Shown one piece after another: positions 1-64,000 of a stretch of 64,000 nucleotides of DNA (positions within the stretch are counted from its first letter, which is position 1; the number at the start of each line of letters is the position of its first letter). The position numbers and the translations under genes were made by a program. Source of the stretch: a virus; IMG/VR virus record IMGVR_UViG_3300025018_000101, positions 32,001 through 96,000 of that record. One strand, written 5' to 3'. A model generated the notes under the pieces. That model was not told the DNA's origin. It saw nothing but the letters and a program-made list of their open reading frames with translations, and ran no database searches.

Positions 1-2298
1 CTCCTGGCCACGGAGCTGGTCAACACGACCCGCTACCCCCACTACGCGCAGCAGGTCATCCCCCTGTGCCGGGCGTTCGGCAACGACCTGCACTTCGTCA
101 ACGGCGTCGTCGTCACGGCGACCTCGGCGCCGTTCCTCGAGTTCGTCATCGACCCCTCGCACGCCCAGGCCCTGCGCACCCCCGACAACTCGCTGGACAC
201 CATCACGGTGGACGCACCCACCGTGCGGGGGCAACTGTACCAACTGGCGCAGAACTTCGACGCGCTCTACCAGGGCACGTCCACTGGATTCTTCCAGTTG
301 GGTATCAACACCCCGGCGGGTCCGTCTGAGCGCCTTCACATCTACGACGAGACCACCCTCGACGCGACCATCCTCTTCCAGCAGGGCAACACGACTCCGG
401 CGTCGTCCCAGCGGTACGGCACGATCGAGTTCTCCTCGCTCGAGACCGCGGCGCCGGGCAAGGTCGCCGAAGTGCGCGTCGCCCGAGCAGGCGCCGCCGG
501 CGTGGGCCGCCTGGACTTTTACCTGGCCCCCTCCGACGCCCCGGCGGCCCCCGCGCGCCTCCTGTCCCTGGTGGACCGTGAGGTGGGCGTCTCCAACGGC
601 CTGGCGACGCTGTCGTATGACAAGGTCACCAACCCGACGCACGGGGAACTGAACTTCCATCAAGACTCGACCGCCCCCGCGCCAGGGGACGCGCTCGGAC
701 GCATCTCCTTCTTCGACACGTGGGACAACGGCGAGCGGCAGGTGGCCCTCGACGTCGTGCGCAACGCTGCCGGCGATGGGCAGGACCTGGTGTGGTGGAA
801 TCAGCCGTCCGCGGGCACGGACGTCGTGGACACGGCGACGAACGAGCGGATGCGACTGACCGCGGACGGCAGGCTCGGCATAGGCTACTACGGCGCCGCA
901 TCGATGGCGACGGCTCCCCACCTGCAAGTGTTCGGGGTCAGCAAGGCCAGCTCCGGCACGACCGACTCCCTGGCACTCGTCCGAGACGCGCCATTCTTGA
1001 CCGCGGACGCCATGGCGATCCGCCAGACCGCACTCATCCCGGACGCCAACGGGGACTTCCAGATCGCCTCCGCGTTCAAGACCACGATGGAGAACCGGAC
1101 CGCGGGCAACGAGACCTCGCGGTTTGACCTCCTGCTCTTCGCCGGGGCGACGACCTGGACGGCGCTGACTCTCAGGTCCGCGAACGGGTCGGCAGAGAGT
1201 ACGGCTGCGCACGCGGCTGCGGGGGACGACTGGGACAACACGTTTTCGGCGTTCACCCCACTCGAGCGTCACGTCCTCCAGGGTCGGAAGCCGTCCGGCG
1301 CCGGCGAGGACGAGGGCGTCGCATCGGTCGTCTACAACAGCCTCGTGTCCGCGACGGAGGGCGACCGCCGGACCTCGTTCATCCTCGGTGGGTACACCAC
1401 CGCGGGGGCGGCCTTTGAGCAGGCTGCGTTCCGCGCGGACAACCCCGCAGGGCTGGCCGACGGGAACGACAGGACGTCGCAGGTCACACTGTTCGTCAAC
1501 GACGACACGTCGAACTACGCCTTCGACGGGGCGTCGTTCAACTTCAACGCTGCGGGCAAGTTCAGCGCCACGACCGTAGACGCCACCACGCTGCAGGGCA
1601 CCTCGGTCAGCGCGACCAACGTGGACGCGACCAACGAGATGACCGCGAACTGGGTGTCCGCTCGGAACACGGCGAAGGCGCTTGCCGTCATCCAGATGGC
1701 GGCCACCTCGGTGACGGCGCACCCGAATACGGACGGCATCGTCAAGGCCCTCAACATCGACAGCGTCCAGCGCATCCAGAAGGGGTACGTCGAGGTGCAG
1801 TTCGGCCCCGCCCTCCCCCTGAGCGGGAACGCGACGATCGTGGCGACGATCTCAGACACCCTGGGAACGCTCGCCACGATCCGCGCGGTGCAGACGACCG
1901 CGACAACGGCGACGGTCCGCGCGGTGCACCTGACGGGCGGTGACGCGAATCTGTGGAACGTCGCCATCTCCAACCCCGGGAACACGGCAGACGTGCACAC
2001 CGTCACGATCCTGGGCACGGCGGTGGACTACGTCGTGCAGCCCGGCGACGTCGTCACCGACGTGGTCAACAACCTCATCGCCAACATCCAGGCGGCCGCT
2101 CTCCCTGTGTGGCTCACGGACAATGGACCGGACTTCGACATCCTGGCGAGCACGGAGGGCCTGCCACTGGGGGTGACCTACGGCGGCACTGGTGTGGCGA
2201 CTGGGGTCGCGACGGAGAGTACTCCTGAGACCGTGGGCACGCTGCAGGCGTACGACTGCCTGTTCACCCTCGCGGTCTACCATCCGAATTACCCCTGA
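1..2298 (+). CDS. Tail fibre / receptor-binding-like protein (5'-partial)
   Basis: Frame is open from base 1 to TGA at 2298. T/A/G-rich beta-strand composition, fibre-type motif TNERMRLTADGRLGIG, and fibre-tip-like NTAKALAVIQ...NIDSVQRIQKGYVEVQF. Confidence 0.6.
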   Translation, partial: LLATELVNTTRYPHYAQQVIPLCRAFGNDLHFVNGVVVTATSAPFLEFVIDPSHAQALRTPDNSLDTITVDAPTVRGQLYQLAQNFDALYQGTSTGFFQLGINTPAGPSERLHIYDETTLDATILFQQGNTTPASSQRYGTIEFSSLETAAPGKVAEVRVARAGAAGVGRLDFYLAPSDAPAAPARLLSLVDREVGVSNGLATLSYDKVTNPTHGELNFHQDSTAPAPGDALGRISFFDTWDNGERQVALDVVRNAAGDGQDLVWWNQPSAGTDVVDTATNERMRLTADGRLGIGYYGAASMATAPHLQVFGVSKASSGTTDSLALVRDAPFLTADAMAIRQTALIPDANGDFQIASAFKTTMENRTAGNETSRFDLLLFAGATTWTALTLRSANGSAESTAAHAAAGDDWDNTFSAFTPLERHVLQGRKPSGAGEDEGVASVVYNSLVSATEGDRRTSFILGGYTTAGAAFEQAAFRADNPAGLADGNDRTSQVTLFVNDDTSNYAFDGASFNFNAAGKFSATTVDATTLQGTSVSATNVDATNEMTANWVSARNTAKALAVIQMAATSVTAHPNTDGIVKALNIDSVQRIQKGYVEVQFGPALPLSGNATIVATISDTLGTLATIRAVQTTATTATVRAVHLTGGDANLWNVAISNPGNTADVHTVTILGTAVDYVVQPGDVVTDVVNNLIANIQAAALPVWLTDNGPDFDILASTEGLPLGVTYGGTGVATGVATESTPETVGTLQAYDCLFTLAVYHPNYP

Positions 2299-2306
2299 GG
2301 TTTGAC

Positions 2307-2702
2307 GTGGAAGCCTACCTCCTCCAGGCCCGCGAGACCTGGTCCACCTGGCCCCTGTGGAAGAAGCTCCTCCTGGGCATCCCCATCGGCCTCGGCCTGC
2401 TGGCCTTCGCGCTGCTCGCGGCCTCGAGCCGCAAGCCAGACCCGGCGCAGGCGGCCGTCAAGGGGTTCACCGAGCACGCCGCCAGGGATGCCGACGTCCT
2501 CGCCCGCGACCTGCGCGGCGTGAAGAAGGACGCCGCGGCCGTCGTCGTAGAGAGCGCGGCGGTGGACGACGTCGTCGACATCTACGCCGACGCGGTGGAG
2601 GACAGCGTCGAGGCGCATCGCGCCTGGGCGGAGGAGGTCAACAGGGCGTCCTCGATCCCCGAGCTGGAAGCGCTCGCAGACCGCCGTCGGAACGAAGACT
2701 GA
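2307..2702 (+). CDS. N-terminal TM + coiled-coil protein (i-spanin-like candidate)
   Basis: GAGG RBS, GTG start; hydrophobic KKLLLGIPIGLGLLAFALLAA followed by a helical A/D/E-rich tail. Confidence 0.5.
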   Translation: MEAYLLQARETWSTWPLWKKLLLGIPIGLGLLAFALLAASSRKPDPAQAAVKGFTEHAARDADVLARDLRGVKKDAAAVVVESAAVDDVVDIYADAVEDSVEAHRAWAEEVNRASSIPELEALADRRRNED

Positions 2703-2717
2703 GACAGGAGGCGAGGC

Positions 2718-3074
2718 ATGGCGGTAACGCTCACAGGCGAGGTCACCAAGACCATTGTATCGGAGACCGAGTTCCAGCTTGACTGGAGCATTACCGTGGC
2801 GTCGGAGATCCCCGCGGAGGTCTTCGTGGTGCGCGCGGAGGACGACTCGTTCTACCGCGTCGCTCAGATCGAAGACTTCGAGCTACCCACGGCGCCCGAG
2901 ATCCTGTCCTACGTGCACTACCGGCGCGCGGATATGAGCGTGACGGTGTCGTCCTACACCGCGGCCCTGGCGCACGAGGTCATCGTCCGCGCCGACCTGG
3001 CGTCGTTGGCTGCGACGTACGAGGCGGGCACGGATGCGTGGTCTGGCACCGAGCCCTTCACCTACCCGGAGTGA
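2718..3074 (+). CDS. Hypothetical virion protein (paralog of the N-terminal domain of the next gene)
   Basis: AGGAGG RBS; phage-like codon usage; motif similarity to 3084..4148. Confidence 0.7.
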   Translation: MAVTLTGEVTKTIVSETEFQLDWSITVASEIPAEVFVVRAEDDSFYRVAQIEDFELPTAPEILSYVHYRRADMSVTVSSYTAALAHEVIVRADLASLAATYEAGTDAWSGTEPFTYPE

Positions 3075-3083
3075 GGCTGACCC

Positions 3084-4148
3084 ATGCCGATCCTCGACAT
3101 CCCACCTGACCTCGTCGCTCCGTCCGGCCCCACGCTCGGGACGCAGCGTCGACGGGCGACGGCCTCGGGCGGCCGTCTCGTCTACGAGACCGAGACGTGG
3201 GTCACCTACCAGGGCGACCTGCCAGACGTCGGCGTCTTCACTTACCGCATCGCGGACCCGGCCGACCCTACGACCGACGTCCTGATGCGCGTGGCGACCC
3301 CGGCGGACCTGGTCACGTGGGGCGCCGACCGGTGGGCGGCTGTGGACGCGGGCGAGGGCTACTTCCGCCAGGGGTACCTCCTACGGCAGTTCACCGACGT
3401 TCGGGCGGCCACCCAGGACGCCCAGGTGGTCCAGGAGCTCGTCGACCTGCTCGTGACGACCTGGGCGACCTACCAGGACGAGTTCACCACTGAGGCGCTC
3501 GTCGGCGGGGTTGAGGACCTGTCCTGGCCCTTGCCTGACGCCACCCTGCTCGAGGGCCTCGTGGCGACCTACGACGAGGCGGTCACCGCTCGCGCGGCCA
3601 AGGCGGAGGAACTGGTCGACAAGGCGACGGAGGTCACCGCAGCGGCCGCTCGCGCCGCCGAACTCGACGCCGACGTCCTGGCGCTCACCGCAGCCGCGGA
3701 CCAGGCATCTGCGGTCTCCGACACGCTCACCAACTCCCTGGCGGGCTTCGTCCTGTTCTCCACGGACGCGGCCGCGTTCGCTGCCAACGTCGAGGGCGGA
3801 ACCGACGTCTACCAGGACACGGCGACGGCCTCGGACCCCGCGTGGGCGTGGTTCAAGGCCGAAGGGATCGTACCGCTGGCGAAGGCGGACTTCGACGCCA
3901 GCATCGCGAGCGCGGCGGCGTACATCGCCGAGATGCGGAGGCAGACGGCCAACGCCTCGGATGTCTACGCCGCCCTGGCGGCCCAGGTCGTGTCGCGCAC
4001 CTCAGCCCTGACGGTCGCGCGCCAGACCCTGGCGACGGCATCGACCGAGAAGATCACGCTCCAGTACGAACTCAATGCCCTTACCGCCGAGGTCGCCGCG
4101 GCTACGGCAGCCGTCCTGGCCGTGGACTCGGGCTACAGCTTCACCTAA
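3084..4148 (+). CDS. Hypothetical virion protein with C-terminal coiled coil
   Basis: GAGG RBS; Ala-rich heptad-like C-terminal half; ends at a hairpin. Confidence 0.7.
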   Translation: MPILDIPPDLVAPSGPTLGTQRRRATASGGRLVYETETWVTYQGDLPDVGVFTYRIADPADPTTDVLMRVATPADLVTWGADRWAAVDAGEGYFRQGYLLRQFTDVRAATQDAQVVQELVDLLVTTWATYQDEFTTEALVGGVEDLSWPLPDATLLEGLVATYDEAVTARAAKAEELVDKATEVTAAAARAAELDADVLALTAAADQASAVSDTLTNSLAGFVLFSTDAAAFAANVEGGTDVYQDTATASDPAWAWFKAEGIVPLAKADFDASIASAAAYIAEMRRQTANASDVYAALAAQVVSRTSALTVARQTLATASTEKITLQYELNALTAEVAAATAAVLAVDSGYSFT

Positions 4149-4180
4149 AAGAAAGCCCCCGGCAGGTGCCGGGGGCTTTC
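4145..4180 (-). terminator. Hairpin + TTTTAG terminator between convergent genes
   Basis: Inverted repeat GAAAGCCCCCGGCA / TGCCGGGGGCTTTC, followed by TTTTAG on the minus strand. Confidence 0.85.
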
Positions 4181-4196
4181 GCCCCGCTCGATGTGC

Positions 4197-5696
4197 TCAG
4201 AACCCGGCGGCGCGCGCGAGCGCGCCTGGGCCGTACCCGCCGATGACGTACACGACGCGGCCGGGCGTCTCCGTCCGTTTGGCCTTGTGCGAGAGGCCGT
4301 GGCTCACGTGCCGGATGAGCACGAAGGCCAGGTCGCCCTCGCCGAGGCGCCCGATCGCCGAGCAGACGGTGTCGTCTGGCACTCCCGAGGGGAGCCAGAC
4401 GGCGTCGTTGGCCGCGTATGCGCCCGTCAGCGCTTTCGTGATCGCCGGCCGGGCGGCGCCGCCGACGATCAGGATGTTCCGACCCTTGAAGGGCGACCCG
4501 TCGACCTCCGGGTCCTCGGCGTCCTCCTCGGCCTGCGCCGCGGCCAGGAACCTCTTGACCGCGGACTTGACGGGCTTTGCGCTCCTGGTGTTCCACACGG
4601 ACACCGGGAGGGTCGCCAGCGCCCCGAGTACGCGCTGGTCGAGGGCCATGCCCTCTTGCACGGCGTCGGCGACCGCGTCGCGGAGGGCGTTCCGCGTCAA
4701 GGTCCCGTCCTGCTCCGCGTCGAGCCACATCTCGACGCGCGCCTGCCCGGCCCCCTGCGTCACGACGTTCGGGTCGTCAACCCCGAACGCCAGCAGCTCC
4801 GACAGCGCGTACTCCGCGTCGTCGGACCAGGAGCCGCCCGAGCGCGGCTCCTGGTCACGGCCAAAGCCGTGGATGAAGCCGCATTTGAGGTCGTCCGCGA
4901 CACACCGGGTGCGGACGAACAGGTTCCACTGCTTCAACTGGGCAGTGTGCCCAGGCGTCGGAGCGCAACCGCCGAGGTGGCGGAGGCGCGCCGCGGCGTA
5001 CCGGAGCAGCTCCCGCTGCACGTCCAGGGGCTGCGACTGAGCCGCAACCCAGACTGCGGCCACCGCCTCCCGGGCTCGGCCCGCCTCGGCCTCCCAGTTG
5101 TCGGCCTTGGAGAGCCACGAGGCCGCCGGGATCCTCCCGTACCCTCGGAGGAACTCGGAGACCGCCCTGCGGTCTACGGCGGGTTCCTCCCGCCCCCTCT
5201 CCTCCGCGAGTTCGAGCTCGAGGCGCGCGAGCTCCTGGCGTCGCTCCGCCAGGAGACCGACCTGATGGCCGGCCGCTTCGAGGAGGCCGGCGACCTCCCT
5301 CTTCCGGTCGGCCTCGAGGGCCGCCGACTCCTCAAGCGCGCGCCGACCCTCCGCCGCCTCCAGGGCCGCCTCCTGGTACCTGGCCGTCGCGGCCGCCGCC
5401 AACGCCGAGGCGTTGTCGGCGTTGGCGACGAGCGCCACGGCCTCCGCCTCCAGCTCCTGGATGCGGGCGAACAGCTCCGCCTCCAGGGAGGGGTCGGCCA
5501 TCGGGGCCGCGACGGGAGGCGCAAGCACCACCTCGCCCTTGTAGACCGCGCGGCCGAGGTCCTGGAGGGCGCCCTTGAGCGCCTCCGAGGCCTCGACCAT
5601 GTCGGCCCGCTTACCGCCCCCGAGGGCGGTGTTGATGACGGCCGCTTCGCGGGCGGCGACGGCGGAGAGGAGCGCCTCGAATTTTGCCTGGGACAT
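4197..5696 (-). CDS. Coiled-coil protein with C-terminal DUF2325-like domain
   Basis: Start reset to ATG 5696 (GGAG RBS). C-terminal ILIVGG...DLAFVLIRHVSHGLS resembles DUF2325 from memory. Confidence 0.6.
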   Translation of the reverse strand: MSQAKFEALLSAVAAREAAVINTALGGGKRADMVEASEALKGALQDLGRAVYKGEVVLAPPVAAPMADPSLEAELFARIQELEAEAVALVANADNASALAAAATARYQEAALEAAEGRRALEESAALEADRKREVAGLLEAAGHQVGLLAERRQELARLELELAEERGREEPAVDRRAVSEFLRGYGRIPAASWLSKADNWEAEAGRAREAVAAVWVAAQSQPLDVQRELLRYAAARLRHLGGCAPTPGHTAQLKQWNLFVRTRCVADDLKCGFIHGFGRDQEPRSGGSWSDDAEYALSELLAFGVDDPNVVTQGAGQARVEMWLDAEQDGTLTRNALRDAVADAVQEGMALDQRVLGALATLPVSVWNTRSAKPVKSAVKRFLAAAQAEEDAEDPEVDGSPFKGRNILIVGGAARPAITKALTGAYAANDAVWLPSGVPDDTVCSAIGRLGEGDLAFVLIRHVSHGLSHKAKRTETPGRVVYVIGGYGPGALARAAGF

Positions 5697-5720
5697 GAAG
5701 ACTCCGGGGTTGTGTCCCGC

Positions 5721-5749
5721 TTGCTCAGTGCCGGCGGGACGGGTAGAGT
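5721..5749 (+). promoter_or_regulatory. sigma70-like promoter
   Basis: TTGCTC-17 nt-TAGAGT upstream of 5787. Confidence 0.6.
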
Positions 5750-5786
5750 GGCAGGGTCGAGTCAGACGTCCACGACGGAGTACGCC

Positions 5787-6824
5787 ATGCCGATCATCGA
5801 CCACACCAGGGACCGCGGCGTCATGCTGCAGCCTATCTTGCAGCGACGTCCTGACCTTGTGTCAAGGATCAAGGTCGCTGCCGAGGCGCTGAGCCAGACC
5901 AAGCGCGGGGCGTACGCATGGCCCGAAGCAGGGCTGTTCCCCGTGGACACGCCGGAGAACACCGCGCTGTCGTACCTGTACGTCGGCATGCAGGCACGCG
6001 ACGTGCCCCGGGGGGTCCAGTACAAGGTGGCTTCGGCCGCGGTGGCTTGGGGCCTCGACATAGGCGCCCTGACGAGCGCCCTGACCGAGCGCCGGGACCT
6101 GACGAAAACGGCTGCGCCTCGCGTCGACCCAGACGACTACGCGCTGCCGGCCGAGCGCCGCCTGCGCATCAAGACGGCCGACGAGGTCCAGGCTGCGCAG
6201 GCTGCGCTGGCTCGGTACTCGAGGGACCTCGGCATGATCAAGACGGCCTCGGCAGCGGTGCGGATCGTCAACCGCGCCAGGGCCATTGGCATGAGAGAGA
6301 GTGACCTCTCCCCGGCCACGAAGACCTACGCGGGCCTCGTGGCCTGCGACCTGTACAAGCTGGCCGACGCTCTCACGGCCAGGGCCGTTGCGGCGCCGAC
6401 TCCATCGTCGCGCAGCGCCTACCATGACGCGTCGACCGCTGCCCACGCCCTGGGGCGGACGGCGCGCCTGTCCACGGATCGCGCGACCCTGTCGAAGATC
6501 GCGTCTCACATCGACGCTATCGACCAGGCCTCAGGCGTCCGGAGGAAGCACCCGGGTCTGCCGGACCCGCTGATGGCCGTGTTCAACACGTCGAAGGTGG
6601 CCGGGGGGACCATCGACCTGGCGGGCGTCCAGGCAGACGTCAACAAGCTCTCGGCGCTGGACGCGGGTACCTTCGAGGACGTGCTCGGTCCCGAGTTCGT
6701 GGCCGAGATCACCGACGCCTCGGGCGCCGTCGACCCGCAGCTCATCGCCACGGTCATCCCCACCCTGCCCCTCGACATGAAGCGCGCGCTCGGGGCTGCG
6801 CTCAAGAGCGTGGTGGGGGTGTGA
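5787..6824 (+). CDS. K-x-A-rich putative head protein with DUF6582-like repeats
   Basis: ATG 5787 with GGAG RBS; the upstream part of ORF 4191 is an antisense shadow. Two repeats, YAWPEAGLFPVDT and YALPAERRLRIKT; 8 K-x-A motifs. Confidence 0.7.
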   Translation: MPIIDHTRDRGVMLQPILQRRPDLVSRIKVAAEALSQTKRGAYAWPEAGLFPVDTPENTALSYLYVGMQARDVPRGVQYKVASAAVAWGLDIGALTSALTERRDLTKTAAPRVDPDDYALPAERRLRIKTADEVQAAQAALARYSRDLGMIKTASAAVRIVNRARAIGMRESDLSPATKTYAGLVACDLYKLADALTARAVAAPTPSSRSAYHDASTAAHALGRTARLSTDRATLSKIASHIDAIDQASGVRRKHPGLPDPLMAVFNTSKVAGGTIDLAGVQADVNKLSALDAGTFEDVLGPEFVAEITDASGAVDPQLIATVIPTLPLDMKRALGAALKSVVGV

Positions 6825-6825
6825 C

Positions 6826-7539
6826 GTGCCCTTGACCGGCCTGCGAATCCCCGAGGTGTCCACCGGCCGCGCCGTGCTGATGCTCGGCCGCAAGGACACC
6901 GTCGCCCTGCTGGCCTACCGAGCGGCCTGCGCGCTGGCTGGCCAGGACGTGGCGGACTTCGACCCCGAGGCGTTCCGCATGGTCGCCACGGAGACGTACG
7001 GCGCGACCCTGGACGAGGACGTACTCGACCGCGTCGAGGCCGTCTCGACGCTGATCGTCAACCCGGCGGCCTTCCTCGACGACGCGCACACCTTCGAGAG
7101 CATCGTCCTGGCTTTGTGCGGCGAGCCCGTCAACACCAACGTCATGCAGGAGCCTGAGATCTGCTGCCTGTGTTGGGGAGTTCGGCACGGCCTGGAGCTC
7201 GTCCAGCACTTTCATCCGGCGTCGAGAGAGCTCGACGCGTACGGTGCGTTCGGCCGCGAGGTCCGGATGTACATCGCTGCCCTCCTGCACCTGGGGGGCT
7301 ACGTCGTGTGCCCCAACAGCCTGGAGTTCGCCCAGGCGGCGCTCGACATGGAGCACTACGCCCCGAGTCTGTCCGCGCGAGTGCAGTCCATGTGGGACAA
7401 TCTCGACAAGGACAATCTCGAGGACGTGACGTACGAGGACACCGCCGAGGGAGTGCAGCTCAGTCGCCTGGCGACGTGCTACCTCTACGACCTCGAGCAG
7501 CAGAAGAAGCTGACCGAGCAGGTCCTCGCCATCCTGTGA
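6826..7539 (+). CDS. Hypothetical protein
   Basis: Starts 1 nt after the previous stop; typical codon usage. Confidence 0.75.
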   Translation: MPLTGLRIPEVSTGRAVLMLGRKDTVALLAYRAACALAGQDVADFDPEAFRMVATETYGATLDEDVLDRVEAVSTLIVNPAAFLDDAHTFESIVLALCGEPVNTNVMQEPEICCLCWGVRHGLELVQHFHPASRELDAYGAFGREVRMYIAALLHLGGYVVCPNSLEFAQAALDMEHYAPSLSARVQSMWDNLDKDNLEDVTYEDTAEGVQLSRLATCYLYDLEQQKKLTEQVLAIL

Positions 7540-7545
7540 GACCTC

Positions 7546-8142
7546 ATGCCCTACATCCTCTACCTGGCCACTGACGTGGCCGAGCTCGAGCTGGTCTACC
7601 GCGACCGGCTGGCGTCTGTACTGCAGGCGTCCGTCGCCCTCGAGGAGATCCCGGATCTGGCCCTGCTGTCCCTGGCGGGCCCCGACGGGGTCACGCTCGT
7701 CGACTGGAGGCGGGACGTCGTCACGCCGAAGGTATGGCTCGTCGGCCCTGAGCTCGCCGAGCTTGAGGCGCTTCGCCACGCGCACCTGCTGCGCGAGCAG
7801 CACGCTGAGGCCCTGTCGATGCGATGGGCTACCGGGTCGACCCCGCGAGAGGCGGAACAGTCGCCCGAGGAGGCGCTCATCCGAACCTTCACGCGGATGG
7901 ACGCCCACGACCGCATCCGCCACGTGTACAAGACGGCGAGGCCGTCGGGTCGGGCCCTGACGCGCATCCAGCGCATCCGCGACTACGCCTCGGAGCTCAG
8001 TCACGTCATCAACGCGTCGATGCCCGACTGCGCGGACAAGAGCCGCGCCCTGGGACAGATCGAGGCCGCGGTAGCCACGGCCGTCATCGGCCTCTGGCAG
8101 GCGCAGGACAAGCTCGTCCCGCGGGAGGGGGAGGGGGCATGA
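7546..8142 (+). CDS. Protein with C-terminal Acb2/Tad1-like helical hairpin domain
   Basis: C-terminal IQRIRDYASELSHVINASMPDCADKSRALGQIEAAV matches the recalled pattern IR..A.ELA..I...CPDSREKSLA.T.LEEA. Confidence 0.55.
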   Translation: MPYILYLATDVAELELVYRDRLASVLQASVALEEIPDLALLSLAGPDGVTLVDWRRDVVTPKVWLVGPELAELEALRHAHLLREQHAEALSMRWATGSTPREAEQSPEEALIRTFTRMDAHDRIRHVYKTARPSGRALTRIQRIRDYASELSHVINASMPDCADKSRALGQIEAAVATAVIGLWQAQDKLVPREGEGA

Positions 8143-8594
8143 CGGCCACGCGTCGACTGGCGCCGAAGTACCTGCTTGAGGCGCTCCGAGAGTTACTCGA
8201 GACGCCCACCGACAAGCGTGCGCAGGAAGCCCTGGACCTGGTCATCGAGTACCAGGACCCTATCGCAACCGCATACGTGGTGCAGCACCTGATGGCGGCC
8301 GGGTTCAGGGTCGCCATCATTGCGGAGTCGCAGGCGGCCTTGGAGGCGCGCCTCGTCCGTGCACTCGACCTCCACTCCCGCGTCGGGGCCGAGATTCAGC
8401 AGCGGTTGCTCAACCCGCCCTACGTCTGGCGCCCGGACGCGCCGGCCAGCCCGGAACGTGTCGACGTCCCTCCCCTGAGGGGGCGGTACACGGACGACAC
8501 GCCCGTGGTGTCCGAGGAGTTCGCCCGCCTGTACGGCGGGACGCCGCCGGGGCGCAGCTCAGTCCCCGACGCAGAGGAGTGCCCCGACCCCTGA
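8139..8594 (+). CDS. Hypothetical protein
   Basis: ATGA overlap with the previous stop; GGAGG RBS. Confidence 0.7.
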   Translation: MTATRRLAPKYLLEALRELLETPTDKRAQEALDLVIEYQDPIATAYVVQHLMAAGFRVAIIAESQAALEARLVRALDLHSRVGAEIQQRLLNPPYVWRPDAPASPERVDVPPLRGRYTDDTPVVSEEFARLYGGTPPGRSSVPDAEECPDP

Positions 8595-8831
8595 AGCGCG
8601 CCGCGTGCGGGCGTCTAAAGGCGTGACCGCGCCGAGCGACTCCCGCGCGGCAGCCAGGCCGCTGCCAGGGTCTGCCCAGCGCAGTCGGCGGACCGGTGCG
8701 TTGGGGCGACCGAGCCTCTCGTTCGCACTTTCACGTTCACCCACCCCCTCCGCCCTCCGCCCGGACTGGCGGGGGAGACTAAACGCCGGCCCCGCTGGCA
8801 CACCGCTCCCTACGGGGTGCAGGAGAGACTT

Positions 8832-9068
8832 ATGGCCCGAACTGAGTGGTTTGCGTTTTGCGCCTGGGGCGCGGGGTCAGTCCCCACCCCCAGGGTCGTC
8901 ACGTCCGTGGCTGAGGCGGACAGCGCTGCGAGCCGGTGGCGTGATTCGTGCGCCAGCAAGCGCGGTGCCCCCGCTGCGGCCGACGTGCGCCTGCTGGGGC
9001 CTTTCGCGACCCGACGAGAGGCCCGCGAGGCGGACATCAGCGGTGGCCCTGTCGTCAAGACGATCTGA
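8832..9068 (+). CDS. Small hypothetical (early-type) protein
   Basis: AGGAG RBS preceded by a small hairpin; MARTEWFAFCAW... Confidence 0.6.
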   Translation: MARTEWFAFCAWGAGSVPTPRVVTSVAEADSAASRWRDSCASKRGAPAAADVRLLGPFATRREAREADISGGPVVKTI

Positions 9069-9157
9069 CGCCTACCCCGCGCGACCCGCTCATGCTGGCG
9101 CGCGAGGGTTCTTCCCCGCAACTGCCCCGTCACGGGGCACACGACAAGGACAGCAAC

Positions 9158-9682
9158 ATGGACAGCAACAGGGACATCGGCATCAACCGCCGCGTTAACA
9201 AGGCCCTGTGGGCCTTGTGGCACTCCCCCGACGACGCCAGCGCCATGGGCCTGGCCGCGGCGGAGGTCGCATCGCTGCGCGATGCGAACGTGCTCGAACT
9301 GCCGGGGGCTAGCTCCCGGCAGCGCGCCATCAAGCGCGCTATCGGAGCGATCGAGCGTGCCGTCGGGCACGCAAGGTCGCAGACGCCCCACACCTGGCAG
9401 GTCACGTCCCTGGAGGAGGGCGCGATCATCTCGGAGGGCTGGGCGGCGACCCAGCCATCCGCCAGGTTCGTGAGCCAGGCTTTGGGGGGATGGGCCCCCC
9501 GGCTCGACTGGAAGAGCTGGACCCTGTGCCACCCCAGGTGGATGGTGCTGGGGGCTCACCTGACGCCGGACCCCAGCGGCCCGGGGCGCTGGTCGTCCTT
9601 CAACGAGCACGTCCACGGCATGGGGATCGTGTCCGGGGAGGCCCTGGTCGAGGTCGACCCTGGGACCGACCCGCGCCGCTAA
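9158..9682 (+). CDS. Hypothetical Trp-rich protein
   Basis: AAGGA RBS preceded by hairpin TGCCCCGT-C-ACGGGGCA; ATG at 9158. Confidence 0.6.
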   Translation: MDSNRDIGINRRVNKALWALWHSPDDASAMGLAAAEVASLRDANVLELPGASSRQRAIKRAIGAIERAVGHARSQTPHTWQVTSLEEGAIISEGWAATQPSARFVSQALGGWAPRLDWKSWTLCHPRWMVLGAHLTPDPSGPGRWSSFNEHVHGMGIVSGEALVEVDPGTDPRR

Positions 9683-9702
9683 ATGCGTGCCACCCCGCGC
9701 CA

Positions 9703-10012
9703 CCCATCGAGGAGGGCGCGCGGGGAATCACGCCCGAGAGGGCAAGCGCCCCCCGTGGGGGCAAAGGAGTGACCGTGACTGTGACCGTGACCGCCGCAGA
9801 CCTCGAGGGCGCCGACCTCTACGGCGCCAACCTCTCCGACGCCATCCTCGAGGGCGCCAACCTCGCCGTCGCCAACCTCACCGGCGCCAACCTCCGCGGC
9901 GCCAACCTGTTCGGCGCCGACCGTTGACCCCCTCCCCTCGCGTAGCCCATCGAAGAGGGCGCGCGGGGATAACGCCCCCACGGGGGCAAGCGCCCCCACG
10001 GGGGCACAGGAG
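9703..10012 (+). repeat. Two copies of a ~67-bp leader element (9703-9769, 9946-10012)
   Basis: CCCATCGA(G/A)GAGGGCGCGCGGGGA...two hairpins...GGGGGCA(A/C)AGGAG directly upstream of two consecutive ORFs. Confidence 0.85.
9775..9927 (+). CDS. Very short pentapeptide-repeat protein (possibly truncated)
   Basis: AGGAG RBS then GTG; about 8 A(D/N)LxG-type repeats; N-terminal (VT)n encoded by GTGACC repeats. Confidence 0.65.
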   Translation: MTVTVTAADLEGADLYGANLSDAILEGANLAVANLTGANLRGANLFGADR

Positions 10013-10018
10013 CCGATC

Positions 10019-10840
10019 ATGACCGCCACCGCCACCGCCACCGCCACCGCCACCGCCACCGCCACCGCCACCGCCACCGCCCCCACGTTCAGCCGGCGGG
10101 GCGTGACGTGGGACGACGTCCGCTTCCTCCACCGCCACGGGTGGCTGCGCCACCAGCCTTCGGCCGCCTTGGCCGCCCGCGCCGCCGAGGCGGACGGCGC
10201 CATCCGCGACACCGACGACATCGTCGTCGGCCTGGCCAACTACCGCGCCTTCCGCGCGGCCACGGACGCCGTCGCCGAGATCGGTGGCCTGGACCTCGGG
10301 GGCGGGTTCATGGAGGCCAGGCATTGGCTCCGCCTGGCACGCGTCCTCCGCGGGCGCCGCGACGCCAACGAGGCGTGGGGCTCCCCCGGGGGCCGGGCCC
10401 TGTACGGCGACGTGGCGAACGCCGTGCACGCGCTTTTGGAGATGACGCCGTGGGGGCCCCACGGCGCCTCCTTCCGCGGCACGTGCTCCGCGCCGGGTTC
10501 CGGGCGGGCGTCGCTCCGGGTCGAGGTGCAGGGGCGCCTCGTGCTCAGCAGCACCCCCAACATCCTCTACGTCGCGGACGAGGCGGCGGAGGACGCGAGG
10601 TACCGGGCCACGCGCCTCGAGAGGCGTCAGGGTGCCCTGCGGTACGAGGACGCCCTCGGGCGCCTCGCCCGCGGGCTGAAGCACGCCCGGCTGACAGAGC
10701 CAGGGTCCTTCGTCGGGTGGGGCTACCGCGTGGGCCAGGAGGGCGGGTGGTTCTACCGGACCCAGGAGCACCGCTGGGTCAGCGTCTCCGCCCGCGGGGC
10801 CTTTCGGCGGGCGGGCATACCCTGGCCCGAGGGGTGGTAG
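10019..10840 (+). CDS. Hypothetical protein with N-terminal (TA)10 tract
   Basis: AGGAG RBS; (ACCGCC)10 directly after the ATG. Confidence 0.7.
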   Translation: MTATATATATATATATATATAPTFSRRGVTWDDVRFLHRHGWLRHQPSAALAARAAEADGAIRDTDDIVVGLANYRAFRAATDAVAEIGGLDLGGGFMEARHWLRLARVLRGRRDANEAWGSPGGRALYGDVANAVHALLEMTPWGPHGASFRGTCSAPGSGRASLRVEVQGRLVLSSTPNILYVADEAAEDARYRATRLERRQGALRYEDALGRLARGLKHARLTEPGSFVGWGYRVGQEGGWFYRTQEHRWVSVSARGAFRRAGIPWPEGW

Positions 10841-10852
10841 CCCCCGCCAGAC

Positions 10853-10879
10853 CTAAAGAAGGCCCCCGTGACGGGGGCC
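10853..10879 (-). terminator. Hairpin + TTCTTTAG terminator
   Basis: GGCCCCCG-TGA-CGGGGGCC with CTAAAG on the plus strand; downstream of the minus gene ending at 10930. Confidence 0.75.
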
Positions 10880-10889
10880 GGCCTGAGAC

Positions 10890-10928
10890 GCCTCTGCGGG
10901 GCTGAGCCCCGCAGGGGCCTCTCTTTAG
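10890..10928 (+). terminator. Hairpin + CTCTTTAG terminator
   Basis: GCCTCTGCGGGGCT-G-AGCCCCGCAGGGGC followed by CTCTCTTTAG. Confidence 0.75.
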
Positions 10929-10929
10929 C

Positions 10930-11904
10930 TCACGCCGGGGTGCAGCCGTGCAGCGCCAGCGAGGCTGCTTCCGCAGCCGCCTGGCCGCTGCCGTGGGGGT
11001 CGAAGACGACGACCCGTCGAGCGGAGCGCAATCGGTTGCACGCTCCGCAGGTGTTGCAGGACAGCCCGATGGTCTGGGCAGGGCACGCCAGCGCCGTGAC
11101 GCCCTCGGGCAGCAGTTCGGTCAGGGCCTCGAGCTGGTCGTGGGGCCACACGACGGCGCCGCCAGAGTCCAGCAGGTCGGAGTAGTTCACCACGATGCCC
11201 GCAGCCTCAAGGCGCGGCCGCCACGGCTCGAACTCGGCCACCTCGACATGCGTATAGGTCCAGGCCCATGCACCGGCCACGCGCCGTGTGCGGATGGGGG
11301 ACGGGTCAGCACCCGTCAGGAGGCCGAGGTGCTCGAGCCCTCGGAGGTAGACGGTGTCGAGCTCGCCGTCTCGGTAGAAGTCCCCAGAGGTGTGCAAGCG
11401 CACCAGAGACCGGGCCTTGCGCGCCATGAAGACGCCGACGACGACGGACGCCAGGGACGCGGCGACGGATTCTGTCGCCCTGACGCTGTGCATCCGGACG
11501 TTGCCGCCCGAAGCGTAGCAGCCCTTGAGGTAGGGGCAGGCGGGGCAGGTCGCCCCTACGGGCCGGTACGTGGATGGGCCGGCGACCTTGCCGTTCCCGG
11601 TCCCGACCGGATTCGCGGTCTCGCCGGCGAAGAGCCGGATGCCCCCGCGGAGCGTCGTTGCGCTCCCTCGGGCGGCGATGGTCTTGTCCATCAGGGCGTA
11701 GAGCCCGGTGGTCCACGCTCTCTCGAGCGGGCCCCAGGACGCCCAGGTGGGTCGCAGCGCGGGCAGGGCCAGCATGGCCTCCCCCATCATCTGCGTGAAG
11801 GCACCCGCGTCTCCGCGGGGCAGGAACTTCAGTTCAGGGCATCCCAGGTCGGGGTGCCCATCTTCGATCATACGGACCTCCATGGGGCGCGTCCACCGCA
11901 GCAT
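10930..11904 (-). CDS. Gp88/DUF7227-like Cys-rich (Fe-S, radical-SAM-like) protein
   Basis: Motifs NGKV, TCPACPYLKGCYA, VRLHTSGDF, AWTYTH, CPAQ...CNTCGAC, FDPHG. Confidence 0.65.
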   Translation of the reverse strand: MLRWTRPMEVRMIEDGHPDLGCPELKFLPRGDAGAFTQMMGEAMLALPALRPTWASWGPLERAWTTGLYALMDKTIAARGSATTLRGGIRLFAGETANPVGTGNGKVAGPSTYRPVGATCPACPYLKGCYASGGNVRMHSVRATESVAASLASVVVGVFMARKARSLVRLHTSGDFYRDGELDTVYLRGLEHLGLLTGADPSPIRTRRVAGAWAWTYTHVEVAEFEPWRPRLEAAGIVVNYSDLLDSGGAVVWPHDQLEALTELLPEGVTALACPAQTIGLSCNTCGACNRLRSARRVVVFDPHGSGQAAAEAASLALHGCTPA

Positions 11905-11923
11905 GCGACGGACGAGGCTTCGG

Positions 11924-11931
11924 CTTATACC
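11924..11931 (-). promoter_or_regulatory. GGTATAAG putative phage-RNAP promoter
   Basis: Same motif as in the 28.6-30.4 kb cluster; about 20 nt upstream of ATG 11904. Confidence 0.6.
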
Positions 11932-11949
11932 CGCGTTCCTCGCAGCGGA

Positions 11950-11979
11950 TTGCCGCCAGGACGCGCTTGCGTGTATGCT
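11950..11979 (+). promoter_or_regulatory. sigma70-like promoter for terminase
   Basis: TTGCCG-18 nt-TATGCT. Confidence 0.5.
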
Positions 11980-12011
11980 CCGGTAGCGACGCAGGGGTCG
12001 AGGAGGTGTTG

Positions 12012-13673
12012 ATGCGAGGTCAGGTGCCCACCGAAAAGGGGCGAGCGCGGCAGGTCAGGCTCACGCACGCGCAGTTCGCCCAGCGGGTCTACAAGCTCGG
12101 TGCAGGCCCCTACTCGCTCAAGGACTACCCCTTCGTCGCGGACGTCCTGAACCGGCGGGCCCAGCAGCTCGTGCTGCTCACGGCGCGCCAGATCAGCAAG
12201 TCGACCATCCTGGCCATCCTGGCGTTGAACGAGCTCATCTCGCGACCGTACTGGGGCGTCCTCTACCTCAGCCCGTCGAAGGCGCAGACCACGGTGTGGT
12301 CCGCGATGCGTCTCGGCAGGCTCGTGCGCCAGAGTCCGTACGTTCGGGACAACTTCACGGCCCCCGCGCTGGCCCAGGGCATCTGGCGCAAGGAGTTCAC
12401 GAACGAGTCCTACGTCATCTCGACCTACGCCTCGGACGACGGCGACCGAGCCCGAGGTAACTCCGCCGACCGCGTCAATTACGACGAGGCGCAGGACATC
12501 GTCCTCGACGAGGTCGAGCCCGTTGTCTCCGAGGCCGTGGCCAACTCCGAGTATGGCTACCTGACGTACTCAGGCACCCCGAAGACCCGCGACAACGCCA
12601 TCCAGGGCCTGTACGAGTCGAGCACCCAGCGCGAGTGGGTGATGAAGTGCCCGGCCTGCGGCTCCTGGCAGTTCATCACGCGCGCCGAGTCCATCGACCT
12701 CCAAGGCCTGAGGTGCCTCAAGAGGGGGTGCCGTGGACTGCTCAACCCCCGCGAGGGCCACTGGCACCCGATGAACCTCCGGGACCGGTCCCACGGCGAC
12801 ACGTCCTTGCAGCCCGAGGGCTACCACGTCCCGCAGGTCATCCTGCCCCGCAACCTGGAGAACCCGACGCGGTGGGCGCGTATCCTCCACAAGAAGTCCA
12901 CCTTCGGCGACGCGGAGCTCAGCAACGAGGTCCTCGGCGTGAGCGTGGCGCTCGGCGCCCGCATGTTGAGCGAGGATGACCTGCGAGCGCGCTGTCGCGC
13001 CTACGTGTGCAGCGAGCCGCCAGACCCGAGCATCTTCGAGGACATCATCACGGACATCCGCGGCCGACGCGAGGTCTACGCAGGTATCGATTGGAGCGGA
13101 GAGGGCAACGCTGGTCGCAGCACGACGTGCCTGTGGGTCTGGGGCGTGCTGCCCAACAACAAGCTCAAGACGCTGTTCTTCAGGCTCTATCCGCCCGGCA
13201 ACCCCATTGAGGCGGTCGACGACATCGCGCGCGTCTGCATGCTCTTCCAGGTCAAGCTCGTCGGGGCGGACGCGGGCAACGGCGGCGTCGCCAACCCCCT
13301 GCTCGCGCGCAAGATCGGCAGGGGGCGGGTCCTGCAGTTCCAGTACGGGTCCTTCAAGGAGCAGGTCCAGAAGGGCCCCGACCGGTTCTACGTCGACAGG
13401 ACCACGGCGATCGACAGCATGATGCTGCAGCTCTCCCTGCCACTGGTGTACTTCCCCACCGAGCAGCAGAGCGAGCAGTTCTTCCGGCATGTGCTGGCGC
13501 TGTACGAGATGGTCACGCAGAATGGAAACGGCCGTCGCATCTGGAACAAGCCCATCGACCGCCTCGACGACTACTTCCACGCCATGGTCTTCGGCTGGCT
13601 CGGGACTCGGGCAGGCCGTGGCGAGTTCGCTTTCTACGACACGGGCAAGGACGACGAGGACGTCGTCCAGTAG
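12012..13673 (+). CDS. terL: Terminase large subunit (GpA-like)
   Basis: AGGAGG RBS; Walker A-like TARQISKST, Walker B VNYDEAQD, SGTPK coupling motif, CPAC...C..C Zn ribbon, RNase H-like AGIDWSG and DDYFHA. Confidence 0.88.
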   Translation: MRGQVPTEKGRARQVRLTHAQFAQRVYKLGAGPYSLKDYPFVADVLNRRAQQLVLLTARQISKSTILAILALNELISRPYWGVLYLSPSKAQTTVWSAMRLGRLVRQSPYVRDNFTAPALAQGIWRKEFTNESYVISTYASDDGDRARGNSADRVNYDEAQDIVLDEVEPVVSEAVANSEYGYLTYSGTPKTRDNAIQGLYESSTQREWVMKCPACGSWQFITRAESIDLQGLRCLKRGCRGLLNPREGHWHPMNLRDRSHGDTSLQPEGYHVPQVILPRNLENPTRWARILHKKSTFGDAELSNEVLGVSVALGARMLSEDDLRARCRAYVCSEPPDPSIFEDIITDIRGRREVYAGIDWSGEGNAGRSTTCLWVWGVLPNNKLKTLFFRLYPPGNPIEAVDDIARVCMLFQVKLVGADAGNGGVANPLLARKIGRGRVLQFQYGSFKEQVQKGPDRFYVDRTTAIDSMMLQLSLPLVYFPTEQQSEQFFRHVLALYEMVTQNGNGRRIWNKPIDRLDDYFHAMVFGWLGTRAGRGEFAFYDTGKDDEDVVQ

Positions 13674-13693
13674 CCTACGCACGGAGACACCTC

Positions 13694-14029
13694 ATGCCCA
13701 TGCACTTCCAGAAGGTCTTCACCCAGGCGTCCGCCGCATTCACGGACACGACTCCTGACGGCGTCTTCACACTCACGCAGGCCACCGTCGGGAGGGCTCT
13801 CGACGACCAGTACAGCAAGCACCAGGTGCAACTGCAGGGCACGTCTGGCGACACCTTCGTCGTCGACATCCAGGTGTTCGGTGACACCGCTTGGAGGACC
13901 TACAACTCCGCCGCGCTGGCCGAGGATACGGTGGTCCTCATCGATGAGGTCGTCGTCACAGCGATCCGCGTGACGGTCTCGACGATCAACGCCACCACGC
14001 AGCTCCTGCTGGTGTCGAGGGCCAGCTAA
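13694..14029 (+). CDS. Small beta-rich hypothetical (virion) protein
   Basis: GGAG RBS; T/V-rich. Confidence 0.7.
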   Translation: MPMHFQKVFTQASAAFTDTTPDGVFTLTQATVGRALDDQYSKHQVQLQGTSGDTFVVDIQVFGDTAWRTYNSAALAEDTVVLIDEVVVTAIRVTVSTINATTQLLLVSRAS

Positions 14030-14092
14030 AAATACCCCCCGGAGACGCAGAGCAACGACCTGTCAGCCATGACGGTCTGGCGCTCCGGGGGG
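14026..14092 (-). terminator. Long-loop hairpin + TATTTTTAG terminator for the replication operon
   Basis: CCCCCCGGAG (14035-44) pairs with CTCCGGGGGG (14083-92); CTAAAAA on the plus strand. Confidence 0.65.
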
Positions 14093-14098
14093 CATGCG

Positions 14099-14677
14099 TC
14101 AGCTCAAGGTCGCCTCGTACAGCCGGAGCACTCGGGCGTCCGGCCGGGCGTACCCGAGCACATTCTTGAATGGGACGGAGACGCCCCTCCCTCGCAGGCC
14201 TGGCACCGACGAGCAGCGCCACCGGCGCTCTTCGCCAGGCAGCGGCGCCACCGTCAGGACGTCGGTCAGCGCGATGAGGCCCTCGGCGCGCTGCTCGTCG
14301 GTCGTGCCCCACGTGCCCACCAGCAGTGACCCCGAGGTCAAGTTGAGCGACGGCAGGGCCACGCACGTCCCGGGGGCGGAGGGGTCGAGGTCGCCCGGTG
14401 GGACGTCAACGTCTCCCACGGCCGTACGCCACGCCTCGAGGAGCGCGCACCCGGGCTCCCCGGACAGCCCGGCCCAGGCCGCGCCCGGGTGGACGCGGAG
14501 CACCTCCTCGATGCCTTCAATGGCGTAGGCCGTGTACCGCCCCTCCAGGTCCGGCACCATCACCCTCGGCGCGGTCAGCGCCAGCCACGGCGTGGGCGAC
14601 CCTGGCCCGAGGCCGCCGACCAGGAACACCTGGTTCGGCATGGAGATGGCGTGCACCGCCACGTTCTCAGTGTCCAT
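14099..14677 (-). CDS. Hypothetical protein
   Basis: Overlaps the polymerase stop; GGAGG RBS. Confidence 0.7.
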   Translation of the reverse strand: MDTENVAVHAISMPNQVFLVGGLGPGSPTPWLALTAPRVMVPDLEGRYTAYAIEGIEEVLRVHPGAAWAGLSGEPGCALLEAWRTAVGDVDVPPGDLDPSAPGTCVALPSLNLTSGSLLVGTWGTTDEQRAEGLIALTDVLTVAPLPGEERRWRCSSVPGLRGRGVSVPFKNVLGYARPDARVLRLYEATLS

Positions 14678-17600
14678 ACCCGAGCGCCTCCGCGATCTCG
14701 AGGTCGGCGGGCTTGCTCAACTCGCCGCGCGTGAGCTGGCCCCAGTCGACCATGGTCTTGTACGTCGTGCCCACGCCGAGGTCGTAGGCGTAGGGGACCG
14801 GGACCCACGGGCACGCCTCGGAGACGACGTCAAGGACGTTCCGGTCGAACAGAGGGCCGAGCGCAGGTACCTGCGCGAAGGGGATCTGGCCCGCGATGGC
14901 GTCGTGGACCAGCAGCAGCACGTCCCCGCCCAGGGCCGCGATCTCCTCCTGCATCGCTGCGGCCGCAACGACGACAGCGTCGGACGCCTCGGCCTGGATG
15001 CGGAAGTTCACCGCCTCACGGTGCGCCTTGCCGGTCTTGCGCCGGTCGTAGCCGATGAACGGGAAGCGCCGGTACCGACCGAAGTTGGTCCGGACACGTC
15101 CGAAGGCTCCGGCCTGCTTCTCCGTGGTCTTGATGTAGACCGGGACGCGCGGAAATGCGGCGAACAGATCCGCGCGCACCGAGGCAGCCTCGGCGACCTG
15201 AGACTCGCGCTCCGGTGTGCCCTCGTCCGCGAGGAAGCCGAACATCTGCGACGCGTTCTGCTCGTCCCCGGCACCGTAGATGGTGCCGTACAGGACGCGC
15301 TTGCACGCCGTCCTGTCCTTGCCCACCTGATAGTTGGTGTCCTTGTTCGCCTCGATGAAGGCGTAGACCGCCTCCGTCTGCAGCGAAGGCGACAAGCCCC
15401 TCGCCTCGGGCACGTACTGCTCGAGGTACTTCTTGCCGAACACGCGGGCGGCCACGTAGGAGGGCGCGTTCAGGCCATCACGCATGGCCTTCACCAGTGG
15501 GTCGTTGCCCATGTACCCGCACAGGATGCGAACCTCGGCCGAGCTGATGTCGCCGTTGAAGAACGCCATGCCCGGGTCGGGGATGAGCAGGCGCTTGATG
15601 GCGAACCCCTCGAACGACTCCACCTTCCACTTCGACTGCGCCAGGAGCGCCTCCTTGCACGACGCCTGGATGAGGAAGGTCTCACCGCCCACACGGAACA
15701 GGCAGACGGGCCTGCCGTCCTCCGAGACCGTGAAGACAGAGTGCTCGACGATGGCCGTCGAGGGGACCCACCAGTTCTTCCGGCACATGTAGACCGGGTA
15801 GTTCTGCAGGGACGGGCCCGACACGGACAGGCGGCCCGTGACGGTCGTGTGCTGGCCGAAGTAGGCGTGGATGCGGCCGTCGTTGATGATGGCGAGCTCG
15901 ATGCCCGAGAGGTAGGTCGACAGCGTCGTCTTGGCGCTTCGGAACAGGAGCAGCAGGTGCGCCATCAGGTCGGCCGGGGTACCGGGCATCATCCGGCCGA
16001 TCTTGGCCATGTCGGCCGCCGACGTCGACATCAGCCCGGACGGCGTCTTGCTCACCGCTGCCCAGGGCACCTCCAGCACCTCGGTGAAGACGTGCATCAG
16101 ATCCTTGTGGGAGTTCGGGTTGAAGCTCGTGCACGCCAGACTGTGCATGCGCTCGAGGGTGGCGTCGTACAGGGCCTGCGCCTCCTCCTTGTAGGTCGCC
16201 AGCAACTCCGTGTCGACGCCGATGCCCTTGTACTCCGCCCGGGCCAGGGCCTTGACGCCAGGCATGTAGACGGTGCGCAGCATGTTCTGGCAGTCCTTGA
16301 GCGTGTCGTGCTGGTCGCGGCACGCCTTCGTCTGCTCGCGCAGGGCTGTGTGCTGCGCCTGGCAGACGATCCGCGTCAGGTCGGTGTCGACGGCCGCGTA
16401 GGGGATGAGGACGTCGACGGGGAGGTCCTCGTACGAGGAGACGCCCTCCAGGCTGGTCATGACGTCGACCTTCGGCGTAGGAGGCGCCTCCCCGTCGCTG
16501 ACGTGCTTGTACCTGTTCTTGATCTTCGACCGCAATCGGGTCTTCTCCTTCGCCAGTTCCTCCTTCTTCTCCGAGGCCTTCGGTTGCAGCGCGTGCTCGA
16601 AGCACGTCCTGACGTACAGGTCCTCGAGGCTATAGAGGTCGGCGGCCTTGTCGAGGTCCACGGTCAGACCCCGCGTTCGCGCCGTCGGGTAGTCGACAAA
16701 CTCAGCCGCCCGCTCGATGAGGTCGCGCTGCAGCCCGAGAAGCACCTTCTGCAACTGCGCCTCGTACCCCCCGTACTCCGGGGCGTACTTGAACGCCAGG
16801 GGCTTGAGGCCGTACAGGCCCTGGGCGCCCTCCTCGATGTGGTGCTCGGCCAGCAGGGTGTCCCACCACGCGTGGTCGTTCTTGACGCCGAGCACCGCCC
16901 GGCCGGCCCGTAGCGCCTCCGCGGCCGCAGCGGCCGTCGGGAACGCCGCGTAGGTAGCGCCCTCGAGCCACCCCGCCACGGATGCGGCGAACGCCGGGTC
17001 GGCACCCAGCATCTCCTGCATCTTGAACTCCACCGACAGGTCGAACTTGCGGTGGTGCCAGATCTTCGGGTTCGGGCTGGTCAGCAGCGCGATGGTCGCG
17101 GCCCACACCCGAGCCCGGTCCATGGCGGATTCGCGGTGGTCGAGCAGCCACCCGGCGCTCTTGCCAGGAGCCCATGCGGCCGAGACAGCGATGGGCTTGC
17201 TCCCTGGCAGGTACATGTTCAACGAGTTGGTCTCGAAGTCCAGCGCTATCGGCCACTTCGAGGGCTTGTAGCCACCCTCGGTGTACGACATGGCCGTCTT
17301 GACCGCGGCCTCGACGCCTTCCTCGGTCGTAGGCAGCAGGTAGTCGGCGGAGATGTCCTCGATGCGTTTTGGCGTGAACGAGTCGAAGAGGATGCCCACG
17401 GCCCGACGGACGTCGGCGCACATGTGGTCGAGGATGCCCGCCTGGCCGTGCAGGTGCCGGAGGCTGTGGGCCGGCACGACGGTGTACCTGGCCCCGCGGA
17501 TGTTGGCGAAGAACGTCTTGCCGCGGGCGTTCTTGCCCGCTCGCGCGGACAGCCCCAGGGTGCGCCACGTCGGAGCACCGAAGGCGACCACGACGTGCGG

Positions 17601-17993
17601 GACGTCGTGCCCCCAGAGCTGTGTCTTGCGCTCGTACAGGTCCACGAGGCGCTCCACCGCGTAGGGCGCGCAGTGGTCGACGGCCTTGGCCAGCGGCGCC
17701 TTCATGCTCGCGCGGCCCACGGCGAACACCACGCTGTATTGCAGGGGTTTCGACATGGTCTTGTCGATCGCCCCCGTCAGCATGACGAGCATCTGGGCCA
17801 TCTTCGAGTCGATGGCGCGGCCGCGCCACATCCCGTCCTCGGTCGGCTTCTCGAACAGGAAGACGAGGTTGTAGCGCACGTCGTCGAGCGAGGGCTCGGC
17901 CTTGAGCAGGCAGACCTCGCTCTCGTGGGGGCAGCCCGCGCAGGGCTGACCCTTGTCCCGAAGTTTCCAGATCAACTTCCGGTCGGTTTCCAC
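14667..17993 (-). CDS. polA: Family A DNA polymerase with N-terminal UDG-like domain and 3'-5' exonuclease
   Basis: GTG 17993 with GGAGG RBS. Exo motifs ALDFET, HHRKFD, YAAVD; Pol motifs A GDISSAEVRIL, B KRVLYGTIYG, C VHDAI. N-terminal CAGCP...C, CAPY, VVAFG, VVPAH. Confidence 0.92.
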   Translation of the reverse strand: METDRKLIWKLRDKGQPCAGCPHESEVCLLKAEPSLDDVRYNLVFLFEKPTEDGMWRGRAIDSKMAQMLVMLTGAIDKTMSKPLQYSVVFAVGRASMKAPLAKAVDHCAPYAVERLVDLYERKTQLWGHDVPHVVVAFGAPTWRTLGLSARAGKNARGKTFFANIRGARYTVVPAHSLRHLHGQAGILDHMCADVRRAVGILFDSFTPKRIEDISADYLLPTTEEGVEAAVKTAMSYTEGGYKPSKWPIALDFETNSLNMYLPGSKPIAVSAAWAPGKSAGWLLDHRESAMDRARVWAATIALLTSPNPKIWHHRKFDLSVEFKMQEMLGADPAFAASVAGWLEGATYAAFPTAAAAAEALRAGRAVLGVKNDHAWWDTLLAEHHIEEGAQGLYGLKPLAFKYAPEYGGYEAQLQKVLLGLQRDLIERAAEFVDYPTARTRGLTVDLDKAADLYSLEDLYVRTCFEHALQPKASEKKEELAKEKTRLRSKIKNRYKHVSDGEAPPTPKVDVMTSLEGVSSYEDLPVDVLIPYAAVDTDLTRIVCQAQHTALREQTKACRDQHDTLKDCQNMLRTVYMPGVKALARAEYKGIGVDTELLATYKEEAQALYDATLERMHSLACTSFNPNSHKDLMHVFTEVLEVPWAAVSKTPSGLMSTSAADMAKIGRMMPGTPADLMAHLLLLFRSAKTTLSTYLSGIELAIINDGRIHAYFGQHTTVTGRLSVSGPSLQNYPVYMCRKNWWVPSTAIVEHSVFTVSEDGRPVCLFRVGGETFLIQASCKEALLAQSKWKVESFEGFAIKRLLIPDPGMAFFNGDISSAEVRILCGYMGNDPLVKAMRDGLNAPSYVAARVFGKKYLEQYVPEARGLSPSLQTEAVYAFIEANKDTNYQVGKDRTACKRVLYGTIYGAGDEQNASQMFGFLADEGTPERESQVAEAASVRADLFAAFPRVPVYIKTTEKQAGAFGRVRTNFGRYRRFPFIGYDRRKTGKAHREAVNFRIQAEASDAVVVAAAAMQEEIAALGGDVLLLVHDAIAGQIPFAQVPALGPLFDRNVLDVVSEACPWVPVPYAYDLGVGTTYKTMVDWGQLTRGELSKPADLEIAEALGYGH

Positions 17994-18003
17994 AGGCCCT
18001 CCG

Positions 18004-21000
18004 TTACATGGGGAGGCCGCTGTACTCGCCCTCTTCGGTTGAGTCAGTGGCATGGGCGAGGTCATCCGGCTCGCCTCCGGAAATGAAAGCCTCCGACCCG
18101 ATGAGGTCAGAGAGCTTCGCCGCAACGATGTCGTTGTACGTCACGCGGCCGACCCCCACCAGGGGTCGAACCGCCGCCGCGAGCTTCAGACGCTTCATCT
18201 CCTCGAGGGTCATGAAGGTCTCGTTCTGCTCGAGGCGGATCCGCAGGCTCTTGGCGTCCTGAGCCCCGCGATGCCGGGCGGACTCCTGGAGCAGGTTGGC
18301 CAGGACCTGCGCGCAGTGGAACACCACCACTTCGTGGCTGCGCAGGTAGTACACGCCGCAGGACGTCGTGTTGAGGTCCTCGCGCCGGCCGGGGTCCGAC
18401 AGTACGGAGGCCAGGGTGCGCTTGGAGCCCGGGTTGAGGTCGAGCGACAGGCGGATGGCTGCCGTGTACAGGATGTCGTCGAGCAGCTTGTCGGAGTCCG
18501 GCGCGACGTACTGAGCACGCAGCGTCGACTTGTACGCCAGGTACTCGGTGAAGAACGCCTCAACGTTCACCCCAGACGCCTTCAGCACGGCCAGGATGGG
18601 CATCAGGCAGTCCACGTACCGCGGCTCGATGCCCGGAGGGAAGCCCGTCTGGAAGAACCGCGCCGCCCGGAGCTCGTGGTAGTTGCGGTAGAGCTCCGGG
18701 AGCATCTGTCGCGTCGTCAGCGAGATGTCCCGCGCCAGCGCGCGCACCCCGGTCTCTCCGATCATGTTCAGGATCACCTGCCAGGGCGCCGGGCACTCCC
18801 CGACCTTCTTCTTGAACTGGTGGATGTCCCACCGCGAGAAGTCTACCTCCTCGGTGAACGGGTGGACGCCCGCCCCGGCCACGGGCATGTCGATCTTGCG
18901 AGTCTGGGCCGACCCGCCGCTCGTACCGCGGACGCCTTCAACACCGCGGTTGATGTTGCCGCGCAGGTACTCGAGCAGGAGCTGAGACTCCTTGGCCTTG
19001 CGCGACCCCTGGCTGCGCTCGGGGCTCTCGAACTCGTCCAGGCACGCCAGTAGCGTCGACCGGTTGTGGGCCTGCATGATGCCGGCGGCCGACCAGTCCT
19101 CCCAGCCCCTGGAGGCGTAGACGAGGCGGACGAGCGGTTGCTGGACGCCGCACAGAAGCCCCATCAGGAACGAGCTCTTGCCGCACTGCGGCGGCCCGTT
19201 CAGGTAGACCTGCGCCTTGGTGTCGAAGAGCGACGCGATGCCGGCGTACATGATGTAGGCCGACAGGTACGTCGCCATCAGGCGGTGGTGCTCAGGGACG
19301 GCGGAGAAGCTCCAGCCTGCGATCAGCAGCGCCAGGATGCGGTCGAAGACCTCCTTCAGGGTCACCATCGTGGGCTCGTTCAGGGCCTTGAGGTTGATGA
19401 ACGGGTCCCACGGCTCCCCAGAGGGCTGGCACAGGATGTTGCCGATGATGGGCTGGTCCAGCTCCTCGTAGACGAGCAGGTCGTCCTCAGGCTCGAGAAC
19501 AGCGTGGTACACCCTCTTGCCGTTGACGAGCAGCACCCTGAAGCGCTCGTCCTCCGGCACCGTCGGGTCGGTGCGCCGGAGGTCGACGAAGTGCAGGCCC
19601 TGCGCCTTGAGCTCCATCGTCGACAGGTCCGGCGCGCGGGCGCACATCTGCTTGGTGGCCTCATAGACGTACTCGTCCGCCTTGAGGGTCTGCTGCATGA
19701 CGGGCCGGTTGGCCTCGGTGCCGTCGGGTTTGGTGACGTGGCTGAACCACTGCGGCACCCCGATGATGTCCCGCAGCCACTCGAAGGGGGTCATGTTCAG
19801 CGCCTGCTGCGCCAGGGTCGTGACGCAGTCCACGCGCCGCGTCAGTAGCACCTCCACCAGCGCGCCGGTCTTCTTGGCGTACAGGTAGCCCTTGGGGCCG
19901 TCGTATGCCACGGGCGTCAGGATGGCCTCAAGCTGGGCCCGGACGAGCTCGAGGAACTCCGCCTCCGACGCCCGAGCGGCCTTGTTGCTCTTGAGCAGCG
20001 GCTCGGGCACCAGCCCGTCCTTGCGCAGGAGCTCGAAGACCGTGTCTCGCACCGCTTGCGACCGCATGGTGTCGTGGTACCGAACCAGTACCTCCTGGAT
20101 CTCCTCGACGTCGTGCCGGGCATCGCTGTTGATCCTGCCCAGGTCCATCGAGATGGCTTCGAAGACCCACTGCGCCCTGTCCGTCAACAGCGCCGTGTCC
20201 GCGATCGCCGACAGGAACGTCGTCCCACGCTGCAGCTTGTGGATGACGTCGTCCGGGTCGACGCCCGGCTGGTCGAGGAAGGGGCTTCGGTGCCATGCGA
20301 AGACGCCCGCCTTGAGCCCGCGGGCCCGCTCCAGCGCCAGGCGCGCGAACCCGGTCCCGCCGTCGTCGTAGTCCGGCACGACGACGAGTCGCTTGACACC
20401 GTGCCCCGCCAGGAACCCAAGGTTCGGCATCCCGCTCCCGGACAGGCCGATGATGGCCATGTCCGTGACGCCGTGCGCGCCGAGCAGCGCCTGGTAGCTC
20501 GAGATGGTGTCCATCTCGCCCTCGACCGCCCAGCAGTTCTCCGCGAGCTTCGAGCCCCAGACGGCGCGGTAGAGCCCCATGCCGAAGGCGCCGTGACCGT
20601 CGGTCGGAGGTCCTATCCAGATGGGCTCCACGCCCTCCTCCAGGCTCTTGAGCTTGAACCGGGCGATCTGCCCGAAGCCCTTGTGGTAGGGGAAGACGAC
20701 GCCGCCGACGTACTGGTTGACGTCGGCGGGGTTGGCTGGGAGCAGGTCGGCCTTCTCCTCCTTGCCCTGCCGGTCGTTGACGTAGGCGCGCACCCGAGCG
20801 CGCATGTCCTTGTCCTCGATGGCGCTCTCGAGGTGCCGGCGGGTCGGCAGGACGCCGAGGGGGAGCCTCCCGAGCTGGCTCATGTCCACGCCGCGCTCCG
20901 TCAGCCAGCGCACGGCCTTGGAGCAGTAGGCGTACTCCTTGTCGGAGGGGTGGTTGACGGCGTTCGTCAACGTCTTGACCGCGGCGGACATGAGCGCCTC

Positions 21001-21378
21001 CTTCATGGCCTGCTCGTTCTTGTCCGTCTGGATGTCCGCGACCACCCTCTGGTTCAACTTCAGCGCGGCGTACTCGATGAAGCCGACGCGCAGGGCCTCC
21101 ATGTAGGGCAGCGACATGACCTGCGCGAACAGCGCCACGGGGTCGCTCTCGTACGCCTGGCACCGGGCGCTCAGGCACTTGGCAAACCCCTTGTCGGGGT
21201 GGATGGCGAACGCGCCGGGGTCGACCTCCTGGTGGTAGGGGCACAGGCCGACCACCTTCCCCCCGACGCGGCGCCAACGGCCCTCGGCCGCGAAGTGCTG
21301 GAGCATCTGGCCCCAGAGATGAGACGACGTCTGCGCCCAGATGCTGCGGGCGTCCAGTGTCCGCTTGTTGTCTTCCAC
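18004..21378 (-). CDS. Primase-helicase (CHC2 Zn finger, TOPRIM, P-loop)
   Basis: GTG 21378 with GGAG RBS; CPYH...CLSARC, AVEGEMD, PDYDDGG, GPPQCGKS, LDEFE. Confidence 0.85.
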   Translation of the reverse strand: MEDNKRTLDARSIWAQTSSHLWGQMLQHFAAEGRWRRVGGKVVGLCPYHQEVDPGAFAIHPDKGFAKCLSARCQAYESDPVALFAQVMSLPYMEALRVGFIEYAALKLNQRVVADIQTDKNEQAMKEALMSAAVKTLTNAVNHPSDKEYAYCSKAVRWLTERGVDMSQLGRLPLGVLPTRRHLESAIEDKDMRARVRAYVNDRQGKEEKADLLPANPADVNQYVGGVVFPYHKGFGQIARFKLKSLEEGVEPIWIGPPTDGHGAFGMGLYRAVWGSKLAENCWAVEGEMDTISSYQALLGAHGVTDMAIIGLSGSGMPNLGFLAGHGVKRLVVVPDYDDGGTGFARLALERARGLKAGVFAWHRSPFLDQPGVDPDDVIHKLQRGTTFLSAIADTALLTDRAQWVFEAISMDLGRINSDARHDVEEIQEVLVRYHDTMRSQAVRDTVFELLRKDGLVPEPLLKSNKAARASEAEFLELVRAQLEAILTPVAYDGPKGYLYAKKTGALVEVLLTRRVDCVTTLAQQALNMTPFEWLRDIIGVPQWFSHVTKPDGTEANRPVMQQTLKADEYVYEATKQMCARAPDLSTMELKAQGLHFVDLRRTDPTVPEDERFRVLLVNGKRVYHAVLEPEDDLLVYEELDQPIIGNILCQPSGEPWDPFINLKALNEPTMVTLKEVFDRILALLIAGWSFSAVPEHHRLMATYLSAYIMYAGIASLFDTKAQVYLNGPPQCGKSSFLMGLLCGVQQPLVRLVYASRGWEDWSAAGIMQAHNRSTLLACLDEFESPERSQGSRKAKESQLLLEYLRGNINRGVEGVRGTSGGSAQTRKIDMPVAGAGVHPFTEEVDFSRWDIHQFKKKVGECPAPWQVILNMIGETGVRALARDISLTTRQMLPELYRNYHELRAARFFQTGFPPGIEPRYVDCLMPILAVLKASGVNVEAFFTEYLAYKSTLRAQYVAPDSDKLLDDILYTAAIRLSLDLNPGSKRTLASVLSDPGRREDLNTTSCGVYYLRSHEVVVFHCAQVLANLLQESARHRGAQDAKSLRIRLEQNETFMTLEEMKRLKLAAAVRPLVGVGRVTYNDIVAAKLSDLIGSEAFISGGEPDDLAHATDSTEEGEYSGLPM

Positions 21379-21433
21379 GTCCACTCCGGTTTTATGGGAA
21401 GCCGCCCCCGGGAGGTCGGCAGGGTAGTACGGC

Positions 21434-21934
21434 TCAGCCCAACGTCCTGGCGACCACCTCCTGAATGGCGCGCACGAAGGACAGACCGAGTTCGAGCGGG
21501 TCGAGCCCGCCAATGACACCGTCGACGCCGCGGAAGAGGAGTTCGACGGCCGCGGCGGCCACGCGTGCCCAACGCCGGGGCACGGCGCGCAACACCTCGA
21601 GCAGGAGCTGCGTCAGGGGAGACCGGTCCGGGTGGAGCCCGGAGAGGTCCTTGAGCAGGTCCAGGACAGAGACGTCCGGACGCTGCTGCTGCTGCCACAG
21701 GGCGTAGGCCGCAGCCAGGGAGACCAGTACCGCCGAAGCGGACGCCCAGACGAGCTCGGGCGTAGGGCCGGAGGCCACGTAGGTCTCCGCATCAGGGCCG
21801 CCGTACAGGCCGTCGGCCACCGCCCTGGCTTCATCCCCGTGTCCGAAGACCGAAGCTGCCAGGCCGTAGTGCCGTCGCCAGGCGACGGAGTCTCGATCGG
21901 GGCGCGCCTGCGCCCCCGGTTCCCGACCGTCCAT
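21434..21934 (-). CDS. Hypothetical protein
   Basis: GAGG RBS; part of the minus-strand operon. Confidence 0.6.
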   Translation of the reverse strand: MDGREPGAQARPDRDSVAWRRHYGLAASVFGHGDEARAVADGLYGGPDAETYVASGPTPELVWASASAVLVSLAAAYALWQQQQRPDVSVLDLLKDLSGLHPDRSPLTQLLLEVLRAVPRRWARVAAAAVELLFRGVDGVIGGLDPLELGLSFVRAIQEVVARTLG

Positions 21935-21940
21935 TGACGA

Positions 21941-22441
21941 TCACCTCGTAATGAGGTACGCGACGAGCGCCGTTCCAACCATCCCGACGATCACGCCAGT
22001 GCCAAAGAACACCGTCTCCGCCCACGCCGGGGAACGCCCCGCCTCTGTCAGGCTCGCCGCGCACAGTCGGAGGGCTGAGGCCAACTCGGTGGCGGTGTGC
22101 GAGGCGTTATCCACTTGTGCCACCGTCTTGGACAGCGTCTCACGGAGACGCAGTCGGTCCTCGTCGATCGACAGGGCGACCCCCGTCAAGAGCCTGAGCC
22201 GGCCGTAGAGGTCCACGTAGCCGTCGAAGAGCTGCAACACCAGGCGCGTGTTCTCCAGGTCGAAGCAGGCGAACTCCCGCCCCCCGCGCGTGCACGCCGA
22301 GAACACCGGCGGCCCTGCCTCCGACAGGTCCCTCGGCAGGGAGACGTGGAGCCCGTCAGCGGCCGGGCGGCTTGTCGCGGGGAGCAGGGACAGCGCGGCC
22401 ACCATCACCGCCGCCACGACGCTCAAACGGTGCGCTACCAC
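21941..22441 (-). CDS. Signal/TM + coiled coil + C-terminal TM protein (spanin-like candidate)
   Basis: Hydrophobic N-terminus, coiled coil, C-terminal VFFGTGVIVGMVGTALVAYLI; start position uncertain. Confidence 0.5.
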   Translation of the reverse strand: MVAHRLSVVAAVMVAALSLLPATSRPAADGLHVSLPRDLSEAGPPVFSACTRGGREFACFDLENTRLVLQLFDGYVDLYGRLRLLTGVALSIDEDRLRLRETLSKTVAQVDNASHTATELASALRLCAASLTEAGRSPAWAETVFFGTGVIVGMVGTALVAYLITR

Positions 22442-22565
22442 ACCGCTCGCAGCGCTGTACCGGACCCGTGCGGGTGACCTCTCCGCCGCACACGGGGCAC
22501 GCCCCGGGCGCTCCCGCCTTCTTGTCGTTGCCGTCATGGGTGTCCACTCCGTACTTCTCCATCAT
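22356..22565 (-). CDS. Small Zn-ribbon protein
   Basis: AGGAG RBS; CPVCG...CERCG..PFE. Confidence 0.7.
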   Translation of the reverse strand: MMEKYGVDTHDGNDKKAGAPGACPVCGGEVTRTGPVQRCERCGSAPFERRGGGDGGRAVPAPRDKPPGR

Positions 22566-22917
22566 GGGAGGACTCCTGGTGTTGTCGCCGAGCGCACCCG
22601 CAGGAGCGGGTGGCGCCGGTGACGAGATTGGTTTGGAAAGCGGTCACGGTCTGCCCGCAGTCGCATTGGCACACCCACTGGCTCCGGCTGCGGCCGGCGA
22701 CCCGGCGCATCGGTCGGAGCCTCCCAAAGCGCTCCTGGGACAGGTCGCGCCGCAGCGATCGCGCCGCCTCGGGCTGTGACCGCACGGTCACGCCCATGGC
22801 GCGCAGGACCCGGTAGACGGACGCCTTGGACACGCCGAATCGGGCGGCGATCTTGTACGCGCCGACCCCAGACCGGTACCAGTTGGCCACCTCGGCGTCG
22901 AAGTCCGTCACCCCCAT
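22534..22917 (-). CDS. HTH + Cys-rich (CxC...SCGC) DNA-binding protein
   Basis: HTH YKIAARFGVSKASVYRVL, then DLSQERFGRL...WVCQCDCG...TRSCGC, a domain known from phage HNH/AP2 endonucleases; no nuclease domain present. Confidence 0.7.
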   Translation of the reverse strand: MGVTDFDAEVANWYRSGVGAYKIAARFGVSKASVYRVLRAMGVTVRSQPEAARSLRRDLSQERFGRLRPMRRVAGRSRSQWVCQCDCGQTVTAFQTNLVTGATRSCGCARRQHQESSHDGEVRSGHP

Positions 22918-23588
22918 GTCCCCCCCTCCTCCTGGCCGGAGACGTTCGGGTCCTCGACGTAGTCCGCGTCCTCTTCGCCCGGCGACGGTTCCTTCGGAAG
23001 CCCGAGGGTCATGCGGAACCTCTCGAGCTTCTTCAGGTACGCCTTGCGCTCGTCAGCGGCCGCCGCGAACGTACCCACGTCCATGTCGAAGCCGTCGGCG
23101 CCCGTCCCCTCCTTGAGGGAGGACAAGGTGAACGCCCGCAGGGCCTTGGCCTCGTCGGTGTCGCGGATGGTCGACTCGATGAAGGGCTCGTTGTCCCCAG
23201 GGATGATCCACCGGCCCTTGCGATCGAGCTCGTCCTGGCCGTTGGCCGCAACGGCCTTGCGCACCGCCGGGACCACGACGGCCTCATCAAACGCCGAGGT
23301 GGCCCCTGCGGCCGCCGCCAGGCGGGCGACCGCATCGGGCACCGGAGCCGATACGACGCGGGAGACCGGTGCCGGCTCCGGCACCGCCGCCACCTTCGGC
23401 TCCTCCAGCGCTGAGGCCATCCGAGCGGCCTGCGTCATGTCGAACCAGATGATGAATGCCACCCCGTCGGCGCTCTGCTCGAGCGCGCCGTCGGCGTGCA
23501 GATCGACCTCAATCCCGTACTTCGCTCTGAACGCGAACTCCAAAAGGTCGGCCAGGACCTCCCTGGTGACCACCGCTGCTGCTTGCAT
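22908..23588 (-). CDS. Hypothetical protein
   Basis: GGAGG RBS; first gene of the minus-strand operon. Confidence 0.7.
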   Translation of the reverse strand: MQAAAVVTREVLADLLEFAFRAKYGIEVDLHADGALEQSADGVAFIIWFDMTQAARMASALEEPKVAAVPEPAPVSRVVSAPVPDAVARLAAAAGATSAFDEAVVVPAVRKAVAANGQDELDRKGRWIIPGDNEPFIESTIRDTDEAKALRAFTLSSLKEGTGADGFDMDVGTFAAAADERKAYLKKLERFRMTLGLPKEPSPGEEDADYVEDPNVSGQEEGGTWG

Positions 23589-23628
23589 ACTGCCTCCCTC
23601 TGGGCCATGCTGGCGTTGCCTGATGCAG

Positions 23629-23657
23629 ACTGTACGCCTTGCTATGCGAGGTGTCCA
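23629..23657 (-). promoter_or_regulatory. sigma70-like promoter of the replication operon
   Basis: TGGACA-17 nt-TACAGT on the minus strand. Confidence 0.55.
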
Positions 23658-23701
23658 GGCAGCGCAAACAACCCCGGTGCGATTTTGAAAGGAGCGCGTG
23701 C

Positions 23702-25447
23702 ATGAGCCTCAGCGACCCCCTCGACCTGATGGGTCGGAGTAACGCGCACACCCACCCCATGTACGACTTCCTGACGGGCTTCATGCCGAGGAAGCTCAAG
23801 GACCTGTTCCGGTGGTGTGAATACCTCTACTACCGGAGCCCTCAGATCTTCCGCGCCGCTCAGCGCCTGGCGGACTACGTCATCACCGAGGTGATCTTCT
23901 CGACGGACAACGAGCGCGAGCAGGAGCAGTACGAGAACCTGCTGCTCGAGCACGTCGGCATCATGAGTGCGTTAAAGACCGCGGCGCGCGACCGCGTGAT
24001 CTACGGCAACGGCTTCTACTCGATGTTCTTCCCGAGCAAGAAGATGATTGCCTGCGCGGGGTGCTCTACGGAGTTCGACCTGACGAAGCTGGACTTCGAG
24101 TACGACGGCAAGAAGATGACGTTCGCGGTCATCTGCCCGAAGTGCGGCAAGAACACCAAGCACCCAGCCGAGTCCATCGTCGAGCGCAAGAGCTACGACA
24201 AGAGCGCCATCCGGGTCATCGCGTGGGACCCGAAGCTGATGGACATCGAGTACAACCCGGTGTCTGGAAAGAGCAGGTTCTTCTACAACATTCCTACCTC
24301 GGTCCGGACCGAAGTCGAGCGCAACAACCAGTGGTTCATCTCGCAGTTGCCGATCGGCTTCCTGCGCGCGGTGAGCTTGAACCAGGTGTTCGAGTTCGCC
24401 CCCGGCGCCATCTTCCAGCTCAAGGAGGAGGGCCCGTCGGGGATGCAGTCCCAGTGGGGCATCCCGCCGCTGGCCAGCGTGATGAAGGACTTCTTCTACG
24501 CCGGCGTGCTCCGCAAGGCGAACGAGGCCATCGCGCTCGAGTACACGGTGCCATTCCGGGTCCTGTCCCCTGACGTCGGTGGCGGCGGCGGCTCTCTCAT
24601 CCAGTACTTGAACATCACGAACTGGAAAGAGAACACGATGAGCGAGGTCCGCAAGTGGCGCCGGGACCCGCTCCACATGATGTTCGCTCCCGTCCCTCTA
24701 CTGGTCACCCAGATGGGCGGCCAGGCCCGCTCCCTGCTAGCGACCCCGGAGGTGGAGCAGGCGGAGAACAACATCATGGCGGGCATTGGCATCCCGCGCG
24801 AGTTCGTCTACGGCGGCCTGCAGTTCACCGGGTCGTCGGTGACGCTGCGGATGCTCGAGAACCAGCTCCTGAACGACCGCCGGGATCTGATCCGCCTGGC
24901 GAAGTGGGTCACGGATCGGTGCCGTCGGCACATGGGGTGGGGGCACGTCGGGGTGGACCTGAAGAGCTTCCGCTTCGTCGACGACGTGGCGCAGAAGGGC
25001 ATGCTGTTGCAGGCGGACGCCCAGTACCAGCTCATGTCGAAGGGCACGGTGGCGGAGCTCTTCGACCTGGACCTCAAGCGCGAGGGCGAGCGCAAGGTCC
25101 AGGAGCAGATCGACGACATGGCGCTGCAGACGCGCATGGCCCAGAAGCAGCAGGAGACGACGGGGACGCTGCTGCAGCAGACCCGGGATGAGGCCTCGCA
25201 GATGGCCCAGCAGCAGGCTGGCCAGGGCCAGGCGTTGCCTCCCGAGGACGCCTTCATCACCATGGCACAGCAGATGGTCCCGCAGCTCCTGGCCATGGAG
25301 GAGGGTGACCGCCAGAGCCAGATGTACGGCTTGCGCGGCCAGTCCCTCGTGCTCTACTCCCTGGTGACCGAGATGCTCCAGGAGCAGGACCGCGCGGCGA
25401 AGCAGCAGGTCAGTAGCCAGGTGAAACAGGAGGCCGTGGCGCAATGA
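23702..25447 (+). CDS. Portal protein with Zn-ribbon insertion
   Basis: AAGGAG RBS; portal-like DRVIYGNGFY, WGIPPL, IMAGIGIPREFV; CAGC...CPKC insert; Gln-rich C-terminus. Confidence 0.75.
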   Translation: MSLSDPLDLMGRSNAHTHPMYDFLTGFMPRKLKDLFRWCEYLYYRSPQIFRAAQRLADYVITEVIFSTDNEREQEQYENLLLEHVGIMSALKTAARDRVIYGNGFYSMFFPSKKMIACAGCSTEFDLTKLDFEYDGKKMTFAVICPKCGKNTKHPAESIVERKSYDKSAIRVIAWDPKLMDIEYNPVSGKSRFFYNIPTSVRTEVERNNQWFISQLPIGFLRAVSLNQVFEFAPGAIFQLKEEGPSGMQSQWGIPPLASVMKDFFYAGVLRKANEAIALEYTVPFRVLSPDVGGGGGSLIQYLNITNWKENTMSEVRKWRRDPLHMMFAPVPLLVTQMGGQARSLLATPEVEQAENNIMAGIGIPREFVYGGLQFTGSSVTLRMLENQLLNDRRDLIRLAKWVTDRCRRHMGWGHVGVDLKSFRFVDDVAQKGMLLQADAQYQLMSKGTVAELFDLDLKREGERKVQEQIDDMALQTRMAQKQQETTGTLLQQTRDEASQMAQQQAGQGQALPPEDAFITMAQQMVPQLLAMEEGDRQSQMYGLRGQSLVLYSLVTEMLQEQDRAAKQQVSSQVKQEAVAQ

Positions 25448-25824
25448 GCAGCAACCACCACCGGTTCAACGAGTCCTTCAAGTGGTCCGAGCACATGGCG
25501 ACCGCCGGCTACAACGGCAACCCGTCCATTCCTCCGGACCACCCGCTGGCCAGGCTCTTCTCCGACGGGGCGCCCTCGGCTCCAGTCGGACCCGGGTTCG
25601 ACCCGAAGACGTCCAAGGTGCGCTTCCGGCGCTTCGACCTGGACGACGAGGAGGAGCGCGAGGACCTGGAGAACATCCTGACGGACTGCATGCGCGGCCA
25701 GGGCAAGTTCCTCGACAGCCAGACCCTACACACCACCCCTGACGGCCGTGCGATCGTCACGATCTGCTGGGTCGAGTGGGAGGTCCAAACGGCGAAACGG
25801 CCCAAGGGTCTGGACGACGTCTGA
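25444..25824 (+). CDS. Hypothetical protein
   Basis: ATGA overlap with portal; AGGAGG RBS. Confidence 0.7.
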   Translation: MSSNHHRFNESFKWSEHMATAGYNGNPSIPPDHPLARLFSDGAPSAPVGPGFDPKTSKVRFRRFDLDDEEEREDLENILTDCMRGQGKFLDSQTLHTTPDGRAIVTICWVEWEVQTAKRPKGLDDV

Positions 25825-25840
25825 GGAGAGGCAGGTCACG

Positions 25841-28261
25841 ATGGCACTGAAACCCGACGTCGTTCTTCAGCCGCACCAGGAGTCGGCACGCACGCGGTTT
25901 CGCGCCAAGCCTGGCTTGCTGATCAACCACGGCCTGGGCTCCGGCAAGACCTTGACGTCGATGGCGCTGGCGGAGGATGTCGGCGGCCGCGCCCTCGTCG
26001 TCGTGCCAGCGTCGCTGCAGGCGAACTACCGGGACCAGTTGCAGAAGTTCGTCACCGAGGACCGACACGGCGACTACGACATCGTCTCCTACGACAAGTT
26101 CAGGGCGGACCCCGAGTCCTATCTCGACAAGGAGCCGTCCGTCCTGATCGTCGATGAGGTCCACCGCCTGCGCAATCCGGGTAAGAACCGGGACGCCATC
26201 GAGATGGCCCGCAAGCGCATCCCGCGCATGGTAGGGATGACGGCCTCGCTCGCCTCGAACACGCCGCTCGAGTCCGTACCCCTGATCAACCTCGTCGCCG
26301 GCAAGAGCGTCATCTCGCAGGCTAAGTTCAAGAGGGATCACATCGGCGAGATCGAGGTGAAGCCTGGCCTCGCGGGCCGACTGCTCGGCGCCGAGTCGGG
26401 CTATGTGCCGGTCATCATCAACCGCAAGGGCCTGCACGACAAGCTCGCCCCCTTCGTCGACAGGTACACGGGCAGCGACGCGTACCGGAAGTCGCTGCCT
26501 GGTCGCGTCGACGAGGTCGTCGAAGTGCCCATGTCGGCCCACCAGAAGGACGTCTACGAGGGCATCATCAACACGAGCCCGGCGCTGGCGTACAAGATCC
26601 GGCAGAACCTCCCGCCGAGCAAGAAGGAGCTCAAGGACCTCAACGCCTTCCAGACCGCGGCGCGTCAGGTCATGAACGCCACCGAGCCGTACGTCGACGT
26701 CCGCGAGGGCCAGGACCTGCCCTCGATGTCGCCGAAGCTCCAGCGCGTCGCGGACGACCTGGCGGCACTGGCGAAGGACGACCCCAACTTCCGCGCCGTC
26801 GTCTACAGCAACTTCCTCGATGCGGGTACGCGCCCCGTGCTGCGCGCCACCGAGACGGCCTCCGGCCTGTACGAGGGCTCGGTGTCCCAGAAGGAGCGCC
26901 AGAGGGTCCTCGCGCGCTACCACTCCGGCGAGGCCCCCGTCCTCGGGCTCAGCCCGGCGGGTGGCGAGGGTCTCGACCTGAAGGGCACCAAGATGATGGC
27001 GGTGCTCGAGAGTCACTGGAACCCCGAGGTCACCAACCAGGCCATCGGCCGCGCCATCCGCTACAAGTCCCACGATCACCTCCCCGAGGACGAGCGCTCT
27101 GTCATCGTCCGCCAGTATCGGTCGGTCTACCCCGACTCGTGGCGCCACCGCATCTCAGGCCGCCCCACGTCCATGGACGAGTACATCGCCACTCGCGCCC
27201 AGGAGAAGGCCACCTTCAACGAGGACTTCATGAACGCACTCGACTCCAAGCCGCGCTCCCGCGGCGTCAAAGCCGCCTTCAAGGTCGCGGGCATCCCCGA
27301 GATGGCCGCGCGCCTGATGGACAGCGACCTCGTCAACTCCAACAGCCTCGGCTACTCCCTGCTCCGCGCCGCCCCCGGCGCCGCCCTCAGCGTCGCCAGC
27401 CTCGGCCTCGGAGCTGGCGTGGCCAGCAGTGAGGACCCCAACGCCCCGCCCCAGTACCGAGCCCAGGGCATGCTCGGCGCGGGCATCGGCATGGGACTGG
27501 CGGGCGCCTTCGCCCCCGCCGTGCTCAAGTCCATCGCGCTCCGTCCAAAGGGACTGATGCTGAACGCAGAGGGCATCGCGGCCGCCCCGCTCGGCGCCCG
27601 GGGCCGGGCGCTCCACCTGGACCCGGCGTTCCTCGACGCGCCGATTCACCCGTCGCACCCCCTGTCGTGGCGCGGGATGCCCTCGGTGGCGGAAGAGCTG
27701 GAGATGAACGGTGGCCGGACCGACAGGCTCCCTGTGACCGGGAACACGGTGCTCGACCTCATGGGCCGGCTCCAGGGTGACCGGCCTCACATCGACGGCC
27801 GCCTGCCCTGGACGGGCGAGAACGCCTTCGACGGCGTCAGGCCGTGGGAGGGGGAGCGCCTCCCTGCCGGCGCTCTGGGCGCAGACCTGGGCGACTACGG
27901 CGCGGAGATCCCTGTGCTCGGCACGTACGGCGACAGGCGCACGATGTCCGCCGCCTACAACACCTCGCGGCGCCAGACCGAAGCGGCCGTCGACGCCGCA
28001 CGAGCCGCCATCGCGAACGCTCCCGAGGGCGCTGACCTGGCCTCGCTCCAGGACGCCCTGGACGAGGCGGAGAGCTCCCACACCCCAGGGGTCTGGTCCT
28101 CGGACGCTACGAAGGCCGTCATGGAGACCAACCCAGAGACGGCCCTCGGCGTGGGCGGCCAACTCGCGAGCCTGGCTGCCAGTGGCCTCGCAGGCATCGG
28201 CGGCTGGTTCGGCGGCAAGGCCCTCGGCCGAGCCCGGGCTGAGCGAGGCGAAGGGACCTAA
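25841..28261 (+). CDS. SNF2-like SF2 helicase fused to a Gly-rich/hydrophobic C-terminal extension
   Basis: LQPHQ, HGLGSGKT, VDEVH, GGEGLDLK, QAIGRAIRYKSH; then KAAFKVAG and glycine-zipper-like segments. Confidence 0.85.
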   Translation: MALKPDVVLQPHQESARTRFRAKPGLLINHGLGSGKTLTSMALAEDVGGRALVVVPASLQANYRDQLQKFVTEDRHGDYDIVSYDKFRADPESYLDKEPSVLIVDEVHRLRNPGKNRDAIEMARKRIPRMVGMTASLASNTPLESVPLINLVAGKSVISQAKFKRDHIGEIEVKPGLAGRLLGAESGYVPVIINRKGLHDKLAPFVDRYTGSDAYRKSLPGRVDEVVEVPMSAHQKDVYEGIINTSPALAYKIRQNLPPSKKELKDLNAFQTAARQVMNATEPYVDVREGQDLPSMSPKLQRVADDLAALAKDDPNFRAVVYSNFLDAGTRPVLRATETASGLYEGSVSQKERQRVLARYHSGEAPVLGLSPAGGEGLDLKGTKMMAVLESHWNPEVTNQAIGRAIRYKSHDHLPEDERSVIVRQYRSVYPDSWRHRISGRPTSMDEYIATRAQEKATFNEDFMNALDSKPRSRGVKAAFKVAGIPEMAARLMDSDLVNSNSLGYSLLRAAPGAALSVASLGLGAGVASSEDPNAPPQYRAQGMLGAGIGMGLAGAFAPAVLKSIALRPKGLMLNAEGIAAAPLGARGRALHLDPAFLDAPIHPSHPLSWRGMPSVAEELEMNGGRTDRLPVTGNTVLDLMGRLQGDRPHIDGRLPWTGENAFDGVRPWEGERLPAGALGADLGDYGAEIPVLGTYGDRRTMSAAYNTSRRQTEAAVDAARAAIANAPEGADLASLQDALDEAESSHTPGVWSSDATKAVMETNPETALGVGGQLASLAASGLAGIGGWFGGKALGRARAERGEGT

Positions 28262-28310
28262 AGAAAAGCACCCCCACCCCCGGAGGGGCGGGGGTGGGGG
28301 TGCTTTTCTT
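28258..28310. terminator. Bidirectional terminator (TTTAG tail on minus strand)
   Basis: 22-bp inverted repeat AAGAAAAGCACCCCCACCCCCG / CGGGGGTGGGGGTGCTTTTCTT. Confidence 0.9.
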
Positions 28311-28311
28311 T

Positions 28312-28533
28312 CTAGACCGGCGCGGGCGCCGGCGTCGTCGTCGTCGTCGCCGGGCCGGCGGGGCCGGCGGGGGCGGCTGCGGCTGCGGCCGCAGCCGCAA
28401 CCACCGCCCCCGCCGCCGCCGCCGTCAGGCGACGACGCCGACGCCTGACGGCGACGACGGCGACGGTGGTTGCGGCGACGACGGCGACGGTGGTTGCGGC
28501 GGCTACCGCGACGACTACAGTTCGCTTTTCCAT
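28312..28533 (-). CDS. Small Ala/Thr/Val-rich membrane-like protein
   Basis: GGAGG RBS after a TTCG hairpin; repeated VAATTVAV, then poly-Arg. Confidence 0.55.
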   Translation of the reverse strand: MEKRTVVVAVAAATTVAVVAATTVAVVAVRRRRRRLTAAAAGAVVAAAAAAAAAPAGPAGPATTTTTPAPAPV

Positions 28534-28673
28534 GGTGTCCTCCTGTCCCCGAAGGGACATACGGGCGCCGCCTGGAATAGCGACGCCCCACCTTTCACCC
28601 TGTCCAGCACCCGACGACATGTCGAGCGCCTCCAGGGCGGACTTCCAGACCATCTAGGTCCTTCAGTCAAACT

Positions 28674-28681
28674 CTTATGCC
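28674..28681 (-). promoter_or_regulatory. GGCATAAG putative phage promoter
   Basis: Recurrent motif, followed by AG. Confidence 0.65.
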
Positions 28682-28812
28682 AGTTTTGTCCCGCCATTTG
28701 ACACTTTTCAGTGCCATCTAAAAGAGAGTCACCCATCACACGCTCCGCGGACGACGCGGGCAGTGGTTGTTTGGGTGCGCTCTTCTGCCTTGGGGTGTCG
28801 GCGCCAGCCCCT

Positions 28813-28899
28813 CTACGCCACGCGTGTCGTCCACGCGTCTTGTAGTCCCTGCCATTTTTCTAAGCGCCAGCAGGCGGCGCGTGGCATGCGTTTCATCAT
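28813..28899 (-). CDS. Possible 28-aa micropeptide MMKRMPRAACWRLEKWQGLQDAWTTRVA
   Basis: AGGAGG directly upstream of tandem ATGs. Confidence 0.3.
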   Translation of the reverse strand: MMKRMPRAACWRLEKWQGLQDAWTTRVA

Positions 28900-29179
28900 G
28901 CCTCCTGTTCTGATGCTCGTTGCCTTCATGTCGGTGGCATCATCGCCGACAGGGGGAGCCGTACGCCGGCAGCGGTCCAGTCATGACGCTCGGCATGGCT
29001 GGGGCTGGGTGGTTATTTGTTACCGCGCCGGCCACCGGGCGCGTGGAGTCAGGCTCATGGCCCCTCCTGTGACGCGCCCCCGGCAGGGGGAGCGCGGTAA
29101 CTTCGCTGTCTGCCTCGGCCTGCCCCGAGGTGGGTCTTGTTTACGCCTGGGCGCCGACCCTATGTCGTCCAGGACCCAG

Positions 29180-29240
29180 GCACTACTTCGGGAATCGAAC
29201 CCGACTCGGAGCGAACAGCTCCGGCGCTCCAGCGCAGTGC
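29180..29240 (-). ncRNA. Minimal tRNA-like element (GUU in anticodon position, reduced D-arm)
   Basis: 7-bp acceptor GCACTGC/GTAGTGC; CGGAG-CTGTTCG-CTCCG arm; T-arm TCGGG-TTCGATT-CCCGA. Confidence 0.55.
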
Positions 29241-29295
29241 GTAATGTGGGGGTATAGCAGAGGACATGCTATAGTCTACACCCCTCACACAATCT

Positions 29296-29314
29296 CTTAT
29301 GCCTACTTTATACC
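29296..29314 (-). promoter_or_regulatory. Tandem GGTATAAA / GGCATAAG putative phage promoters
   Basis: Motifs at 29307-14 and 29296-303. Confidence 0.6.
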
Positions 29315-29327
29315 TCATTATTGCAAT

Positions 29328-29353
29328 CTAAAAGAGGGCGCCACTGCGCCCTC
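29328..29353 (-). terminator. Hairpin + TTTTAG
   Basis: GAGGGCGC-4 nt-GCGCCCTC followed by TTTTAG. Confidence 0.8.
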
Positions 29354-29373
29354 ATGAACCCGCGCGGAGAGCC

Positions 29374-29607
29374 CTATGTGGGCTCCGCCTGCGCGGCCTC
29401 GGCGGCCGCGGACACCAGGACGGCGTCCTCCGGCGCGCCGGGCTCGACGCGCGCCCACCCGCGCGTCGCCGAGGCGGCGCGCAGGGCCGACCGCTGTCGG
29501 TGCTGCTCGGCCGCAGCACCGATGACGATCCCCGTCCCGAGGGCGCCGAGAACCGCGGCGACGCCCCCTACCACGAGGGCCACTACCGAACCGATCGGTC
29601 TATCCAT
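29374..29607 (-). CDS. Small single-TM protein
   Basis: AGGAG RBS, ATG 29607; hydrophobic SVVALVVGGVAAVLGALGTGIVIGAAA. Confidence 0.65.
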   Translation of the reverse strand: MDRPIGSVVALVVGGVAAVLGALGTGIVIGAAAEQHRQRSALRAASATRGWARVEPGAPEDAVLVSAAAEAAQAEPT

Positions 29608-29661
29608 ACCCGGCCCTCCTTCGGCCAGGTGCGACCGCGGCATGCGGTCACTGTTCAGAGG

Positions 29662-29669
29662 CTTGTACC
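29662..29669 (-). promoter_or_regulatory. GGTACAAG putative phage promoter (variant)
   Basis: One mismatch to GGTATAAG; upstream of 29607. Confidence 0.5.
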
Positions 29670-29727
29670 AACACGAGGGGTGTTGCCGACGGCCGCATCA
29701 GGGCCTTGTTCCGTGAGGCCGCCTCAT

Positions 29728-29765
29728 CTAAAGAAACGCCCCCCCGGAGGAGAGGGTGGCGTTTC
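29728..29765 (-). terminator. Hairpin + TTTAG
   Basis: GAAACGCC...GGCGTTTC followed by TTTAG. Confidence 0.75.
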
Positions 29766-30026
29766 CCCCGCCGCCCCGTCGGGCGACAGTGGGACCGAGC
29801 GTCCAGCGCTCGCTTCGAGACAGGGCCTCTCTTCCCTGCCTCGGGCCTCCCTGAGGCCCAACACCCCCTCCGTCGAGGGGGTCGGCCCTGCCACGTCTGA
29901 CAGGGCCGGACGACCGTCGCCATCGAGAAGACGCACCCCGCGAGCTCGTCCCGGGGAAGGAGATTCCACCGACCTCCTGGGGTGCGTCTTGTCGACGGCG
30001 GCGAGACTAATTGCCTCGCTCATACT
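29766..30026 (-). ncRNA. Putative structured ncRNA (hairpin array)
   Basis: About 8 consecutive stem-loops, including a ~21-bp stem (29918-39 with 29979-30000) and three GACG-loop hairpins, lying between a promoter motif and a terminator. Confidence 0.55.
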
Positions 30027-30034
30027 CTTATACC
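30027..30034 (-). promoter_or_regulatory. GGTATAAG putative phage promoter
   Basis: Recurrent motif, followed by AG. Confidence 0.65.
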
Positions 30035-30063
30035 TGTCCAGATGCGATGATTGGCACTACCTG

Positions 30064-30101
30064 CTAAAAGAGAGCGACGGGGCAGAAGCCCCGCCGCTCT
30101 C
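30064..30101 (-). terminator. Hairpin + TTTTAG
   Basis: GAGAGCGGCGGGGC-TTCT-GCCCCGTCGCTCTC-TTTTAG. Confidence 0.85.
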
Positions 30102-30107
30102 CTCCGC

Positions 30108-30290
30108 CTACGCCGCCCGCCTCCTGACGGCGACGTAGGCGCCCACGGCCCTTTGAGGCACGTGGGGCCCGCCCGCTCGGGGCGGGCAATACCGGCGCCA
30201 GACGAGTCTGGCGCCGGCGAATTTCTGGGCGGCGTCGAGGGTGCTGAACACCGCGACGCCGCCCGGGGCCTGGACGCAGTACAGAATCAT
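30108..30290 (-). CDS. Small hypothetical protein (MILYCVQAPGG...)
   Basis: AAGGAGG RBS before ATG 30290. Confidence 0.55.
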   Translation of the reverse strand: MILYCVQAPGGVAVFSTLDAAQKFAGARLVWRRYCPPRAGGPHVPQRAVGAYVAVRRRAA

Positions 30291-30362
30291 GACGGCCTCC
30301 TTGGCCTCCGGCGAGTTCGACAGCCCCATGCTGTCGTCCCATCTCGCCGGGTGTGTCAAAGC

Positions 30363-30370
30363 CTTATGCC
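30363..30370 (-). promoter_or_regulatory. GGCATAAG putative phage promoter
   Basis: Recurrent motif upstream of 30290. Confidence 0.6.
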
Positions 30371-30372
30371 AC

Positions 30373-30401
30373 TCGACTGAGACAGCGGCAGGACGTACAG
30401 T
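30373..30401 (+). promoter_or_regulatory. sigma70-like promoter of the RNAP/head operon
   Basis: TCGACT-17 nt-TACAGT. Confidence 0.5.
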
Positions 30402-30437
30402 AAGCGAGGAGCGCGTTCTTGCCACGGGAGATCATCG

Positions 30438-33400
30438 ATGGGCGACTGGGGATTCACGAAGCTGGCCGAAGAGGTGCGACGGCTTGTCCAGGAGACGCAG
30501 GCCGAGACTCCCGAGGGGGAGGGGCCGGCGTTCCACGGTAAGATCAGCGACATCAAGGGGCTGCGCTCCGTGCTGGCCCCGGCGTCCGAGCGACGCGATG
30601 CCATCCGCAAGCAGGCCGTGGCCTCGATGTACAACGTCTTCCCGATCAAGGGGACGAACTACGACGTCACCGTGCACGACGTCAGGGTCGACGCGGCCGA
30701 CTACACCCTCGAGGACATGAAGGAGGCGGTGCTGGCCCGCAAGTCGCTGACCGAGCCCATCAAGGCCACGGTCCGCATCACCGACAAGGCCTCCGGCAGG
30801 GTACTGGACGAGCAGAAGAAGACGCTCGGCCACCTGCCGTTCATGACGGACCACCACACCTTCATCCTCGACGGGAACCCGTACGCCCTCTCGAGTCAGT
30901 TGCGAGTCAAGCCGGGGGTGTACACCCGGATGCGCAGCAACGGGGACCTCGAGAGCGCGTTCAACCTGGGGCGCGGGGCGAACTTCCGCCTGTTCATGGA
31001 CCCGATGCGCGGCGTCTTCCACATCCAGTACGGGGCGACCAAGACGCCCCTGTACCCGATCCTGGTCGCACTCGGCGTGCAGGAGTCGGTCATCGCGCAG
31101 GCGTGGGGCAAGGACCTGGCGGACGCCAACCGCGCGGCATCCCGCGGCAAGGAGCGCCTCGCCCTGGCGACGCTCTACGCCAAGGTCGTCCCGATGTCGA
31201 AGCGCTCGAAGGCCCCCAGCGAGGCTGACATGGTGGCGGCCATCCGGGAGGCGTATGGCAACACCGTGCTCGACCCGGCGGTGACCAAGGCCACGCTGTC
31301 CATGGCGGTCTCCTCGGTGACGCCCCTGGCCCTGCTGGCCGCCAGCAAGAAGATCCTCGGCGTCTACAACGAGACCGAGCAGGAGGACGACCGCGACGAC
31401 CTCCAGTTCAAGACGCTGCACACCCCGGACACCTTCGTCAAGGAGCGCATCGAGAAGGATGCCGCTCGGGGTGTCCTGCTGCGGAGCCGCTTCAAGCTCA
31501 ACCGCACCGCCGACCCGAAGGTGAAGGACGTCCTGCCTTCGGCGCCGTTCTCCGGAGCGCTTCGGAGCCTCATCACCCAGAGCTCCCTGGCGCAGGCCCC
31601 CAGCCAGATCAACCCTGTCGAGCTCATCGATGGCGCGGTCAAGGTCACCAGCCTCGGCGAGGGCGGCATCTCCTCGCTGCGCTCGGTCCCCGAGTCCACG
31701 AGGTCGCAGCACGCCAGTCACCTCGGCATGCTCGATCCGGTGCGCACTGCAGAGTGCTACGACGACCAGACGGAGGTCTACACGCGCGCGGGGTGGGTGC
31801 GCTGGCCTGACGTCGATGAGAACGCGGAGTTCGCCTGCCTCATCGACGGCCGCCTGGCGTTCCATCCGCCCCTGCGCCTGATCTCCGCGCCCTACGACGG
31901 TGAACTGCTGTGCGTGACGACGAGTCGGCGCGTCGGGTACGCGGTTACGCCCAACCACCGCCTCCACGTTCGGCCCACGGACCTGCGCGGCAATGCGTCG
32001 TGGCGCATTGTCACCGCGGACGTAGCACACACGCGCGCGGGGTGGCAGTACCAGATCGGACACGAGCCGCTGGAGGGGGACGGGACTACGGAGTTCCACC
32101 TTCCGGCCGTCACGCAGACGCTGGTCTCGGATGACGCCGCCGGGAGTCGGGCTACGCTCGGCACACGCCGCCTGGCGACACAGGCAGCGCCGCCGATCCC
32201 CCTCGAAGTGTGGGCGGAGTTCCTCGGGTGGTACATCTCCGGGGGCAACACGGTGTACAAAAGTGCGGGGATGGATTCTCGGTACGCGGTCAGGATCACG
32301 CAGCGTGAGAGCGCCAACCCCGCCGAGTGCTCGCGGATTGAGGCCCTGCTCGACGCCCTCCCGTGGACGTGGTCGAAGTACGCCGACGCGTACTCCATTC
32401 CTTCCAAGCAGCTCGCTGAGTACTGCCGCCGCTTCGGCCGGTCGGTGGACAAGTTCCTCCCGTCAGAAGTCTTCACCTGGCCGGTCGCTGCCCGTGAGCG
32501 CCTCCTGTCGGCGCTCATGGCCGGTGACGGGCGCACGTACTCCAAGCGCAAGGTCGGGCACAGTTACACGGAGGCGGTATACAGTACCGTGAGTCCCCAG
32601 CTCGCACGGGATGTCGAGGCGCTCGCCATAGGCCTCGGGAGCGCCGTGAGCATCACGACGCAAGTCGACAACCGGGAGGAGCGGTACCGGGACGTCTACG
32701 ACGTCAGGGTCATCCAGGCGAAGGTAGCACCGGTCCGGACACGCAGGCACATGACGCGGCCTGACGGGAGTCGCGGCTACGTGGCGAACGCGGCGTTCAC
32801 GACGCTCGACTATCACGGCACGGTGTACTGCGCTACGGTACCGGGAGGGCTCCTGTACGTCCGCCGGGGTACGCCCAGCGGCCACTGGAACGGGAACTCG
32901 GGCGCGGTCGGCGTCGACCTGCGGTCGGCGTCCTACCTGCACGTCGACGAGCGCGGCAACATGTACACGCCGCTCATCAACGTCCGCACGAAGAAGGTGG
33001 AGCTCGTCTCGGCCGCGACGATGAGCAAGAGCAAGGTCGCGTTCGAGGGGACGGACCTGAAGAAGACGCGGGTCCCGGCGATGGACGGCGGGCAGGTCCG
33101 CGACGTCCTGTCGAAGGACGTCGCCTTCATGCTGCCGTCCACCCTGTCGAAGCACTCCCCGTCGAGCTCGCTCGTGCCGATGATGGGGGGCTCCCAGGGC
33201 AACCGCCTCATCATGGGCAGCAAGCATCAGACCCAGGCGGTGCCCCTGAAGCACCGCCAGGCGCCGCTCGTCCAGGTGGCCGCCGGTGATGGCACGTCCA
33301 TGGAGGCCAAGTTCGCCGAGTGGCACATCCCCAAGGCCCTCGAGGCGGGCACCGTCCAGAAGATCGACATGAGCCGCGGCCGCATCATCATCGCGCCCAA

Positions 33401-36149
33401 GAGCGGCGGAGACCCCGTGGCCTACGAGTTCGCCAACAACTACCCACTGGCCAGCAAGACCCGACTCCACCATGACGTCACGCTCAAGCCCGGCGATACG
33501 GTGACGAAGGGCCAGGTCCTGGCCGACAGCAACTTCACCCAGGGCGGGGTGATGGCCAACGGCCGGAACCTCCACACGGCCTACATGGCCTACCACGGCC
33601 TGAACAGCAACGACGCCTTCGTCATCTCCGAGAGCGCCTCGGAACTCCTGACGTCCGAGCACATGTACCGAGAGACCCTGAGCCTGCAGCGCGGGGTCGA
33701 GACGAGCGTCGAGATCCACAAGCGCCACTTCGGCTCCCGCTTCCCCGCCACCGCCTATGGCAACCTGGACGCGGACGGGGTGGTCAAGAGCGGCACCGTC
33801 ATCAAGACCGGCGACCTCATCGTCGCCGCCGTGGTCAAGCGGACGCCCTCGGCCGAGGACGCCATGCTCGGCCGCCTGAACAAGTCCCTCGTCAAGCCCT
33901 ACGGCGACGCATCGATCACCTGGACCCACGGCGGCGACGGCAGGGTCACTGAGGTCCACAAGTCGAAGAGCTCGGTCACCGTTCTGGTGTATACTGAGGA
34001 AAAGATGAAGGTCGGGGACAAGCTCTCTGGCAGGTTCGGCAACAAGGGGGTCGTCTCGAAGATCATCCCCGACGACCAGATGCCACGGGATGAGTCCGGC
34101 AGGCCTATCGAGTTGATCGCGACGTCCGCGGGCGTGGTCTCGCGCATCAACCCTGCCCAGGTCCTCGAGCGGGCGTATGGCAAGGTGGCGCTCAAGACGG
34201 GGCAGCCGATCCTGGTCGACCAGTACCCGAAGCACAGCATGGTGGAGCACGCCACCGCGCTGCTGAAGGAGCACGGCGTCAAGGACAAGGAGACGCTCTA
34301 CGACCCCATCTCGGGCAGGTCGGTGCCAGGCATCGCGGTCGGGCCGACGTTCCAGATGAAGATGTTCAAGTCCACGGACACGAACTTCTCGACGCGGTCC
34401 ACGGGGTCGTACGACGTCAACGAGCAGCCAACCAAGGGCGGCGAGGCGGGCGCCAAGAGCATCGGCCGTATGGACTTTTACGCCCTGGTGGGTCACGGCG
34501 CGACGAACCTGCTCAAGGAGAGCGCGTCGATCAAGGGCCAGCGCAACGACGAGTACTGGAAGCGGGTCCAGATGGGACTGCCCGAGGGCCCCGTGAAGAC
34601 CCCCTTCGCCTGGAGCAAGTTCCAGTCGATGTTGACTGGCGCCGGCATCAACGTGACGAAGAAGGGCAACACCCTGACCCTGGCTCCGCTGACGGACAAG
34701 GACGTGATGGCGCTGGCGCCACGAGCCATCCAGAACGCTGGTGTCGTCAAGCCGAAGGTGACTCGCGAGGGCACGCAGGTGGTCCCGGAGACGGGTGGCC
34801 TCTTCGACCCGGTGGCGACAGGCGGCGTGTCCGGAACGAAGTGGAGCCGCATCGACCTCGTCGAGCCTGTGGTGAACCCCATCTTCGAGGACACGGTCAA
34901 GACGCTGACCGGGATGGGAGGCAAGGAGTTTGACGCCTTCCAGCACGGAGCTGGCGGCCACGAGATGCGCAAGCGCTTGAACGCCATCGATCTGGACGAC
35001 AAGAGCGCGGAGCTGGAGGCGTCCATCAGGAGGAACCTGCGCGGGGGTCCCGGCAGGGAGGCGCTGGTCGACCGCGACGTCAAGACGCTCAAGTCGGTCC
35101 GGGCGCTGAAGAAGATGGGCATGCAGGCCGGGGATGCCTACGTCATCTCCACGGTGCCGGTCGTGCCTCCTGTCATGCGCGGGGTGGTGTCGGGGACGGG
35201 CGGGGCGGTGATGGTGTCGGACGCGAACTTCCTCTACAAGGACCTGCTGCTGACCAACAACGCCATCCGTGACATGCCGCAGGAGCTCCGGGCCATCGAG
35301 GACATGAGCGACCATCGCCGCAACCTGTCCGCCGCAGTCGCGGCCGTCGTGGGCACCGGCGACCCCATCAACGACAAGACGAAGGCGCGGGCCGTGCGCG
35401 GGTTCATGCAGCAGGCCGCCGGCATCCGGAGTCCGAAAGAGGGCTACTTCCAGAGCCGGCTCATCAAGCGGCGCCAGGACCTGTCGGGTCGCGGCACCAT
35501 CGCTCCGGACCCGAGCCTGGGCATTGACTCGGTCGGTCTGCCGGAAGAGATGATGTGGACGCAGTTCAAGCCGTTCGTCATCAAGAACCTGGTCAAGCGG
35601 GGCTACTCAACCAACGACGCCCTCCGCATGGTCGACGAGAAGCACCCGACGGCGAAGATCGAGCTCCTTGAGGAGGCCAAGCGGCGCCCCATCCTGATGA
35701 ACCGGGCCCCGACGCTGCACCGCTACAACATGGTCGCGGCCTACGCCACGCCGGTCGACGGCAAGACCATCTTCATCAGCCCCTTCTACGAGAAGTTGGG
35801 CAACGCGGACTACGATGGCGACGCCATGCAGGTCCACGTCCCGGTCACGGACAAGGGCATCGCGGACGCCAGGCGCATGACCATCAGCGCCCTGGCCATG
35901 CACGACGGGAGCAAAGGCGTCGCCATCGCAACTCCGCAGCACGAGGCGATCATCGGCACGTACATGGCGACCAAGCCGATGCTGCCCGGCCCTGCGCGCG
36001 CCTTCAAGACGCGTGGCGATGCGCTGGCCGCCTACGGGCGGGGCGAGATCAAGATCAACTCCCCCATCACGGTGGATAAGACAACCCAGACGGCCATCGA
36101 GGCCCCGGTGACCGTCTTCCCCGCCGCGGGGACCGGCAAAGCGCACTGA
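30438..36149 (+). CDS. rpoBC: Phage RNA polymerase: beta fused to N-terminal beta', intein-containing
   Basis: beta motifs SQLRVKPGVY, GNRLIMGSKHQTQAVPL, GDKLSGRFGNKGVVS; beta' motifs GGLFD, DLSGRGTI, NRAPTLHR, catalytic NADYDGD. Confidence 0.93.
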   Translation: MGDWGFTKLAEEVRRLVQETQAETPEGEGPAFHGKISDIKGLRSVLAPASERRDAIRKQAVASMYNVFPIKGTNYDVTVHDVRVDAADYTLEDMKEAVLARKSLTEPIKATVRITDKASGRVLDEQKKTLGHLPFMTDHHTFILDGNPYALSSQLRVKPGVYTRMRSNGDLESAFNLGRGANFRLFMDPMRGVFHIQYGATKTPLYPILVALGVQESVIAQAWGKDLADANRAASRGKERLALATLYAKVVPMSKRSKAPSEADMVAAIREAYGNTVLDPAVTKATLSMAVSSVTPLALLAASKKILGVYNETEQEDDRDDLQFKTLHTPDTFVKERIEKDAARGVLLRSRFKLNRTADPKVKDVLPSAPFSGALRSLITQSSLAQAPSQINPVELIDGAVKVTSLGEGGISSLRSVPESTRSQHASHLGMLDPVRTAECYDDQTEVYTRAGWVRWPDVDENAEFACLIDGRLAFHPPLRLISAPYDGELLCVTTSRRVGYAVTPNHRLHVRPTDLRGNASWRIVTADVAHTRAGWQYQIGHEPLEGDGTTEFHLPAVTQTLVSDDAAGSRATLGTRRLATQAAPPIPLEVWAEFLGWYISGGNTVYKSAGMDSRYAVRITQRESANPAECSRIEALLDALPWTWSKYADAYSIPSKQLAEYCRRFGRSVDKFLPSEVFTWPVAARERLLSALMAGDGRTYSKRKVGHSYTEAVYSTVSPQLARDVEALAIGLGSAVSITTQVDNREERYRDVYDVRVIQAKVAPVRTRRHMTRPDGSRGYVANAAFTTLDYHGTVYCATVPGGLLYVRRGTPSGHWNGNSGAVGVDLRSASYLHVDERGNMYTPLINVRTKKVELVSAATMSKSKVAFEGTDLKKTRVPAMDGGQVRDVLSKDVAFMLPSTLSKHSPSSSLVPMMGGSQGNRLIMGSKHQTQAVPLKHRQAPLVQVAAGDGTSMEAKFAEWHIPKALEAGTVQKIDMSRGRIIIAPKSGGDPVAYEFANNYPLASKTRLHHDVTLKPGDTVTKGQVLADSNFTQGGVMANGRNLHTAYMAYHGLNSNDAFVISESASELLTSEHMYRETLSLQRGVETSVEIHKRHFGSRFPATAYGNLDADGVVKSGTVIKTGDLIVAAVVKRTPSAEDAMLGRLNKSLVKPYGDASITWTHGGDGRVTEVHKSKSSVTVLVYTEEKMKVGDKLSGRFGNKGVVSKIIPDDQMPRDESGRPIELIATSAGVVSRINPAQVLERAYGKVALKTGQPILVDQYPKHSMVEHATALLKEHGVKDKETLYDPISGRSVPGIAVGPTFQMKMFKSTDTNFSTRSTGSYDVNEQPTKGGEAGAKSIGRMDFYALVGHGATNLLKESASIKGQRNDEYWKRVQMGLPEGPVKTPFAWSKFQSMLTGAGINVTKKGNTLTLAPLTDKDVMALAPRAIQNAGVVKPKVTREGTQVVPETGGLFDPVATGGVSGTKWSRIDLVEPVVNPIFEDTVKTLTGMGGKEFDAFQHGAGGHEMRKRLNAIDLDDKSAELEASIRRNLRGGPGREALVDRDVKTLKSVRALKKMGMQAGDAYVISTVPVVPPVMRGVVSGTGGAVMVSDANFLYKDLLLTNNAIRDMPQELRAIEDMSDHRRNLSAAVAAVVGTGDPINDKTKARAVRGFMQQAAGIRSPKEGYFQSRLIKRRQDLSGRGTIAPDPSLGIDSVGLPEEMMWTQFKPFVIKNLVKRGYSTNDALRMVDEKHPTAKIELLEEAKRRPILMNRAPTLHRYNMVAAYATPVDGKTIFISPFYEKLGNADYDGDAMQVHVPVTDKGIADARRMTISALAMHDGSKGVAIATPQHEAIIGTYMATKPMLPGPARAFKTRGDALAAYGRGEIKINSPITVDKTTQTAIEAPVTVFPAAGTGKAH
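31755..32897 (+). mobile_element. Intein (381 aa) with LAGLIDADG-type endonuclease domain
   Basis: Starts CYDDQTEVYT; block B VTPNHRL; FLGWYISGG and LMAGDG; VYCATVP...WNGN followed by Ser. Removal restores DPVRTAE-SGAVG, equivalent to the beta TPEG motif. Confidence 0.9.
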
Positions 36150-36164
36150 CCCCTGGAGGTTCGC

Positions 36165-37040
36165 ATGAACGGTGTCAACGACTGGATCGCACGCGTGGAG
36201 GCCGGCCGCCAGGCGCACCCCTCGGTGCTCATGAACCGGCCTCAGGGTCGCCGCGAGGACCCCGTCACATGGGGGGCCTCAACGCACTACGGCGACAACG
36301 CCCTGGGACGCAACGGCATGGGCGCGCGCAAGCAGGCGGCCGCGGAGGAAGCGGAGGAACCGAGCCGCTGGGCCGGCGCCTGGCGCGGGCTCAAGGGCGG
36401 CCTCCGTGGCGGCGCTCTCGCGGGGGGGCTCGCTGGCGCGGGCTCGGGTCTCGTCCACAGCATCGCCGAAGGAGACGCGGGGAGTGCTCCCGCCTACGCA
36501 CTGTTCGGTGGCCTCGGCAGCGGCATCGTTGGGGGTCTCGCAGGCATGGGATACGGGGCCATCCTGGGCGCGGGCTACCCGGACCCTGCCGCGGAGAAGG
36601 ACCTGCCGTGGTACAGGAGCCCCGCGGTCGCGGGTGCCGTGCTTGGGACGGGCATCGGAACCGCTCGGGGCGTGAAAGGGCTGCTCGACAAGAAGCATGA
36701 CTGGGGGGCCGCTGCCGAGGGCGCAGCACTGTCCGGCGCGATCGCCGCCGGCGCTGGCTTGGGCGTCAGTAAGGCCAACGAGCGCTACCTCGCCCAGCAG
36801 GCGGAGAAGTCTGCCTTCGTGGGCGCGGTCGCCCGCAAGCTCGTCTCCAGCCTCGGCGGGAGGGCCCTGGGGACTGCGGGCGCTCAGGGGGCCGCTGCCG
36901 TCGGCGAGGGCCTGGCGACCAAGGCGGCCCCGAGCCTGCTCCGCAAAGCCACCGCCCCCGTGCTCTCGGCCGCGTCGCTCGGCTCGTCCATGGCGACGAT
37001 GCGCCCGACGGCTGCCACCTTCGCTCCGGTGAAGTACTGA
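36165..37040 (+). CDS. Glycine-zipper, K-x-A-containing putative internal virion protein
   Basis: GGAGG RBS; repeated GxxxG hydrophobic segments; KQAA, KSAF. Confidence 0.7.
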   Translation: MNGVNDWIARVEAGRQAHPSVLMNRPQGRREDPVTWGASTHYGDNALGRNGMGARKQAAAEEAEEPSRWAGAWRGLKGGLRGGALAGGLAGAGSGLVHSIAEGDAGSAPAYALFGGLGSGIVGGLAGMGYGAILGAGYPDPAAEKDLPWYRSPAVAGAVLGTGIGTARGVKGLLDKKHDWGAAAEGAALSGAIAAGAGLGVSKANERYLAQQAEKSAFVGAVARKLVSSLGGRALGTAGAQGAAAVGEGLATKAAPSLLRKATAPVLSAASLGSSMATMRPTAATFAPVKY

Positions 37041-38863
37041 TGGCCACTCGCGACAACAACAAGCACACTACGCTCGGCCGTCTGCTCATCAACGACTCGC
37101 TGCCGCCGGAGCTCCGTACGGATGAGCAGCTCGGCAAGAAACAGATCAACCGCATCCTGTCCAGCGTGGCCAGGAACACGCCCGAGCAGTACGGCTCGGT
37201 CGCCCAGAACGTGAAGCGGTCGGGCGACTACGTTGCCACGCTGGCCGGGCTCAGCGTCGGCCTTGAGGACGTCGCCCCCCAGCGTGCACGACGCGACCCG
37301 ATCGTCAAAGACGCCCTCGGCCGCTTGCGCAAGGCCACGACGGACGCCCAACGGAGAGTCATCCTGTCGGAGGCGCAGGGCAAGATGATGAAGATCACGC
37401 CCGACCACCCATCGGACATGGCGCTGATGGCAGCCGCCGGCGGCCGCGGCTCCACGGCGCAGTTGATGCGCACGGTGGCCGCACCTGTCGCGGCCGCGGA
37501 CAAGAACGGGGCGCCCCTGCCGTGGCTGATTCAGCGGTCGTACTCCGAGGGGCTCAGACCGGATGAGTCCTGGGTGGCCGGGATCGAATCCCGCAACCTC
37601 GCCATCCAGACGAAGGAGTCCGTGCAGGAGCCCGGCGCGTTCGGCAAGGTCTTGATCGCCAACATGAGCGACATGGTCATCTCGTCGGAAGACTGCGGTA
37701 CCCGCAACGGCACCATCATGCACGTCTCCGACCCGCAGCTCGTCGACCGCGTCCTGGCCGCGGCCGCCGGTCCTGTTGCCGCCGGGACCATCGTCACCGC
37801 GCAGGTCGTCCGAGACCTGCGCAAGGCCGACGTCAAGGACGTCAAGGCCAGGACCCCCCTGACGTGCGAGATGGGCTCCGGCGTGTGCTCGGTATGTATG
37901 GGCGCCGACGAGTGGGGCAAATTGCCCCGTCTGAACACGAACGTCGGTGTCCGCGCCGCCCAGGCCATGAGCGAGCCCCTGACGCAGTTCGCCCTCTCCG
38001 CCAAGCACGGGGCGGGGACACTGAGTGGCGCCGGTAGGCCCTCCATGCAGGGCCTGACGGGCTTGAAGAACTTCCTCGACTTCCCGAAGTCGTTCTCTGA
38101 CCGAGCGATTCTGACGAGCCGGACCGGCGTGGTCACCCGCGTGGCCAAAGCCCCCCAGGGCGGGTGGTACGTCGACGTCGACCGCGTCGAGCACTACCTG
38201 TCGCCGCGGACGCCTCCGACGGTTCATCAGGGGCAGCACGTGGACGTCGGCGACGTACTGTCCGAGGGCGTCCCGACGCCAGACGACGTCGTACGGCTCA
38301 AGGATATGGGGGCAGGCCGGCAGCACGTCGCCGACGTCGTGCACGGCATCTACGCCGCCCAGGGGGCGAACCTTGACAAACGCCACATGGAGCTGCTCGC
38401 CAAGAGCCACCTGAACTGGGTGCGCGTAGTCGACGACCCCGACGGCGACCTGCTGCCGGGCGAGATCGTGCCTTACTCCTCGACGATGAGCCGCTACGGC
38501 GAGAGCAACACCGAGATGGCCGTGCAGGCCGCCACGGGCAAGGTCCTGTCCGTGCCAGCGCTTCAGTACACGGCAGGCACCACCCTGACGCCGCAGATCG
38601 TGGCGTCGCTCAAGGGTGGCGGTGTGTCGAAAGTGCGTGTATACAATGGGAACCTCAGGACTCGTCCTGTCGTCAAGTCCCTTACGCGGAGCCCGCTGCT
38701 CGATGCGCGCTGGATGAGGCGGCTCGGGCACCGGTACCTGAAGAAGTCTCTTGTCGAGGGAGCGGCTGCTGGCGATGAATCATCGATCCACGACACAGAC
38801 CCTATCGCCGCCTACGCTTACGGGGCGGAGTTCGGGGACAATCCCTCTGGCGTTGGCTATTGA
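37040..38863 (+). CDS. rpoC: RNA polymerase beta' C-terminal subunit
   Basis: TTLGRLLIN, GGRGS, SYSEGL, bridge-helix region ending EDCGT, Zn site C...CSVC, trigger loop AAQAMSEPLTQFALSAKHGAG. Confidence 0.9.
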   Translation: MATRDNNKHTTLGRLLINDSLPPELRTDEQLGKKQINRILSSVARNTPEQYGSVAQNVKRSGDYVATLAGLSVGLEDVAPQRARRDPIVKDALGRLRKATTDAQRRVILSEAQGKMMKITPDHPSDMALMAAAGGRGSTAQLMRTVAAPVAAADKNGAPLPWLIQRSYSEGLRPDESWVAGIESRNLAIQTKESVQEPGAFGKVLIANMSDMVISSEDCGTRNGTIMHVSDPQLVDRVLAAAAGPVAAGTIVTAQVVRDLRKADVKDVKARTPLTCEMGSGVCSVCMGADEWGKLPRLNTNVGVRAAQAMSEPLTQFALSAKHGAGTLSGAGRPSMQGLTGLKNFLDFPKSFSDRAILTSRTGVVTRVAKAPQGGWYVDVDRVEHYLSPRTPPTVHQGQHVDVGDVLSEGVPTPDDVVRLKDMGAGRQHVADVVHGIYAAQGANLDKRHMELLAKSHLNWVRVVDDPDGDLLPGEIVPYSSTMSRYGESNTEMAVQAATGKVLSVPALQYTAGTTLTPQIVASLKGGGVSKVRVYNGNLRTRPVVKSLTRSPLLDARWMRRLGHRYLKKSLVEGAAAGDESSIHDTDPIAAYAYGAEFGDNPSGVGY

Positions 38864-40319
38864 CCGTAGCCGCGGCAAGGAGGCAGGGATCGCGGACATG
38901 ATGGCGCGGGTCAAGACCCTCGCGCAGGGGACGCGCCCCATGGAGCTGGTGGACCGGGCACAGTCGGCCCTCCGCGCGCTACCGGCGGGCAAGCAGCTCT
39001 TCGGCCGTGGTGCCCTCAGCCAGTTCATCCCAAAGTCGCAGCAGGTAGTCTCGCGCCTGGGCGCGTTCGACGACCACCTCTATGAAGCCAAGAAGATCGT
39101 GGCCGACTTCGAGAGGGCCGGCGTCCGGCCCCCGCCCGGACTGATCGGGCCCAACAACGAGGTGGACCTCGACCTGCTCCGCAAGCTGACCCCCTCCATG
39201 CCCGGCCTCGGCATCGGGGAGCGCATCACCCGGGCGGTGACGGGTGGACCGAAGGTCGACAAGCTGAAGGCAACTGCCACCGAGGCCGAGGCGCGCCTCG
39301 CTCAGTTCTCCAAGGCCGGGCCCCGAGACGCGTCCGAGGCCGCCACGCGCACGCACGCCGCGCAGTTGCGCCAGCTCGAGGCAGAGGCCGCGCAGGCACG
39401 CCAGCTCCACGAGATCAACGCCAGCGGCGTCTCGATGTCGCCGCAAGCCCTCTCGCAAATGCAGGCGATTCGGGCAGCCGGCCACGACATCTCGCCGCAG
39501 GAGTTCCAGCAGCTCGCCCGGGTCCGAGGCGACATCCGGTCGGGCGGCCGCGAGGCCAAAGACATGGTCATCGGCGAGGCGCCGCTGGAGGTCACGCGCC
39601 AGCGGTACATCCAGGGCGGCCTCATCGGTCCAGGCGGAGTACTGCTCGGGGACATGGCGCCGAACGTCGCTCTCCAACGGGTGGCGAAGAGGACGTGGGA
39701 CGCGGCCAAGGCGGGAGACCTCGCGACCTTCGAGAAGGAGCTCAAACCCACTCTCGGCCGTGGCCTCGGCTACGCCCTCGGCGCCGGGTTCACGTACGGC
39801 ATGATCCCGGGCAGCGCCAAAGACACCTACGACATGGCCCAGGAGTCAGGGGAGAGCCCTGGCAGGGCCGTGGCGGCCAACCTCGCGGGCTCGGTGCTGA
39901 ACGTGGTCTCGTCGCCGCTCGGCATGGGACAGATGCTGCTCTACGACCCGGCCATGAAGCTCGTCAATCGCGGCTTCGGCACCAAGAGCTACGACGAGAT
40001 GTCTCAGGCCGTGGCGAACCGGGCCGTGGCGCAGCAAGCGACTACCCGGGCGTCTGCGGCCACGTCCGCGTTTCCGGGGCGCGCCCGCGCGGCTGCACCA
40101 CCCGCAACCGGGGCCCCTATGGCGCCGCAGGGCGCTGCGCCTACGCCCCCTATGCCCCTCCTTCGCGCACCCGGTGGTGCCGCCCCGGCCTATCCAGCGA
40201 CACCCGCACCCGCCGTACCCCGGCCGTCGCTACCCACACCGCCTGTACTCGCGCCGCAGCGGCCGCCCACGTTGAGCGGCCCTCGGCCTGTTATTGTACC
40301 GCCACGTCAACCCATGTAG
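38853..40319 (+). CDS. Putative internal virion protein with Pro-rich C-terminus
   Basis: Start uncertain (TTG 38853 or ATG 38898); KEAG near the N-terminus. Confidence 0.65.
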   Translation: MAIDRSRGKEAGIADMMARVKTLAQGTRPMELVDRAQSALRALPAGKQLFGRGALSQFIPKSQQVVSRLGAFDDHLYEAKKIVADFERAGVRPPPGLIGPNNEVDLDLLRKLTPSMPGLGIGERITRAVTGGPKVDKLKATATEAEARLAQFSKAGPRDASEAATRTHAAQLRQLEAEAAQARQLHEINASGVSMSPQALSQMQAIRAAGHDISPQEFQQLARVRGDIRSGGREAKDMVIGEAPLEVTRQRYIQGGLIGPGGVLLGDMAPNVALQRVAKRTWDAAKAGDLATFEKELKPTLGRGLGYALGAGFTYGMIPGSAKDTYDMAQESGESPGRAVAANLAGSVLNVVSSPLGMGQMLLYDPAMKLVNRGFGTKSYDEMSQAVANRAVAQQATTRASAATSAFPGRARAAAPPATGAPMAPQGAAPTPPMPLLRAPGGAAPAYPATPAPAVPRPSLPTPPVLAPQRPPTLSGPRPVIVPPRQPM

Positions 40320-40322
40320 TAT
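40294..40322 (+). promoter_or_regulatory. sigma70-like promoter
   Basis: TTGTAC-17 nt-TAGTAT. Confidence 0.55.
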
Positions 40323-40371
40323 GGGCCCGGGCGTGAGCAGCGCTCGGTCCCCGACCCACAGGAGCACCCTC

Positions 40372-41460
40372 ATGAGCAGCCTCTCCCTGACCAAGATCGC
40401 CTTTGCCCGCGGCGTTGCCAATTACCTCCAGGTGAACGGTCTGACGCGCTTCCCTGACGAGGCCCACATCAAGGCGGCCTCGACGTACGTCGCCGAGCGC
40501 GTGATGCGGGCCGACCCTCTGGACACCGCGTACACCCCCACGGATGCGCAACGCGTCGCCGAGGGGGTCTACAAGGTGAGCCAGGCGTACGCCAGGACCG
40601 GCAAGGTCGCGGCCGCCGGTGCTCCCGTGGCCGCTATCCGGACCCACGACGCCGCCTACGGCGACCTCATCCGGTGGGCGTACAAGACCGCCATGGACGA
40701 GAGCGACAACGGCGGCGGTCTCGTGGCGACGAGCCCCGAGCAGAACTCGCCGGCGAACGCCTCGACGCTACTGGGTCAGATCGAGAACAGCGAGCGTCCC
40801 GAGGGCTATGCGACCGTCCCGATGGGTGGCGCGAACATCCAGGACACCCCGTCGTCGGCGATCATCGGCACCGAGATGCCCGCCCCGGGCCAGGACGCCG
40901 GTACCGTGGCCGGTGGCGCCACCAACTCGCTGCAGCAGGTCTCCGACAAGGAGGCCCGCGCGCGGGGTCGCGCTCCCCTGTCCAGCCTCGAGCGCCTGCT
41001 GCGGAAGGTGGCCGAGGGTGAGAGCGACAACGGAGGCGGTCTCGTGGCGACGAGCCCCGAGCAGAACTCGCCGGCGAACGCCTCGACGCTGCTGGGTCAG
41101 ATCGAGAACAGCGAGCGTCCCGAGGGCTATGCGACCGTCCCGATGGGTGGCGCGAACATCCAGGACACCCCGTCGTCGGCGATCCTCGGCACCGAGATGC
41201 CCGCCCCGGGCCAGGACGCCGGTACCGTGGCCGGTGGCGCCACCAACTCGCTGCAGCAGGTCTCCGACAAGGAGGCTGCTGATCGGCGCTTCCTGGCGCT
41301 CAGCGCTGAGATCCTCCCGTGGCTGCCGCGCAACCTGACGGCGGCCGAGAAGGTGGCCGAGTGCCAGGCGTACGTCAACGCGTCGCCGTCGGCGCGTCTG
41401 CTCCACCGGAGCCTGCGCGCTCAGGAGTCCAAGCAGGCCTCGGCGCGCTCGCAGTACTGA
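40372..41460 (+). CDS. K-x-A-rich head/core protein with an internal duplicated domain
   Basis: AGGAG RBS; 9 of 10 lysines are in K-x-A. Confidence 0.75.
   Translation: MSSLSLTKIAFARGVANYLQVNGLTRFPDEAHIKAASTYVAERVMRADPLDTAYTPTDAQRVAEGVYKVSQAYARTGKVAAAGAPVAAIRTHDAAYGDLIRWAYKTAMDESDNGGGLVATSPEQNSPANASTLLGQIENSERPEGYATVPMGGANIQDTPSSAIIGTEMPAPGQDAGTVAGGATNSLQQVSDKEARARGRAPLSSLERLLRKVAEGESDNGGGLVATSPEQNSPANASTLLGQIENSERPEGYATVPMGGANIQDTPSSAILGTEMPAPGQDAGTVAGGATNSLQQVSDKEAADRRFLALSAEILPWLPRNLTAAEKVAECQAYVNASPSARLLHRSLRAQESKQASARSQY
40699..41276 (+). repeat. 257-bp direct repeat (40699-40955, 41020-41276)
   Basis: Near-identical copies (about 3 substitutions), period 321 bp. Confidence 0.95.
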
Positions 41461-41540
41461 CGCGGCCAGGATCGGGCGACACTCACGGTTGATGAGGGCG
41501 TTGGCACCCGCTCGCGCCCTGGACCAGCAGGAGACCTACG

Positions 41541-44099
41541 ATGTCCTTCGGAACGCCCGCCCCCGCGCCCGTGGCTGCACCCGACCCGCAGACCCTGTTC
41601 AAGGAGCGCTTCGCGCAGATGGCGCACGACAACCTCGCGTCGCGTCTGCCCGACGTCTCCGACCGCATCTCGGCCTTCGAGGTGCTGGACGTGGACGAGA
41701 ACACGGGCCAGGCCGTGGGTGTCTTCGCCTTCACGGCGGGGAACTCCGAGGTGCACATCCCGGTCATCCTCTCCGGGATTCAGATCGAGCCCATCGATGT
41801 CATGTACCTGCCGGACTCCCGGCAGTGGCTGCCGCTGACCCCGAAGTGGGTGGAGTTCCTGGACTCCGTCGACGCGAACTACCTCGGCAACGCCCGCAAG
41901 GCGCCCACGGGCCTCCAGACGGACATGGACATCCGCAACGTCATGGTGCCGCCGATGACCGGGCGGTACAGTTACGCGTCGGCGAACGGCTGCCTGCTCG
42001 ACTATCTCCGCCGCGCCGGCAACCGTGCCCGCAAGCACGCGGTGGCCGTGATGACGGCTCGGCCTACCCTGGCCAAGCTGGCGTTTGACCTGTACGGCGT
42101 CGCGGAGCTCACCGAGGCGGTGCGGCACCGCGAGCCACCTCCTGCTGTCGAGAAGATCGCCTTCTACGACGGGGACTCCGACTGGGGTGAAATGGCGACG
42201 GCCTTCGGCCAGCACGCCCCGCGGGCGATGTCCCAACTGACAGCGCTCGGGTACGCGGTCCTTGACCGGCGGCCCCGGACGAAGACCGCGGTGTACGTCG
42301 AGACCCTGTCGCGCCGCATCACGCCGAACGAGCCCGGCGTCTACCGCCTCTATCTCAAGGACCGGAGGAGCCGCCTGGCGCTGATCATCCCCGCGCCTCA
42401 GGAGCTCTCCAGGACCACCCGGTACGGCACTACGCCTACGCGCGTGACGACCCCGCCCGTCGACATCTGGGAGACGCGTCCGACGTCTCCGTCGGAGAAC
42501 GTCACCTACCTCATCTACACGCAAGATGGGGAGGCCGAGCAGGTGCGAGGGCCGATTCTGGCGCGACCGGTCGAGCGCGAGGCGGCCAACGTGGCCGCCT
42601 GGCTGGCGGAGGTCTTCGCGCGCAACGACCCGCCAGCGCCTGGTCGAGGCACGTTCCTCCGCTTCAAGGACGGCCGTCTCCAGGCCACGACGCTGATCAA
42701 GATCGTGAACGTGTCCGACCTCGGCGACGGGGAGAAGCTCATCAAGGCATACTCGAACTCAGGCGGCCAGACCTACATCCGCATGGGGCCCTCGTACCGC
42801 TACAAGCAGATCTCGGTGATGTCGACGGGCGAAGGCGCGGACGTTTGGGGCGGCGGCGGCAGCGACAGTGCCGAGGTGCGCATCCCCGACACCTACTGCT
42901 GGGTACCTGTCAAGGACCTCGACGCCGCGCTCGTCGTGCGGACGGCCAACGACGTCGTAGGCGTCGCGGCGGCCGACCCGAAGATGGCCACAGCCGTGGT
43001 CGTGCGCGTCGTCCACAACGCCGGTTCGTACCGAGTCAACGGCTCTTCGGTCGGGTCCCGCGCGAAGGCCGCTCACGTCCTGCTCCGGGACTTCGGACTC
43101 TCGGTGGTGTCGGCCGAGAACATGCTCAAGCGCGCGGCGGTCGAAGGACAGGCCGAGGCAGCCGCGATGGACTCCGCCCAGCTCGCGGCCGGCGACCAGG
43201 CCGGTGTGGTCGGCGGCGACCCCGGCATGGACCCGTCGATGATGGACCCGGCCACGATGGATCCATCGATGATGGACCCCTCGATGACGGCGCCCGACCC
43301 GACGGCGATGGCGCTGCAGTCTGCTCAACAGGAGGTCATGACGCTGATCCAGATGCAGCAGCAGGAAGTGACGCGTCGCCTCGAGGAGCAGCAGCGCATC
43401 CTTGCGGCGCAGCAGGAGGCCATCGACCTGGTGATGCAGCGTAGCCAGGAGCTCCTCGGCGGTGCGCCACCGATGGACCCGCTGAGCGCGTCCATGATGT
43501 CGCAGCAGCTCACCGACCAGAACATGGCCCAGGCGCCCCCTGCGGGCCTGGGTGGCGGCGCGGCGTACGCTGACGCCGGACCTTCGCCTGAGCCGGTGCC
43601 TGAAGGGTCCTTGGCGGCCGGGGCTCCGACGCTCGGTGCTGGCGACGTCCCGGTCGGGCCCTCGACTGGCATGCCGTCAGGCATGCCCGCGGACATGGGC
43701 CCTGGCCAGCCGGCGGGCCTTGGTCCGAGCTCCGGCATGTCCCCCGTGCCCCCGAGCACGCCGGAGGATGTGGCTCAGGCCGCCCCCGGGGCGCTGGACG
43801 CGAGCATGCTCGCGTCCATGGCCACCAGCGAGGGCCTCGAGTCCCTCGGCGTGGACTACCTGCCGCAGCTCCGGGAGGCAGTGTCGATTCTGGCCCGCAC
43901 CTTGACGGACCTTCGCATCAAGGCTCCTACGCTGCGCGACCAGCTCGGCGACAGGGCCTACGAGGAGCAGGTCGAGCGCCTTCGACGGGGTCTCACGAAC
44001 CTCGGTCCTCTGACCCTGGACCTCCACAGGAACGCGCTGCTGTTCCGCGGCTCCGGCGCGACTGCCGGCGACCAGGACTCGGTGCACGACTCGGTGTAA
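41541..44099 (+). CDS. Large putative head/core protein
   Basis: AGGAG RBS; several K-x-A motifs; MDPSM repeats, Gln coil and Pro/Gly linker. Confidence 0.75.
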   Translation: MSFGTPAPAPVAAPDPQTLFKERFAQMAHDNLASRLPDVSDRISAFEVLDVDENTGQAVGVFAFTAGNSEVHIPVILSGIQIEPIDVMYLPDSRQWLPLTPKWVEFLDSVDANYLGNARKAPTGLQTDMDIRNVMVPPMTGRYSYASANGCLLDYLRRAGNRARKHAVAVMTARPTLAKLAFDLYGVAELTEAVRHREPPPAVEKIAFYDGDSDWGEMATAFGQHAPRAMSQLTALGYAVLDRRPRTKTAVYVETLSRRITPNEPGVYRLYLKDRRSRLALIIPAPQELSRTTRYGTTPTRVTTPPVDIWETRPTSPSENVTYLIYTQDGEAEQVRGPILARPVEREAANVAAWLAEVFARNDPPAPGRGTFLRFKDGRLQATTLIKIVNVSDLGDGEKLIKAYSNSGGQTYIRMGPSYRYKQISVMSTGEGADVWGGGGSDSAEVRIPDTYCWVPVKDLDAALVVRTANDVVGVAAADPKMATAVVVRVVHNAGSYRVNGSSVGSRAKAAHVLLRDFGLSVVSAENMLKRAAVEGQAEAAAMDSAQLAAGDQAGVVGGDPGMDPSMMDPATMDPSMMDPSMTAPDPTAMALQSAQQEVMTLIQMQQQEVTRRLEEQQRILAAQQEAIDLVMQRSQELLGGAPPMDPLSASMMSQQLTDQNMAQAPPAGLGGGAAYADAGPSPEPVPEGSLAAGAPTLGAGDVPVGPSTGMPSGMPADMGPGQPAGLGPSSGMSPVPPSTPEDVAQAAPGALDASMLASMATSEGLESLGVDYLPQLREAVSILARTLTDLRIKAPTLRDQLGDRAYEEQVERLRRGLTNLGPLTLDLHRNALLFRGSGATAGDQDSVHDSV

Positions 44100-44105
44100 G
44101 CTGGC

Positions 44106-44828
44106 ATGGCGGTTCCACGGCACAGATACGAAGCGCTACTGGCCCTCTCCGGCCGGGGCGCCGACGTTTGGCCCGCCGACCCGGTGCTCGACGCCATGCT
44201 CCGTGCGGCCCGGGGAGACCGGCTCGTGCCGGGTGAAGTGCTGCACTGCATGTCCCTGGCGCAGTCAGCGCTCAAGAGCGCGATCGTCGACGCCTTCTTG
44301 CTCGCGGGAGCGACGAGCGCCGACCTTCGGATATCGCTGGGCGTCGACCCTGACGTCGCCGATCTCTATCGGACGTACGTCTTTGACACGGCCGTATTCC
44401 GAGACGTGCTCGACCGCTACGAGTACGTCCACGCCATCAAGCGCCGTGCCGACGCGGCAACATGCGACAGCGACCGACACGCGCTGGAGGAAGCGTACAA
44501 GTGGGCGTGGTGGGGCCTGAGCCACGGCCTGCAGTACCTGAAGCTCCGACTGAACGCGGACGCGGAGGTCCTGTCTACCGCGATGGTGAACAGGGTCATC
44601 AACATGGCGTACCTCCAGACGGTCGACGCGTTCAACGGCCGCAGTCCAGCCGAGGCCCGTAGCTGCGCGGGGACCTTCCTCGCGGCGGTGCGTACGGGGG
44701 CAGCACTTGTCGACACGGAAAAATCCGGGCAAGATGTCGAGTGGGAAGTGGTACTGTCAACGCCAGCCGAGAGCGAGGCGGGCACAGGTCCGCCACTGCA
44801 GCTCGATACGGCGTCCATCCTCACGTAG
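44106..44828 (+). CDS. Hypothetical HTH-like protein (terminase small subunit candidate)
   Basis: GATSADLRISLGVDPDVADLY is HTH-like; function is speculative. Confidence 0.45.
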   Translation: MAVPRHRYEALLALSGRGADVWPADPVLDAMLRAARGDRLVPGEVLHCMSLAQSALKSAIVDAFLLAGATSADLRISLGVDPDVADLYRTYVFDTAVFRDVLDRYEYVHAIKRRADAATCDSDRHALEEAYKWAWWGLSHGLQYLKLRLNADAEVLSTAMVNRVINMAYLQTVDAFNGRSPAEARSCAGTFLAAVRTGAALVDTEKSGQDVEWEVVLSTPAESEAGTGPPLQLDTASILT

Positions 44829-44840
44829 AGGCACAGGTTC

Positions 44841-45761
44841 ATGAGCATGCACGACACGATGGTGGAGACGTCCCGGAGGGTCATCGACGCGTTCGATGCG
44901 AAGGGCATCCCCCTGACCGACGGCGTGATCAAGGAGGCTCGGGAGCTAAATTTTAGCCCCGAGCAGACGGAGAAGCTGCTGCAGTTCGTCAACGTCGGCG
45001 CCCACCTGCGCAAGTTCTCCGCGGCCACCGGCCCCGACCGCGTGGTGGAGTTTGACGTCGCTCAACCCTCCGAGGTCATGGCCGCGCTCTTTCCTGCGCG
45101 CCTCGCCGTCAAGGCTGCGGCCGCGCCGCTGACCAGCGTTGACAACTTCGACGCGTCCTACGACTACTGGGGGCCCGCGCCCAAGGCGAGGCGGCGCTCC
45201 AAGGTCGCAGGGGACGGCGGCATGGACGACGACGACGACTGCGAGGACGACTGCGAGGTCGACTACGGAGGTAGCGACGACGACGACGACGACGACGAGG
45301 GGGAGGAGGAAGGCGCCGAGGAGTCCACGGCCGCCGACTACGCCCCGGTGGACGAGGCGGCGTTCCGCCGTCTGCTCGACTCCGCGTCCAAGACTGCTGC
45401 GGACCTCAAGAACGCCGCTCACATCGCGTCCTTCCGTTACGAGGACGCGGTCGGCGTCCTGGTCACGGCCGTGAGCCGCGGGGCTATCTCGTCAGAGAAG
45501 ATGGCGCAGGATCTCCACGCGCTGCACGGCCGGGCGGGGGTGGAAGTGGCCGGCGCCGTTTTCAAACGCCTGCGCCAGGAGCACCTGCCGAGCAAGACGG
45601 CGTCCCTGGCGCCCTCCGCGGGCGTGGTGTTGTCCCACCCGACCCACGGGCTCATGCAGGCGGCGGTTGCCGCAGCGGATGACCTCCTTGTGAAGGTCTC
45701 GGCGTGGCAGTACCACCACGGCCAGGTCAGGCAACTCGCCGTGAAGTTGGGGTACCGCTGA
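44841..45761 (+). CDS. K-x-A-rich head protein with acidic tract
   Basis: 7 K-x-A motifs; D/E-rich segment. Confidence 0.7.
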   Translation: MSMHDTMVETSRRVIDAFDAKGIPLTDGVIKEARELNFSPEQTEKLLQFVNVGAHLRKFSAATGPDRVVEFDVAQPSEVMAALFPARLAVKAAAAPLTSVDNFDASYDYWGPAPKARRRSKVAGDGGMDDDDDCEDDCEVDYGGSDDDDDDDEGEEEGAEESTAADYAPVDEAAFRRLLDSASKTAADLKNAAHIASFRYEDAVGVLVTAVSRGAISSEKMAQDLHALHGRAGVEVAGAVFKRLRQEHLPSKTASLAPSAGVVLSHPTHGLMQAAVAAADDLLVKVSAWQYHHGQVRQLAVKLGYR

Positions 45762-47017
45762 TGCGTGGACTCGGCCGCACCATCCTGGACCTCGCGCACG
45801 ACCGACCCGTGGCTGCGACTGCGGCTGCGGCCGGCGCAGTGGCTGTGCCCGTGGGCGTCTCTACGCTCGTGGGTGCCCCGGGGCAATCTCGTGCGGCCTA
45901 CGACGACGACGCCTTCCACGTCCAGGAACAGGCGCGACTGATGAGCCAGCCCTCCAACACCGAGGAGCCCCACATGCGACGCCTACCCTCCCCCGCGGCC
46001 TACTACAAGTCGGGCTGCGTCCTCGACAAGCTCGCCGCCCCGAAGCCCGCCTCCGGGGGCAAGAGCATGCTGTTCGGCGGCATCCAGAGCCTCCTCGACG
46101 AGGTCTTTGGGCCCGCCTCGCGCACCCCGACCGCCCGGGAGATCCTCGGGCACGGCTCGGTGCAGGACGCGCTCCGGGCGACGACCGGCTCGGTGAGCCG
46201 CCCGTTCTCCCAGGCGGTTGAGCCCGCGGTCCACGACGTCCTGGACGACGGCATCGTGCGCTCCTTCGTGTCCAACATGCAGCACTCGGTCCCGGAGCCC
46301 TTCTCCCGAGACGGGTACGGCACACACCCTGAAGTCGCGCGCAGGCGACTCCGGGCAGCAGCCGCGGCGGGGGTGGCGGGCGCCCGACAGGAGCTCGACA
46401 AGCTCCTCAGCCAGGAGCCGGGTCTGGCGAACGCCTACGCCACGGCGCACCAGGAACTCAGCGGTATGCTCAACCCTCAGCAGGACGTCCGAGACGCCCT
46501 CGGCCACGTGGTCAGCGCGGTGGACGCGGGCGTCGTTGGCGCTGACAAGCAGCTCCACGAGATCCTGTCCCAGAACCCAGACCTGGCCCAGGCGTGGGCG
46601 GGTGCTCACATGGACGCCTCCGCGCCGAACGCCGGCAGGCGCTACGGCCTGCCGGCGGCGCTGGTGGGAGGCGGCCTCGCGTTGGGTCTGGCAGAGCCCA
46701 TGATGGAAGTGGCCAGGCCCACCGCCGAGTCGTTCGGCACGCGCCTCGCCGACCGCTTCGCGCCGCGGCCGGACGACGGGGCAGCGCAGTTCAACGAGAT
46801 GCTCAGGACGGACCCGATGCTGTCGCAGGCCTCGCCCGAGGAGCGCCTGCTCATGCACAAGGCGTACGGCAGTATGCGCTCCGTGGCGCCCACGCTCGCG
46901 CAAGACCCGTTCGCGTCGCAGAACTACCTCCGGACCATCATGTCCACGGGCGCAGGCCCCGACTACGCCACCATCGGCCAGCTCGCTCGCGTCGAGCGGG
47001 ACCTCACCAAGGACTGA
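45761..47017 (+). CDS. Putative internal virion protein
   Basis: TGATG coupling to the previous gene; internal repeat; possible second start at 45974. Confidence 0.65.
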   Translation: MRGLGRTILDLAHDRPVAATAAAAGAVAVPVGVSTLVGAPGQSRAAYDDDAFHVQEQARLMSQPSNTEEPHMRRLPSPAAYYKSGCVLDKLAAPKPASGGKSMLFGGIQSLLDEVFGPASRTPTAREILGHGSVQDALRATTGSVSRPFSQAVEPAVHDVLDDGIVRSFVSNMQHSVPEPFSRDGYGTHPEVARRRLRAAAAAGVAGARQELDKLLSQEPGLANAYATAHQELSGMLNPQQDVRDALGHVVSAVDAGVVGADKQLHEILSQNPDLAQAWAGAHMDASAPNAGRRYGLPAALVGGGLALGLAEPMMEVARPTAESFGTRLADRFAPRPDDGAAQFNEMLRTDPMLSQASPEERLLMHKAYGSMRSVAPTLAQDPFASQNYLRTIMSTGAGPDYATIGQLARVERDLTKD

Positions 47018-47020
47018 CCC

Positions 47021-48304
47021 ATGTCCGAAGAAGACTTCAACCTGTTCCTGGCCAACGTCCTGGCCTCCGTCCACGGGGCGGGCAAGGTGGCGTCCCTGAT
47101 GCGGCGCCCCATCAGCGAGGTCTACGCCGCGAAGCTGTCGGCCTACTACGGCCAGCCGGTCTCGCCCGACTTCAGTCTCGCCGACGTGGTCAAGCACGTG
47201 AGCGAGAAGTTGGGGCGCGCGCGCACCGTTCACCGCCAGACGCTCGACGGCATCGAGGCGATCCGCGAACTGTCCAAGGTCGGTGGCTCCGACCCCGACC
47301 CCGACCCCGACCCCGGCCCGTCGCGCTTCCGAGGCGCCCTGGCGGGCTGGGGCGCAGGCGGTGCTGCGGGCTCCGTCCTTGGCGCCGGTCTAGGGGTGGC
47401 AGGCGGACTGGCGGGCCTGCATTACATGAGGCGCGCTGGGGACGAGCGTCTGGTGGAGGCCCTCGCGGACAACCCCGAACTGTCCTCAAGGGCGCTGGCG
47501 GCAGGCGTAGGCGTGGCCGGTGGCGGCGCCGGCGCGCTCCTGGGCGGAACCGTCTCCGGCGCTACGGGCCTCATGGCGGGCGCGAGTCGCCCCGGCGGCG
47601 CCGACCCGGACGCGCCCTGGTACGCGGGACACGGCGCGGCGGGCGCCCTACTCGGAGGCGCGGCGGGCGCCCTACTCGGAGGCGCGGCGGGCGGCGTGCT
47701 GTCCGCCCCACCCCGGGAGGGCGTCTCCGCGCTGGGGCGCCTCGGTGCTGGAGCCCTCATCGGCGCGGGGCTCGGCGCGGCGGGCGCCGTGGCCGCGGAC
47801 CGCGCCACCTCCTGGCTCGCGCCCCGAGACGCCGAGCGCCAGAAGACCGGCGGCGAAGCCCTCCGCTACGACGCAGGTCGTGGTGCCGAGGCGGGCGGCA
47901 TGGTTGGCGGGATCGGTGGCGGACTCGCCGGTGCGGGCCTGGGGGCTTACACGGGCAGCGGCTGGAAGAGCCGCCTCGCCCGAGGAGCTGCTGGTGGTCT
48001 CGCCGGGGCGATCGGAGGGGGCACGGTCGGCATGGGCGTCGGTGCGCACACGGGTGCCGGCGCCAGCGTCATCGACCCTCAGGGCGTCACCCCGGAGTGG
48101 CAGCGGCACGCGGTAGGCGGCGGCGCACTCGGCGCCGGTCTGGGAGTGGCCGGCGGGGCTGCGACTGGGGCCCTGCTGGGCCGTGGGTGGCGCGATGCAC
48201 TGACCGCCGGTCTTGGGGCGGGCCTCGCCGGAGGAGTCGCTGGCGGCCTCGGGGGAGCAGTGGTGGGTGGCCAGCGTCAAGCCATGGACAACGTCGGCCT
48301 CTGA
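47021..48304 (+). CDS. Multi-glycine-zipper protein
   Basis: Roughly 10 GxxxG hydrophobic segments after a (DP)4 linker. Confidence 0.75.
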   Translation: MSEEDFNLFLANVLASVHGAGKVASLMRRPISEVYAAKLSAYYGQPVSPDFSLADVVKHVSEKLGRARTVHRQTLDGIEAIRELSKVGGSDPDPDPDPGPSRFRGALAGWGAGGAAGSVLGAGLGVAGGLAGLHYMRRAGDERLVEALADNPELSSRALAAGVGVAGGGAGALLGGTVSGATGLMAGASRPGGADPDAPWYAGHGAAGALLGGAAGALLGGAAGGVLSAPPREGVSALGRLGAGALIGAGLGAAGAVAADRATSWLAPRDAERQKTGGEALRYDAGRGAEAGGMVGGIGGGLAGAGLGAYTGSGWKSRLARGAAGGLAGAIGGGTVGMGVGAHTGAGASVIDPQGVTPEWQRHAVGGGALGAGLGVAGGAATGALLGRGWRDALTAGLGAGLAGGVAGGLGGAVVGGQRQAMDNVGL

Positions 48305-48327
48305 GAGGCCCGTAAGGAGACCCGGAT

Positions 48328-49086
48328 ATGACACAGCCCTTGTACCTGACCCGACTGCTCCAGAAGACCGCCGCCCGCAAGGAAGAGCCGGCGTGGGACC
48401 CCGCCATGGAGGTCGACCTGACGCCGGCCGAGCAGGCGCGGTTTGACAGGGCCGCCGCCGAAGAGGCGCGGCGCGGCGGCTACGCCGGCGGCCTCATCGG
48501 CGCAGGTGCTGGCGCGCTGATGGGCGGTGCCGGCGCCGCCGCCTGGGGCCGCTCGAGGGGTCACGGCCTCGGCCGTGTCGTGGGCGAGGGAGCGCTCGGA
48601 GCGCTTGGCGGCGCAGCGGCTGGGTTCTTCGAAGGAGACGTAGCGGGTGGAGCGGTCGGCGGGCTCTCCATGTACGCGGACCGGGACTCAAAGCCGAACT
48701 TGCGCGACCAGTACGGATTTGGAGCGGCCCTCCCTGCGGGCTTCGCCGGGGGTCTCATGGGCGCTGGCGCCGGTGCTGTTGGTGCGCACGAACTGTTACG
48801 GGGCGCGCCGGCGCGGATCCTGGTGCCGGCTACGCTGGTGGGCGGCGGTCTGGGCGCCCTGGCTGGCGGAGCCTTGAGCGGGCTCTCCGGGTACGGCGCG
48901 GGCTACGGGCTGGGTCTGGTGCGCGAGGGTATGGACGCCGCCACGGGGTCGAGGCCGCCAGCCAACCCGCTCGAGGGCATCGACACGGTCGCCAGGGAGC
49001 GGGCCGTCGAGGAGTACCTCGCCAACGGAGGCAAGGAGGCTTCGGCCGCCCCCGTCTATCTCAATCGCCTGCTGCGGAGGCTGTAG
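48328..49086 (+). CDS. Glycine-zipper protein, copy 1
   Basis: AAGGAG RBS; KTAA near the N-terminus and KEAS near the C-terminus. Confidence 0.75.
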   Translation: MTQPLYLTRLLQKTAARKEEPAWDPAMEVDLTPAEQARFDRAAAEEARRGGYAGGLIGAGAGALMGGAGAAAWGRSRGHGLGRVVGEGALGALGGAAAGFFEGDVAGGAVGGLSMYADRDSKPNLRDQYGFGAALPAGFAGGLMGAGAGAVGAHELLRGAPARILVPATLVGGGLGALAGGALSGLSGYGAGYGLGLVREGMDAATGSRPPANPLEGIDTVARERAVEEYLANGGKEASAAPVYLNRLLRRL

Positions 49087-49243
49087 TGGCGCACGACAAG
49101 GCCATCGAGTTCGGTCAGTACGCCCCGACAGGCGAGCCGTCGATGCAGGTCATCGACCGGCGCGACGTTGGCCTGCGGAAGTACGCCTCGGCCGAAGCCA
49201 TGGACAACGTCGGCCTCTGAGAGGCCCGTAAGGAGACCCGGAT

Positions 49244-50002
49244 ATGACACAGCCCTTGTACCTGACCCGACTGCTCCAGAAGACCGCCGCCCGCAAGGAA
49301 GAGCCGGCGTGGGACCCCGCCATGGAGGTCGACCTGACGCCGGCCGAGCAGGCGCGGTTTGACAGGGCCGCCGCCGAAGAGGCGCGGCGCGGCGGCTACG
49401 CCGGCGGCCTCATCGGCGCAGGTGCTGGCGCGCTGATGGGCGGTGCCGGCGCCGCCGCCTGGGGCCGCTCGAGGGGTCACGGCCTCGGCCGTGTCGTGGG
49501 CGAGGGAGCGCTCGGAGCGCTTGGCGGCGCAGCGGCTGGGTTCTTCGAAGGAGACGTAGCGGGTGGAGCGGTCGGCGGGCTCTCCATGTACGCGGACCGG
49601 GACTCAAAGCCGAACTTGCGCGACCAGTACGGATTTGGAGCGGCCCTCCCTGCGGGCTTCGCCGGGGGTCTCATGGGCGCTGGCGCCGGTGCTGTTGGTG
49701 CGCACGAACTGTTACGGGGCGCGCCGGCGCGGATCCTGGTGCCGGCTACGCTGGTGGGCGGCGGTCTGGGCGCCCTGGCTGGCGGAGCCTTGAGCGGGCT
49801 CTCCGGGTACGGCGCGGGCTACGGGCTGGGTCTGGTGCGCGAGGGTATGGACGCCGCCACGGGGTCGAGGCCGCCAGCCAACCCGCTCGAGGGCATCGAC
49901 ACGGTCGCCAGGGAGCGGGCCGTCGAGGAGTACCTCGCCAACGGAGGCAAGGAGGCTTCGGCCGCCCCCGTCTATCTCAATCGCCTGCTGCGGAGGCTGT
50001 AG
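49244..50002 (+). CDS. Glycine-zipper protein, copy 2
   Basis: Identical translation to copy 1. Confidence 0.7.
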   Translation: MTQPLYLTRLLQKTAARKEEPAWDPAMEVDLTPAEQARFDRAAAEEARRGGYAGGLIGAGAGALMGGAGAAAWGRSRGHGLGRVVGEGALGALGGAAAGFFEGDVAGGAVGGLSMYADRDSKPNLRDQYGFGAALPAGFAGGLMGAGAGAVGAHELLRGAPARILVPATLVGGGLGALAGGALSGLSGYGAGYGLGLVREGMDAATGSRPPANPLEGIDTVARERAVEEYLANGGKEASAAPVYLNRLLRRL

Positions 50003-51975
50003 TGGCGCACGACAAGGCCATCGAGTTCGGTCAGTACGCCCCGACAGGCGAGCCGTCGATGCAGGTCATCGACCGGCGCGACGTTGGCCTGCGGAAGTAC
50101 GCCTCGGCCGATGTGGAATCACTTGAGGTCTTGCGCACCGCGCCGTCCCTGCCCGGCCACACCATGGCGCTCGTCCTGGCGATGACCGCCTACGAGTTCT
50201 ACGGCTTCAACCGCAACGGCGACGGCTTCCACGAACGGAAGTACGACGCCACCCTCTGTGACGGTCGGCGCGTGACGCTCTGTACCGACGCCGAGTCCTT
50301 GCCTGCGTGGCACAAAACCTTCGAGACGGTCGGAAAGAACTTCTTGTTCCACGCCAACAAGGACCCGAGCAAGGCGGTCGGTCGCATCGCCCGGTCGATC
50401 TACAACTGGAAAATGCACCGCGTCGAGCTCATCGTAGCGGTCGACAACGGCCGAGCCGACAAGATCGTCCAGCGCTTGCGGGACCGCGAGTACCCAGCCG
50501 TCAGTATGGGCTGTAGGATACCCGCAGACGTGTGCGTATACTGCGGCAACCGGGCACCAACTCGCGCTCAGTACTGCATCCACGTCAGCGGCCACGACCC
50601 GCGCTACGGCCTCGGCACGATCCTGGACAGCGGCATCGAGATGGGTGTGCTCAACCCGTGCCCGGAGCTCTTCGACTTGTCGTGGGTGTGGAAGCCGGCC
50701 GATCGGGTGGCGTACACCATGCGGCACCTCGACGGGGTGGGAGCGGCCTCCGACTTGCTGAAGGCTGCTTCGGAGCGGCCGTACGCCATACGCCGCCCCG
50801 GGGCGGAAACCAAGGTGGCGTCCGTGACTCCCCGTACCTCGAAGGACCAGGAGCTCGACGCCGCCAAGTGCGCCGCGCTCAAGAAGCTGTCCGAGATCGA
50901 CAAGATGGTCGACGGCGAGCTCAGCGCAGCCCCTTACGCCGGCGGCACGCCGGCGGTCATGAAGGCGCTGGCGCAGTCATACGCGAAGGACTTCGAGCCT
51001 GTCGGTGACGACGTCATCGAGGAGATGGCCCGGCGTCCGCTCCGTGACAGCGTGGCGACGTTCTCGTCTATGGACATGTCGCCGTCGGCCGACGAGCTGC
51101 TCCGCCTCTTCTCTCACTGGTCCGGAGGTGGGTCGGACGACGTCCAGGCGGTTCCGGTGGGCTCCATCCGCAGGGTCATCCTCCGTGTGTTCGGCGACAG
51201 TCCCGACCTCGTGGACGTCTGTCAGGGCGCGGCCGGGGTGGGGGTGGGGGCGGCGCCGGGGGACGCGAGCTTGAAGCTCGCGAGCCTGCTCGCGCCGATG
51301 ATGGAGAAGCGCGCACTCGCTGGCGACCTCCTGATGCGCAAGTACGTCCCGGAGAACGCGGGGGTGTGGACGGGACTGGTCGGAGGGGACCCCGGAGCCG
51401 CGTACTACGGCCGGGCGCAGCAACCCCTGCACGCCACCGACCCCTCCACGGGGGACCGCTACGCCACGACGCGTAACGTCGCCGAGCAGACCGACTTGAA
51501 CAACGTCAAGCACAAGGCCCTCGAGGCCGGCGTCCTGGCGGGGGCCACGGGCATCGGCGTCGGCGCGATGAGTCTGATGGGCCGGAAGAACAAGGCGCTT
51601 CGCGTCGCGCGATGGCCGGTGGGAGCTGTCGGCATGGGCCTGGCGGGGTACGCTGGCCTGCGCAAGATCCCCGAGTTCAAGACCGACGAGGGCGTGTCGG
51701 TACCGCACAACACGCCCATGTCCAAGATGAGCGCAGCCGACACCGACGCCGGGCTGTACCTGATGGCAGCGGCCGCTGGCGGCCGGCGTCACTTCGCGTT
51801 TGAGAAGAGCGCGGAGGCGGAGCTCGACAGACTCCGTTCGCAACTTGTATACACGGACCCTTCGGGGTACTCACGTTTGCGTGCCTCGTCTTCGGAGTTC
51901 CTCTCGAAGGTGTCCGAGGCGCTTGTGCGAGCCGTGCGCCGCTGCGGGCTTGCGCCTTCGATTCGACCGACGTAG
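50002..51975 (+). CDS. Prohead maturation protease (HK97/assemblin-like) with Zn finger and C-terminal extension
   Basis: NRNGDGF, His motif FLFHANK, Ser motif VSMGC, CVYC...CIH, FDLSWVWKPAD (equivalent to E-v-S-x-V-x-x-PA); lies upstream of scaffold and capsid genes. Confidence 0.75.
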   Translation: MAHDKAIEFGQYAPTGEPSMQVIDRRDVGLRKYASADVESLEVLRTAPSLPGHTMALVLAMTAYEFYGFNRNGDGFHERKYDATLCDGRRVTLCTDAESLPAWHKTFETVGKNFLFHANKDPSKAVGRIARSIYNWKMHRVELIVAVDNGRADKIVQRLRDREYPAVSMGCRIPADVCVYCGNRAPTRAQYCIHVSGHDPRYGLGTILDSGIEMGVLNPCPELFDLSWVWKPADRVAYTMRHLDGVGAASDLLKAASERPYAIRRPGAETKVASVTPRTSKDQELDAAKCAALKKLSEIDKMVDGELSAAPYAGGTPAVMKALAQSYAKDFEPVGDDVIEEMARRPLRDSVATFSSMDMSPSADELLRLFSHWSGGGSDDVQAVPVGSIRRVILRVFGDSPDLVDVCQGAAGVGVGAAPGDASLKLASLLAPMMEKRALAGDLLMRKYVPENAGVWTGLVGGDPGAAYYGRAQQPLHATDPSTGDRYATTRNVAEQTDLNNVKHKALEAGVLAGATGIGVGAMSLMGRKNKALRVARWPVGAVGMGLAGYAGLRKIPEFKTDEGVSVPHNTPMSKMSAADTDAGLYLMAAAAGGRRHFAFEKSAEAELDRLRSQLVYTDPSGYSRLRASSSEFLSKVSEALVRAVRRCGLAPSIRPT

Positions 51976-51978
51976 AAT
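51950..51978 (+). promoter_or_regulatory. sigma70-like promoter of the capsid operon
   Basis: TTGCGC-17 nt-TAGAAT. Confidence 0.65.
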
Positions 51979-52015
51979 GCAACCCGATGCGGTCCAACCC
52001 GACCCAGGAGCGAGT

Positions 52016-52717
52016 ATGTCTAAGCAAATGACCATCGAGCAGGCCCTCTCGGCGCTTCAGGGCGCGTCCGACCCGAAGACGGCCGCGGCCCATACACCTG
52101 GGGCGGCCGGCAACAACGTCTACCAGGCGCAGGCCGCGGTGTCCGCGTCGGCGCAGAATCTCCAGAAGGTCGCGGGCGCTCCTGGCCTCCAGCAGGGCAG
52201 CGCCCAAGTGGACGCTGACGTCCTGCTCAAGATCGCCAGTCGCATCGCGGCCGCCGAGGAGCAGGCCATCGTCGCCGAGGGTTCCGCCCTTGGTGCGGCC
52301 ATCTTCGACGGCTTCATGAAGGCGGCCGGTTCGACCATCCACGCGGTGGACCAGCACGCGCCCCAGTACCGTCCGGCTCGCCAGCAGACGATCGACGACG
52401 TCGCTTACAAGGTGGCGTCGGCCTCGGCGGCCGACGCGTGGGACGTCATCGACGCGCTGCAGCCGCCGGCTCGCCAGCAGACGATCGACGACGTCGCTTA
52501 CAAGGTGGCGTCGGCCTCGGCGGCCGACGCGTGGCAGGCCCTCGACGCGCTCGGCGCTCCTTCCGAGAGTCGGGCCTACCAGATGAAGGTCGCGGCGGCT
52601 GAGCGGCAGGAGTTCTCGGAGGGTCTGGTGAGCGGTCTCGACAAGGTCGCCGAGTTCTGTGCGGCCGCGTTCGAGCAGGGCAACGAGCTGGCCGCGGCGG
52701 CGCTCGCTCCGCGCTAG
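52016..52717 (+). CDS. Scaffold/core-like protein, K-x-A-rich
   Basis: AGGAG RBS; 8 of 9 lysines are in K-x-A; 69-bp internal repeat (52373-441, 52466-534). Confidence 0.7.
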   Translation: MSKQMTIEQALSALQGASDPKTAAAHTPGAAGNNVYQAQAAVSASAQNLQKVAGAPGLQQGSAQVDADVLLKIASRIAAAEEQAIVAEGSALGAAIFDGFMKAAGSTIHAVDQHAPQYRPARQQTIDDVAYKVASASAADAWDVIDALQPPARQQTIDDVAYKVASASAADAWQALDALGAPSESRAYQMKVAAAERQEFSEGLVSGLDKVAEFCAAAFEQGNELAAAALAPR

Positions 52718-52728
52718 AGGGTACGTGC

Positions 52729-53160
52729 ATGTCGTCCGCCCTCCACATCCTGACGGTGGTCGCGCCTCAGGCGCACAATCGTTTCGAGCTCCGCTCCAAA
52801 GTGGCGAACGAGCTCGGCCATGAGATAGGCGCCGTGGCGAACCACTGGGCGGCGCGAGCTGGCCTGGCGGGTCTCGGCGCTACGGGTCTGGGCCTGGGTG
52901 CGTACCATTTCGGGGCGTCGAGGGAGCGCAAACGCAATGCGGAGGCGCTCCGGTCTGAGCAGGAGAAGGCTCAGCAGGAGAAGCTGCTGGCCTTCGGCGG
53001 AGGTCTGGCGGCGGGCATGGCAGGGCCTCGCCTCAACGGGGCCACACGCGGCCTTGTCCACAGGTCGACAGCTCCCACGCTGAACGACCTCGACTACGCG
53101 TACGGCGACTACAATCAGGCACCGCCGGGTCCCGTGCCTGAGTACGGAGGCATGTCATGA
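52729..53160 (+). CDS. Small Gly-rich putative internal protein
   Basis: GAGG RBS; two Gly-rich hydrophobic segments. Confidence 0.65.
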   Translation: MSSALHILTVVAPQAHNRFELRSKVANELGHEIGAVANHWAARAGLAGLGATGLGLGAYHFGASRERKRNAEALRSEQEKAQQEKLLAFGGGLAAGMAGPRLNGATRGLVHRSTAPTLNDLDYAYGDYNQAPPGPVPEYGGMS

Positions 53161-53378
53161 CGACTCGAAGGGAGTCCGCATTGCTTGAAGCGTTTGACGC
53201 GGCGCGACAGCGCCTGGCGTCCGCGGAGGCGCAGGAGAAGCAGGCTTCGTCGTCGGGCCAGCCCGAGGACGTGGCGGCCGCTCTGGAGGCTGTGGCCGGC
53301 GGTCTCCGCCACGAGAAGGCAGCTTCGGTGAAGGTGCCTCTCCTGGGCGTCGTCATCTGCGCGGAGGTGCTCCCGTGA
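53157..53378 (+). CDS. Small K-x-A protein
   Basis: ATGA overlap; KQAS, KAAS. Confidence 0.6.
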   Translation: MTTRRESALLEAFDAARQRLASAEAQEKQASSSGQPEDVAAALEAVAGGLRHEKAASVKVPLLGVVICAEVLP

Positions 53379-53548
53379 GCCAACAGCAGCCCAGCTCGGT
53401 TGCGGACGTAATGCTCAAGACAGCGGAGGCGATGCGTGAACGTGCCCGCCTCTTGCGCGCGGGCGACAATCAGCGTACTGTCAAGGTCGCGAAGGCACTC
53501 CGGGCCCTCGGGCACTTGAACAACTCCCTCCGGGAGGGCCAGCGATGA
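53375..53548 (+). CDS. 57-aa K-x-A protein (absent from the ORF track)
   Basis: GGAGG RBS; GTGA and ATGA overlaps at both ends; MSQQQPSSVADVMLKTAEAM...VKVAKAL. Confidence 0.65.
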   Translation: MSQQQPSSVADVMLKTAEAMRERARLLRAGDNQRTVKVAKALRALGHLNNSLREGQR

Positions 53549-53937
53549 TCATCCTCGACACCCCCGAAGCCCTGGAAGCGGCTGCGGACCTCCTTGAGAA
53601 GTCCGCGGCGTACGTCCGGCAGCTCGAGGCGTCCGTCATCGCGCGCTCCCAGACTGAGGCGTCGGAACGTCAGTCCAAGGAAGCGGCGGATCAGGCGGCC
53701 CTCGCCCTTCGCCTGTCGTCCGTGCTCGGCAACGTCTTTGACGCCGAGAAGGTCGCCCGCGACCTCGCTCAGCTCGCGCCGTCCGTCCGCGCTGTCTACG
53801 AGGACCTGGTCGAGAAGGCGTCCGCTGCGTCTGATCAGCTCGGGGGCCCTCGTACGAACGAACGCTACACCGCCCCGACCGCTGAGCAAGAGTTCGATGC
53901 CTATCTCGCGCGCATGGCGCGGGAGTCCCACTACTGA
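53545..53937 (+). CDS. Coiled-coil scaffold-like protein
   Basis: Helical; KSAA, KEAA, KVAR; upstream of the capsid genes. Confidence 0.6.
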   Translation: MIILDTPEALEAAADLLEKSAAYVRQLEASVIARSQTEASERQSKEAADQAALALRLSSVLGNVFDAEKVARDLAQLAPSVRAVYEDLVEKASAASDQLGGPRTNERYTAPTAEQEFDAYLARMARESHY

Positions 53938-53957
53938 CCCTGACAGGGAGACCGACC

Positions 53958-54485
53958 ATGTCCATTCTCGACCCCCAGGAGCACTACGACATCATCTTCG
54001 GCGGCGGCAGCCCCGAGGATTCGGCGAGCTTCCTCCAGGACTACACGCCGGCGACCGGCGTCGAGCTCACCATCGGCGACGTCGTCGAGGTCGTCTCGGA
54101 GGGCGGCTTGCCGCGCGTCTCGAAGCTGACCTACGCGGCCTTCGTGAGCGCGTGCGCTGGCGGTGCGACGCCGACGGCGGCGCAGGCCGACACCGCCATC
54201 ATGGCGGCGTGGGACGCCCTCATGGCCAAGAAGCGCGCCCTCGTCGTGTGGGAGGGCAACTCCGAACTGGAGGGTGGTTACCTCGCGAACACCGTCACCA
54301 CGATCTTCGGGTCGTACGTCATGGAGACGACCAACTTCGCCGCGGGCGTCTACGCGCCGGGCGTGAAGGTCAGCGTGGCGTCCGGCGCGGTCAAGGTCAA
54401 GGCGACCGGTGAGCCGACCTTCGGCGAGGTCGTGGCGTACGACTCCACGGCGGCGGTGTTGACCGTCGCCGTCCCTGGTCTGTAA
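53958..54485 (+). CDS. Capsid decoration/cement-like protein
   Basis: Beta-rich, 175 aa, immediately before the MCP. Confidence 0.55.
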   Translation: MSILDPQEHYDIIFGGGSPEDSASFLQDYTPATGVELTIGDVVEVVSEGGLPRVSKLTYAAFVSACAGGATPTAAQADTAIMAAWDALMAKKRALVVWEGNSELEGGYLANTVTTIFGSYVMETTNFAAGVYAPGVKVSVASGAVKVKATGEPTFGEVVAYDSTAAVLTVAVPGL

Positions 54486-54565
54486 TCCAAGGGGAGACCC
54501 CGAGGGGGGGGCTCCCCTCCCGTGACACCAGCCCTGCTCAGCGGGGTGACGCAGGAGAAGACATC

Positions 54566-55507
54566 ATGAGCATGGGCGGTTACCAGGGGTACCAGACCGA
54601 GACCCCGAAGATCAGCGAGGCCCAACTGGCGGCGACGTGGCTTGGCCTCCTCGACGGCGGTCCTCACCAGAAGGAGGCGTCCGAGAGGACCAACTCCTTC
54701 ATCCGCGACAAGATGCGCGAGAAGTCGTTCGCGCGCCTCATCCTGACTCCGCAGACGCTGGGCGACGAGGAGGTCGACCGCCGGGTCGAGAGCGATCTCC
54801 CGATCAAGATCGTCGAGAAGGAGCCGGACTCCCGCGCGACGTTCGTGACGTTCAAGGGCGCGGGCCCTCGCGCCTGGATCAAGGGTCAGCGGTACGCGGT
54901 GCACTTCGGCTACATCTCCAGCCAGCGGTGGCGGAAGAACAAGCTCGAACTGATGACCTCGCGCACCGACCTGAAGGAGCTCCTGGCGGACAACGCCGTC
55001 AAGGACTGCGCCGCCCAGGAGGATGGCAAGTTCCTCGAGACGGCGCTGGAGATCACGGCGGCCGCGGCGGCCACCCAGGTCATCAACTTCACGTCCCGCC
55101 TGTCGAAGGACGGGATCGTGTCCGGCATCCAGGCGATGCTGGCGAACCAGATCCCCGCCGGGGTGATGCTGTGCACGCAGCAGCTTTGGTGGGACCTCGC
55201 GCGTCTCCAGGCCAACAACATCGGCGACCCGGCGACGGACCGCCTGTGGCAGAACGGCGTGGAGAAGACCGAACTGTTCGGGATGCGCTGCATCACGACG
55301 ATCAAGAACGACATCGTCGACCCGAACGACCTCTGGATCTTCGCGCCCGAGCAGTACCTGGGGAACTTCTTCCTCCTCCAGGACGCCACCTTGTTCATCA
55401 AGCAGGAGGGCCCCGAGATCATGTTCTACGTGTACGAAGCCCCGGGTATCGGCTTCGGCAACACCAAGGGCATCATCCGGATCCGCTTCAACCGCGCCGT
55501 GGCGTAA
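54566..55507 (+). CDS. Major capsid protein
   Basis: AGGAG RBS; strong codon bias; 313 aa; position after protease, scaffold and decoration genes; HK97-like C-terminus FYVYEAPGIGFGNTKGIIRI. Confidence 0.75.
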   Translation: MSMGGYQGYQTETPKISEAQLAATWLGLLDGGPHQKEASERTNSFIRDKMREKSFARLILTPQTLGDEEVDRRVESDLPIKIVEKEPDSRATFVTFKGAGPRAWIKGQRYAVHFGYISSQRWRKNKLELMTSRTDLKELLADNAVKDCAAQEDGKFLETALEITAAAAATQVINFTSRLSKDGIVSGIQAMLANQIPAGVMLCTQQLWWDLARLQANNIGDPATDRLWQNGVEKTELFGMRCITTIKNDIVDPNDLWIFAPEQYLGNFFLLQDATLFIKQEGPEIMFYVYEAPGIGFGNTKGIIRIRFNRAVA

Positions 55508-55541
55508 TCCGTCCTGGGCGTGCCACGATCAACAACGCGTG

Positions 55542-55570
55542 AACGGCGGGGAGAAGCCCCGCCGTTTCCA
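55542..55570 (+). terminator. Hairpin after MCP (weak terminator or stabiliser)
   Basis: AACGGCGGGG-AGAAG-CCCCGCCGTT. Confidence 0.5.
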
Positions 55571-55581
55571 TTGGAGGACGC

Positions 55582-56331
55582 ATGCACAAGTACATCGAGA
55601 ATCGCCTGCAGGGCGCGCTCAGCCTCACCATCCGGGCCATGGACCGTTCTGGCATCGACCGCGAGGTCGAGCTTACGCTCGGGTCACGGAACACGGTCTC
55701 GGCCCTGGCGCGCCTGGACGCGGTGCTGGCCGATACGCCGACCGTCCGCAACCTCGCCGTGCTCGGGAGGGTTCGCGTGATGAACGACGAAGCCGGTGCT
55801 CAGCGCCTGGCGGAGCTGAGCGCACCGCAGGCTGTCCCAGGGCGCGGGCGCGGGGCTGCGCCTGCCGTATGGGAGGCCGAGAAGGCCGAGCTCACGGGCG
55901 TCGTCCGGACGCAGGGGACCCGGCTCACCGAGCTCCAGGCCGAAGTGGCACGCCTGTCGGAGGCGCTCGCGGAGAAGTCTGACGCCTTGAGGTCCCTGAC
56001 CGAGGCTCCGACGAGGCCCGAGACCGAGCCCGCGCCCGAGCCCGCGCCCGAGCCCGAGCCCGAGCCTGCGCCTGCGCCTGCGCCTGCGCCTGCGCCTGAG
56101 CCCGCGCCTCCCCTGTACACCCCGGTCGTGGACGACCGGCCCGACCCTGCCGCGGCGGCCGCGGCAACCACGCGCCCGTCCTGGGCCGTGACCCCCGAGG
56201 AGTTCAAGCAGTTGTCGATGGCTGAGATGCGCGCCATGGCGGCCGAGCACGACATCGACATCCCGCTCGGCAGTAAGGCTGCGGCCTCCGAGGGCTACGA
56301 CGCCTGGTACGGCCCGCGAGGCCAGGCGTAG
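55582..56331 (+). CDS. Hypothetical protein with (PE/PA)n linker and small C-terminal helical domain
   Basis: GGAGG RBS; coiled coil; C-terminal LSMAEMRAMAAEHDIDIP is Rho-N/HeH-like. Confidence 0.65.
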   Translation: MHKYIENRLQGALSLTIRAMDRSGIDREVELTLGSRNTVSALARLDAVLADTPTVRNLAVLGRVRVMNDEAGAQRLAELSAPQAVPGRGRGAAPAVWEAEKAELTGVVRTQGTRLTELQAEVARLSEALAEKSDALRSLTEAPTRPETEPAPEPAPEPEPEPAPAPAPAPAPEPAPPLYTPVVDDRPDPAAAAAATTRPSWAVTPEEFKQLSMAEMRAMAAEHDIDIPLGSKAAASEGYDAWYGPRGQA

Positions 56332-56385
56332 ACATCTCGGCGGGGGCGTGTCACACTGGTGCAGGTCTCTTGCCTGGAGCCGCCC

Positions 56386-56979
56386 ATGCCCGTCATGAGA
56401 ATCGCAGCGCTCGACAGCGTGAACCACCCTGGCGTGTCCTACCGCCTGACGGTGTACCGCCCCTCCGACGGGCTGTACCTGGACTTCGATGACGCCACGT
56501 TCAAGGCGTTCGTCGCCGTGGTGACGTCGTACCAGGCACTGCTCGAGGTCGCGGAGGCGCCGGGCGTCTGGGAGGTCGACTGGATGATTGAGGCTGGGAC
56601 GACGGACATCGTCGAGCTCTACGTCCACCAGACGCCGACGACGGAGCTCCACTCAGTCCGCAGTGTGGCGTTCAGCGCCGGCGAGCCCCTGGTCGACCTC
56701 GTACGACCAGAGGTCCTGCTCGGGACGCACTTCCGGTCGTTCGGTGCCTACCAGGTGGTGGACACGTCGGGCACGGCCGTGCAGGATGCCGTTGTCCGTG
56801 TATACGTGGCCGACGACTACAACGCGGACGCTGAGTCGGCGGTGCCTGTCGGCATGACGACCACCGACGCAGACGGATACTGGCTGGCTCCCGTCCCCGT
56901 GTCTGCGGGCCAGACGTACGTCATCCACGTCCACAAGCCCGCGGTCGTCGGCCCGGTCGCGACGACCGTGACGGTCTAG
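56386..56979 (+). CDS. Ig/transthyretin-like beta virion protein
   Basis: GGAG RBS; VQDAVVRVY...TTTDADGYW motif. Confidence 0.6.
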   Translation: MPVMRIAALDSVNHPGVSYRLTVYRPSDGLYLDFDDATFKAFVAVVTSYQALLEVAEAPGVWEVDWMIEAGTTDIVELYVHQTPTTELHSVRSVAFSAGEPLVDLVRPEVLLGTHFRSFGAYQVVDTSGTAVQDAVVRVYVADDYNADAESAVPVGMTTTDADGYWLAPVPVSAGQTYVIHVHKPAVVGPVATTVTV

Positions 56980-56989
56980 GGGGTAGCGC

Positions 56990-57475
56990 ATGCCCATCAC
57001 CGCACCCACGCTGGAACTCCCGGCCACGCTGCTGGCCGAGATCACCATCGCCGTCCAGGCGCTCCTCATGGACTACGGCCCGCGGAACAACCTCCTCCGC
57101 GTGCCGGAATTCGCGCCGTCGGACTACGCCGCGGCCGCAGTCCAAGTGCTGCGCGAGTTCAACCACGCCCCGCCGCAGCACATCCGGGCCACTTCCTTCG
57201 AGGAGGTGCCCGAGTACGTCCAGGTTGTCGGCACCGCGAAGTGGCTCCTGTTCGCGGCGATGACGAACAAGCTCCGCAACGCGGTGCAGATCTCTTCTGA
57301 CGACGACGAGGTCATCGGCCTCGACTCGCAGGGCCCCGCGTACCAGGGCTTGTTCGGGCAGCTCAGCCAGATGGCCGACAAGGCCGTCACGGACTACAAG
57401 ATCCAGCTCAACCTCAACAGCGCCTACGGCGGGATGGGATCGGGCTACGCGTACACCCTCAGGTCGAGGAACTAG
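56990..57475 (+). CDS. Head-tail adaptor (neck) protein candidate
   Basis: Helical, 161 aa; position downstream of the MCP. Confidence 0.5.
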   Translation: MPITAPTLELPATLLAEITIAVQALLMDYGPRNNLLRVPEFAPSDYAAAAVQVLREFNHAPPQHIRATSFEEVPEYVQVVGTAKWLLFAAMTNKLRNAVQISSDDDEVIGLDSQGPAYQGLFGQLSQMADKAVTDYKIQLNLNSAYGGMGSGYAYTLRSRN

Positions 57476-57478
57476 GAC

Positions 57479-58018
57479 ATGAGCATCGGTACCTTCAAGG
57501 CGACGGTCGGCGGCAACTTCGTGGAGCATCGCCTGGACAGCGGCCAGCAGTTCACCGGCGTGAAGTTCCCGCAGGGCGTGGGCGACAACGACATCTACGG
57601 CGCCACGGCGGGCATCACTCCGGTGCAGGAGGGCTTCATCTACCCGAAGCCCCTCGATGCGCTCGGGGCCCCCGCCGACGGCATGGGCCTGTTCGAACTC
57701 CTCGAGTTCTTCGGGTCGGACGCGCGTGCTCTCTCCGCCGTCTACGCCCACATCCGCGTGGCCGCCGGCGTGTCGTGGTCACTCTACCTGACGGACGGCC
57801 TCGGCGACGGCGACCCGGACACCACGGTTGATGACCCGACGTACGACGCTCTGCTGGCGTCGGGCACAGGGACGAGCATCATCTACGTGATGCGGCCGAT
57901 CACGCCCACGTCGTACATCCGCTTCAAGACCGACGCTGCCGTCGGTGTGGACGACGCCTACTGTCGCATCTGGTTCGCGGGCATCCTCTACGGTGCGTGG
58001 GGCTCACTGGCCCCGTAG
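57479..58018 (+). CDS. Hypothetical virion protein
   Basis: Operon context and codon usage. Confidence 0.65.
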   Translation: MSIGTFKATVGGNFVEHRLDSGQQFTGVKFPQGVGDNDIYGATAGITPVQEGFIYPKPLDALGAPADGMGLFELLEFFGSDARALSAVYAHIRVAAGVSWSLYLTDGLGDGDPDTTVDDPTYDALLASGTGTSIIYVMRPITPTSYIRFKTDAAVGVDDAYCRIWFAGILYGAWGSLAP

Positions 58019-58025
58019 GACGGAC

Positions 58026-58421
58026 ATGATCAAGCTGTCGGCCCCATCATCCTACATGAACCCCCGCATCACCGACCGGGACCTCCTGGTGCCCTACACC
58101 GAGCGGGGGGTCCGCGTCGCGGCATGGTGGAAGCAGGCAAGCGCGTCGAGCAAGGGCGCGATGCTCGACGTAGCCTCCCTGCTCCCGGGCGACGACCGCC
58201 TCATGAAGGCTGCCCACTACGTCCGGTGCGCGAGGGGCGATGCTCGGCGGGCCGCGGGGCTCGTGAAGGCTGCCGTGGCGCGAGCCGGTGCCCGGGAGTG
58301 CGACGACCACCTCGACCCGGAGGTCATCTCCGTGGAAGTGGACGACGACGACGACGACATCCATCGTGCAGATATGATGGGCGACGCCGACCCCGACGAG
58401 TACGAGGAGGACTACCCGTGA
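58026..58421 (+). CDS. K-x-A protein with acidic tail
   Basis: AGGA RBS; KQAS, KAAH, KAAV. Confidence 0.6.
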   Translation: MIKLSAPSSYMNPRITDRDLLVPYTERGVRVAAWWKQASASSKGAMLDVASLLPGDDRLMKAAHYVRCARGDARRAAGLVKAAVARAGARECDDHLDPEVISVEVDDDDDDIHRADMMGDADPDEYEEDYP

Positions 58422-59107
58422 CAGGATGGACCCCGCCGCCATCGGACCCGTACGAGGAGGCGTACCGCCGGGCCGCTATAGAGGACTTCATGGTAGCGTC
58501 CCCCGGCCCCGCGCCTCCCCCGCGGCACCCGTCCGCCCGGGAGTCGGCCGATGAAGTCGTGGCTCCCGCCAGGCGGGTGATGCGAACCGTCAAGCTGCTC
58601 GGGAAGCTCGGGGAGCATGCGGGCGGGTTCTCGGGCGACGTGCAGTTTGACATGGACAGGGCGCACGAGTTGCTCCGGGAGTCCGGGTCTGGACCGTCCG
58701 TCAACTCGTGGCGCAACGACGAGAACTCTCCCGCGTTCACCCAGCGCATGGTGCCCGGTGACACGAGCTCGAACATGGACACGTCGAGGGCAGCCCGCAC
58801 CGCGATCTCGCAGGGGTTTGACCTCGACGCCGATGGCGTGGATGTCTCGAAGACGGCGAGCTGGCGCAGGGGGTACGCGGCCGCGATGGCGGTGGCGTTC
58901 GGCAAGCTGGCCGATACGATGTCGGACCCGCTACGTGCGGGCACCGACGACCTCCGCCGGGGCGACGGGAGTGAAGAGCCGCTCGTCCCGGACCGCCGTG
59001 TAGTGGCCAACCCCAACACGCGGATGAGCACGTCACAGGCCCTGCGCAGCATCGACAACACGCCCTCGTGCAGTGACGACCCTCCCATCGAAGAGCCACT
59101 GCCGTAG
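58418..59107 (+). CDS. K-x-A protein
   Basis: GTGA overlap with GGAGG RBS; KTAS, KLAD. Confidence 0.6.
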   Translation: MTGWTPPPSDPYEEAYRRAAIEDFMVASPGPAPPPRHPSARESADEVVAPARRVMRTVKLLGKLGEHAGGFSGDVQFDMDRAHELLRESGSGPSVNSWRNDENSPAFTQRMVPGDTSSNMDTSRAARTAISQGFDLDADGVDVSKTASWRRGYAAAMAVAFGKLADTMSDPLRAGTDDLRRGDGSEEPLVPDRRVVANPNTRMSTSQALRSIDNTPSCSDDPPIEEPLP

Positions 59108-59114
59108 GAGCACC

Positions 59115-60044
59115 ATGCCGACGCCCGCGATGGTACAGGTCATGCGCTACTCCGTGAACAGGGTGTACCTCCTGTGGACGGTGGTCGGCGTCACGCCGCA
59201 GACGCCCTCGACGACGTTCACCGTCCAGAGGTCACCTACGGGGCACTCAGACTGGGAGACGCTGGCGGAGGGCGTGGATGCCGCGCTCTGGATCGATGAG
59301 ATGGTCGGCGACATCAACATCCTCTCGGCATCCAGGTTCCTGGTCTACCGCGTGGGCCTTGAGGGCGCCGGGCCCGCAGCCGCGACCATCTGGAGCGCGC
59401 CCATGGACCTGACGTCGACGACACCACAGACGTGGGTGTCGAGCTCGACCGACGGTATTCAGATCGATGACGACACACAGGGCGAGCCGTCGCCGGAGGG
59501 TCCCTTCTACGCGCGTCCTGCGCGTGACGCGCGCATCGAACGCATCGCGGCCATTCGTGGCCGCAGGCACGCCTTCTACCTCGACAGGTACGTCGGGGAC
59601 CGCGTGGCGGTGCTCAAGCGCAAGCGCTTCGGGACGCGGTGCCCGGACTGCTACTCGCCCCACGCCAGGGTCGGCGTCATTGGCAAGTGCTGGACGTGTT
59701 ACGGCACGACGTGGACTGGCGGCTACCACACGCCTCTGATCACCGCAGCGCGCGTCCGCGAGCAGCCGGCCCAGCAGGCGCTGCAGCAGGACGGCGCGAT
59801 GAACGTCCGCCAGGCGCAAGTGTCGATGGTGGCGTTCCCCTGGCTCGAGGTGGATGACGTGGTCGTGGAACTCGAGACCGACAAGCGCTGGCGCGTCCTG
59901 GCGTCGGATGAGCGCGTCCTGCACAGCAGGCGCTACAAGCAGAGCCTGACCGTGCAGGAGATCCCTCGGAGCGCGGTGGAGTACAGGGTGCGCGCCCACG
60001 GCGACGGAGCAGGCATCCTCCTGTTGGACGGGGTGCTCCCATGA
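59115..60044 (+). CDS. Neck/head-closure-like protein with FN3-like N-terminus and Zn finger
   Basis: AGGAG RBS; RCPDC...CWTCYGTTWTGGY; beta-barrel-like C-terminus. Confidence 0.55.
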   Translation: MPTPAMVQVMRYSVNRVYLLWTVVGVTPQTPSTTFTVQRSPTGHSDWETLAEGVDAALWIDEMVGDINILSASRFLVYRVGLEGAGPAAATIWSAPMDLTSTTPQTWVSSSTDGIQIDDDTQGEPSPEGPFYARPARDARIERIAAIRGRRHAFYLDRYVGDRVAVLKRKRFGTRCPDCYSPHARVGVIGKCWTCYGTTWTGGYHTPLITAARVREQPAQQALQQDGAMNVRQAQVSMVAFPWLEVDDVVVELETDKRWRVLASDERVLHSRRYKQSLTVQEIPRSAVEYRVRAHGDGAGILLLDGVLP

Positions 60045-61180
60045 CCGAGCCCTACATCCACAACCACAGCGCTCTCTGGCTCACCGGGGCCTTCGTGGCC
60101 TTCCTCAGGGAGCGCTTCTCGATCAAGAACGCCACGCCGTGGGTGGCCTTCGACGACCTCAACAACCCCGGCCAGGTGCTCACCGGCAGAGACGGACTGC
60201 CGTACGAGGCCATCCCGCTGTACATCATCACCGAGTTCGACTCCTCGACCGAGACCGACAACCTCTACCCTCGCATCGTCGTCACTGCGGGGCAGGACAT
60301 CGGAGGCCGGCACGAGGTGATCGGCGACCTGGGTGTGGCCGACTTCACGCCGTTCCGGACCGGAGAGCGGACGAAGTGGGGCACGTCGGAGCTGGACATC
60401 GAGTTCCACGTCTACGGGGAGGAGCTCGGCGAGGCCCGGTACATCTCCGAGATCGCAGGCAACGCGGTTCGGATGACGCAGCAGTCCATCACGGAGAAGT
60501 TCACGCTCCGGGACCTGACGCCCGTGGTGGTGCAGGCCCCGCGCCCGGACGCGATGGGCAAGTGGATGGGCGCGGTCAGCATGCGCCTCTTCAAGGAGGA
60601 CCGCTGGTTCACCATCCCTGACGCCAGTCGGCTCCAGAGGCTGGCGACGGTCATCGACATGGACAACGTCGTCGCTCAGACCAACGCGTCGCTGCGCGAG
60701 GTCGGGCGGGTCTCGGTAGGGTTCCCACGGTCCGCACCAGACGACCCAAGCTCCGGGGGAGGCGTCTACCCGCCGTCGTCTGCTGCGGCCGCCGCTGTCG
60801 ATACCCTCGACCTCGTCGCCGCGGTCGACATTGGGGCGGGGCGCCTCGTCGCCGTCGACGTGGCGGGCAAGGCGGCCCTGGCTTCAAACCTCGACGGCGA
60901 CAACCTGTGGCGTATCGTAGGGGTCGCCATCGACGCAGCCCTGCCCGGCCAGACGACGCGCGTTCACACGATGTTCTCCGCCGTACCTGTCACTTTCCAG
61001 GCCGCTCCGGCTCTCGGGACGGCCGGCAGCTACGTCTATGCGGACACGGATGGATTTGCTACATTGACCGCGCCATCCGACCCCGGGACGGTCGTCGTTC
61101 GCGTGGGTGTACTGCTCGACCCAGATGGTGCGGAGACCTCTCCGCGCGTGTTGTTCCAGCCCCTGGTGCCGTTGACATGA
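60041..61180 (+). CDS. Tail terminator/completion-like protein with C-terminal beta domain
   Basis: Directly before the sheath gene; YPRIVV motif; C-terminal cement-like IVGVAIDAALPG. Confidence 0.5.
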   Translation: MTEPYIHNHSALWLTGAFVAFLRERFSIKNATPWVAFDDLNNPGQVLTGRDGLPYEAIPLYIITEFDSSTETDNLYPRIVVTAGQDIGGRHEVIGDLGVADFTPFRTGERTKWGTSELDIEFHVYGEELGEARYISEIAGNAVRMTQQSITEKFTLRDLTPVVVQAPRPDAMGKWMGAVSMRLFKEDRWFTIPDASRLQRLATVIDMDNVVAQTNASLREVGRVSVGFPRSAPDDPSSGGGVYPPSSAAAAAVDTLDLVAAVDIGAGRLVAVDVAGKAALASNLDGDNLWRIVGVAIDAALPGQTTRVHTMFSAVPVTFQAAPALGTAGSYVYADTDGFATLTAPSDPGTVVVRVGVLLDPDGAETSPRVLFQPLVPLT

Positions 61181-61236
61181 CGCGCAGGGCCTGAGTCTGA
61201 AGAAGCACCGACCTCGCGAGGGCGTCTCCTGCCTTG

Positions 61237-61265
61237 TTGCACCCGCAGCGGCTATGGCGTATCCT
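61237..61265 (+). promoter_or_regulatory. sigma70-like promoter of the tail operon
   Basis: TTGCAC-17 nt-TATCCT. Confidence 0.6.
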
Positions 61266-61306
61266 CCTGCGAGGAGCCGTAGACCGCCCACGAGGAGTCA
61301 TTCGCC

Positions 61307-64000
61307 ATGGCCATCACACGTCCCAAGGTCCGAGTGTTCGAGGCGTTCGCCGCGACGACCCCCATCGTGGCAACGCCCACCCTGGCGGCCTTCCTGGTTG
61401 GCCCTGCCTACCACATCGCCGACTACGACAACGCCGACCTCCAGGCGTCGTTGTTGATCGGCACGTACGGGGACGCCTCGGCGGCCAGCGACGGCGCTCA
61501 GAACGGCCGCCCCCTGCCGGCGTCCACCGCGATCACCGTGGCCGACCCGCCCGCCAACGCCATCGGAGCGCTGCTCGACGCCGCCAGCGTGCAGATCGTC
61601 CTCGAGGACCCGATGGTCGAGCTCGACACGGGAACCGACGGTGTCCGGACGAACACGTCCCCTGACGAGGACCTCTTGACGTGCGCCTCGGCGACCTTCG
61701 TCACGACCGGCGTCCTCGCTGGCGACCGCGTCGTCCTCACCGACGACGCCGGTGACACCGTCGTGAAGTTCGTCAACACGGTCGTCTCCGAGACCTCGAT
61801 TCGCCTGCGGTCGAACCTGCTCTCGTCCGAGCTCTCCGGCTCGCTGACGGGCATCTTCTGGCGCATCGAGCGCGCGGTCGCCACCGACGTGGCCCCGGAC
61901 AGCTTCGTGGGCGTGTCCGGCCAGACGGTCTACCTGTACGGCGGCCTGACGCTGAGCGTGGACGTGAACGGCGACGGCGTGGACGAGACGGTGTTCGTGG
62001 CCTCGGCTTCGGCCTACGTCCAGTACCGGTCGCTGCGCCAGGACCTGGCGGATGTCAACGAGGTCTCCTCGGTGGGCGACATCCTCGCCAACGTCGGCAA
62101 CATTGATGAGCGGAATCCCATGGCAGTGGCGCTGTCCATCGCGCTGGCCAACTCCGGCACGACGGTGAAGTACTACGGCAGCACGTCGGACACGGGGGTG
62201 GGCGCCGAGAGCCTCCTCACGGCGCACACGCAGGCCAAGGACGCGATCGAGAGCCGGGACGACATCTACGCCATCGTGCCACTGACGGGCGACCTGTCGG
62301 TGCTGGGTATGTGGAAGACCTCCGTACTGTCCCAGTCGGACCCTGACCAGAGCAACTTCCGCGTCCTCATCGGTTCGGCCGAGGAGCTCCCGACGGACCT
62401 TGAGGTGGCCGCGTCGTCGGCCACGGGTTTCGCCGAGGCCTACGGCGACGCGACCATCTTCGCTGCCACCGGTGCGGACTTCGAGACCTCGGGCGTGGCG
62501 GTGGGCGACGTCCTCGTGCTTCTTGAGAACCTGGCGGCCGACGTGGTCCTGGCCCCGGACGGCTACGAGCAGCACACGGTGGCCTCGGTCGTCCGCGGCA
62601 CGACGCTGCGCCTGCTCGCCGACGCTGGGCACACCGACATCCTGTCGACCCTGTACTACGTCCGCAAGCCTGCGCCTGCGACGCTGCTGAGCCTGGCTGC
62701 CTGCTACCTCGTCGAGGCGGCGGGCAACCTCGTGGTCCTCGGCATGGACAACGCCGTCTCGAGCCCCGACAGTTACGTCGGGCAGTACTTCACCTTCACG
62801 GGCGGCACGTTGGACACGTGGGACGGCGACTACCTGATCGTCGACGTCCAGGACGAGGTCGCTGCTTCCGTGACCTTCCTCAGCGGTGGGGCTGCGGAGA
62901 ATATCACGGCGACGGCCGTGACGGGTCAGGGTCTGGACGGTCTCGGCCTGTCGCTGGTGATCGACGCCACGGACCCGGACAAGGCTGCGGCCGCGGTCTC
63001 CGTGCTCGGCGACGTCGTCACGGTGGAGTGCGAGACCGCTGGCGGGGCTATCCTGACCACGGCGGACGAGCTCGTCACGCTGATCTCCGGCACTCCCCTG
63101 GCCGCGGCCCGCATGGTCATCACGACCGCGTCCGTGGGGACCCTCGCCGCGGGGGCCAACTCGCTCATCGGCGGCGCCAGTCCGGGCTTCACCGCGGTCG
63201 GCGTCACGGACGGACCGCTCGCCTCCGTCCCCCAGGAGGGCTCGGCGGTCATCAAGCGCACCGTGACGTCGGTCGTCGCGGACACGGTCACGGCCTTCCG
63301 GCCTCCGTATCGTCGCCTGCTCGACAACTCGGCCGCCTTCCAGTCCGGCGCCATCCCGGTCCAGGTCGGCGACCGCGTGGCGGTTCCTGCGGACGACACG
63401 TCGGACACCGTGCAGGTGGAGTCCATCATCTCGGACAACCGCCTGCTGTTGGACGCGTCCGATGAACTGCCGGTGGCGAGCCCGATGAGCATCACGACGC
63501 CTCAGGCCCTCGCGAGCTACAACGTGCTTCGCGCGCTGAGCAAGTCGCAGCAGGTGGACGCGGTCGCCGCGATCCCGGTCGACTTCTCGAGTCACCGCGC
63601 GGTGCTGATCTGGCCCCCGCTGGTGGACCTGGACGGTGTGACGAACGCCCGCACGGCCGAGGCGACGCCTCAGCCGGCGTTCTACCTCGCGGCCGCTGTG
63701 GGTGGCCTGGTGCAGGGCTTGCCGAGCCAGAAGCCGCTCACCTCGCTGGGGGTGAGCGGCATCTCGAAGCTGTACTACAGCAACTTCTACTTCAGTCGGA
63801 CGCAGATCGACACGATCCTGGCCGCGGGCTGGATGGTGTTCCAGCAGCGGACGGCGGCGGGTCAGCCGTACATCCTCCGCCAGGTCACCACCGACGTGTC
63901 CACGCTCGAGGCGGCCGAACTCTCGGTGGTCAAGAACTACGACTTCGTCGCGCTGGCCTACAAGGAGGGGCTCGACAAGTTCAAGGGCGGCCACAACATC
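61307..64000 (+). CDS. Contractile tail sheath protein (3'-partial; absent from the ORF track)
   Basis: GAGGAG RBS; starts MAITRPKVRVFE...FLVGPAY; open to the window end; sheath-like YLAAAVGGL...PLT...RQVTT...ELSVVKNYDFV. Confidence 0.85.
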   Translation, partial: MAITRPKVRVFEAFAATTPIVATPTLAAFLVGPAYHIADYDNADLQASLLIGTYGDASAASDGAQNGRPLPASTAITVADPPANAIGALLDAASVQIVLEDPMVELDTGTDGVRTNTSPDEDLLTCASATFVTTGVLAGDRVVLTDDAGDTVVKFVNTVVSETSIRLRSNLLSSELSGSLTGIFWRIERAVATDVAPDSFVGVSGQTVYLYGGLTLSVDVNGDGVDETVFVASASAYVQYRSLRQDLADVNEVSSVGDILANVGNIDERNPMAVALSIALANSGTTVKYYGSTSDTGVGAESLLTAHTQAKDAIESRDDIYAIVPLTGDLSVLGMWKTSVLSQSDPDQSNFRVLIGSAEELPTDLEVAASSATGFAEAYGDATIFAATGADFETSGVAVGDVLVLLENLAADVVLAPDGYEQHTVASVVRGTTLRLLADAGHTDILSTLYYVRKPAPATLLSLAACYLVEAAGNLVVLGMDNAVSSPDSYVGQYFTFTGGTLDTWDGDYLIVDVQDEVAASVTFLSGGAAENITATAVTGQGLDGLGLSLVIDATDPDKAAAAVSVLGDVVTVECETAGGAILTTADELVTLISGTPLAAARMVITTASVGTLAAGANSLIGGASPGFTAVGVTDGPLASVPQEGSAVIKRTVTSVVADTVTAFRPPYRRLLDNSAAFQSGAIPVQVGDRVAVPADDTSDTVQVESIISDNRLLLDASDELPVASPMSITTPQALASYNVLRALSKSQQVDAVAAIPVDFSSHRAVLIWPPLVDLDGVTNARTAEATPQPAFYLAAAVGGLVQGLPSQKPLTSLGVSGISKLYYSNFYFSRTQIDTILAAGWMVFQQRTAAGQPYILRQVTTDVSTLEAAELSVVKNYDFVALAYKEGLDKFKGGHNI

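Follow-up and report, generated by a model that had tools for sequence, protein, structure and literature searches.

Two promoter types, one private to the phage lineage and one resembling ordinary host promoters, in an uncultured phage with its own bacterial-type RNA polymerase

A phage that encodes its own RNA polymerase raises the question of which of its promoters are read by that enzyme and which by the polymerase of the host. We analysed an uncultured phage of 155 kb and 69% GC that encodes a bacterial-type RNA polymerase, with emphasis on the stretch of 64,000 nucleotides introduced above (the window). A sequence-only reading of the window had proposed a two-tier scheme modelled on phage N4, with sigma70-like promoters for late and replication operons and a private signal, GGYAYAAG, for small units. 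The observation underlying this proposal is confirmed and its interpretation is partly supported. There are indeed two promoter-like grammars, one private to the phage lineage and one resembling ordinary host promoters (hereafter classes II and I), and their separation by strand and by module is nearly perfect (Fisher p=7e-5). The host-type class lies upstream of structural and replication operons, much as proposed, but class II extends beyond small units. On the sequence evidence, the two types probably mark a hand-over of transcription between an enzyme injected by the phage and that of the host.

A two-chain polymerase among head genes

The phage belongs to the lineage of the cultured Salmonella phage Arash ('Arashvirus', OQ632216; PMC10585845), with which it has in common two polymerase chains, a gp10-type sigma factor, portal, capsid, terminase and an SNF2 helicase. 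Judged by the description in PMC7481178 (contigs from IMG/VR that have bacterial-like genes for beta and beta'), this lineage would be mReC, a metagenomic clade of Caudovirales encoding a multisubunit RNA polymerase. Neither PMC10585845 nor PMC7481178 contains an analysis of promoters, terminators or temporal control. CheckV rates the contig 88% complete; one apparent gene with Gly/Asn/Tyr-rich repeats spans both contig ends, so the genome is probably essentially complete.

The large polymerase chain (1903 aa; 30438-36149, plus strand) is a fusion of beta to the N-terminal half of beta' with the catalytic motif NADYDGD. Its Pfam matches (Rpb2_6, 1.5e-46; Rpb1_2, 1.3e-19; Rpb1_1) bear out the earlier assignment to the beta/beta' type, and the genome has no other beta-type locus. 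The second chain (607 aa; 37040-38863, plus strand) supplies the C-terminal half of beta' (Rpb1_5, 1.1e-13) and has at least 314 metagenomic homologs. The two chains are homologs of Arash gp206 (34% identity) and gp216, with identities of 30-35% for the pair. The alignment with gp206 breaks at residues 440/821, at an intein-like insert that Arash lacks (residues 441-820; 31758-32897, plus strand). This insert is bounded by Cys441 and Asn820|Ser821 and contains a LAGLIDADG endonuclease domain, with a LAGLIDADG_3 match and similarity to mycobacteriophage LAGLIDADG genes.

The polymerase genes do sit among head genes, as had been noticed from the sequence. On one side is the portal gene (23702-25447, plus strand; homolog of Arash gp204, E 7e-72), and on the other are genes for a protein with a head maturation protease-like domain (50002-51975, plus strand; PHROG 18299, 1.7e-7) and the major capsid protein (54566-55507, plus strand; PHROG 2522; Arash gp226, E 9e-53). 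An SNF2-type helicase (25841-28261, plus strand) is a homolog of Arash gp217, which was seen in the Arash virion preparation (PMC10585845). The argument from an N-terminal K-x-A motif does not hold, however. The large chain begins MGDWGFTKLAE in translation and so contains the K-x-A motif (residues 8-10), but K-x-A occurs within the first 22 residues of 19 of 173 proteins, which is about chance, and here it lies within a 40-aa extension at the N-terminus, absent from relatives.

A candidate sigma factor is found in the baseplate operon, where Arash gp10 has a homolog (E 1e-34) in the tail of an 834-aa Nudix-containing protein; both this factor and the polymerase are encoded in structural operons. 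The best family match of gp10 is FliA/WhiG, although this match is weak and far below curated cut-offs. A gp10-type homolog is also present in the uncultured relative G001, so that Arash, G001 and the present phage have both this sigma and the class II box in common. A canonical second sigma was not found in the 155-kb contig with the PF04542, PF04545 and TIGR02937 profiles or with six protein queries, including the second sigma of relatives.

Host-like promoters of structural and replication operons

Class I has the form TTGnnn-17(±1)-TAnnnT and is found upstream of structural operons, the terminase gene, the replication operon and the polymerase gene. All seven sigma70-like pairs listed in the sequence-only reading are present, with spacers of 17-18 nt and a tight distance of 33-50 nt from -10 element to start codon. 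On the plus strand, TTGCTC-17-TAGAGT (5721-5749) lies 38 nt upstream of gene 5787-6824, and TTGCCG-18-TATGCT (11950-11979) precedes the large terminase gene (12012-13673, plus strand; GpA_ATPase, Arash gp1 homolog) by 33 nt. The polymerase start codon is preceded at 37 nt by TCGACT-17-TACAGT (30373-30401), gene 40372-41460 at 50 nt by TTGTAC-17-TAGTAT (40294-40322), and the head-module gene 52016-52717 at 38 nt by TTGCGC-17-TAGAAT (51950-51978). TTGCAC-17-TATCCT (61237-61265) stands 42 nt before a structural gene that encodes 969 aa, a homolog of Arash gp236 and putative sheath for which no match was found among PHROGs. The one minus-strand site, TGGACA-17-TACAGT (23629-23657), lies 41 nt upstream of the replication operon, which has domain matches to DNA polymerase A and primase. 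We found one further plus-strand site, TTGACC-16-TGTAAT (54459-54486), upstream of the major capsid gene.

Individually these sites are weak. Because the seven agree with the consensus at just 7-9 of 12 positions, a hard-threshold consensus scan detected only one of them and gave no enrichment. By position weight matrix (PWM), the genome has only 34 sites that score at least 7.5 bits, and all seven belong to this set. These 34 include 22 in intergenic DNA, which makes up 7.4% of the genome, and 13 or 14 with a same-strand start codon 28-80 nt downstream (Poisson P<=3e-6). Of 71 upstream regions, 15 contain a sigma70-like pair at p<=0.05, where dinucleotide shuffles predict about 3.5; by strand, pairs occur in 11/54 upstream regions in sense but 1/54 in antisense. 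The -35 TTG signal is confined to spacers of 16-18 nt, with its maximum at 17 nt; so clear a -35 element at this distance implies a sigma with a working region 4.

A lineage-specific class of GGYAYAAG promoters

Class II consists of a weak yCAAW element, a spacer of about 15 nt and then GGYAYAAG-N3-TTG. Of the 16 exact copies of GGYAYAAG in the genome, 15 are on the minus strand. Each of the ten best PWM matches is intergenic and directed towards a gene. The window holds ten matches to GGYAYAAG (2.8±1.6 expected), all on the minus strand: five head tandem units at 28.3-30.4 kb, one is at 11931 and four are within coding sequence, two of these being copies of one exact duplication. CAA[AT] is found at -21 to -18 upstream of the box at 5 of 13 sites (p=2e-7 in a post hoc test).

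The five tandem units are all on the minus strand. The box GGCATAAG(gct)TTG (30363-30370) heads unit A, with a 73-aa ORF (30108-30329), GGTATAAG (30027-30034) heads unit B, whose 289-nt RNA is highly structured (fold z-score -8.9), and GGTACAAG (29662-29669) heads unit C, with a 77-aa ORF (29374-29607). Unit D follows GGCATAAG (29296-29303), is about 570 nt long and has a T-arm-like GGTTCGATTCC and a fold z-score of -3.8; we found no convincing ORF and no tRNA or Rfam match in it. Unit E follows GGCATAAG(agt)TTG (28674-28681) and has a small ORF ending at 28312. The sixth intergenic box, GGTATAAG (11924-11931, minus strand), is 60 nt upstream of a GP88/DUF7227-like gene (10930-11871).

Class II units end in an unusual terminator, a hairpin followed by TCTTTAG. 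Units A-E have five of these (28258-30102, minus strand; TTTAG at 30068, 29732, 29332, 28722 and 28262). A hairpin followed by TTTTAG (4145-4183, minus strand) is found at the end of the minus-strand gene 4197-5696, and TTTAG words at 10857 and 14030 (minus strand) and 10924 (plus strand) belong to other terminators of this type. Genome-wide, a strong hairpin precedes 19 of 23 TTTAG words (19/19 intergenic, 18 on the minus strand).

The earlier claim that GGYAYAAG precedes small stand-alone units is too narrow, since beyond the window the box is also found at the head of long operons on the minus strand, and in Arash it heads some 30 non-structural units. As the endolysin gene sits within one class II operon, the class is not simply early. 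A search in relatives, which the sequence-only reading had suggested, shows that the box is conserved across hosts, in Arash as well as in five uncultured relatives. In the Arash genome, GGTATAAG has 34 copies on the minus strand and 2 on the plus strand; a -35-like bump lies some 17 bp before TATAAG, and GTGTA is conserved downstream. In the five uncultured relatives there are 64 copies on the strand opposite the polymerase versus 19 on the other, while a control word is unbiased, and in G001 8 of 12 minus-strand copies are intergenic and upstream of genes.

Class II is a distinct signal conserved in the lineage, but in its layout it is a bipartite, sigma-type element rather than a sigma-free one. 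Promoters of sigma28 (FliA/WhiG) have the form TAAA-N15-GCCGATAA. Class II resembles them in its weak A-rich -35 element (yCAAW in the present phage, TTCCATAAA in Arash, CTAAA in G001), its spacer of about 15-16 nt and its long -10 block of 8 bp. However, the block is GGYAYAAG instead of GCCGATAA, and the CGA core of sigma28 promoters is missing. From this geometry, class II would be best matched to the FliA-like sigma of the phage.

Candidate enzymes for the two classes

The reading that we favour, to which we give about an even chance, is one of two sigma70-family grammars split between the two coding strands. Class II punctuates the minus-strand non-structural units, both the five mini-units adjoining the polymerase gene and the long operons elsewhere, and would be read by the two-chain polymerase with the FliA-like sigma. 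By analogy with Arash, the virion probably carries both proteins and injects them. Of all proteins in the Arash virion preparation, gp206 yielded the largest number of spectra; gp216 and gp10 were detected as well (PMC10585845). From the published list we calculate about 2 spectra per residue for each of the three, a value like that of the portal. This association is soft, as the Arash authors themselves consider, because the 116-protein list includes ribonucleotide reductase (RNR), ligase and primase (PMC10585845). Class I would be read through a housekeeping-type sigma, most likely by the host sigma70 holoenzyme because the contig lacks a canonical second sigma, although in relatives a second phage sigma could do so.

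In phage N4, an injected virion RNA polymerase (vRNAP) transcribes early genes, RNAPII transcribes middle genes and the host sigma70 holoenzyme with N4 SSB transcribes late genes. This vRNAP is T7-like, consists of a single subunit and needs no sigma to recognise its hairpin promoters. The proposed likeness is that a late-made, virion-borne enzyme reads private promoters while weak host-type promoters serve late genes. The differences are that the present enzyme is of the bacterial beta/beta' type, that its putative private promoters are bipartite sigma-type boxes, and that the genome, with its single beta-type locus, has no sign of a separate middle polymerase. The phage is thus not a member of the N4 family, but it might work in an N4-like way, and as judged from its genes and promoters such a reading is plausible. 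In Arash, the strongest canonical sigma70 sites (>=13 bits) are on the non-structural strand (9 versus 0) and the structural genes bear a different box, YTAAAATA, where the present phage has TTGnnn-17-TAnnnT, so a logic in which the host reads late genes is not obviously conserved in the lineage. The two phages are alike in keeping structural and non-structural genes on opposite strands and in the GGTATAAG box, but the present phage differs in its 69% GC, its polymerase intein, the fusion of its sigma to the Nudix-containing protein and its lack of a gp196-type second sigma.

The main rival is a self-sufficient phage, possible but clearly less probable, in which a sigma cascade on the phage core enzyme serves both classes: the FliA-like sigma would read class II, a gp196-type sigma or captured host sigma70 would read class I, and the host holoenzyme would be dispensable, as in phiKZ. 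Multisubunit polymerases, virion and non-virion, are known from phiKZ/AR9-type jumbo phages (PMC7598289). As in the present phage, their beta/beta'-related polymerase genes are found with structural genes, and short AT-rich promoter boxes occur in a genome that does not otherwise depend on host signals; a virion-borne enzyme makes the first transcripts in these phages and probably in the present one. However, the jumbo enzymes comprise four or five highly diverged chains in two sets, with no sigma factors (PMC7598289), whereas the present phage has one set, with a fusion of beta to the N-terminal half of beta', a sigma-family partner and enough similarity to cellular beta/beta' for a Pfam match at 1e-46. 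A cascade would be consistent with the canonical Sigma70_r2 protein encoded on the structural strand in Arash and in each of the five relatives checked (four are complete genomes), which could read class I, and with the geometry of class I, which is that read by a sigma with regions 2 and 4. Moreover, one of the best class I-type sites of G001 is directly upstream of its second-sigma gene. Against a cascade stands the negative search for a second sigma described above; the CheckV rating leaves room for a missed gene, but the contig ends suggest a closed genome. In addition, the G001 gene lies between the replication operon and the structural block, and at the corresponding place the present phage runs straight from replication operon to portal.

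A T7-like course with no injection is unlikely. Here the host polymerase would transcribe the polymerase genes first, the newly made enzyme and sigma would then take over the GGYAYAAG units, and the Arash virion signal would be carry-over of an abundant protein. This would suit the host-type promoter of the polymerase gene, here and in most relatives, and the evident contamination of the Arash list by replication and nucleotide-metabolism enzymes (PMC10585845). However, it would turn on the structural genes simultaneously with the polymerase; the polymerase genes lie between portal and protease/capsid genes and the sigma in the baseplate operon, all under the promoter class of the structural genes, and the spectra of gp206, gp216 and gp10 are portal-like.

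Finally, it is very improbable that the sigma70-like pairs are chance matches in slightly AT-richer intergenic DNA, with other signals driving the plus-strand operons: the weak consensus agreement, the consensus scan without excess and the modest plus:minus excess at the loci of high-GC relatives (63 versus 45) would fit this, but shuffles, antisense strand and coding windows all score far below upstream regions, spacer and start-codon distances are narrowly confined, and relatives have such a site in the corresponding place ahead of the polymerase gene. A pair of at least 6 bits is found there in sense in 20 of 32 relatives, which range in GC from 0.42 to 0.68, and in antisense in 4 of 32.

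A cellular-type RNA polymerase and its lineage

The sequence-only reading had proposed that this phage encodes an RNA polymerase of the beta/beta' type among its head genes, and both parts of that proposal are supported. Two plus-strand genes encode the enzyme: a large chain of 1903 aa (30438-36149), which matches the Rpb2_6 (1.5e-46), Rpb1_1 and Rpb1_2 (1.3e-19) profiles, and a small chain of 607 aa (37040-38863), which matches Rpb1_5 (1.1e-13). They lie between the portal gene (23702-25447) and the genes for a protease-domain protein (50002-51975) and the major capsid protein (54566-55507). Since the first three domains are found on one open reading frame and Rpb1_5 on the other, the enzyme is, judged by its domain content, split within beta': one chain joins beta to the N-terminal half of beta', and the other is the C-terminal half. 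Its catalytic motif is NADYDGD, and the genome has only one beta-type locus.

The nearest cultured relatives of the polymerase are found in the Salmonella phage Arash (OQ632216; chains gp206 and gp216) and in three Vibrio phages. Arash and this phage have in common the portal, capsid, terminase, SNF2 helicase, sigma factor gp10 and polymerase chains, with tblastn E-values of 1e-52 to 0 for gp1, gp204, gp206, gp216, gp217 and gp226. Beyond these, we found at least 314 small-chain homologs and 177 related stretches among IMG/VR viral contigs; the relatives' contigs are up to about 195 kb long, and the closest relatives have about 51% identity. The family fits the published 'mReC' clade (PMC7481178). 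Because cellular RNA polymerase profiles detect both the beta and the beta' homologs of the phage, and because the structural core and both chains are held in common, we assign the phage on homology grounds to the Arash-like/mReC lineage.

Inteins are absent from homologs of their host protein, start with Cys or Ser, end with Asn followed by Ser, Thr or Cys, and often carry a homing endonuclease. Residues 441-820 of the large chain (380 aa, window 31758-32897, plus strand) have these properties: they interrupt the beta portion, run from Cys441 to Asn820 with Ser821 following, contain a LAGLIDADG_3 domain and are missing from gp206, the nearest cultured homolog. A Gly takes the place of the penultimate His. 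In the Vibrio phage homologs D181 and D148, homing endonuclease genes are annotated within the polymerase-matching region.

The K-x-A motif previously noticed at the start of the large chain is present, at residues 8-10, but at chance frequency. K-x-A occurs within the first 22 residues of 19 of 173 proteins, where roughly 8-9% would be expected, and it is not conserved, so we rejected it as a packaging or processing mark. The polymerase also has an N-terminal extension of ~40 residues that relatives, including Arash, lack. This may be a removable leader, an idea to which the sequence lends no support.

Two promoter classes and a distinctive terminator

Promoters of the sigma70 type consist of a TTGACA-like -35 and a TATAAT-like -10 element, 17±1 nt apart, upstream of genes. 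The sequence-only reading had listed seven such pairs, with spacers of 17-18 nt, at 5721, 11950, 23657 (minus strand), 30373, 40294, 51950 and 61237, and all seven are present as described. We refer to such sites (TTGnnn-17(±1)-TAnnnT) as class I. They are weak, matching 7-9 of 12 consensus positions, and this is why a built-in consensus scanner, with a cut-off (9 of 12) too stringent to register them, found no excess (3 sigma70-type sites in 60 kb, about 2.3 expected).

Class I sites were scored with a standard -35/-10 matrix allowing spacers of 16-18 nt, or 15-19 nt in shuffle and antisense tests. Compared with 200 dinucleotide shuffles per region, 15 of 71 upstream regions reached p≤0.05 (3.5 expected), and in one-directional intergenic regions this level was reached by 11 of 54 in the sense direction versus 1 of 54 in antisense. 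Class I scores were almost never reached in coding windows. The upstream regions enriched in such pairs include those of structural operons. Genome-wide, 22 of the 34 sites of at least 7.5 bits are intergenic, intergenic DNA being 7.4% of the genome, and 13 or 14 of the 34, including all seven listed at the outset, sit 28-80 nt before a same-strand start codon (Poisson P≤3e-6). The spacer length also holds: with TAnnnT as the sole anchor, both the -35 score and the number of TTGs are highest at a spacer of 17, and no other spacer gives a peak. From the -10 element to the ATG, the seven sites measure 38, 33, 41, 37, 50, 38 and 42 nt; the apparently orphaned site at 5721 serves a plus-strand gene at 5787-6824 detected by frame-specific GC. 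Among relatives, a pair of at least 6 bits precedes the large polymerase gene in 20 of 32 cases in sense versus 4 of 32 in antisense, and in many it takes the form TTGTnT-18-TATAnT, with 6-9 nt between its end and the start codon. The shuffle, antisense and coding controls, the peak at spacer 17 and the recurrence in relatives thus establish class I as real, bipartite and conserved as a type, and its match quality, enrichment and spacer peak are those of housekeeping sigma70-type promoters.

A second motif, GGYAYAAG, which we call class II, had been described as preceding small stand-alone units. In the window it occurs 10 times (2.8 expected), always on the minus strand, and in the genome 16 times, 15 of them on that strand. 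According to codon-bias gene calls, genes form long strand blocks, structural on the plus and non-structural on the minus strand. A matrix built from the intergenic copies extends the box to GGYAYAAG-N3-TTG, and its ten best matches are all intergenic and directed at a downstream gene. Between 28.3 and 30.4 kb, five boxes form a tandem series in which every box leads into a short unit with a terminator behind it (units A-E), so the earlier description is correct for these units. However, the box is not restricted to them. Matrix matches also head long operons, including one of about ten genes at genome position 135958 whose first gene encodes a Mg-chelatase-like ATPase, others starting at 140911, 125199 and 106571, and one at 103763 that includes the endolysin gene; the single plus-strand case is at 146868. 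Four of the window's copies lie within coding sequence, two of these in a 916-bp tandem duplication.

Promoters of the sigma28/FliA type have the form TAAA-N15-GCCGATAA. Class II resembles them in having a weak A-rich -35 element, a spacing of about 15 nt and an 8-bp -10 block, but this block is GGYAYAAG rather than GCCGATAA. In 5 of 13 class II sites, CAA[AT] occurs at -21 to -18 (p=2e-7, in a test chosen post hoc).

The box recurs in relatives. In the Salmonella phage Arash, whose GC content is 53%, the non-structural strand has 34 copies of GGTATAAG and the opposite strand two, one of which lies directly upstream of gp9-gp10, gp10 being the sigma gene. Alignment of 30 of the Arash sites shows an invariant 8-mer, a weak upstream TTCCATAAA located a canonical 16-17 bp from TATAAG, and a conserved downstream TAAAGTGTAAA at the expected start-site position. 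Across five uncultured relatives, of which four are complete genomes with terminal repeats, the box is found 64 times opposite the polymerase strand versus 19 times on the same strand, and a reversed control word has no strand bias. Of the 12 minus-strand copies in one uncultured relative analysed in full (G001), 8 lie in intergenic DNA ahead of genes, with CTAAA or TTAAA about 16 nt upstream. Exact GGYAYAAG had no strand bias in the polymerase-gene loci of 80 relatives (66 versus 68). These loci are almost wholly structural; it is the whole genomes of the five relatives that reveal the bias. Conservation of the class II box across hosts of very different GC content points to a phage-encoded reader.

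The minus-strand units also have a characteristic end. The word TTTAG occurs 23 times in the genome, counting both strands, with 20 copies intergenic, 19 following a strong hairpin and 18 on the minus strand. Ordinary intrinsic terminators have extended U-runs, but the tail here, TCTTTAG, is short and hardly varies. On sequence evidence, it and the class II boxes give the minus-strand units private punctuation at both ends.

Two of the tandem units have unusual structure. Unit B (window 29735-30023, minus strand), headed by a GGTATAAG box, folds into a chain of long, near-perfect hairpins at -191.8 kcal/mol, versus -144.7±5.3 for shuffles (z = -8.9); a 99-aa ORF there runs through the terminator, and Rfam gave no match to the unit. 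It is probably a structured non-coding RNA, as judged by its predicted fold. Unit D (window 28725-29292, minus strand) is about 570 nt long, with no convincing ORF and a fold z of -3.8. It contains a tRNA T-arm-like word, GGTTCGATTCC; outside the unit, a further intergenic region has a second such word, GTTCGATTC, at genome position 137497. The word in unit D is not recognisable as part of a tRNA, as ARAGORN and Rfam found nothing across the window.

Sigma factors, packaging and promoter assignment

An 834-aa protein encoded in the baseplate operon, outside the window, ends in ~225 residues homologous to Arash gp10 (E 1e-34) and with weak matches to sigma region 2-3 profiles. The best family match of gp10 is FliA/WhiG, at 6.7e-12, which is far below the curated cut-off, and G001 also has a sigma of this type. 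Mainly because the FliA-like sigma and the class II box are both common to all three analysed genomes, we infer that class II is read by this factor. A class II-like word (GGGACAAG / GGGACAAGgccTTG) at position 21864 (plus strand) of the whole contig, G000:C1, sits exactly at the start of the sigma domain, where gp10 homology begins; we rejected it as an internal promoter, since it is a weak match followed by no start codon with a ribosome-binding site.

The best single reading of these data is an N4-like scheme, whose chances we put at about even. In this scheme the virion would package the beta-beta'N plus beta'C enzyme with its own FliA-like sigma, and both would be injected. The injected enzyme would read GGYAYAAG promoters and short-U hairpin-TCTTTAG terminators, and the structural and replication operons, with their weak host-type promoters, would be left to the host sigma70 holoenzyme. 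We hold the full combination, with core and sigma packaged, injected and reading the class II/TCTTTAG units and with host sigma70 reading class I, only tentatively. The host holoenzyme is favoured for class I because a clear -35 element needs a sigma with a working region 4, because no such phage sigma was found in this contig, and because such weakness of the sites is common in activator-dependent late promoters.

An alternative about half as probable is a cascade of phage sigma factors acting on the phage's own core. Arash and all five relatives checked carry a canonical Sigma70_r2 protein of the gp196 type, which argues for such a cascade and against host reading of class I; a search of this contig for a second sigma with PF04542, PF04545, TIGR02937 and six protein queries found nothing. 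Two features of Arash also count against host reading of class I: the strand that bears its strongest canonical sigma70 sites is the non-structural one, and upstream of its structural genes stands a -10-like box, YTAAAATA, for which we looked for a -35 element and found none. On this evidence the lineage shows no single fixed solution for late promoters. A candidate -35 for YTAAAATA, TTGTTT, was rejected because it is the downstream element of the adjacent class II box read in reverse.

In Arash itself, near-perfect sigma70 promoters (TTGACA-17-TATAGT and similar, at least 13 bits) number 9 on the non-structural strand versus 0 on the other. They include minus-strand sites at OQ632216 positions 100637, 50623, 54350, 51757 and 49327, several of them upstream of tRNA genes, and host polymerase probably serves part of the Arash non-structural arm. 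The YTAAAATA boxes at 109248, 137630 and 139406 (plus strand) abut the reverse complement of GGTATAAG (CTTATACC-CTAAAATA), so that they would form back-to-back divergent promoter pairs. The TTTTAG tail of terminators is complementary to a part of the YTAAAATA box.

In purified Arash particles, gp206 has the most spectra of any protein, and gp216, gp10 and the helicase gp217 are present (PMC10585845); by our arithmetic on these data, the four have about 2 spectra per residue, similar to the portal. However, the same list of 116 virion proteins includes ribonucleotide reductase, ligase and primase, and its authors raise the possibility of carry-over (PMC10585845). Together with the position of the genes in the head module, the Arash data are indirect evidence, and the polymerase of this phage may plausibly be packaged too. 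A T7-like scheme without packaging is improbable, and still less probable is that class I consists of chance matches.

Known virion-borne polymerases are the single-subunit enzyme of N4, crAss-type enzymes and the split, sigma-less enzymes of jumbo phages. The N4 virion polymerase is a single-subunit T7-like domain within a giant protein, whereas the only polymerase here is of the beta/beta' type; the phage thus falls outside the N4 family, although the proposed logic resembles that of N4. Similarly, phiKZ-type jumbo phages have one virion and one non-virion set of split beta/beta' chains that lack a sigma, and the single polymerase set and the sigma homolog found here place the phage outside that group. 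If the N4-like scheme is true, a near-cellular beta/beta' enzyme accompanied in the particle by a sigma-family factor would be a new solution and a tractable minimal sigma-core system, and N4's three-way logic would have been reinvented with a cellular-type enzyme in a widespread lineage with cultured members.

Neither of two papers on the lineage (PMC10585845, PMC7481178) describes this promoter and terminator grammar or the strand partition. Because the lineage is large and the same GGTATAAG box is found in its cultured members, which infect Salmonella and Vibrio, the assignments can be tested precisely by TSS mapping and in vitro transcription. Annotators can also use the two boxes to delimit transcription units in genomes of the lineage.

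Genome layout and repeats

The genome is represented by a single contig of 155,236 bp and 69% GC, the window being its bases 32001-96000, and a codon-bias model calls about 174 genes. Both contig ends (G000:C1 1-265 and 154581-155236) lie within what appears to be a single gene of Gly/Asn/Tyr repeats whose product has HCPWLI as its C-terminal motif; a complete paralog is located just upstream. The genome is thus probably circular or terminally redundant, with a break introduced at the repeat by assembly, and nearly complete despite a CheckV estimate of 88%.

The window contains an exact 916-bp tandem duplication (48279-50111, 100% identity), which yields identical 252-aa genes at 48328-49086 and 49244-50002 and may be a true recent event or an assembly artefact. 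The 345-aa gene at 5787-6824 (plus strand) is missed by simple callers because its frame, which has no stop before the stretch antisense to the minus-strand gene at 4197-5696, merges into one long ORF (4191-6824). Neither its product nor the 969-aa 'sheath' candidate had a match in PHROGs or Pfam. The 5787-6824 protein is rich in K-x-A (YKVAS, TKTAA, IKTAD, IKTAS, SKIAS and SKVAG).

Follow-up and report, generated by a model that had tools for sequence, protein, structure and literature searches.

Canonical bacterial intrinsic terminators consist of a hairpin followed by a U-tract of 7-9 nt. The class II termination signal of T7 RNA polymerase (RNAP), ATCTGTT, is hairpin-independent, and the early terminators of phiC31 are reportedly of a suboptimal or 'tail-less' kind, as Ingham et al. 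are said to have described in 1995. Suboptimal or 'tail-less' terminators are also found in high-G+C actinobacteria (Czyz et al. 2014, PMC3993855). In phiKZ, 61 terminators have been mapped, with a common stem-loop followed by TTAT (PMC10914365), and the conserved terminators of phiKZ and 201phi2-1 were described by Putzeys et al. 2024 (PMC10914365; PMC11512511).

The window analysed here, a stretch of 64,000 nt, is part of a record of 155,236 bp (69% G+C) from an uncultured phage with its own RNA polymerase genes. It represents a family of phages of 140-190 kb, large and for the most part uncultured, whose RNAP, bacterial in type, has both fused and split subunits and whose transcription signals are undescribed. 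The phage encodes a multisubunit RNAP (a beta-beta'N fusion and beta'C) and a sigma-like domain; the large chain (30438..36149, plus strand), in which beta is fused to the N-terminal half of beta' and which carries an intein-like insert, is a candidate reader of the terminator signals. The sigma-like domain is homologous to Arash gp10; its match to Pfam r3 is sub-threshold (24.8 bits versus a cut-off of 25.3 bits), and the Pfam sigma domains r2 and r4 were sought in the genome and not found. Arash virions contain RNAP beta, beta' and gp10 in abundance (PMC10585845); packaging of the RNAP has been shown in that distant relative only, while in the present phage the enzyme is known from its genes. 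A BLASTN comparison of the region with 50,697 phage records gave no match, nor did the helicase as single-protein query for close relatives in IMG/VR, and Pfam scans of 20 further proteins yielded no clue to the host. The closest genome examined, G001, has an RNAP 52% identical to that of our phage, RNAP homologues of 55-56% identity lying outside the comparison.

Hairpins followed by a TTTAG tail resemble the phiKZ terminators in several respects: both phages rely on their own multisubunit RNAP, both kinds of terminator join a G+C-rich stem-loop to a short fixed tail rather than to a long U-run (TTAT in phiKZ, at dozens of sites), and U-U-A comes right after the stem in both tails. However, the tail here is TTTAG-R-T past a pyrimidine tract, and the phiKZ stem belongs to the motif (BCCYCCCC..GGGRRGG + YTTAT), whereas the stems here are heterogeneous and do not match it. 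Moreover, the RNAP of our phage is of the bacterial beta/beta' type with a sigma-like partner and a subunit layout unrelated to the phiKZ enzymes, and the phiKZ sites were mapped experimentally while ours come from sequence. The resemblance is therefore an analogy and not membership; since the phiKZ hairpin with TTAT is already published, the TTTAG tail would be a new form of a known type of element. With canonical intrinsic terminators the present sites share the G+C-rich hairpin, the length of the pyrimidine or U tract, the placement after genes and the existence of bidirectional convergent examples, but only the last three positions of the tract are always U, the proximal ones are often C, and a fixed A and G follow. 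Actinobacterial and actinophage terminators are like them in their high-G+C context, in the strength of the hairpins and in U-tracts that are weak or interrupted, although no fixed AG has been described there and the host of our phage is not established. The T7 class II signal is similar in being a sequence-specific element read by a phage polymerase, but it works without a hairpin, with a single-subunit RNAP and with an unrelated sequence.

TTTAG occurs 23 times on both strands of the whole record, and 14 of these copies are intergenic and lie 0-4 nt past a G+C-rich stem-loop, five of them outside the window (genome positions 103577, 105395, 135983, 136377 and 140169). The preliminary description had reported a hairpin followed by (C/T)TTTAG at at least eight sites, 4145, 10853, 10923 (plus; given there as 10928), 14026, 28258, 29328, 29728 and 30064, and each of these indeed lies directly past a G+C-rich stem-loop. 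Of its two weaker sites, the one at 28718 has a weak, irregular hairpin where a terminator is expected, while that at 8615 was rejected as a terminator and is ascribed to chance, because it has neither a compact hairpin nor an upstream gene on its strand; another copy, at 44951 (plus), was discarded as intragenic. Threshold scans with RNAfold (windows of up to 60 nt) were not selective enough, both in 69% G+C DNA and in G001, and our hairpin calls rest on compact or perfect stems and on inspection. YTTTAG has 11 copies in the window, where shuffled sequences have 4.9 +/- 2.2. Where a perfect stem of 6 bp or more precedes TTT, TTTAG is present in 8 of the 15 intergenic cases (including window position 4151), and AG in none of the 18 genic ones. 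The enrichment of TTTAG after predicted hairpins, proposed as a check, was found: when imperfect stems are included, AG occurs at 14 of about 22 T-tailed intergenic hairpins, against a background of ~6% of all T-runs (23/392; binomial p ~2e-13, computed for 14/20). Words of the same composition (TTTGA, GATTT etc.) are mostly genic, intergenic enrichment being seen only for TTTAG. Each of the 14 sites has a same-strand gene upstream of it, nine being in co-directional and five in convergent position.

Beyond the G/C core of the stem comes a pyrimidine tract of 6-8 nt always ending in TTT, then AG, a purine-biased base and T; the consensus of this tail is YYTYYTTTAG-R-T. Positions -6 to -1 are nearly all C or T, three to five positions of the tract being U and the remainder C, and T stands at +6 in 11/14 sites. 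Between the end of the G/C core and the AG there are 7-9 nt, a spacing that corresponds to the canonical release distance. The tail is conserved far beyond chance, but to say that it stands in place of a long U-tract goes too far: the tract has a normal length, with C replacing U, and ends in UUU. Compact stems of 6-23 bp are present in 13 of the sites, and folding energies of the hairpins range from -19 to -47 kcal/mol. The stems differ in sequence and length (19-58 nt) and are unrelated to each other, which suggests that the tail is convergent and not copied.

The terminator at 4145..4180 (minus), a 13-bp stem (4151-4180) followed by TTTTAG, closes the minus gene 4197-5696, and its CTAAAA doubles as the TAA stop of the plus gene 3084-4148. 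GC3 (0.92) shows this minus gene to be real; of the overlapping plus ORF, only the part from about 5760 onward is conserved, and the plus ORF 4191-6824 was rejected as the neighbor of 4145, its first 1.5 kb having antisense-type codon composition without conservation. At 10853..10879 (minus), an 8-bp stem (10861-10879) followed by TTCTTTAG closes the minus gene 10930-11871 (DUF7227), a one-gene unit opened by the promoter-like core GGTATAAG (11924..11931, minus). Facing it, at 10886..10928, a 13-bp stem followed by CTCTCTTTAG closes the plus gene 10019-10840; no other member of the set is on the plus strand. The two facing hairpins are distinct, neither has a T-tail on more than one side, and TTTAG ends both tails. 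The long minus replication operon, with 14099-14677 as last gene, ends at 14026..14092 (minus) in a long stem-loop closed by a 10-bp G/C clamp and followed by TATTTTTAG, whose CTAAAA doubles as the TAA stop of the plus gene 13694-14029. A 23-bp perfect palindrome at 28258..28315 is bidirectional: on the minus side the tail is TCTTTAG and the unit closed is that of ORF 28312-28653, opened by GGCATAAG (28674..28681, minus); on the plus side, after the SNF2 helicase gene, the tail is TTTCTAG, with the TAA stop of the helicase within CTAAAG. The weak site at 28718..28775 (minus), a long irregular hairpin, 7 nt and then TTTTAG, ends an apparently non-coding unit of ~570 nt opened by GGCATAAG (29296..29303, minus). 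At 29328..29353 (minus), an 8-bp stem followed by TTTTAG closes a small membrane-protein ORF (29374-29583) in the unit opened by GGTACAAG (29662..29669, minus). The stem GAAACGCC..GGCGTTTC followed by TTTAG at 29728..29765 (minus) closes the unit opened by GGTATAAG (30027..30034, minus), where GGTATAAGAGTATG is the same as in one G001 copy. Finally, at 30064..30104 (minus), the stem GAGAGCG..CGCTCTC followed by TTTTAG closes a 60-aa ORF ending at 30108, in a unit opened by GGCATAAG (30363..30370, minus) divergently from the RNAP gene. Five back-to-back mini-units, each with a GGYAYAAG core and a hairpin-TTTAG, adjoin the RNAP gene; ARAGORN and Rfam found no known RNA in this region.

The promoter-like motif GGYAYAAG has 11 intergenic copies, and 9 of the 14 terminators close units, all short, that it opens. 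It is the high-GC form of the family-wide core TGGTATAAGA; G001 keeps it as GGTATAAGA, and distant relatives, which are AT-rich and have other hosts, as TGGTATAAGA, a conservation across hosts that fits a phage-encoded specificity factor. The operon ending at 14026 has a host-like promoter (-35/-10 TGGACA-17-TACAGT), so that the tail also occurs outside the phage's private promoter class. Of about 16 terminators in G001, 6 have TTTAG behind them (p ~1e-4 against a background of 5.5%), most of these in units driven by GGTATAAGA, although at least one such unit has a plain U8 terminator lacking AG at its end. Among distant RNAP relatives, AG follows 38 of 591 hairpin-associated T-runs (31/376 in IMG/VR loci and 7/215 in metagenome loci) and is not enriched, hence it does not appear to be a general requirement of the RNAP family. 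In a further relative, G002, TCTTTAG is ~4-fold enriched, but the copies are in coding sequence and not after hairpins. Conservation in relatives, on which the preliminary description had made its reading depend, is thus divided: the AG recurs in the closest relative and is absent as a trend in the wider family.

Our favored explanation, to which we give a probability of about 0.6, is intrinsic-type termination in which the release sequence is peculiar to the lineage and the reader is probably the phage's own sigma-bearing RNAP. The nascent RNA would fold the G+C-rich stem-loop, followed by the pyrimidine tract of 6-8 nt with its last three bases U, and would be released 7-9 nt beyond the stem core, at or beside the invariant A-G with which this tract closes; the fixed tail would be a lineage-specific pause or release sequence added to the generic hairpin-plus-U mechanism. 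Most hairpins close short, early-looking units opened by GGYAYAAG, and since this is the phage-family promoter core, the phage RNAP, with its beta-beta'N fusion, beta'C and sigma-like domain, is most likely the polymerase to which the tail is tuned. The preliminary interpretation, a sequence-specific termination or processing signal for the phage RNAP, is supported in part: it agrees with the terminator-like structure, the constant orientation, the conserved tail, the RNAP and sigma-like domain encoded by the phage and the promoters of most units; the assignment to the phage RNAP is less firm, one site also ending the replication operon with its host-like promoter. A more specific version, that UUUAG(R)U is a release signal needed by the sigma-bearing RNAP of this lineage besides the hairpin, with early units insulated for the phage enzyme and the host RNAP reading the sites differently, is put forward only tentatively; if true, it would add to phiKZ a second and independent example of a phage multisubunit RNAP that has its own terminator code.

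It is less likely that these are ordinary intrinsic terminators of the host RNAP in a high-G+C bacterium, where a short, C-interrupted U-tract is typical, with the AG as a by-product of composition, stop overlap and shared mutational history and with no role for the phage RNAP. Canonical U-tracts are indeed few in high-GC lineages (PMC3993855), distant relatives in AT-rich hosts have plain long U-tracts, and many operons of the phage carry host-like -10 boxes of the TAnnnT type, one of them ending at 14026. However, an AG at 14/14 sites cannot be compositional when ~6% is expected, and the same tail is present in G001, whose G+C content of 53% indicates that its host is probably another one. 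Furthermore, the AG tail is absent from the few hairpins of the plus-strand structural operons that have a T-tail (TTTCCATT, TTTAAC, TTTCTAG). As for stop overlap, CTAAA provides the TAA stop of the opposing gene at three of the five convergent sites, where this alone could fix A and G, but the 11 sites without an overlapping stop rule out a mere stop codon there.

The same three stops could speak for a signal of the other strand or of the next unit, with CTAAAG serving as a stop codon or as a box resembling a promoter, or else the T-run with AG as an upstream element of the following GGYAYAAG promoter. The tail complement CTAAAGAG agrees with the promoter core CATAAGAG at 6/8 positions, and G001 has a T6-AG without hairpin 31 nt upstream of a promoter. 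We regard this as very improbable: nine sites, all co-directional, separate minus genes with no gene on the opposite strand, so that no opposite-strand reading applies, and a role in the next promoter was rejected on account of the variable spacing between TTTAG and the next core (24-36 nt) and of the five convergent sites without a downstream promoter. Those promoters 24-36 nt downstream mean that separate units exist anyway, a fact compatible with longer transcripts being cut in the single-stranded UUUAG beside a hairpin that guards the new 3' end. The tail position is fixed relative to the hairpin, as such processing or stability elements would have it, and several hairpins without T-tail lie between genes of the long minus operons, so hairpins have other RNA roles in this phage. 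Processing is nevertheless improbable, as no nuclease of such specificity was identified here, a pyrimidine tract of U-tract length is needed by a terminator and not by a cleavage site, and the convergent sites suit termination better.

Under the preferred reading, termination by the phage RNAP, the promoter core and the hairpin-TTTAG sites form a compact, matched set, so that the start and stop rules of this enzyme are directly testable in vitro, and could tell whether terminators with a short fixed tail, like those of phiKZ, are general among phage-encoded multisubunit polymerases. These signals also improve the annotation of transcription units in high-G+C phages, in which finders demanding long U-runs miss most such sites. 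The stem base and tail of the terminator at 29728 have a near-identical copy in G001. A TTNTTT pattern is recognised by NusG in some Gram-positive bacteria, and about half of the tails described here fit it.

The window covers bases 32001-96000 of an IMG/VR virus record of 155,236 bp (69% G+C, estimated completeness 88%), which carries tailed phage genes for a terminase, a family-A DNA polymerase, a primase and an SNF2 helicase, together with a 1903-aa protein in which RNA polymerase (RNAP) beta is fused to the N-terminal half of beta', with an intein-like insert interrupting the protein. Genes were called with a codon-usage model trained on long ORFs of high GC3. In the terminator region, plus-strand genes extend to about 10.8 kb, and minus-strand blocks lie at 10.9-11.9, 14.1-23.6 and 28.3-30.3 kb, with plus-strand blocks between them.

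The window contains 11 copies of YTTTAG where 4.9 were expected. A G+C-rich stem-loop is directly followed by this word on the minus strand at 4145, 10853, 14026, 28258, 29328, 29728 and 30064 and on the plus strand at 10923, as the preliminary description had claimed for at least eight sites. Of its two weaker cases, 28718 does have a long hairpin, but an irregular one ending 7 nt ahead of the T-run, while 8615, with neither a compact hairpin nor a same-strand upstream gene, was discarded as chance. Genome-wide, TTTAG occurs 23 times on both strands and 14 of these stand behind an intergenic hairpin, 28718 and five sites outside the window (genome positions 103577, 105395, 135983, 136377 and 140169) included. 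Where a perfect stem of 6 bp or more runs into TTT, the tail was TTTAG at 8 of 15 intergenic stems and 0 of 18 genic ones. Once imperfect stems are included, about 22 intergenic hairpins have a T-tail, and AG is found on 14 of them, compared with 23 of all 392 T-runs (binomial p ~2e-13), which is the enrichment behind hairpins anticipated from the first inspection; TTTAG alone among words of the same composition is concentrated in intergenic DNA, the others being mostly genic. We predict that these elements are terminators forming 3' ends, with a probability of roughly 0.85; the tail itself is a real and modestly surprising finding, a known kind of terminator with a different tail.

The gene context was evaluated at all 14 sites, and at each of them a same-strand gene lies upstream of the T-rich tail. 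Nine are located between co-directional minus-strand genes, where the other strand is non-coding, and five between convergent genes. At 4145 a plus-strand ORF (4191-6824) overlaps a minus-strand one (4197-5696). The composition of the minus frame is of the coding type (GC3 0.92); over the first 1.5 kb that of the plus frame is of antisense type, and relatives share the plus frame from about 5760 onwards only. The plus-strand ORF was thus rejected as the neighbour of the site, which lies behind a real minus-strand gene. At 10853 and 10923 two distinct hairpins stand face to face, each with a T-tail on one side and both ending in TTTAG, an internal control indicating that the tail is directional.

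It could be argued that the AG has a trivial origin. At 4145, 14026 and 28258 the complement CTAAA doubles as the TAA stop of the opposing plus-strand gene, which could fix the A and the G there, but this does not explain the other 11 sites and was rejected as a general cause. Duplication of one element was also ruled out as the source of the common tail, because the stems vary in sequence, loop and length (19-58 nt). The 14 tails were aligned on TTTAG, whose invariance is due to site selection; the six positions ahead of TTT are almost exclusively C or T, the base after TTTAG is purine-biased and the next one is T in 11 of 14. Measured from where the stem G/C core ends, the pyrimidine tract is as long as a normal U-tract (6-8 nt), and the A-G, at +7 to +9, sits at the usual distance for release. 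Therefore the tail does not replace a long U-tract, as had been proposed: the tract is present but C-substituted, and only its distal three positions are fixed as U. Several stems start with GARRG and end with CYYTC, which allows the proximal tract to base-pair and lengthen the stem.

On the minus strand, from 30370 to 28258, five short units each start with the promoter-like core GGYAYAAG and end with a hairpin-TTTAG. This core occurs 16 times in the genome (11 intergenic), with minus-strand copies at window positions 28674, 29296, 29662, 30027, 30363 and 11924, and nine of the 14 terminators end a one-gene or non-coding unit begun by it. A host-like -10 box (TAnnnT type) is seen in other operons. 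One of these, the long replication operon with its TGGACA-17-TACAGT promoter, ends at terminator 14026, so the tail also occurs outside the private promoter class. Plus-strand structural operons have few T-tailed hairpins, with tails TTTCCATT (behind the capsid gene), TTTAAC and TTTCTAG. G001, the closest relative genome examined (53% G+C, RNAP 52% identical), has ten core copies, GGTATAAGA or GTTATAAGA, one of them identical to the 30027 copy over 14 nt, and AT-rich distant relatives have TGGTATAAGA, which resembles an extended -10 box with G replacing the last T. From this comparison, GGYAYAAG is the form that a family-wide TGGTATAAGA takes at high G+C. The core is conserved in relatives spanning 34% to 69% G+C (G001, L074, L083 and L059) and across hosts, which suggests that a phage-encoded factor sets the specificity.

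An 834-aa protein encoded upstream of the window (genome 20045-22549, plus strand) has a NUDIX domain and, at its C-terminal end, a sigma-like domain; the latter matches Sigma70_r3 weakly and is 32% identical (E 3e-34) to gp10 of Salmonella phage Arash, whose RNAP is 35% identical to that of this phage. The most abundant proteins of the Arash virion include beta, beta' and gp10 (PMC10585845). Because of the conserved core, this domain and the Arash virion proteins, it is plausible that the short units are transcribed early, by a phage holoenzyme delivered with the virion, an enzyme that would stop at their terminators. The earlier proposal of a signal for the phage RNAP is partly supported by the conserved tail, the promoter link and the sigma-like domain, but a replication operon with a host-like promoter shares the tail, and we regard tuning of the terminators to this enzyme as a reasonable reading, if less likely than not. 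TTNTTT is the pattern recognised by NusG in some Gram-positive bacteria, and about half of the TTTAG tails fit it, so that this host factor may act at the tails. In high-G+C bacteria U-tracts are suboptimal, and mycobacterial RNAP needs some U and is assisted by NusG (PMC3993855).

No close relative of this phage was found in the collections searched. Around RNAP homologues with no more than 54% identity, T-runs next to hairpins carry AG at the background frequency: 31 of 376 across 80 IMG/VR loci and 7 of 215 across 80 metagenome loci. The region 5' of the G001 RNAP gene, however, has the same order of promoter, small membrane-protein gene, hairpin-TTTAG (stem base GAAACGC..GCGTTTC) and next promoter, and TTTAG followed by N-T is present on 6 of about 16 good G001 terminators (p ~1e-4), mostly in GGTATAAGA-driven units, whereas classic bidirectional long-U terminators elsewhere in that genome lack AG. 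One GGTATAAGA unit is closed by a plain U8 terminator, so AG is not obligatory in G001. Since the tail recurs in G001 and other relatives' loci remain at background, it is a feature of a sub-lineage and not of the whole RNAP family; lack of AG conservation, which the preliminary description had counted against its own proposal, thus applies to the wider family but not to G001. A functional requirement for the A-G is somewhat more likely than not.

Among known systems, phiKZ, a phage with multisubunit RNAPs of its own for transcription, comes closest. In 61 phiKZ terminators mapped by experiment, TTAT stands behind a G+C-rich stem-loop (PMC10914365), a motif also present in 201phi2-1 (PMC11512511). 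In both systems a hairpin is joined to a short fixed tail that includes U-U-A. Tail sequence and enzyme differ, however, making this an analogy and not membership. A full-text literature search found no paper on a phage hairpin terminator with TTTAG.

Other features were also observed. G+C-rich hairpins without a T-tail lie between genes of long minus-strand operons (window 21379-22533; genome 127191-127239 and 129781-129856) and may be attenuators or RNA-stability elements, separate from the TTTAG class. A GGCATAAG core and a TTTTAG tail flank a unit of about 570 nt (window 28740-29300, minus strand) in which no ORF is convincing. The unit includes a tRNA-like T-arm, GGTTCGATTCCC, gave no RNA match with ARAGORN and Rfam, and may represent a non-coding RNA of the phage. 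Unit 30027-29728 likewise has no convincing ORF. The intein-like insert of the plus-strand RNAP gene (beta part, window 31700-33400) matches PHROG families of intein-bearing thymidylate synthase and terminase, and some relatives have LAGLIDADG/Hint Pfam domains. Two identical 252-aa ORFs in tandem (window 48328-49086 and 49244-50002, plus strand), with a 44-aa ORF between them, stem from either a recent duplication or a repeat created in assembly. A divergent intergenic region of 1.26 kb (genome 106484-107740; 74484-75740 in window numbering, past the window end), A+T-rich beyond the genome norm and with several TATA-like boxes, is a candidate for a control region or an origin. Finally, two intergenic regions in a row (window 9683-9780 and 9928-10018, plus strand) each have, just 5' of a start codon, a copy of one structured element (CCCATCGARGAGGGCGCGCGGGGA ... 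GGGGGCA.AGGAG, about 70 nt), which might act as a leader or regulatory RNA common to both.

Follow-up and report, generated by a model that had tools for sequence, protein, structure and literature searches.

A putative phage-private promoter word and intrinsic terminators delimit five tandem mini units antisense to the structural genes of a 155 kb phage

The early promoters of the jumbo phages phiKZ and AR9 are read by multisubunit RNA polymerases that are packaged in the virion (PMC7598289), and the early class is there defined by the virion polymerase together with a transcript start about 10 nt past the motif centre. The uncultured phage considered here is similar in that it carries a multisubunit polymerase, and in that a conserved, AT-rich word of about 10 nt near -10, different from the host consensus, can be found by bioinformatics upstream of units that are predicted to be early. 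It differs in that its polymerase, with fused beta and beta'-N, is much closer to bacterial RNA polymerase than are the split beta/beta' sets of the jumbo phages, which belong to a different lineage, and in that a sigma-70-like factor is present. To our knowledge, no sigma-70-family factor is used by the jumbo-phage polymerases. Furthermore, the present genome, of 155 kb, has a single polymerase set, and its promoters are predicted from sequence.

Morons, which Juhala, Hendrix and colleagues reportedly described in lambdoid and other tailed phages, are independent promoter-gene-terminator units between the genes of structural operons, with a cargo that is unrelated to its neighbours; as a rule their promoters are those of the host type and their expression is from prophages. 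The units described below are likewise promoter-gene-terminator units among structural genes, but they occur in an apparently virulent phage with a large genome, as five tandem units on the antisense strand, and their promoter seems to be private to the phage. In the hyperplastic regions of T4-type phages, promoter-early stem-loop (PeSL) cassettes enclose small, non-essential orphan genes, each between an early promoter of high strength and a terminating stem-loop; the units are thereby insulated, the late virion genes next to them are protected, and the repeated junctions invite recombination (Arbiol et al. 2010, PMC2839356). Small orphan genes with stem-loops are present also here, and terminator tails and hairpins are common to several units. 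The PeSL promoter is, however, a perfect host sigma-70 consensus that is interleaved with the stem-loop, while the word found here is of another type (G at -7, no TTGACA), the hairpin is a separate terminator situated 25 to 59 nt upstream of the promoter of the next unit, and two of the five cargos are predicted to be non-coding RNAs. Membership in the PeSL class was rejected on account of the promoter.

The window, i.e., the whole stretch of 64,000 nt that was analysed, has a gap of about 2.1 to 2.2 kb between the genes of an SNF2 helicase and of the fused beta/beta' RNA polymerase. In this gap, five GGYAYAAG words alternate strictly with five terminators, each consisting of hairpin, T-run and AG; the whole array is on the minus strand, antisense to the structural-module genes on either side (Table 1). 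The five words and the five TTTAG closures that a preliminary description had placed on this strand are all in place: YTTTAG closes every unit, its G being the lowest coordinate of the terminator, and the extension to GGYATAAGAG, claimed for three copies, is borne out. An additional copy had been listed at 29314, where GGTATAAA does occur, with one mismatch to the pattern. The copy at 11931 precedes a Gp88-like gene as described, the Pfam matches being to DUF7227 and, weakly, to GP88. The gap may thus be read as five autonomous, insulated single-gene cassettes, a reading that we hold to be probable jointly with the promoter class and the polymerase discussed below. Two related phages (L054 and L050) have tandem mini units with small membrane-type ORFs in the equivalent place.

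Table 1. Positions in the window of promoter words, cargos and terminators (starts, cargo calls and terminators as predicted)
Feature	Position	Strand	Details
Unit 1 promoter word GGCATAAG	30363..30370	-	profile 26.7 bits; predicted start near 30357
Unit 1 cargo, 60-aa orphan protein (MILYCVQ...)	30108..30290	-	AAGGAGG 6 nt upstream of ATG
Unit 1 terminator	30064..30110	-	long GC-rich hairpin, then CTCTTTTAG
Unit 2 promoter word GGTATAAG(AG)	30027..30034	-	24.5 bits; predicted start near 30021
Unit 2 cargo, non-coding RNA body	29757..30021	-	about eight back-to-back hairpins
Unit 2 terminator	29728..29756	-	hairpin, then CGTTTCTTTAG
Unit 3 promoter word GGTACAAG	29662..29669	-	21.4 bits; predicted start near 29656
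Unit 3 cargo, 77-aa orphan protein	29374..29607	-	N-terminal membrane-type helix; AAGGAGGG upstream of ATG
Unit 3 terminator	29328..29353	-	8-bp GC hairpin, then TTTTAG
Unit 4 promoter	29296..29314	-	GGCATAAG(AG) at 29296-29303, 23.5 bits; predicted start near 29290
Unit 4 degenerate upstream copy GGTATAAA	29307-29314	-	within AT-rich stretch
Unit 4 cargo, non-coding RNA body	28776..29290	-	coding frame absent
Unit 4 tRNA-Asn(GTT)-like element	~29179-29246	-	degenerate, D-arm-less
Unit 4 terminator	28718..28775	-	imperfect long hairpin, then CTCTCTTTTAG
Unit 5 promoter word GGCATAAG(AG)	28674..28681	-	28.2 bits; predicted start near 28668
Unit 5 cargo, 73-aa low-complexity protein	28312..28533	-	CAGGAGGA (ribosome-binding site) upstream of ATG
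Unit 5 terminator	28258..28310	-	12-bp+ GC hairpin, then CTTTTCTTTAG; predicted bidirectional
Further promoter word GGTATAAG	11924..11931	-	27 nt ahead of DUF7227/GP88-like gene
DUF7227/GP88-like gene	10930-11904		closed by hairpin + CTTTAG ending 10853

Chance, which had been called unlikely on account of the alternation, is excluded by the numbers of the word. GGYAYAAG has 10 matches in the window, all on the minus strand, when 2.8 are expected, and none of 100 shuffles reaches 10; in the whole genome 15 copies are on the minus strand and a single one is on the plus strand. The genome has only 12 good sites, its best profile matches; each of these lies between genes and points toward a unit on its own strand, and five of them fall inside the gap. 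Two families, that of the promoter word and that of the terminator tail, also emerge from a blind repeat search. The word is absent from the minus-strand replication operon, from which follows that it cannot be the sole non-structural promoter class.

Among related phages, with GC contents from 38 to 69%, the word is conserved in position as well as in sequence. Over 113 related loci, TGGTAHAAG has 88 minus-strand and 8 plus-strand copies, and this minus-strand excess is absent for variants with A, C or T as last base. In 46 of 80 related loci a minus-strand word precedes the start of the RNA polymerase match by at most about 175 nt, and these loci span 38 to 64% GC, so that their hosts probably differ. 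The cultured Salmonella phage Arash carries 30 minus-strand copies of GGTATAAG and one plus-strand copy, and in its first 50 kb all seven sites are 33 to 48 nt ahead of annotated minus-strand gene starts. At the Arash site 69576 the Shine-Dalgarno box begins just 6 nt past the word, which sets an upper bound on the downstream distance of the transcript start. Flanking positions that were not used for site selection are conserved too (TT ahead, AA behind, T and a purine at +12/+13), so that the pattern in the relatives is TT-GGTAHAAG-AA-NN-T-R, with an A-rich box at -18/-17.

The word had been proposed to be a short phage-polymerase promoter at or near the start site. Its behaviour is that of a promoter, since it is always intergenic, always matched in strand to its unit and often situated just past a terminator; overlap with the start, on the other hand, does not agree with the conservation pattern, and neither a T7-type nor a phiKZ-late-type promoter that overlaps the start fits. 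Instead, the word probably acts as a sigma-type extended -10 element with core (T)GGYAYAAG, belonging to a phage-private promoter. It would be read as T(-12), invariant A(-11) and, in place of T, G at -7, with the start 5-6 nt past the word, where a T-G (pyrimidine-purine) step is conserved, and with a weak yCAAA box about 17 nt upstream of the core. Sigma factors flip A(-11), and an invariant A in this position fits a sigma-type -10 element with its start about 6 nt downstream. The geometry would suit a promoter of the sigma-70 family in the broad sense (invariant A at -11, start 5 to 8 nt past the hexamer at a pyrimidine-purine step, strand polarity), with the A fixed by the search pattern and the start a predicted one. 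Of the copies in this genome, only about half have the CAAA box upstream. In unit 1 the predicted start is the G of the T-G step, as placed by the conserved T(+12) G(+13). The promoter of unit 5 is the best site in the genome and has CAAA 15 nt upstream.

T4 late promoters (TATAAATA) are read with gp55. The present element resembles them, and the bacterial extended -10 promoters (TGnTATAAT), in being a single element centred on -10 with little or no -35 contribution, in its invariant A at -11 and in a predicted start 5 to 7 nt downstream. It differs from both in that its last base is G rather than T, that GG and not TGn stands ahead of the hexamer, and that its presumed reader is a sigma-70-family protein of the phage rather than a host sigma factor or gp55.

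The closures are of the intrinsic type, with a GC-rich hairpin followed directly by a T-run. The hairpin is clear in four of the five and weaker and imperfect in unit 4, and the runs are only 3 to 4 T long; short T-runs are usual for high-GC DNA. The combination of hairpin, T-run and AG is found in 9 of 10 intergenic cases on the minus strand, compared with 1 of 12 plus-strand cases. The terminators of units 2 and 5 are related in sequence (repeat families D8/D9), those of units 3 and 4 have the tail CTCTTTTAGATKGCA in common (family D5), and the terminator of unit 5 contains, as TTA, the reverse complement of the TAA that stops the helicase gene on the plus strand. A strong TTTAG tail is seen both here and in Arash; in most other relatives AG shows no enrichment past the T-run, and it is therefore no clade-wide polymerase signal.

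The phage encodes its own multisubunit RNA polymerase, of bacterial type, in which beta is fused to beta'-N and beta'-C forms another chain, as well as a sigma-like protein, the tail of which aligns with regions 2.3 to 3.1 of SigA; this match is weak (E 5e-4, with a Pfam region 3 score just below the cut-off). In Arash virions, beta, beta' and sigma proteins have been detected by mass spectrometry (PMC10585845); the Arash polymerase is about 34% identical to that of the present phage, and virion packaging is documented only for Arash. The explanation that we find best, and on the whole probable, is that each cassette carries a phage-private promoter at its front and an intrinsic terminator (GC hairpin, short T-run, AG) at its end, that the promoter would most likely be read by the phage's own polymerase with the phage sigma-70-family factor, and that the cassettes would be early genes, fired by the injected enzyme ahead of phage protein synthesis.

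The words might also be ordinary host promoters, i.e., extended -10 sites (TGnTATAAT-like) for the primary sigma factor of the host, and TGGTATAAG does match TGnTATAAT at all specified positions but the last, in units with ordinary intrinsic terminators and ribosome-binding sites. That last position is where the word departs from TATAAT: G is the last base in 12 of the 12 good sites here, and in Arash it is G in 30 cases (T in 2, A in 4, C in 4), while T(-7) is required by sigma-70 and is among its two most important -10 bases (PMC7598289). In addition, a consensus scan of positions 27000-32000 finds 0 sigma-70-type sites, a TTGACA-like -35 box is absent 16 to 18 nt upstream (the logo of the relatives shows the weak yCAAA box alone), the same word recurs in phages over the whole GC range given above, and the genome uses a host-like promoter, TTGCGC-17-TATAAT, elsewhere, all of which makes host promoters very unlikely. 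Hardly probable at all is that the word is something other than a promoter, such as a site where a phage regulator binds or a signal at the RNA level, e.g., a processing site in read-through transcripts. Its constant position within untranslated DNA would suit such a role, but it lacks dyad symmetry, keeps a strict strand polarity and lies, as checked for seven Arash sites, at a short and fixed distance from the gene start; it mostly sits past a terminator, so that little upstream RNA is expected to reach it, and five terminator-bounded units would otherwise be left without any promoter.

Phage sigma factors such as T4 gp55 or SPO1 gp28 are well known to redirect the host core polymerase, and the word could accordingly be read by host core with the phage sigma factor, the phage polymerase serving another gene class. 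The sigma-type geometry of the element, the alignment of the phage factor to regions 2 and 3 of bacterial SigA and the T4 late promoters, likewise a single -10-centred box, speak for this division of labour. However, a bacterial-type phage polymerase could bind the same sigma factor, and the Arash virion holds both proteins, which suggests that they act jointly. Retention of the word in phages of widely differing GC, and probably differing hosts, is also easier to understand when sigma and polymerase both travel with the phage. Reading by host core is thus unlikely, and reading by the phage polymerase is preferred.

A wider and more tentative proposal, which we would put at somewhat less than even chances, is that a sigma-dependent polymerase of bacterial type, delivered with the virion, may run the early programme from TTGGTAHAAG throughout the clade, with a terminator code private to the present lineage and with the five cassettes as a take-over locus. 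The clade would comprise hundreds of contigs, Arash and several Vibrio phages, uncultured and cultured; G would replace the universal T at -7; the terminator code would be a hairpin, three or four U, and AG; and an early island inside the late structural module would fire two large structured RNAs and three micro-proteins. If the phage-private promoter is real, the word is a handle on an unstudied transcription system with a virion-borne bacterial-type polymerase and its own sigma factor. All well-studied sigma-70-family factors that we know of bind a flipped-out T(-7), and one that demands G there would amount to a natural experiment on how the -10 element is recognised. Promoter and terminator would then make a compact, host-orthogonal expression cassette for 69% GC DNA, and in hundreds of metagenomic phage genomes the box would allow early genes and non-coding RNAs to be annotated. 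Since Arash is a cultured phage of Salmonella, all steps are open to bench tests.

The cargo is predicted to be three orphan mini-proteins, two of membrane type and one small and soluble, and two non-coding RNAs, all lineage-specific. A structured RNA had been suggested for unit 2, and its transcript, folded with the terminator (295 nt, 29728-30022), has a minimum free energy of -193.5 kcal/mol compared with -144.9 for shuffles (z -9.5), while the plus strand of the region folds more weakly by 27 kcal/mol. Unit 2 has no coding frame, its GC content is flat at 0.65-0.70 over the three codon positions, and it matches no Rfam family. The corresponding fold of unit 4 (28718-29291, 574 nt) has z -3.9. 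The tRNA-like region described in unit 4 is a degenerate look-alike only: a tRNA gene is defined by a cloverleaf with D arm, a 7-nt anticodon loop, a purine at 37 and a score above detector thresholds, and the element lacks the D arm and falls short in score. ARAGORN makes no tRNA call there by default and a tRNA-Asn-like call in relaxed and mitochondrial modes only, and the Rfam tRNA-Sec score is 18.9 bits, when the gathering score is 47.

None of the three proteins matches a known family, and for the unit 1 protein the databases yield nothing but a copy of itself, with 99% identity. Strong ribosome-binding sites are present in units 1 and 3, and the GC contents by codon position are 0.66/0.58/0.85 in unit 1 and 0.77/0.60/0.83 in unit 3, with a third position of coding type in both; the transmembrane ORF that had been noted in unit 3 agrees with a best 19-aa hydropathy window of 2.42. 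An alternative, in-frame form of the unit 1 protein has 73 aa and a possible start at 30329. The unit 5 protein has a hydrophobic N-terminus (hydropathy 2.28), an RRRRRR stretch and an Ala/Pro-rich tail; its ORF has weak codon bias and contains two exact 24-nt tandem repeats (repeat family D2).

The gap of 2,176 bp between the SNF2 helicase gene and the RNA polymerase gene, both of which lie on the plus strand, is filled entirely by a cassette array on the minus strand. There, the order of promoter word (GGYAYAAG), cargo and terminator is repeated five times with no exception, and each terminator is made of a hairpin and a tail (TTTAG) of a short T-run and AG. The strict alternation of word and terminator that the preliminary description had reported for five units is confirmed at the minus-strand coordinates in the table. 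The window covers bases 32001-96000 of a single contig of 155,236 bp with 69% GC, and the genome is that of a tailed phage.

Coordinates of the array and of its neighbours in the window, with marker genes of the phage
Feature	Promoter word	Tail end	Gene	Strand
Unit 1	30370	30064		minus
Unit 2	30034	29728		minus
Unit 3	29669	29328		minus
Unit 4	29303	28718		minus
Unit 5	28681	28258		minus
Degenerate copy of the word, GGTATAAA	29314			minus
SNF2 helicase			25748-28261	plus
RNA polymerase beta fused to first half of beta', 1903 aa, with LAGLIDADG insert			30438-36149	plus
Beta' C-terminal half, separate chain			37040-38863	
Large terminase, family A DNA polymerase, primase-type protein (encoded in genome)				

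GGYAYAAG occurs ten times in the window, always on the minus strand, when 2.8 copies are expected, and none of 100 shuffled sequences reaches ten. The genome-wide counts are 15 for the minus strand and one for the plus strand. When the genome is scored with a profile made from the intergenic copies of the word, twelve sites exceed 14.6 bits; all twelve are intergenic, and each faces a gene or mini unit of the strand on which it lies itself. Five of the twelve are in the gap, and the sites that rank next all fall within genes. The extended consensus of the word in this genome is GGYAYAAG-NNNN-T-G, and a repeat search run blind finds both families again, that of the promoter and that of the terminator tail. 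By our own tally, the genome contains nine complete single-gene units running from word to TTTAG, five of them in the gap.

A variant box, ATGAGGTAWAAA, is found twice: before an 84-aa gene at 136316 (genome ~136330-136345, L128) and at window 29307-29314, immediately ahead of the promoter of unit 4. This box may represent a version of the word that is weaker or under different regulation. A sixth stand-alone mini unit of ~180 nt, opening with GGCATAAG and closing with a strong hairpin and CTTTAG, lies on the minus strand outside the window (genome 103582-103763, L126).

Relatives of the polymerase in metagenomes number in the hundreds, and among cultured phages Salmonella phage Arash comes closest. 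The nearest relatives (polymerase proteins P0002, P0003, P0005 and P0006) are 53-55% identical over their full length (alignment A2); none of those from the metagenome scan exceeded 49%, and the single-protein scan of viral contigs gave nothing. The related loci that were fetched number 113. In 46 of 80 viral loci, on contigs ranging from 38 to 64% GC, a minus-strand copy of the word lies no more than ~175 nt upstream of where the polymerase match begins, and its flanks are conserved outside the selected bases, with T at -4, -2 and -1 and A at +8 and +9. T at +12, a purine at +13 and an A-rich box at -18/-17 are likewise conserved without being selected for. Over the 113 loci, TGGTAHAAG occurs 88 times on the minus and 8 times on the plus strand, and the variants with A, C or T as final base have no minus-strand excess. 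Two tandem mini units are present in each of L054 and L050 (the contig of relative P0004), where they carry small membrane-type ORFs and diverge from the polymerase gene as they do here.

In Arash, GGTATAAG occurs 30 times on the minus strand and once on the plus strand, and each of the seven sites within its first 50 kb precedes the annotated start of a minus-strand gene by 33 to 48 nt. The minus-strand arm in these 50 kb encodes nucleotide-metabolism genes, small unknown genes and tRNAs, and the plus strand encodes the terminase, the structural genes and the sigma gene. In one Arash unit the Shine-Dalgarno box starts 6 nt past the word, from which it follows that transcription cannot start much further downstream. 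At Arash 46653 and 61264 (L084, L085) the word comes directly after tRNA genes, and at one tRNA 3' end TCTTTTAG is followed by GGTATAAG, so that tRNA clusters carry the same punctuation.

In this genome, AG follows the T-run in nine of ten minus-strand intergenic hairpins versus one of twelve on the plus strand (Fisher p = 3e-4 for the strand bias; binomial p = 3e-11 against base composition), and the T-run is always three or four bases long. The last tail of the array and four minus-strand tails elsewhere overlap the TAA stop of a convergent plus-strand gene, and tail hairpins placed in this way therefore work in both directions. Among strict terminators in Arash, AG is found in 8 of 15 on the minus and 2 of 11 on the plus strand; in the fetched loci it is absent from most other relatives, and TTTAG, strong here and in Arash, is therefore rejected as a terminator code of the whole clade. 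It is also rejected as a piece of the next promoter, because anything between 0 and 64 nt can separate it from the next word.

Units 2 and 5 have terminators that are related in sequence, ~88% over 34 nt (window 28258-28292 and 29728-29756), and CTCTTTTAGATKGCA is common to the tails of units 3 and 4 (window 28712-28726 and 29322-29336). Because of these relations the cassette borders look duplicated or recombined, as in the PeSL (promoter-early stem-loop) elements of T4-type phages. Two plus-strand terminator-like hairpins with T-runs, in unit 4 (window 29108-29142) and unit 1 (~30190-30224), would halt antisense read-through from the helicase gene before the polymerase gene.

Three units encode small proteins. 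The frames of units 1 and 3 have a third-position GC of 0.85 and 0.83, the codon-position pattern of real genes in this genome, and are preceded by AAGGAGG-type ribosome-binding sites. The ribosome-binding site of unit 5 is good too, and its protein starts with a hydrophobic stretch and ends in a low-complexity tail, but the codon bias is weak. Membrane-type helices are found in units 3 and 5. The unit 5 ORF also contains two exact 24-nt tandem repeats (window 28449-28496), which encode a repeated VAVVAATT-type segment. The three proteins have no Pfam family match, and those of units 1 and 3 have none in PHROGs; in a search of 5.8 billion proteins, the unit 1 protein retrieved nothing but one copy of itself with 99% identity, encoded on a contig of 684 nt. 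When the gap and its three ORFs were compared by local blastn and tblastn with the remaining genome and with every fetched locus, nothing matched, and blastn against the phage collection likewise gave no match at the DNA level.

Units 2 and 4 contain no coding frame. The fold of unit 2 (295 nt) is a series of hairpins with an energy of -193.5 kcal/mol, compared with -144.9 for shuffled sequence (z = -9.5). Its complementary strand folds less stably by 27 kcal/mol, suggesting that the RNA is made from the minus strand. In this RNA (window 29728-30022) three hairpins end in a loop of GACG or AGAC with C-G as the closing pair, and GGA occurs in several loops; no homolog was found in the fetched loci, and no Rfam family matched. 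Unit 4 (~570 nt) folds with z = -3.9. Its tRNA-like region does not hold up as a real tRNA: the element is a degenerate, tRNA-Asn-like one without D arm, called by relaxed detectors only. In Rfam nothing reached the gathering thresholds, and relaxing E to 10 yielded noise only.

The word resembles an extended -10 element, but its final base is G; in Arash this base is G in 30 cases, T in 2, A in 4 and C in 4. Since sigma-70 holoenzymes bind a flipped T(-7) as well as A(-11) (PMC7598289), reading by the host housekeeping sigma is unlikely, and a consensus scan of the region gave no sigma-70-type promoter. A candidate reader encoded by the phage is a protein of 834 aa (genome 20045-22549). Its C-terminal 284 residues can be aligned with regions 2.3 to 3.1 of SigA from several bacteria (E ~5e-4), and it has a near-threshold match to Pfam sigma-70 region 3. 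A host core carrying this phage sigma is a real alternative as reader of the word. Mass spectrometry of purified Arash virions revealed the sigma factor together with the beta-type and beta' chains, the beta-type chain being the most abundant protein by spectra, and the authors proposed a role in early transcription (PMC10585845). An injected phage holoenzyme would fire the cassettes as early units, and this is what they most likely are, although we infer the final step. The earlier proposal of a phage RNA polymerase promoter is partly supported: the word is intergenic, strand-matched and conserved in relatives, and the phage polymerase is its probable reader.

The word is missing from the replication operon on the minus strand, which implies that the phage has at least one further class of promoter. 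A near-consensus host-type TTGCGC-17-TATAAT precedes a 433-aa gene on the minus strand at genome 105296-105400 (L126, outside the window), right behind a terminator of hairpin and CTTTAG; one strand thus carries both host-like and private promoters. TACAGT, with 18 copies of which 8 are intergenic, is not convincing as a second promoter word. TATACT was rejected as a late promoter of the whole clade, since its enrichment before the polymerase gene is confined to one subclade and is seen neither in Arash nor in this genome. In many relatives (L005, L030, L032, L036, L040, L053, L059 and ~25 more) the polymerase match is preceded at 10-65 nt by a plus-strand (C)TATACT(T), which stands back to back with the GGTAHAAG word of the minus strand, and often with the ATG only 5 to 9 nt later, as in a leaderless type with a host-like -10. 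This arrangement is found neither in Arash nor in this genome, where TACAGT precedes the ATG with a spacer of 36 nt.

We found no paper that describes the promoters of Arash-type phages. In function, the array is like the early promoters, each an AT-rich word near -10, of those jumbo phages that carry a polymerase in the virion; in architecture, it is like the PeSL cassettes, where an early promoter and a stem-loop bracket small orphan genes and shield late genes. It differs from both in that a non-sigma-70 word is paired with a sigma-70-family factor, and in that two of the cargos are non-coding RNAs. Elsewhere in the window, two plus-strand ORFs of 252 aa (48328-49086 and 49244-50002) in the head region have identical starts, around which at least 75 nt are the same; the pair is a recent tandem duplication, and its two GGTACAAG matches are coincidences on the coding strand.
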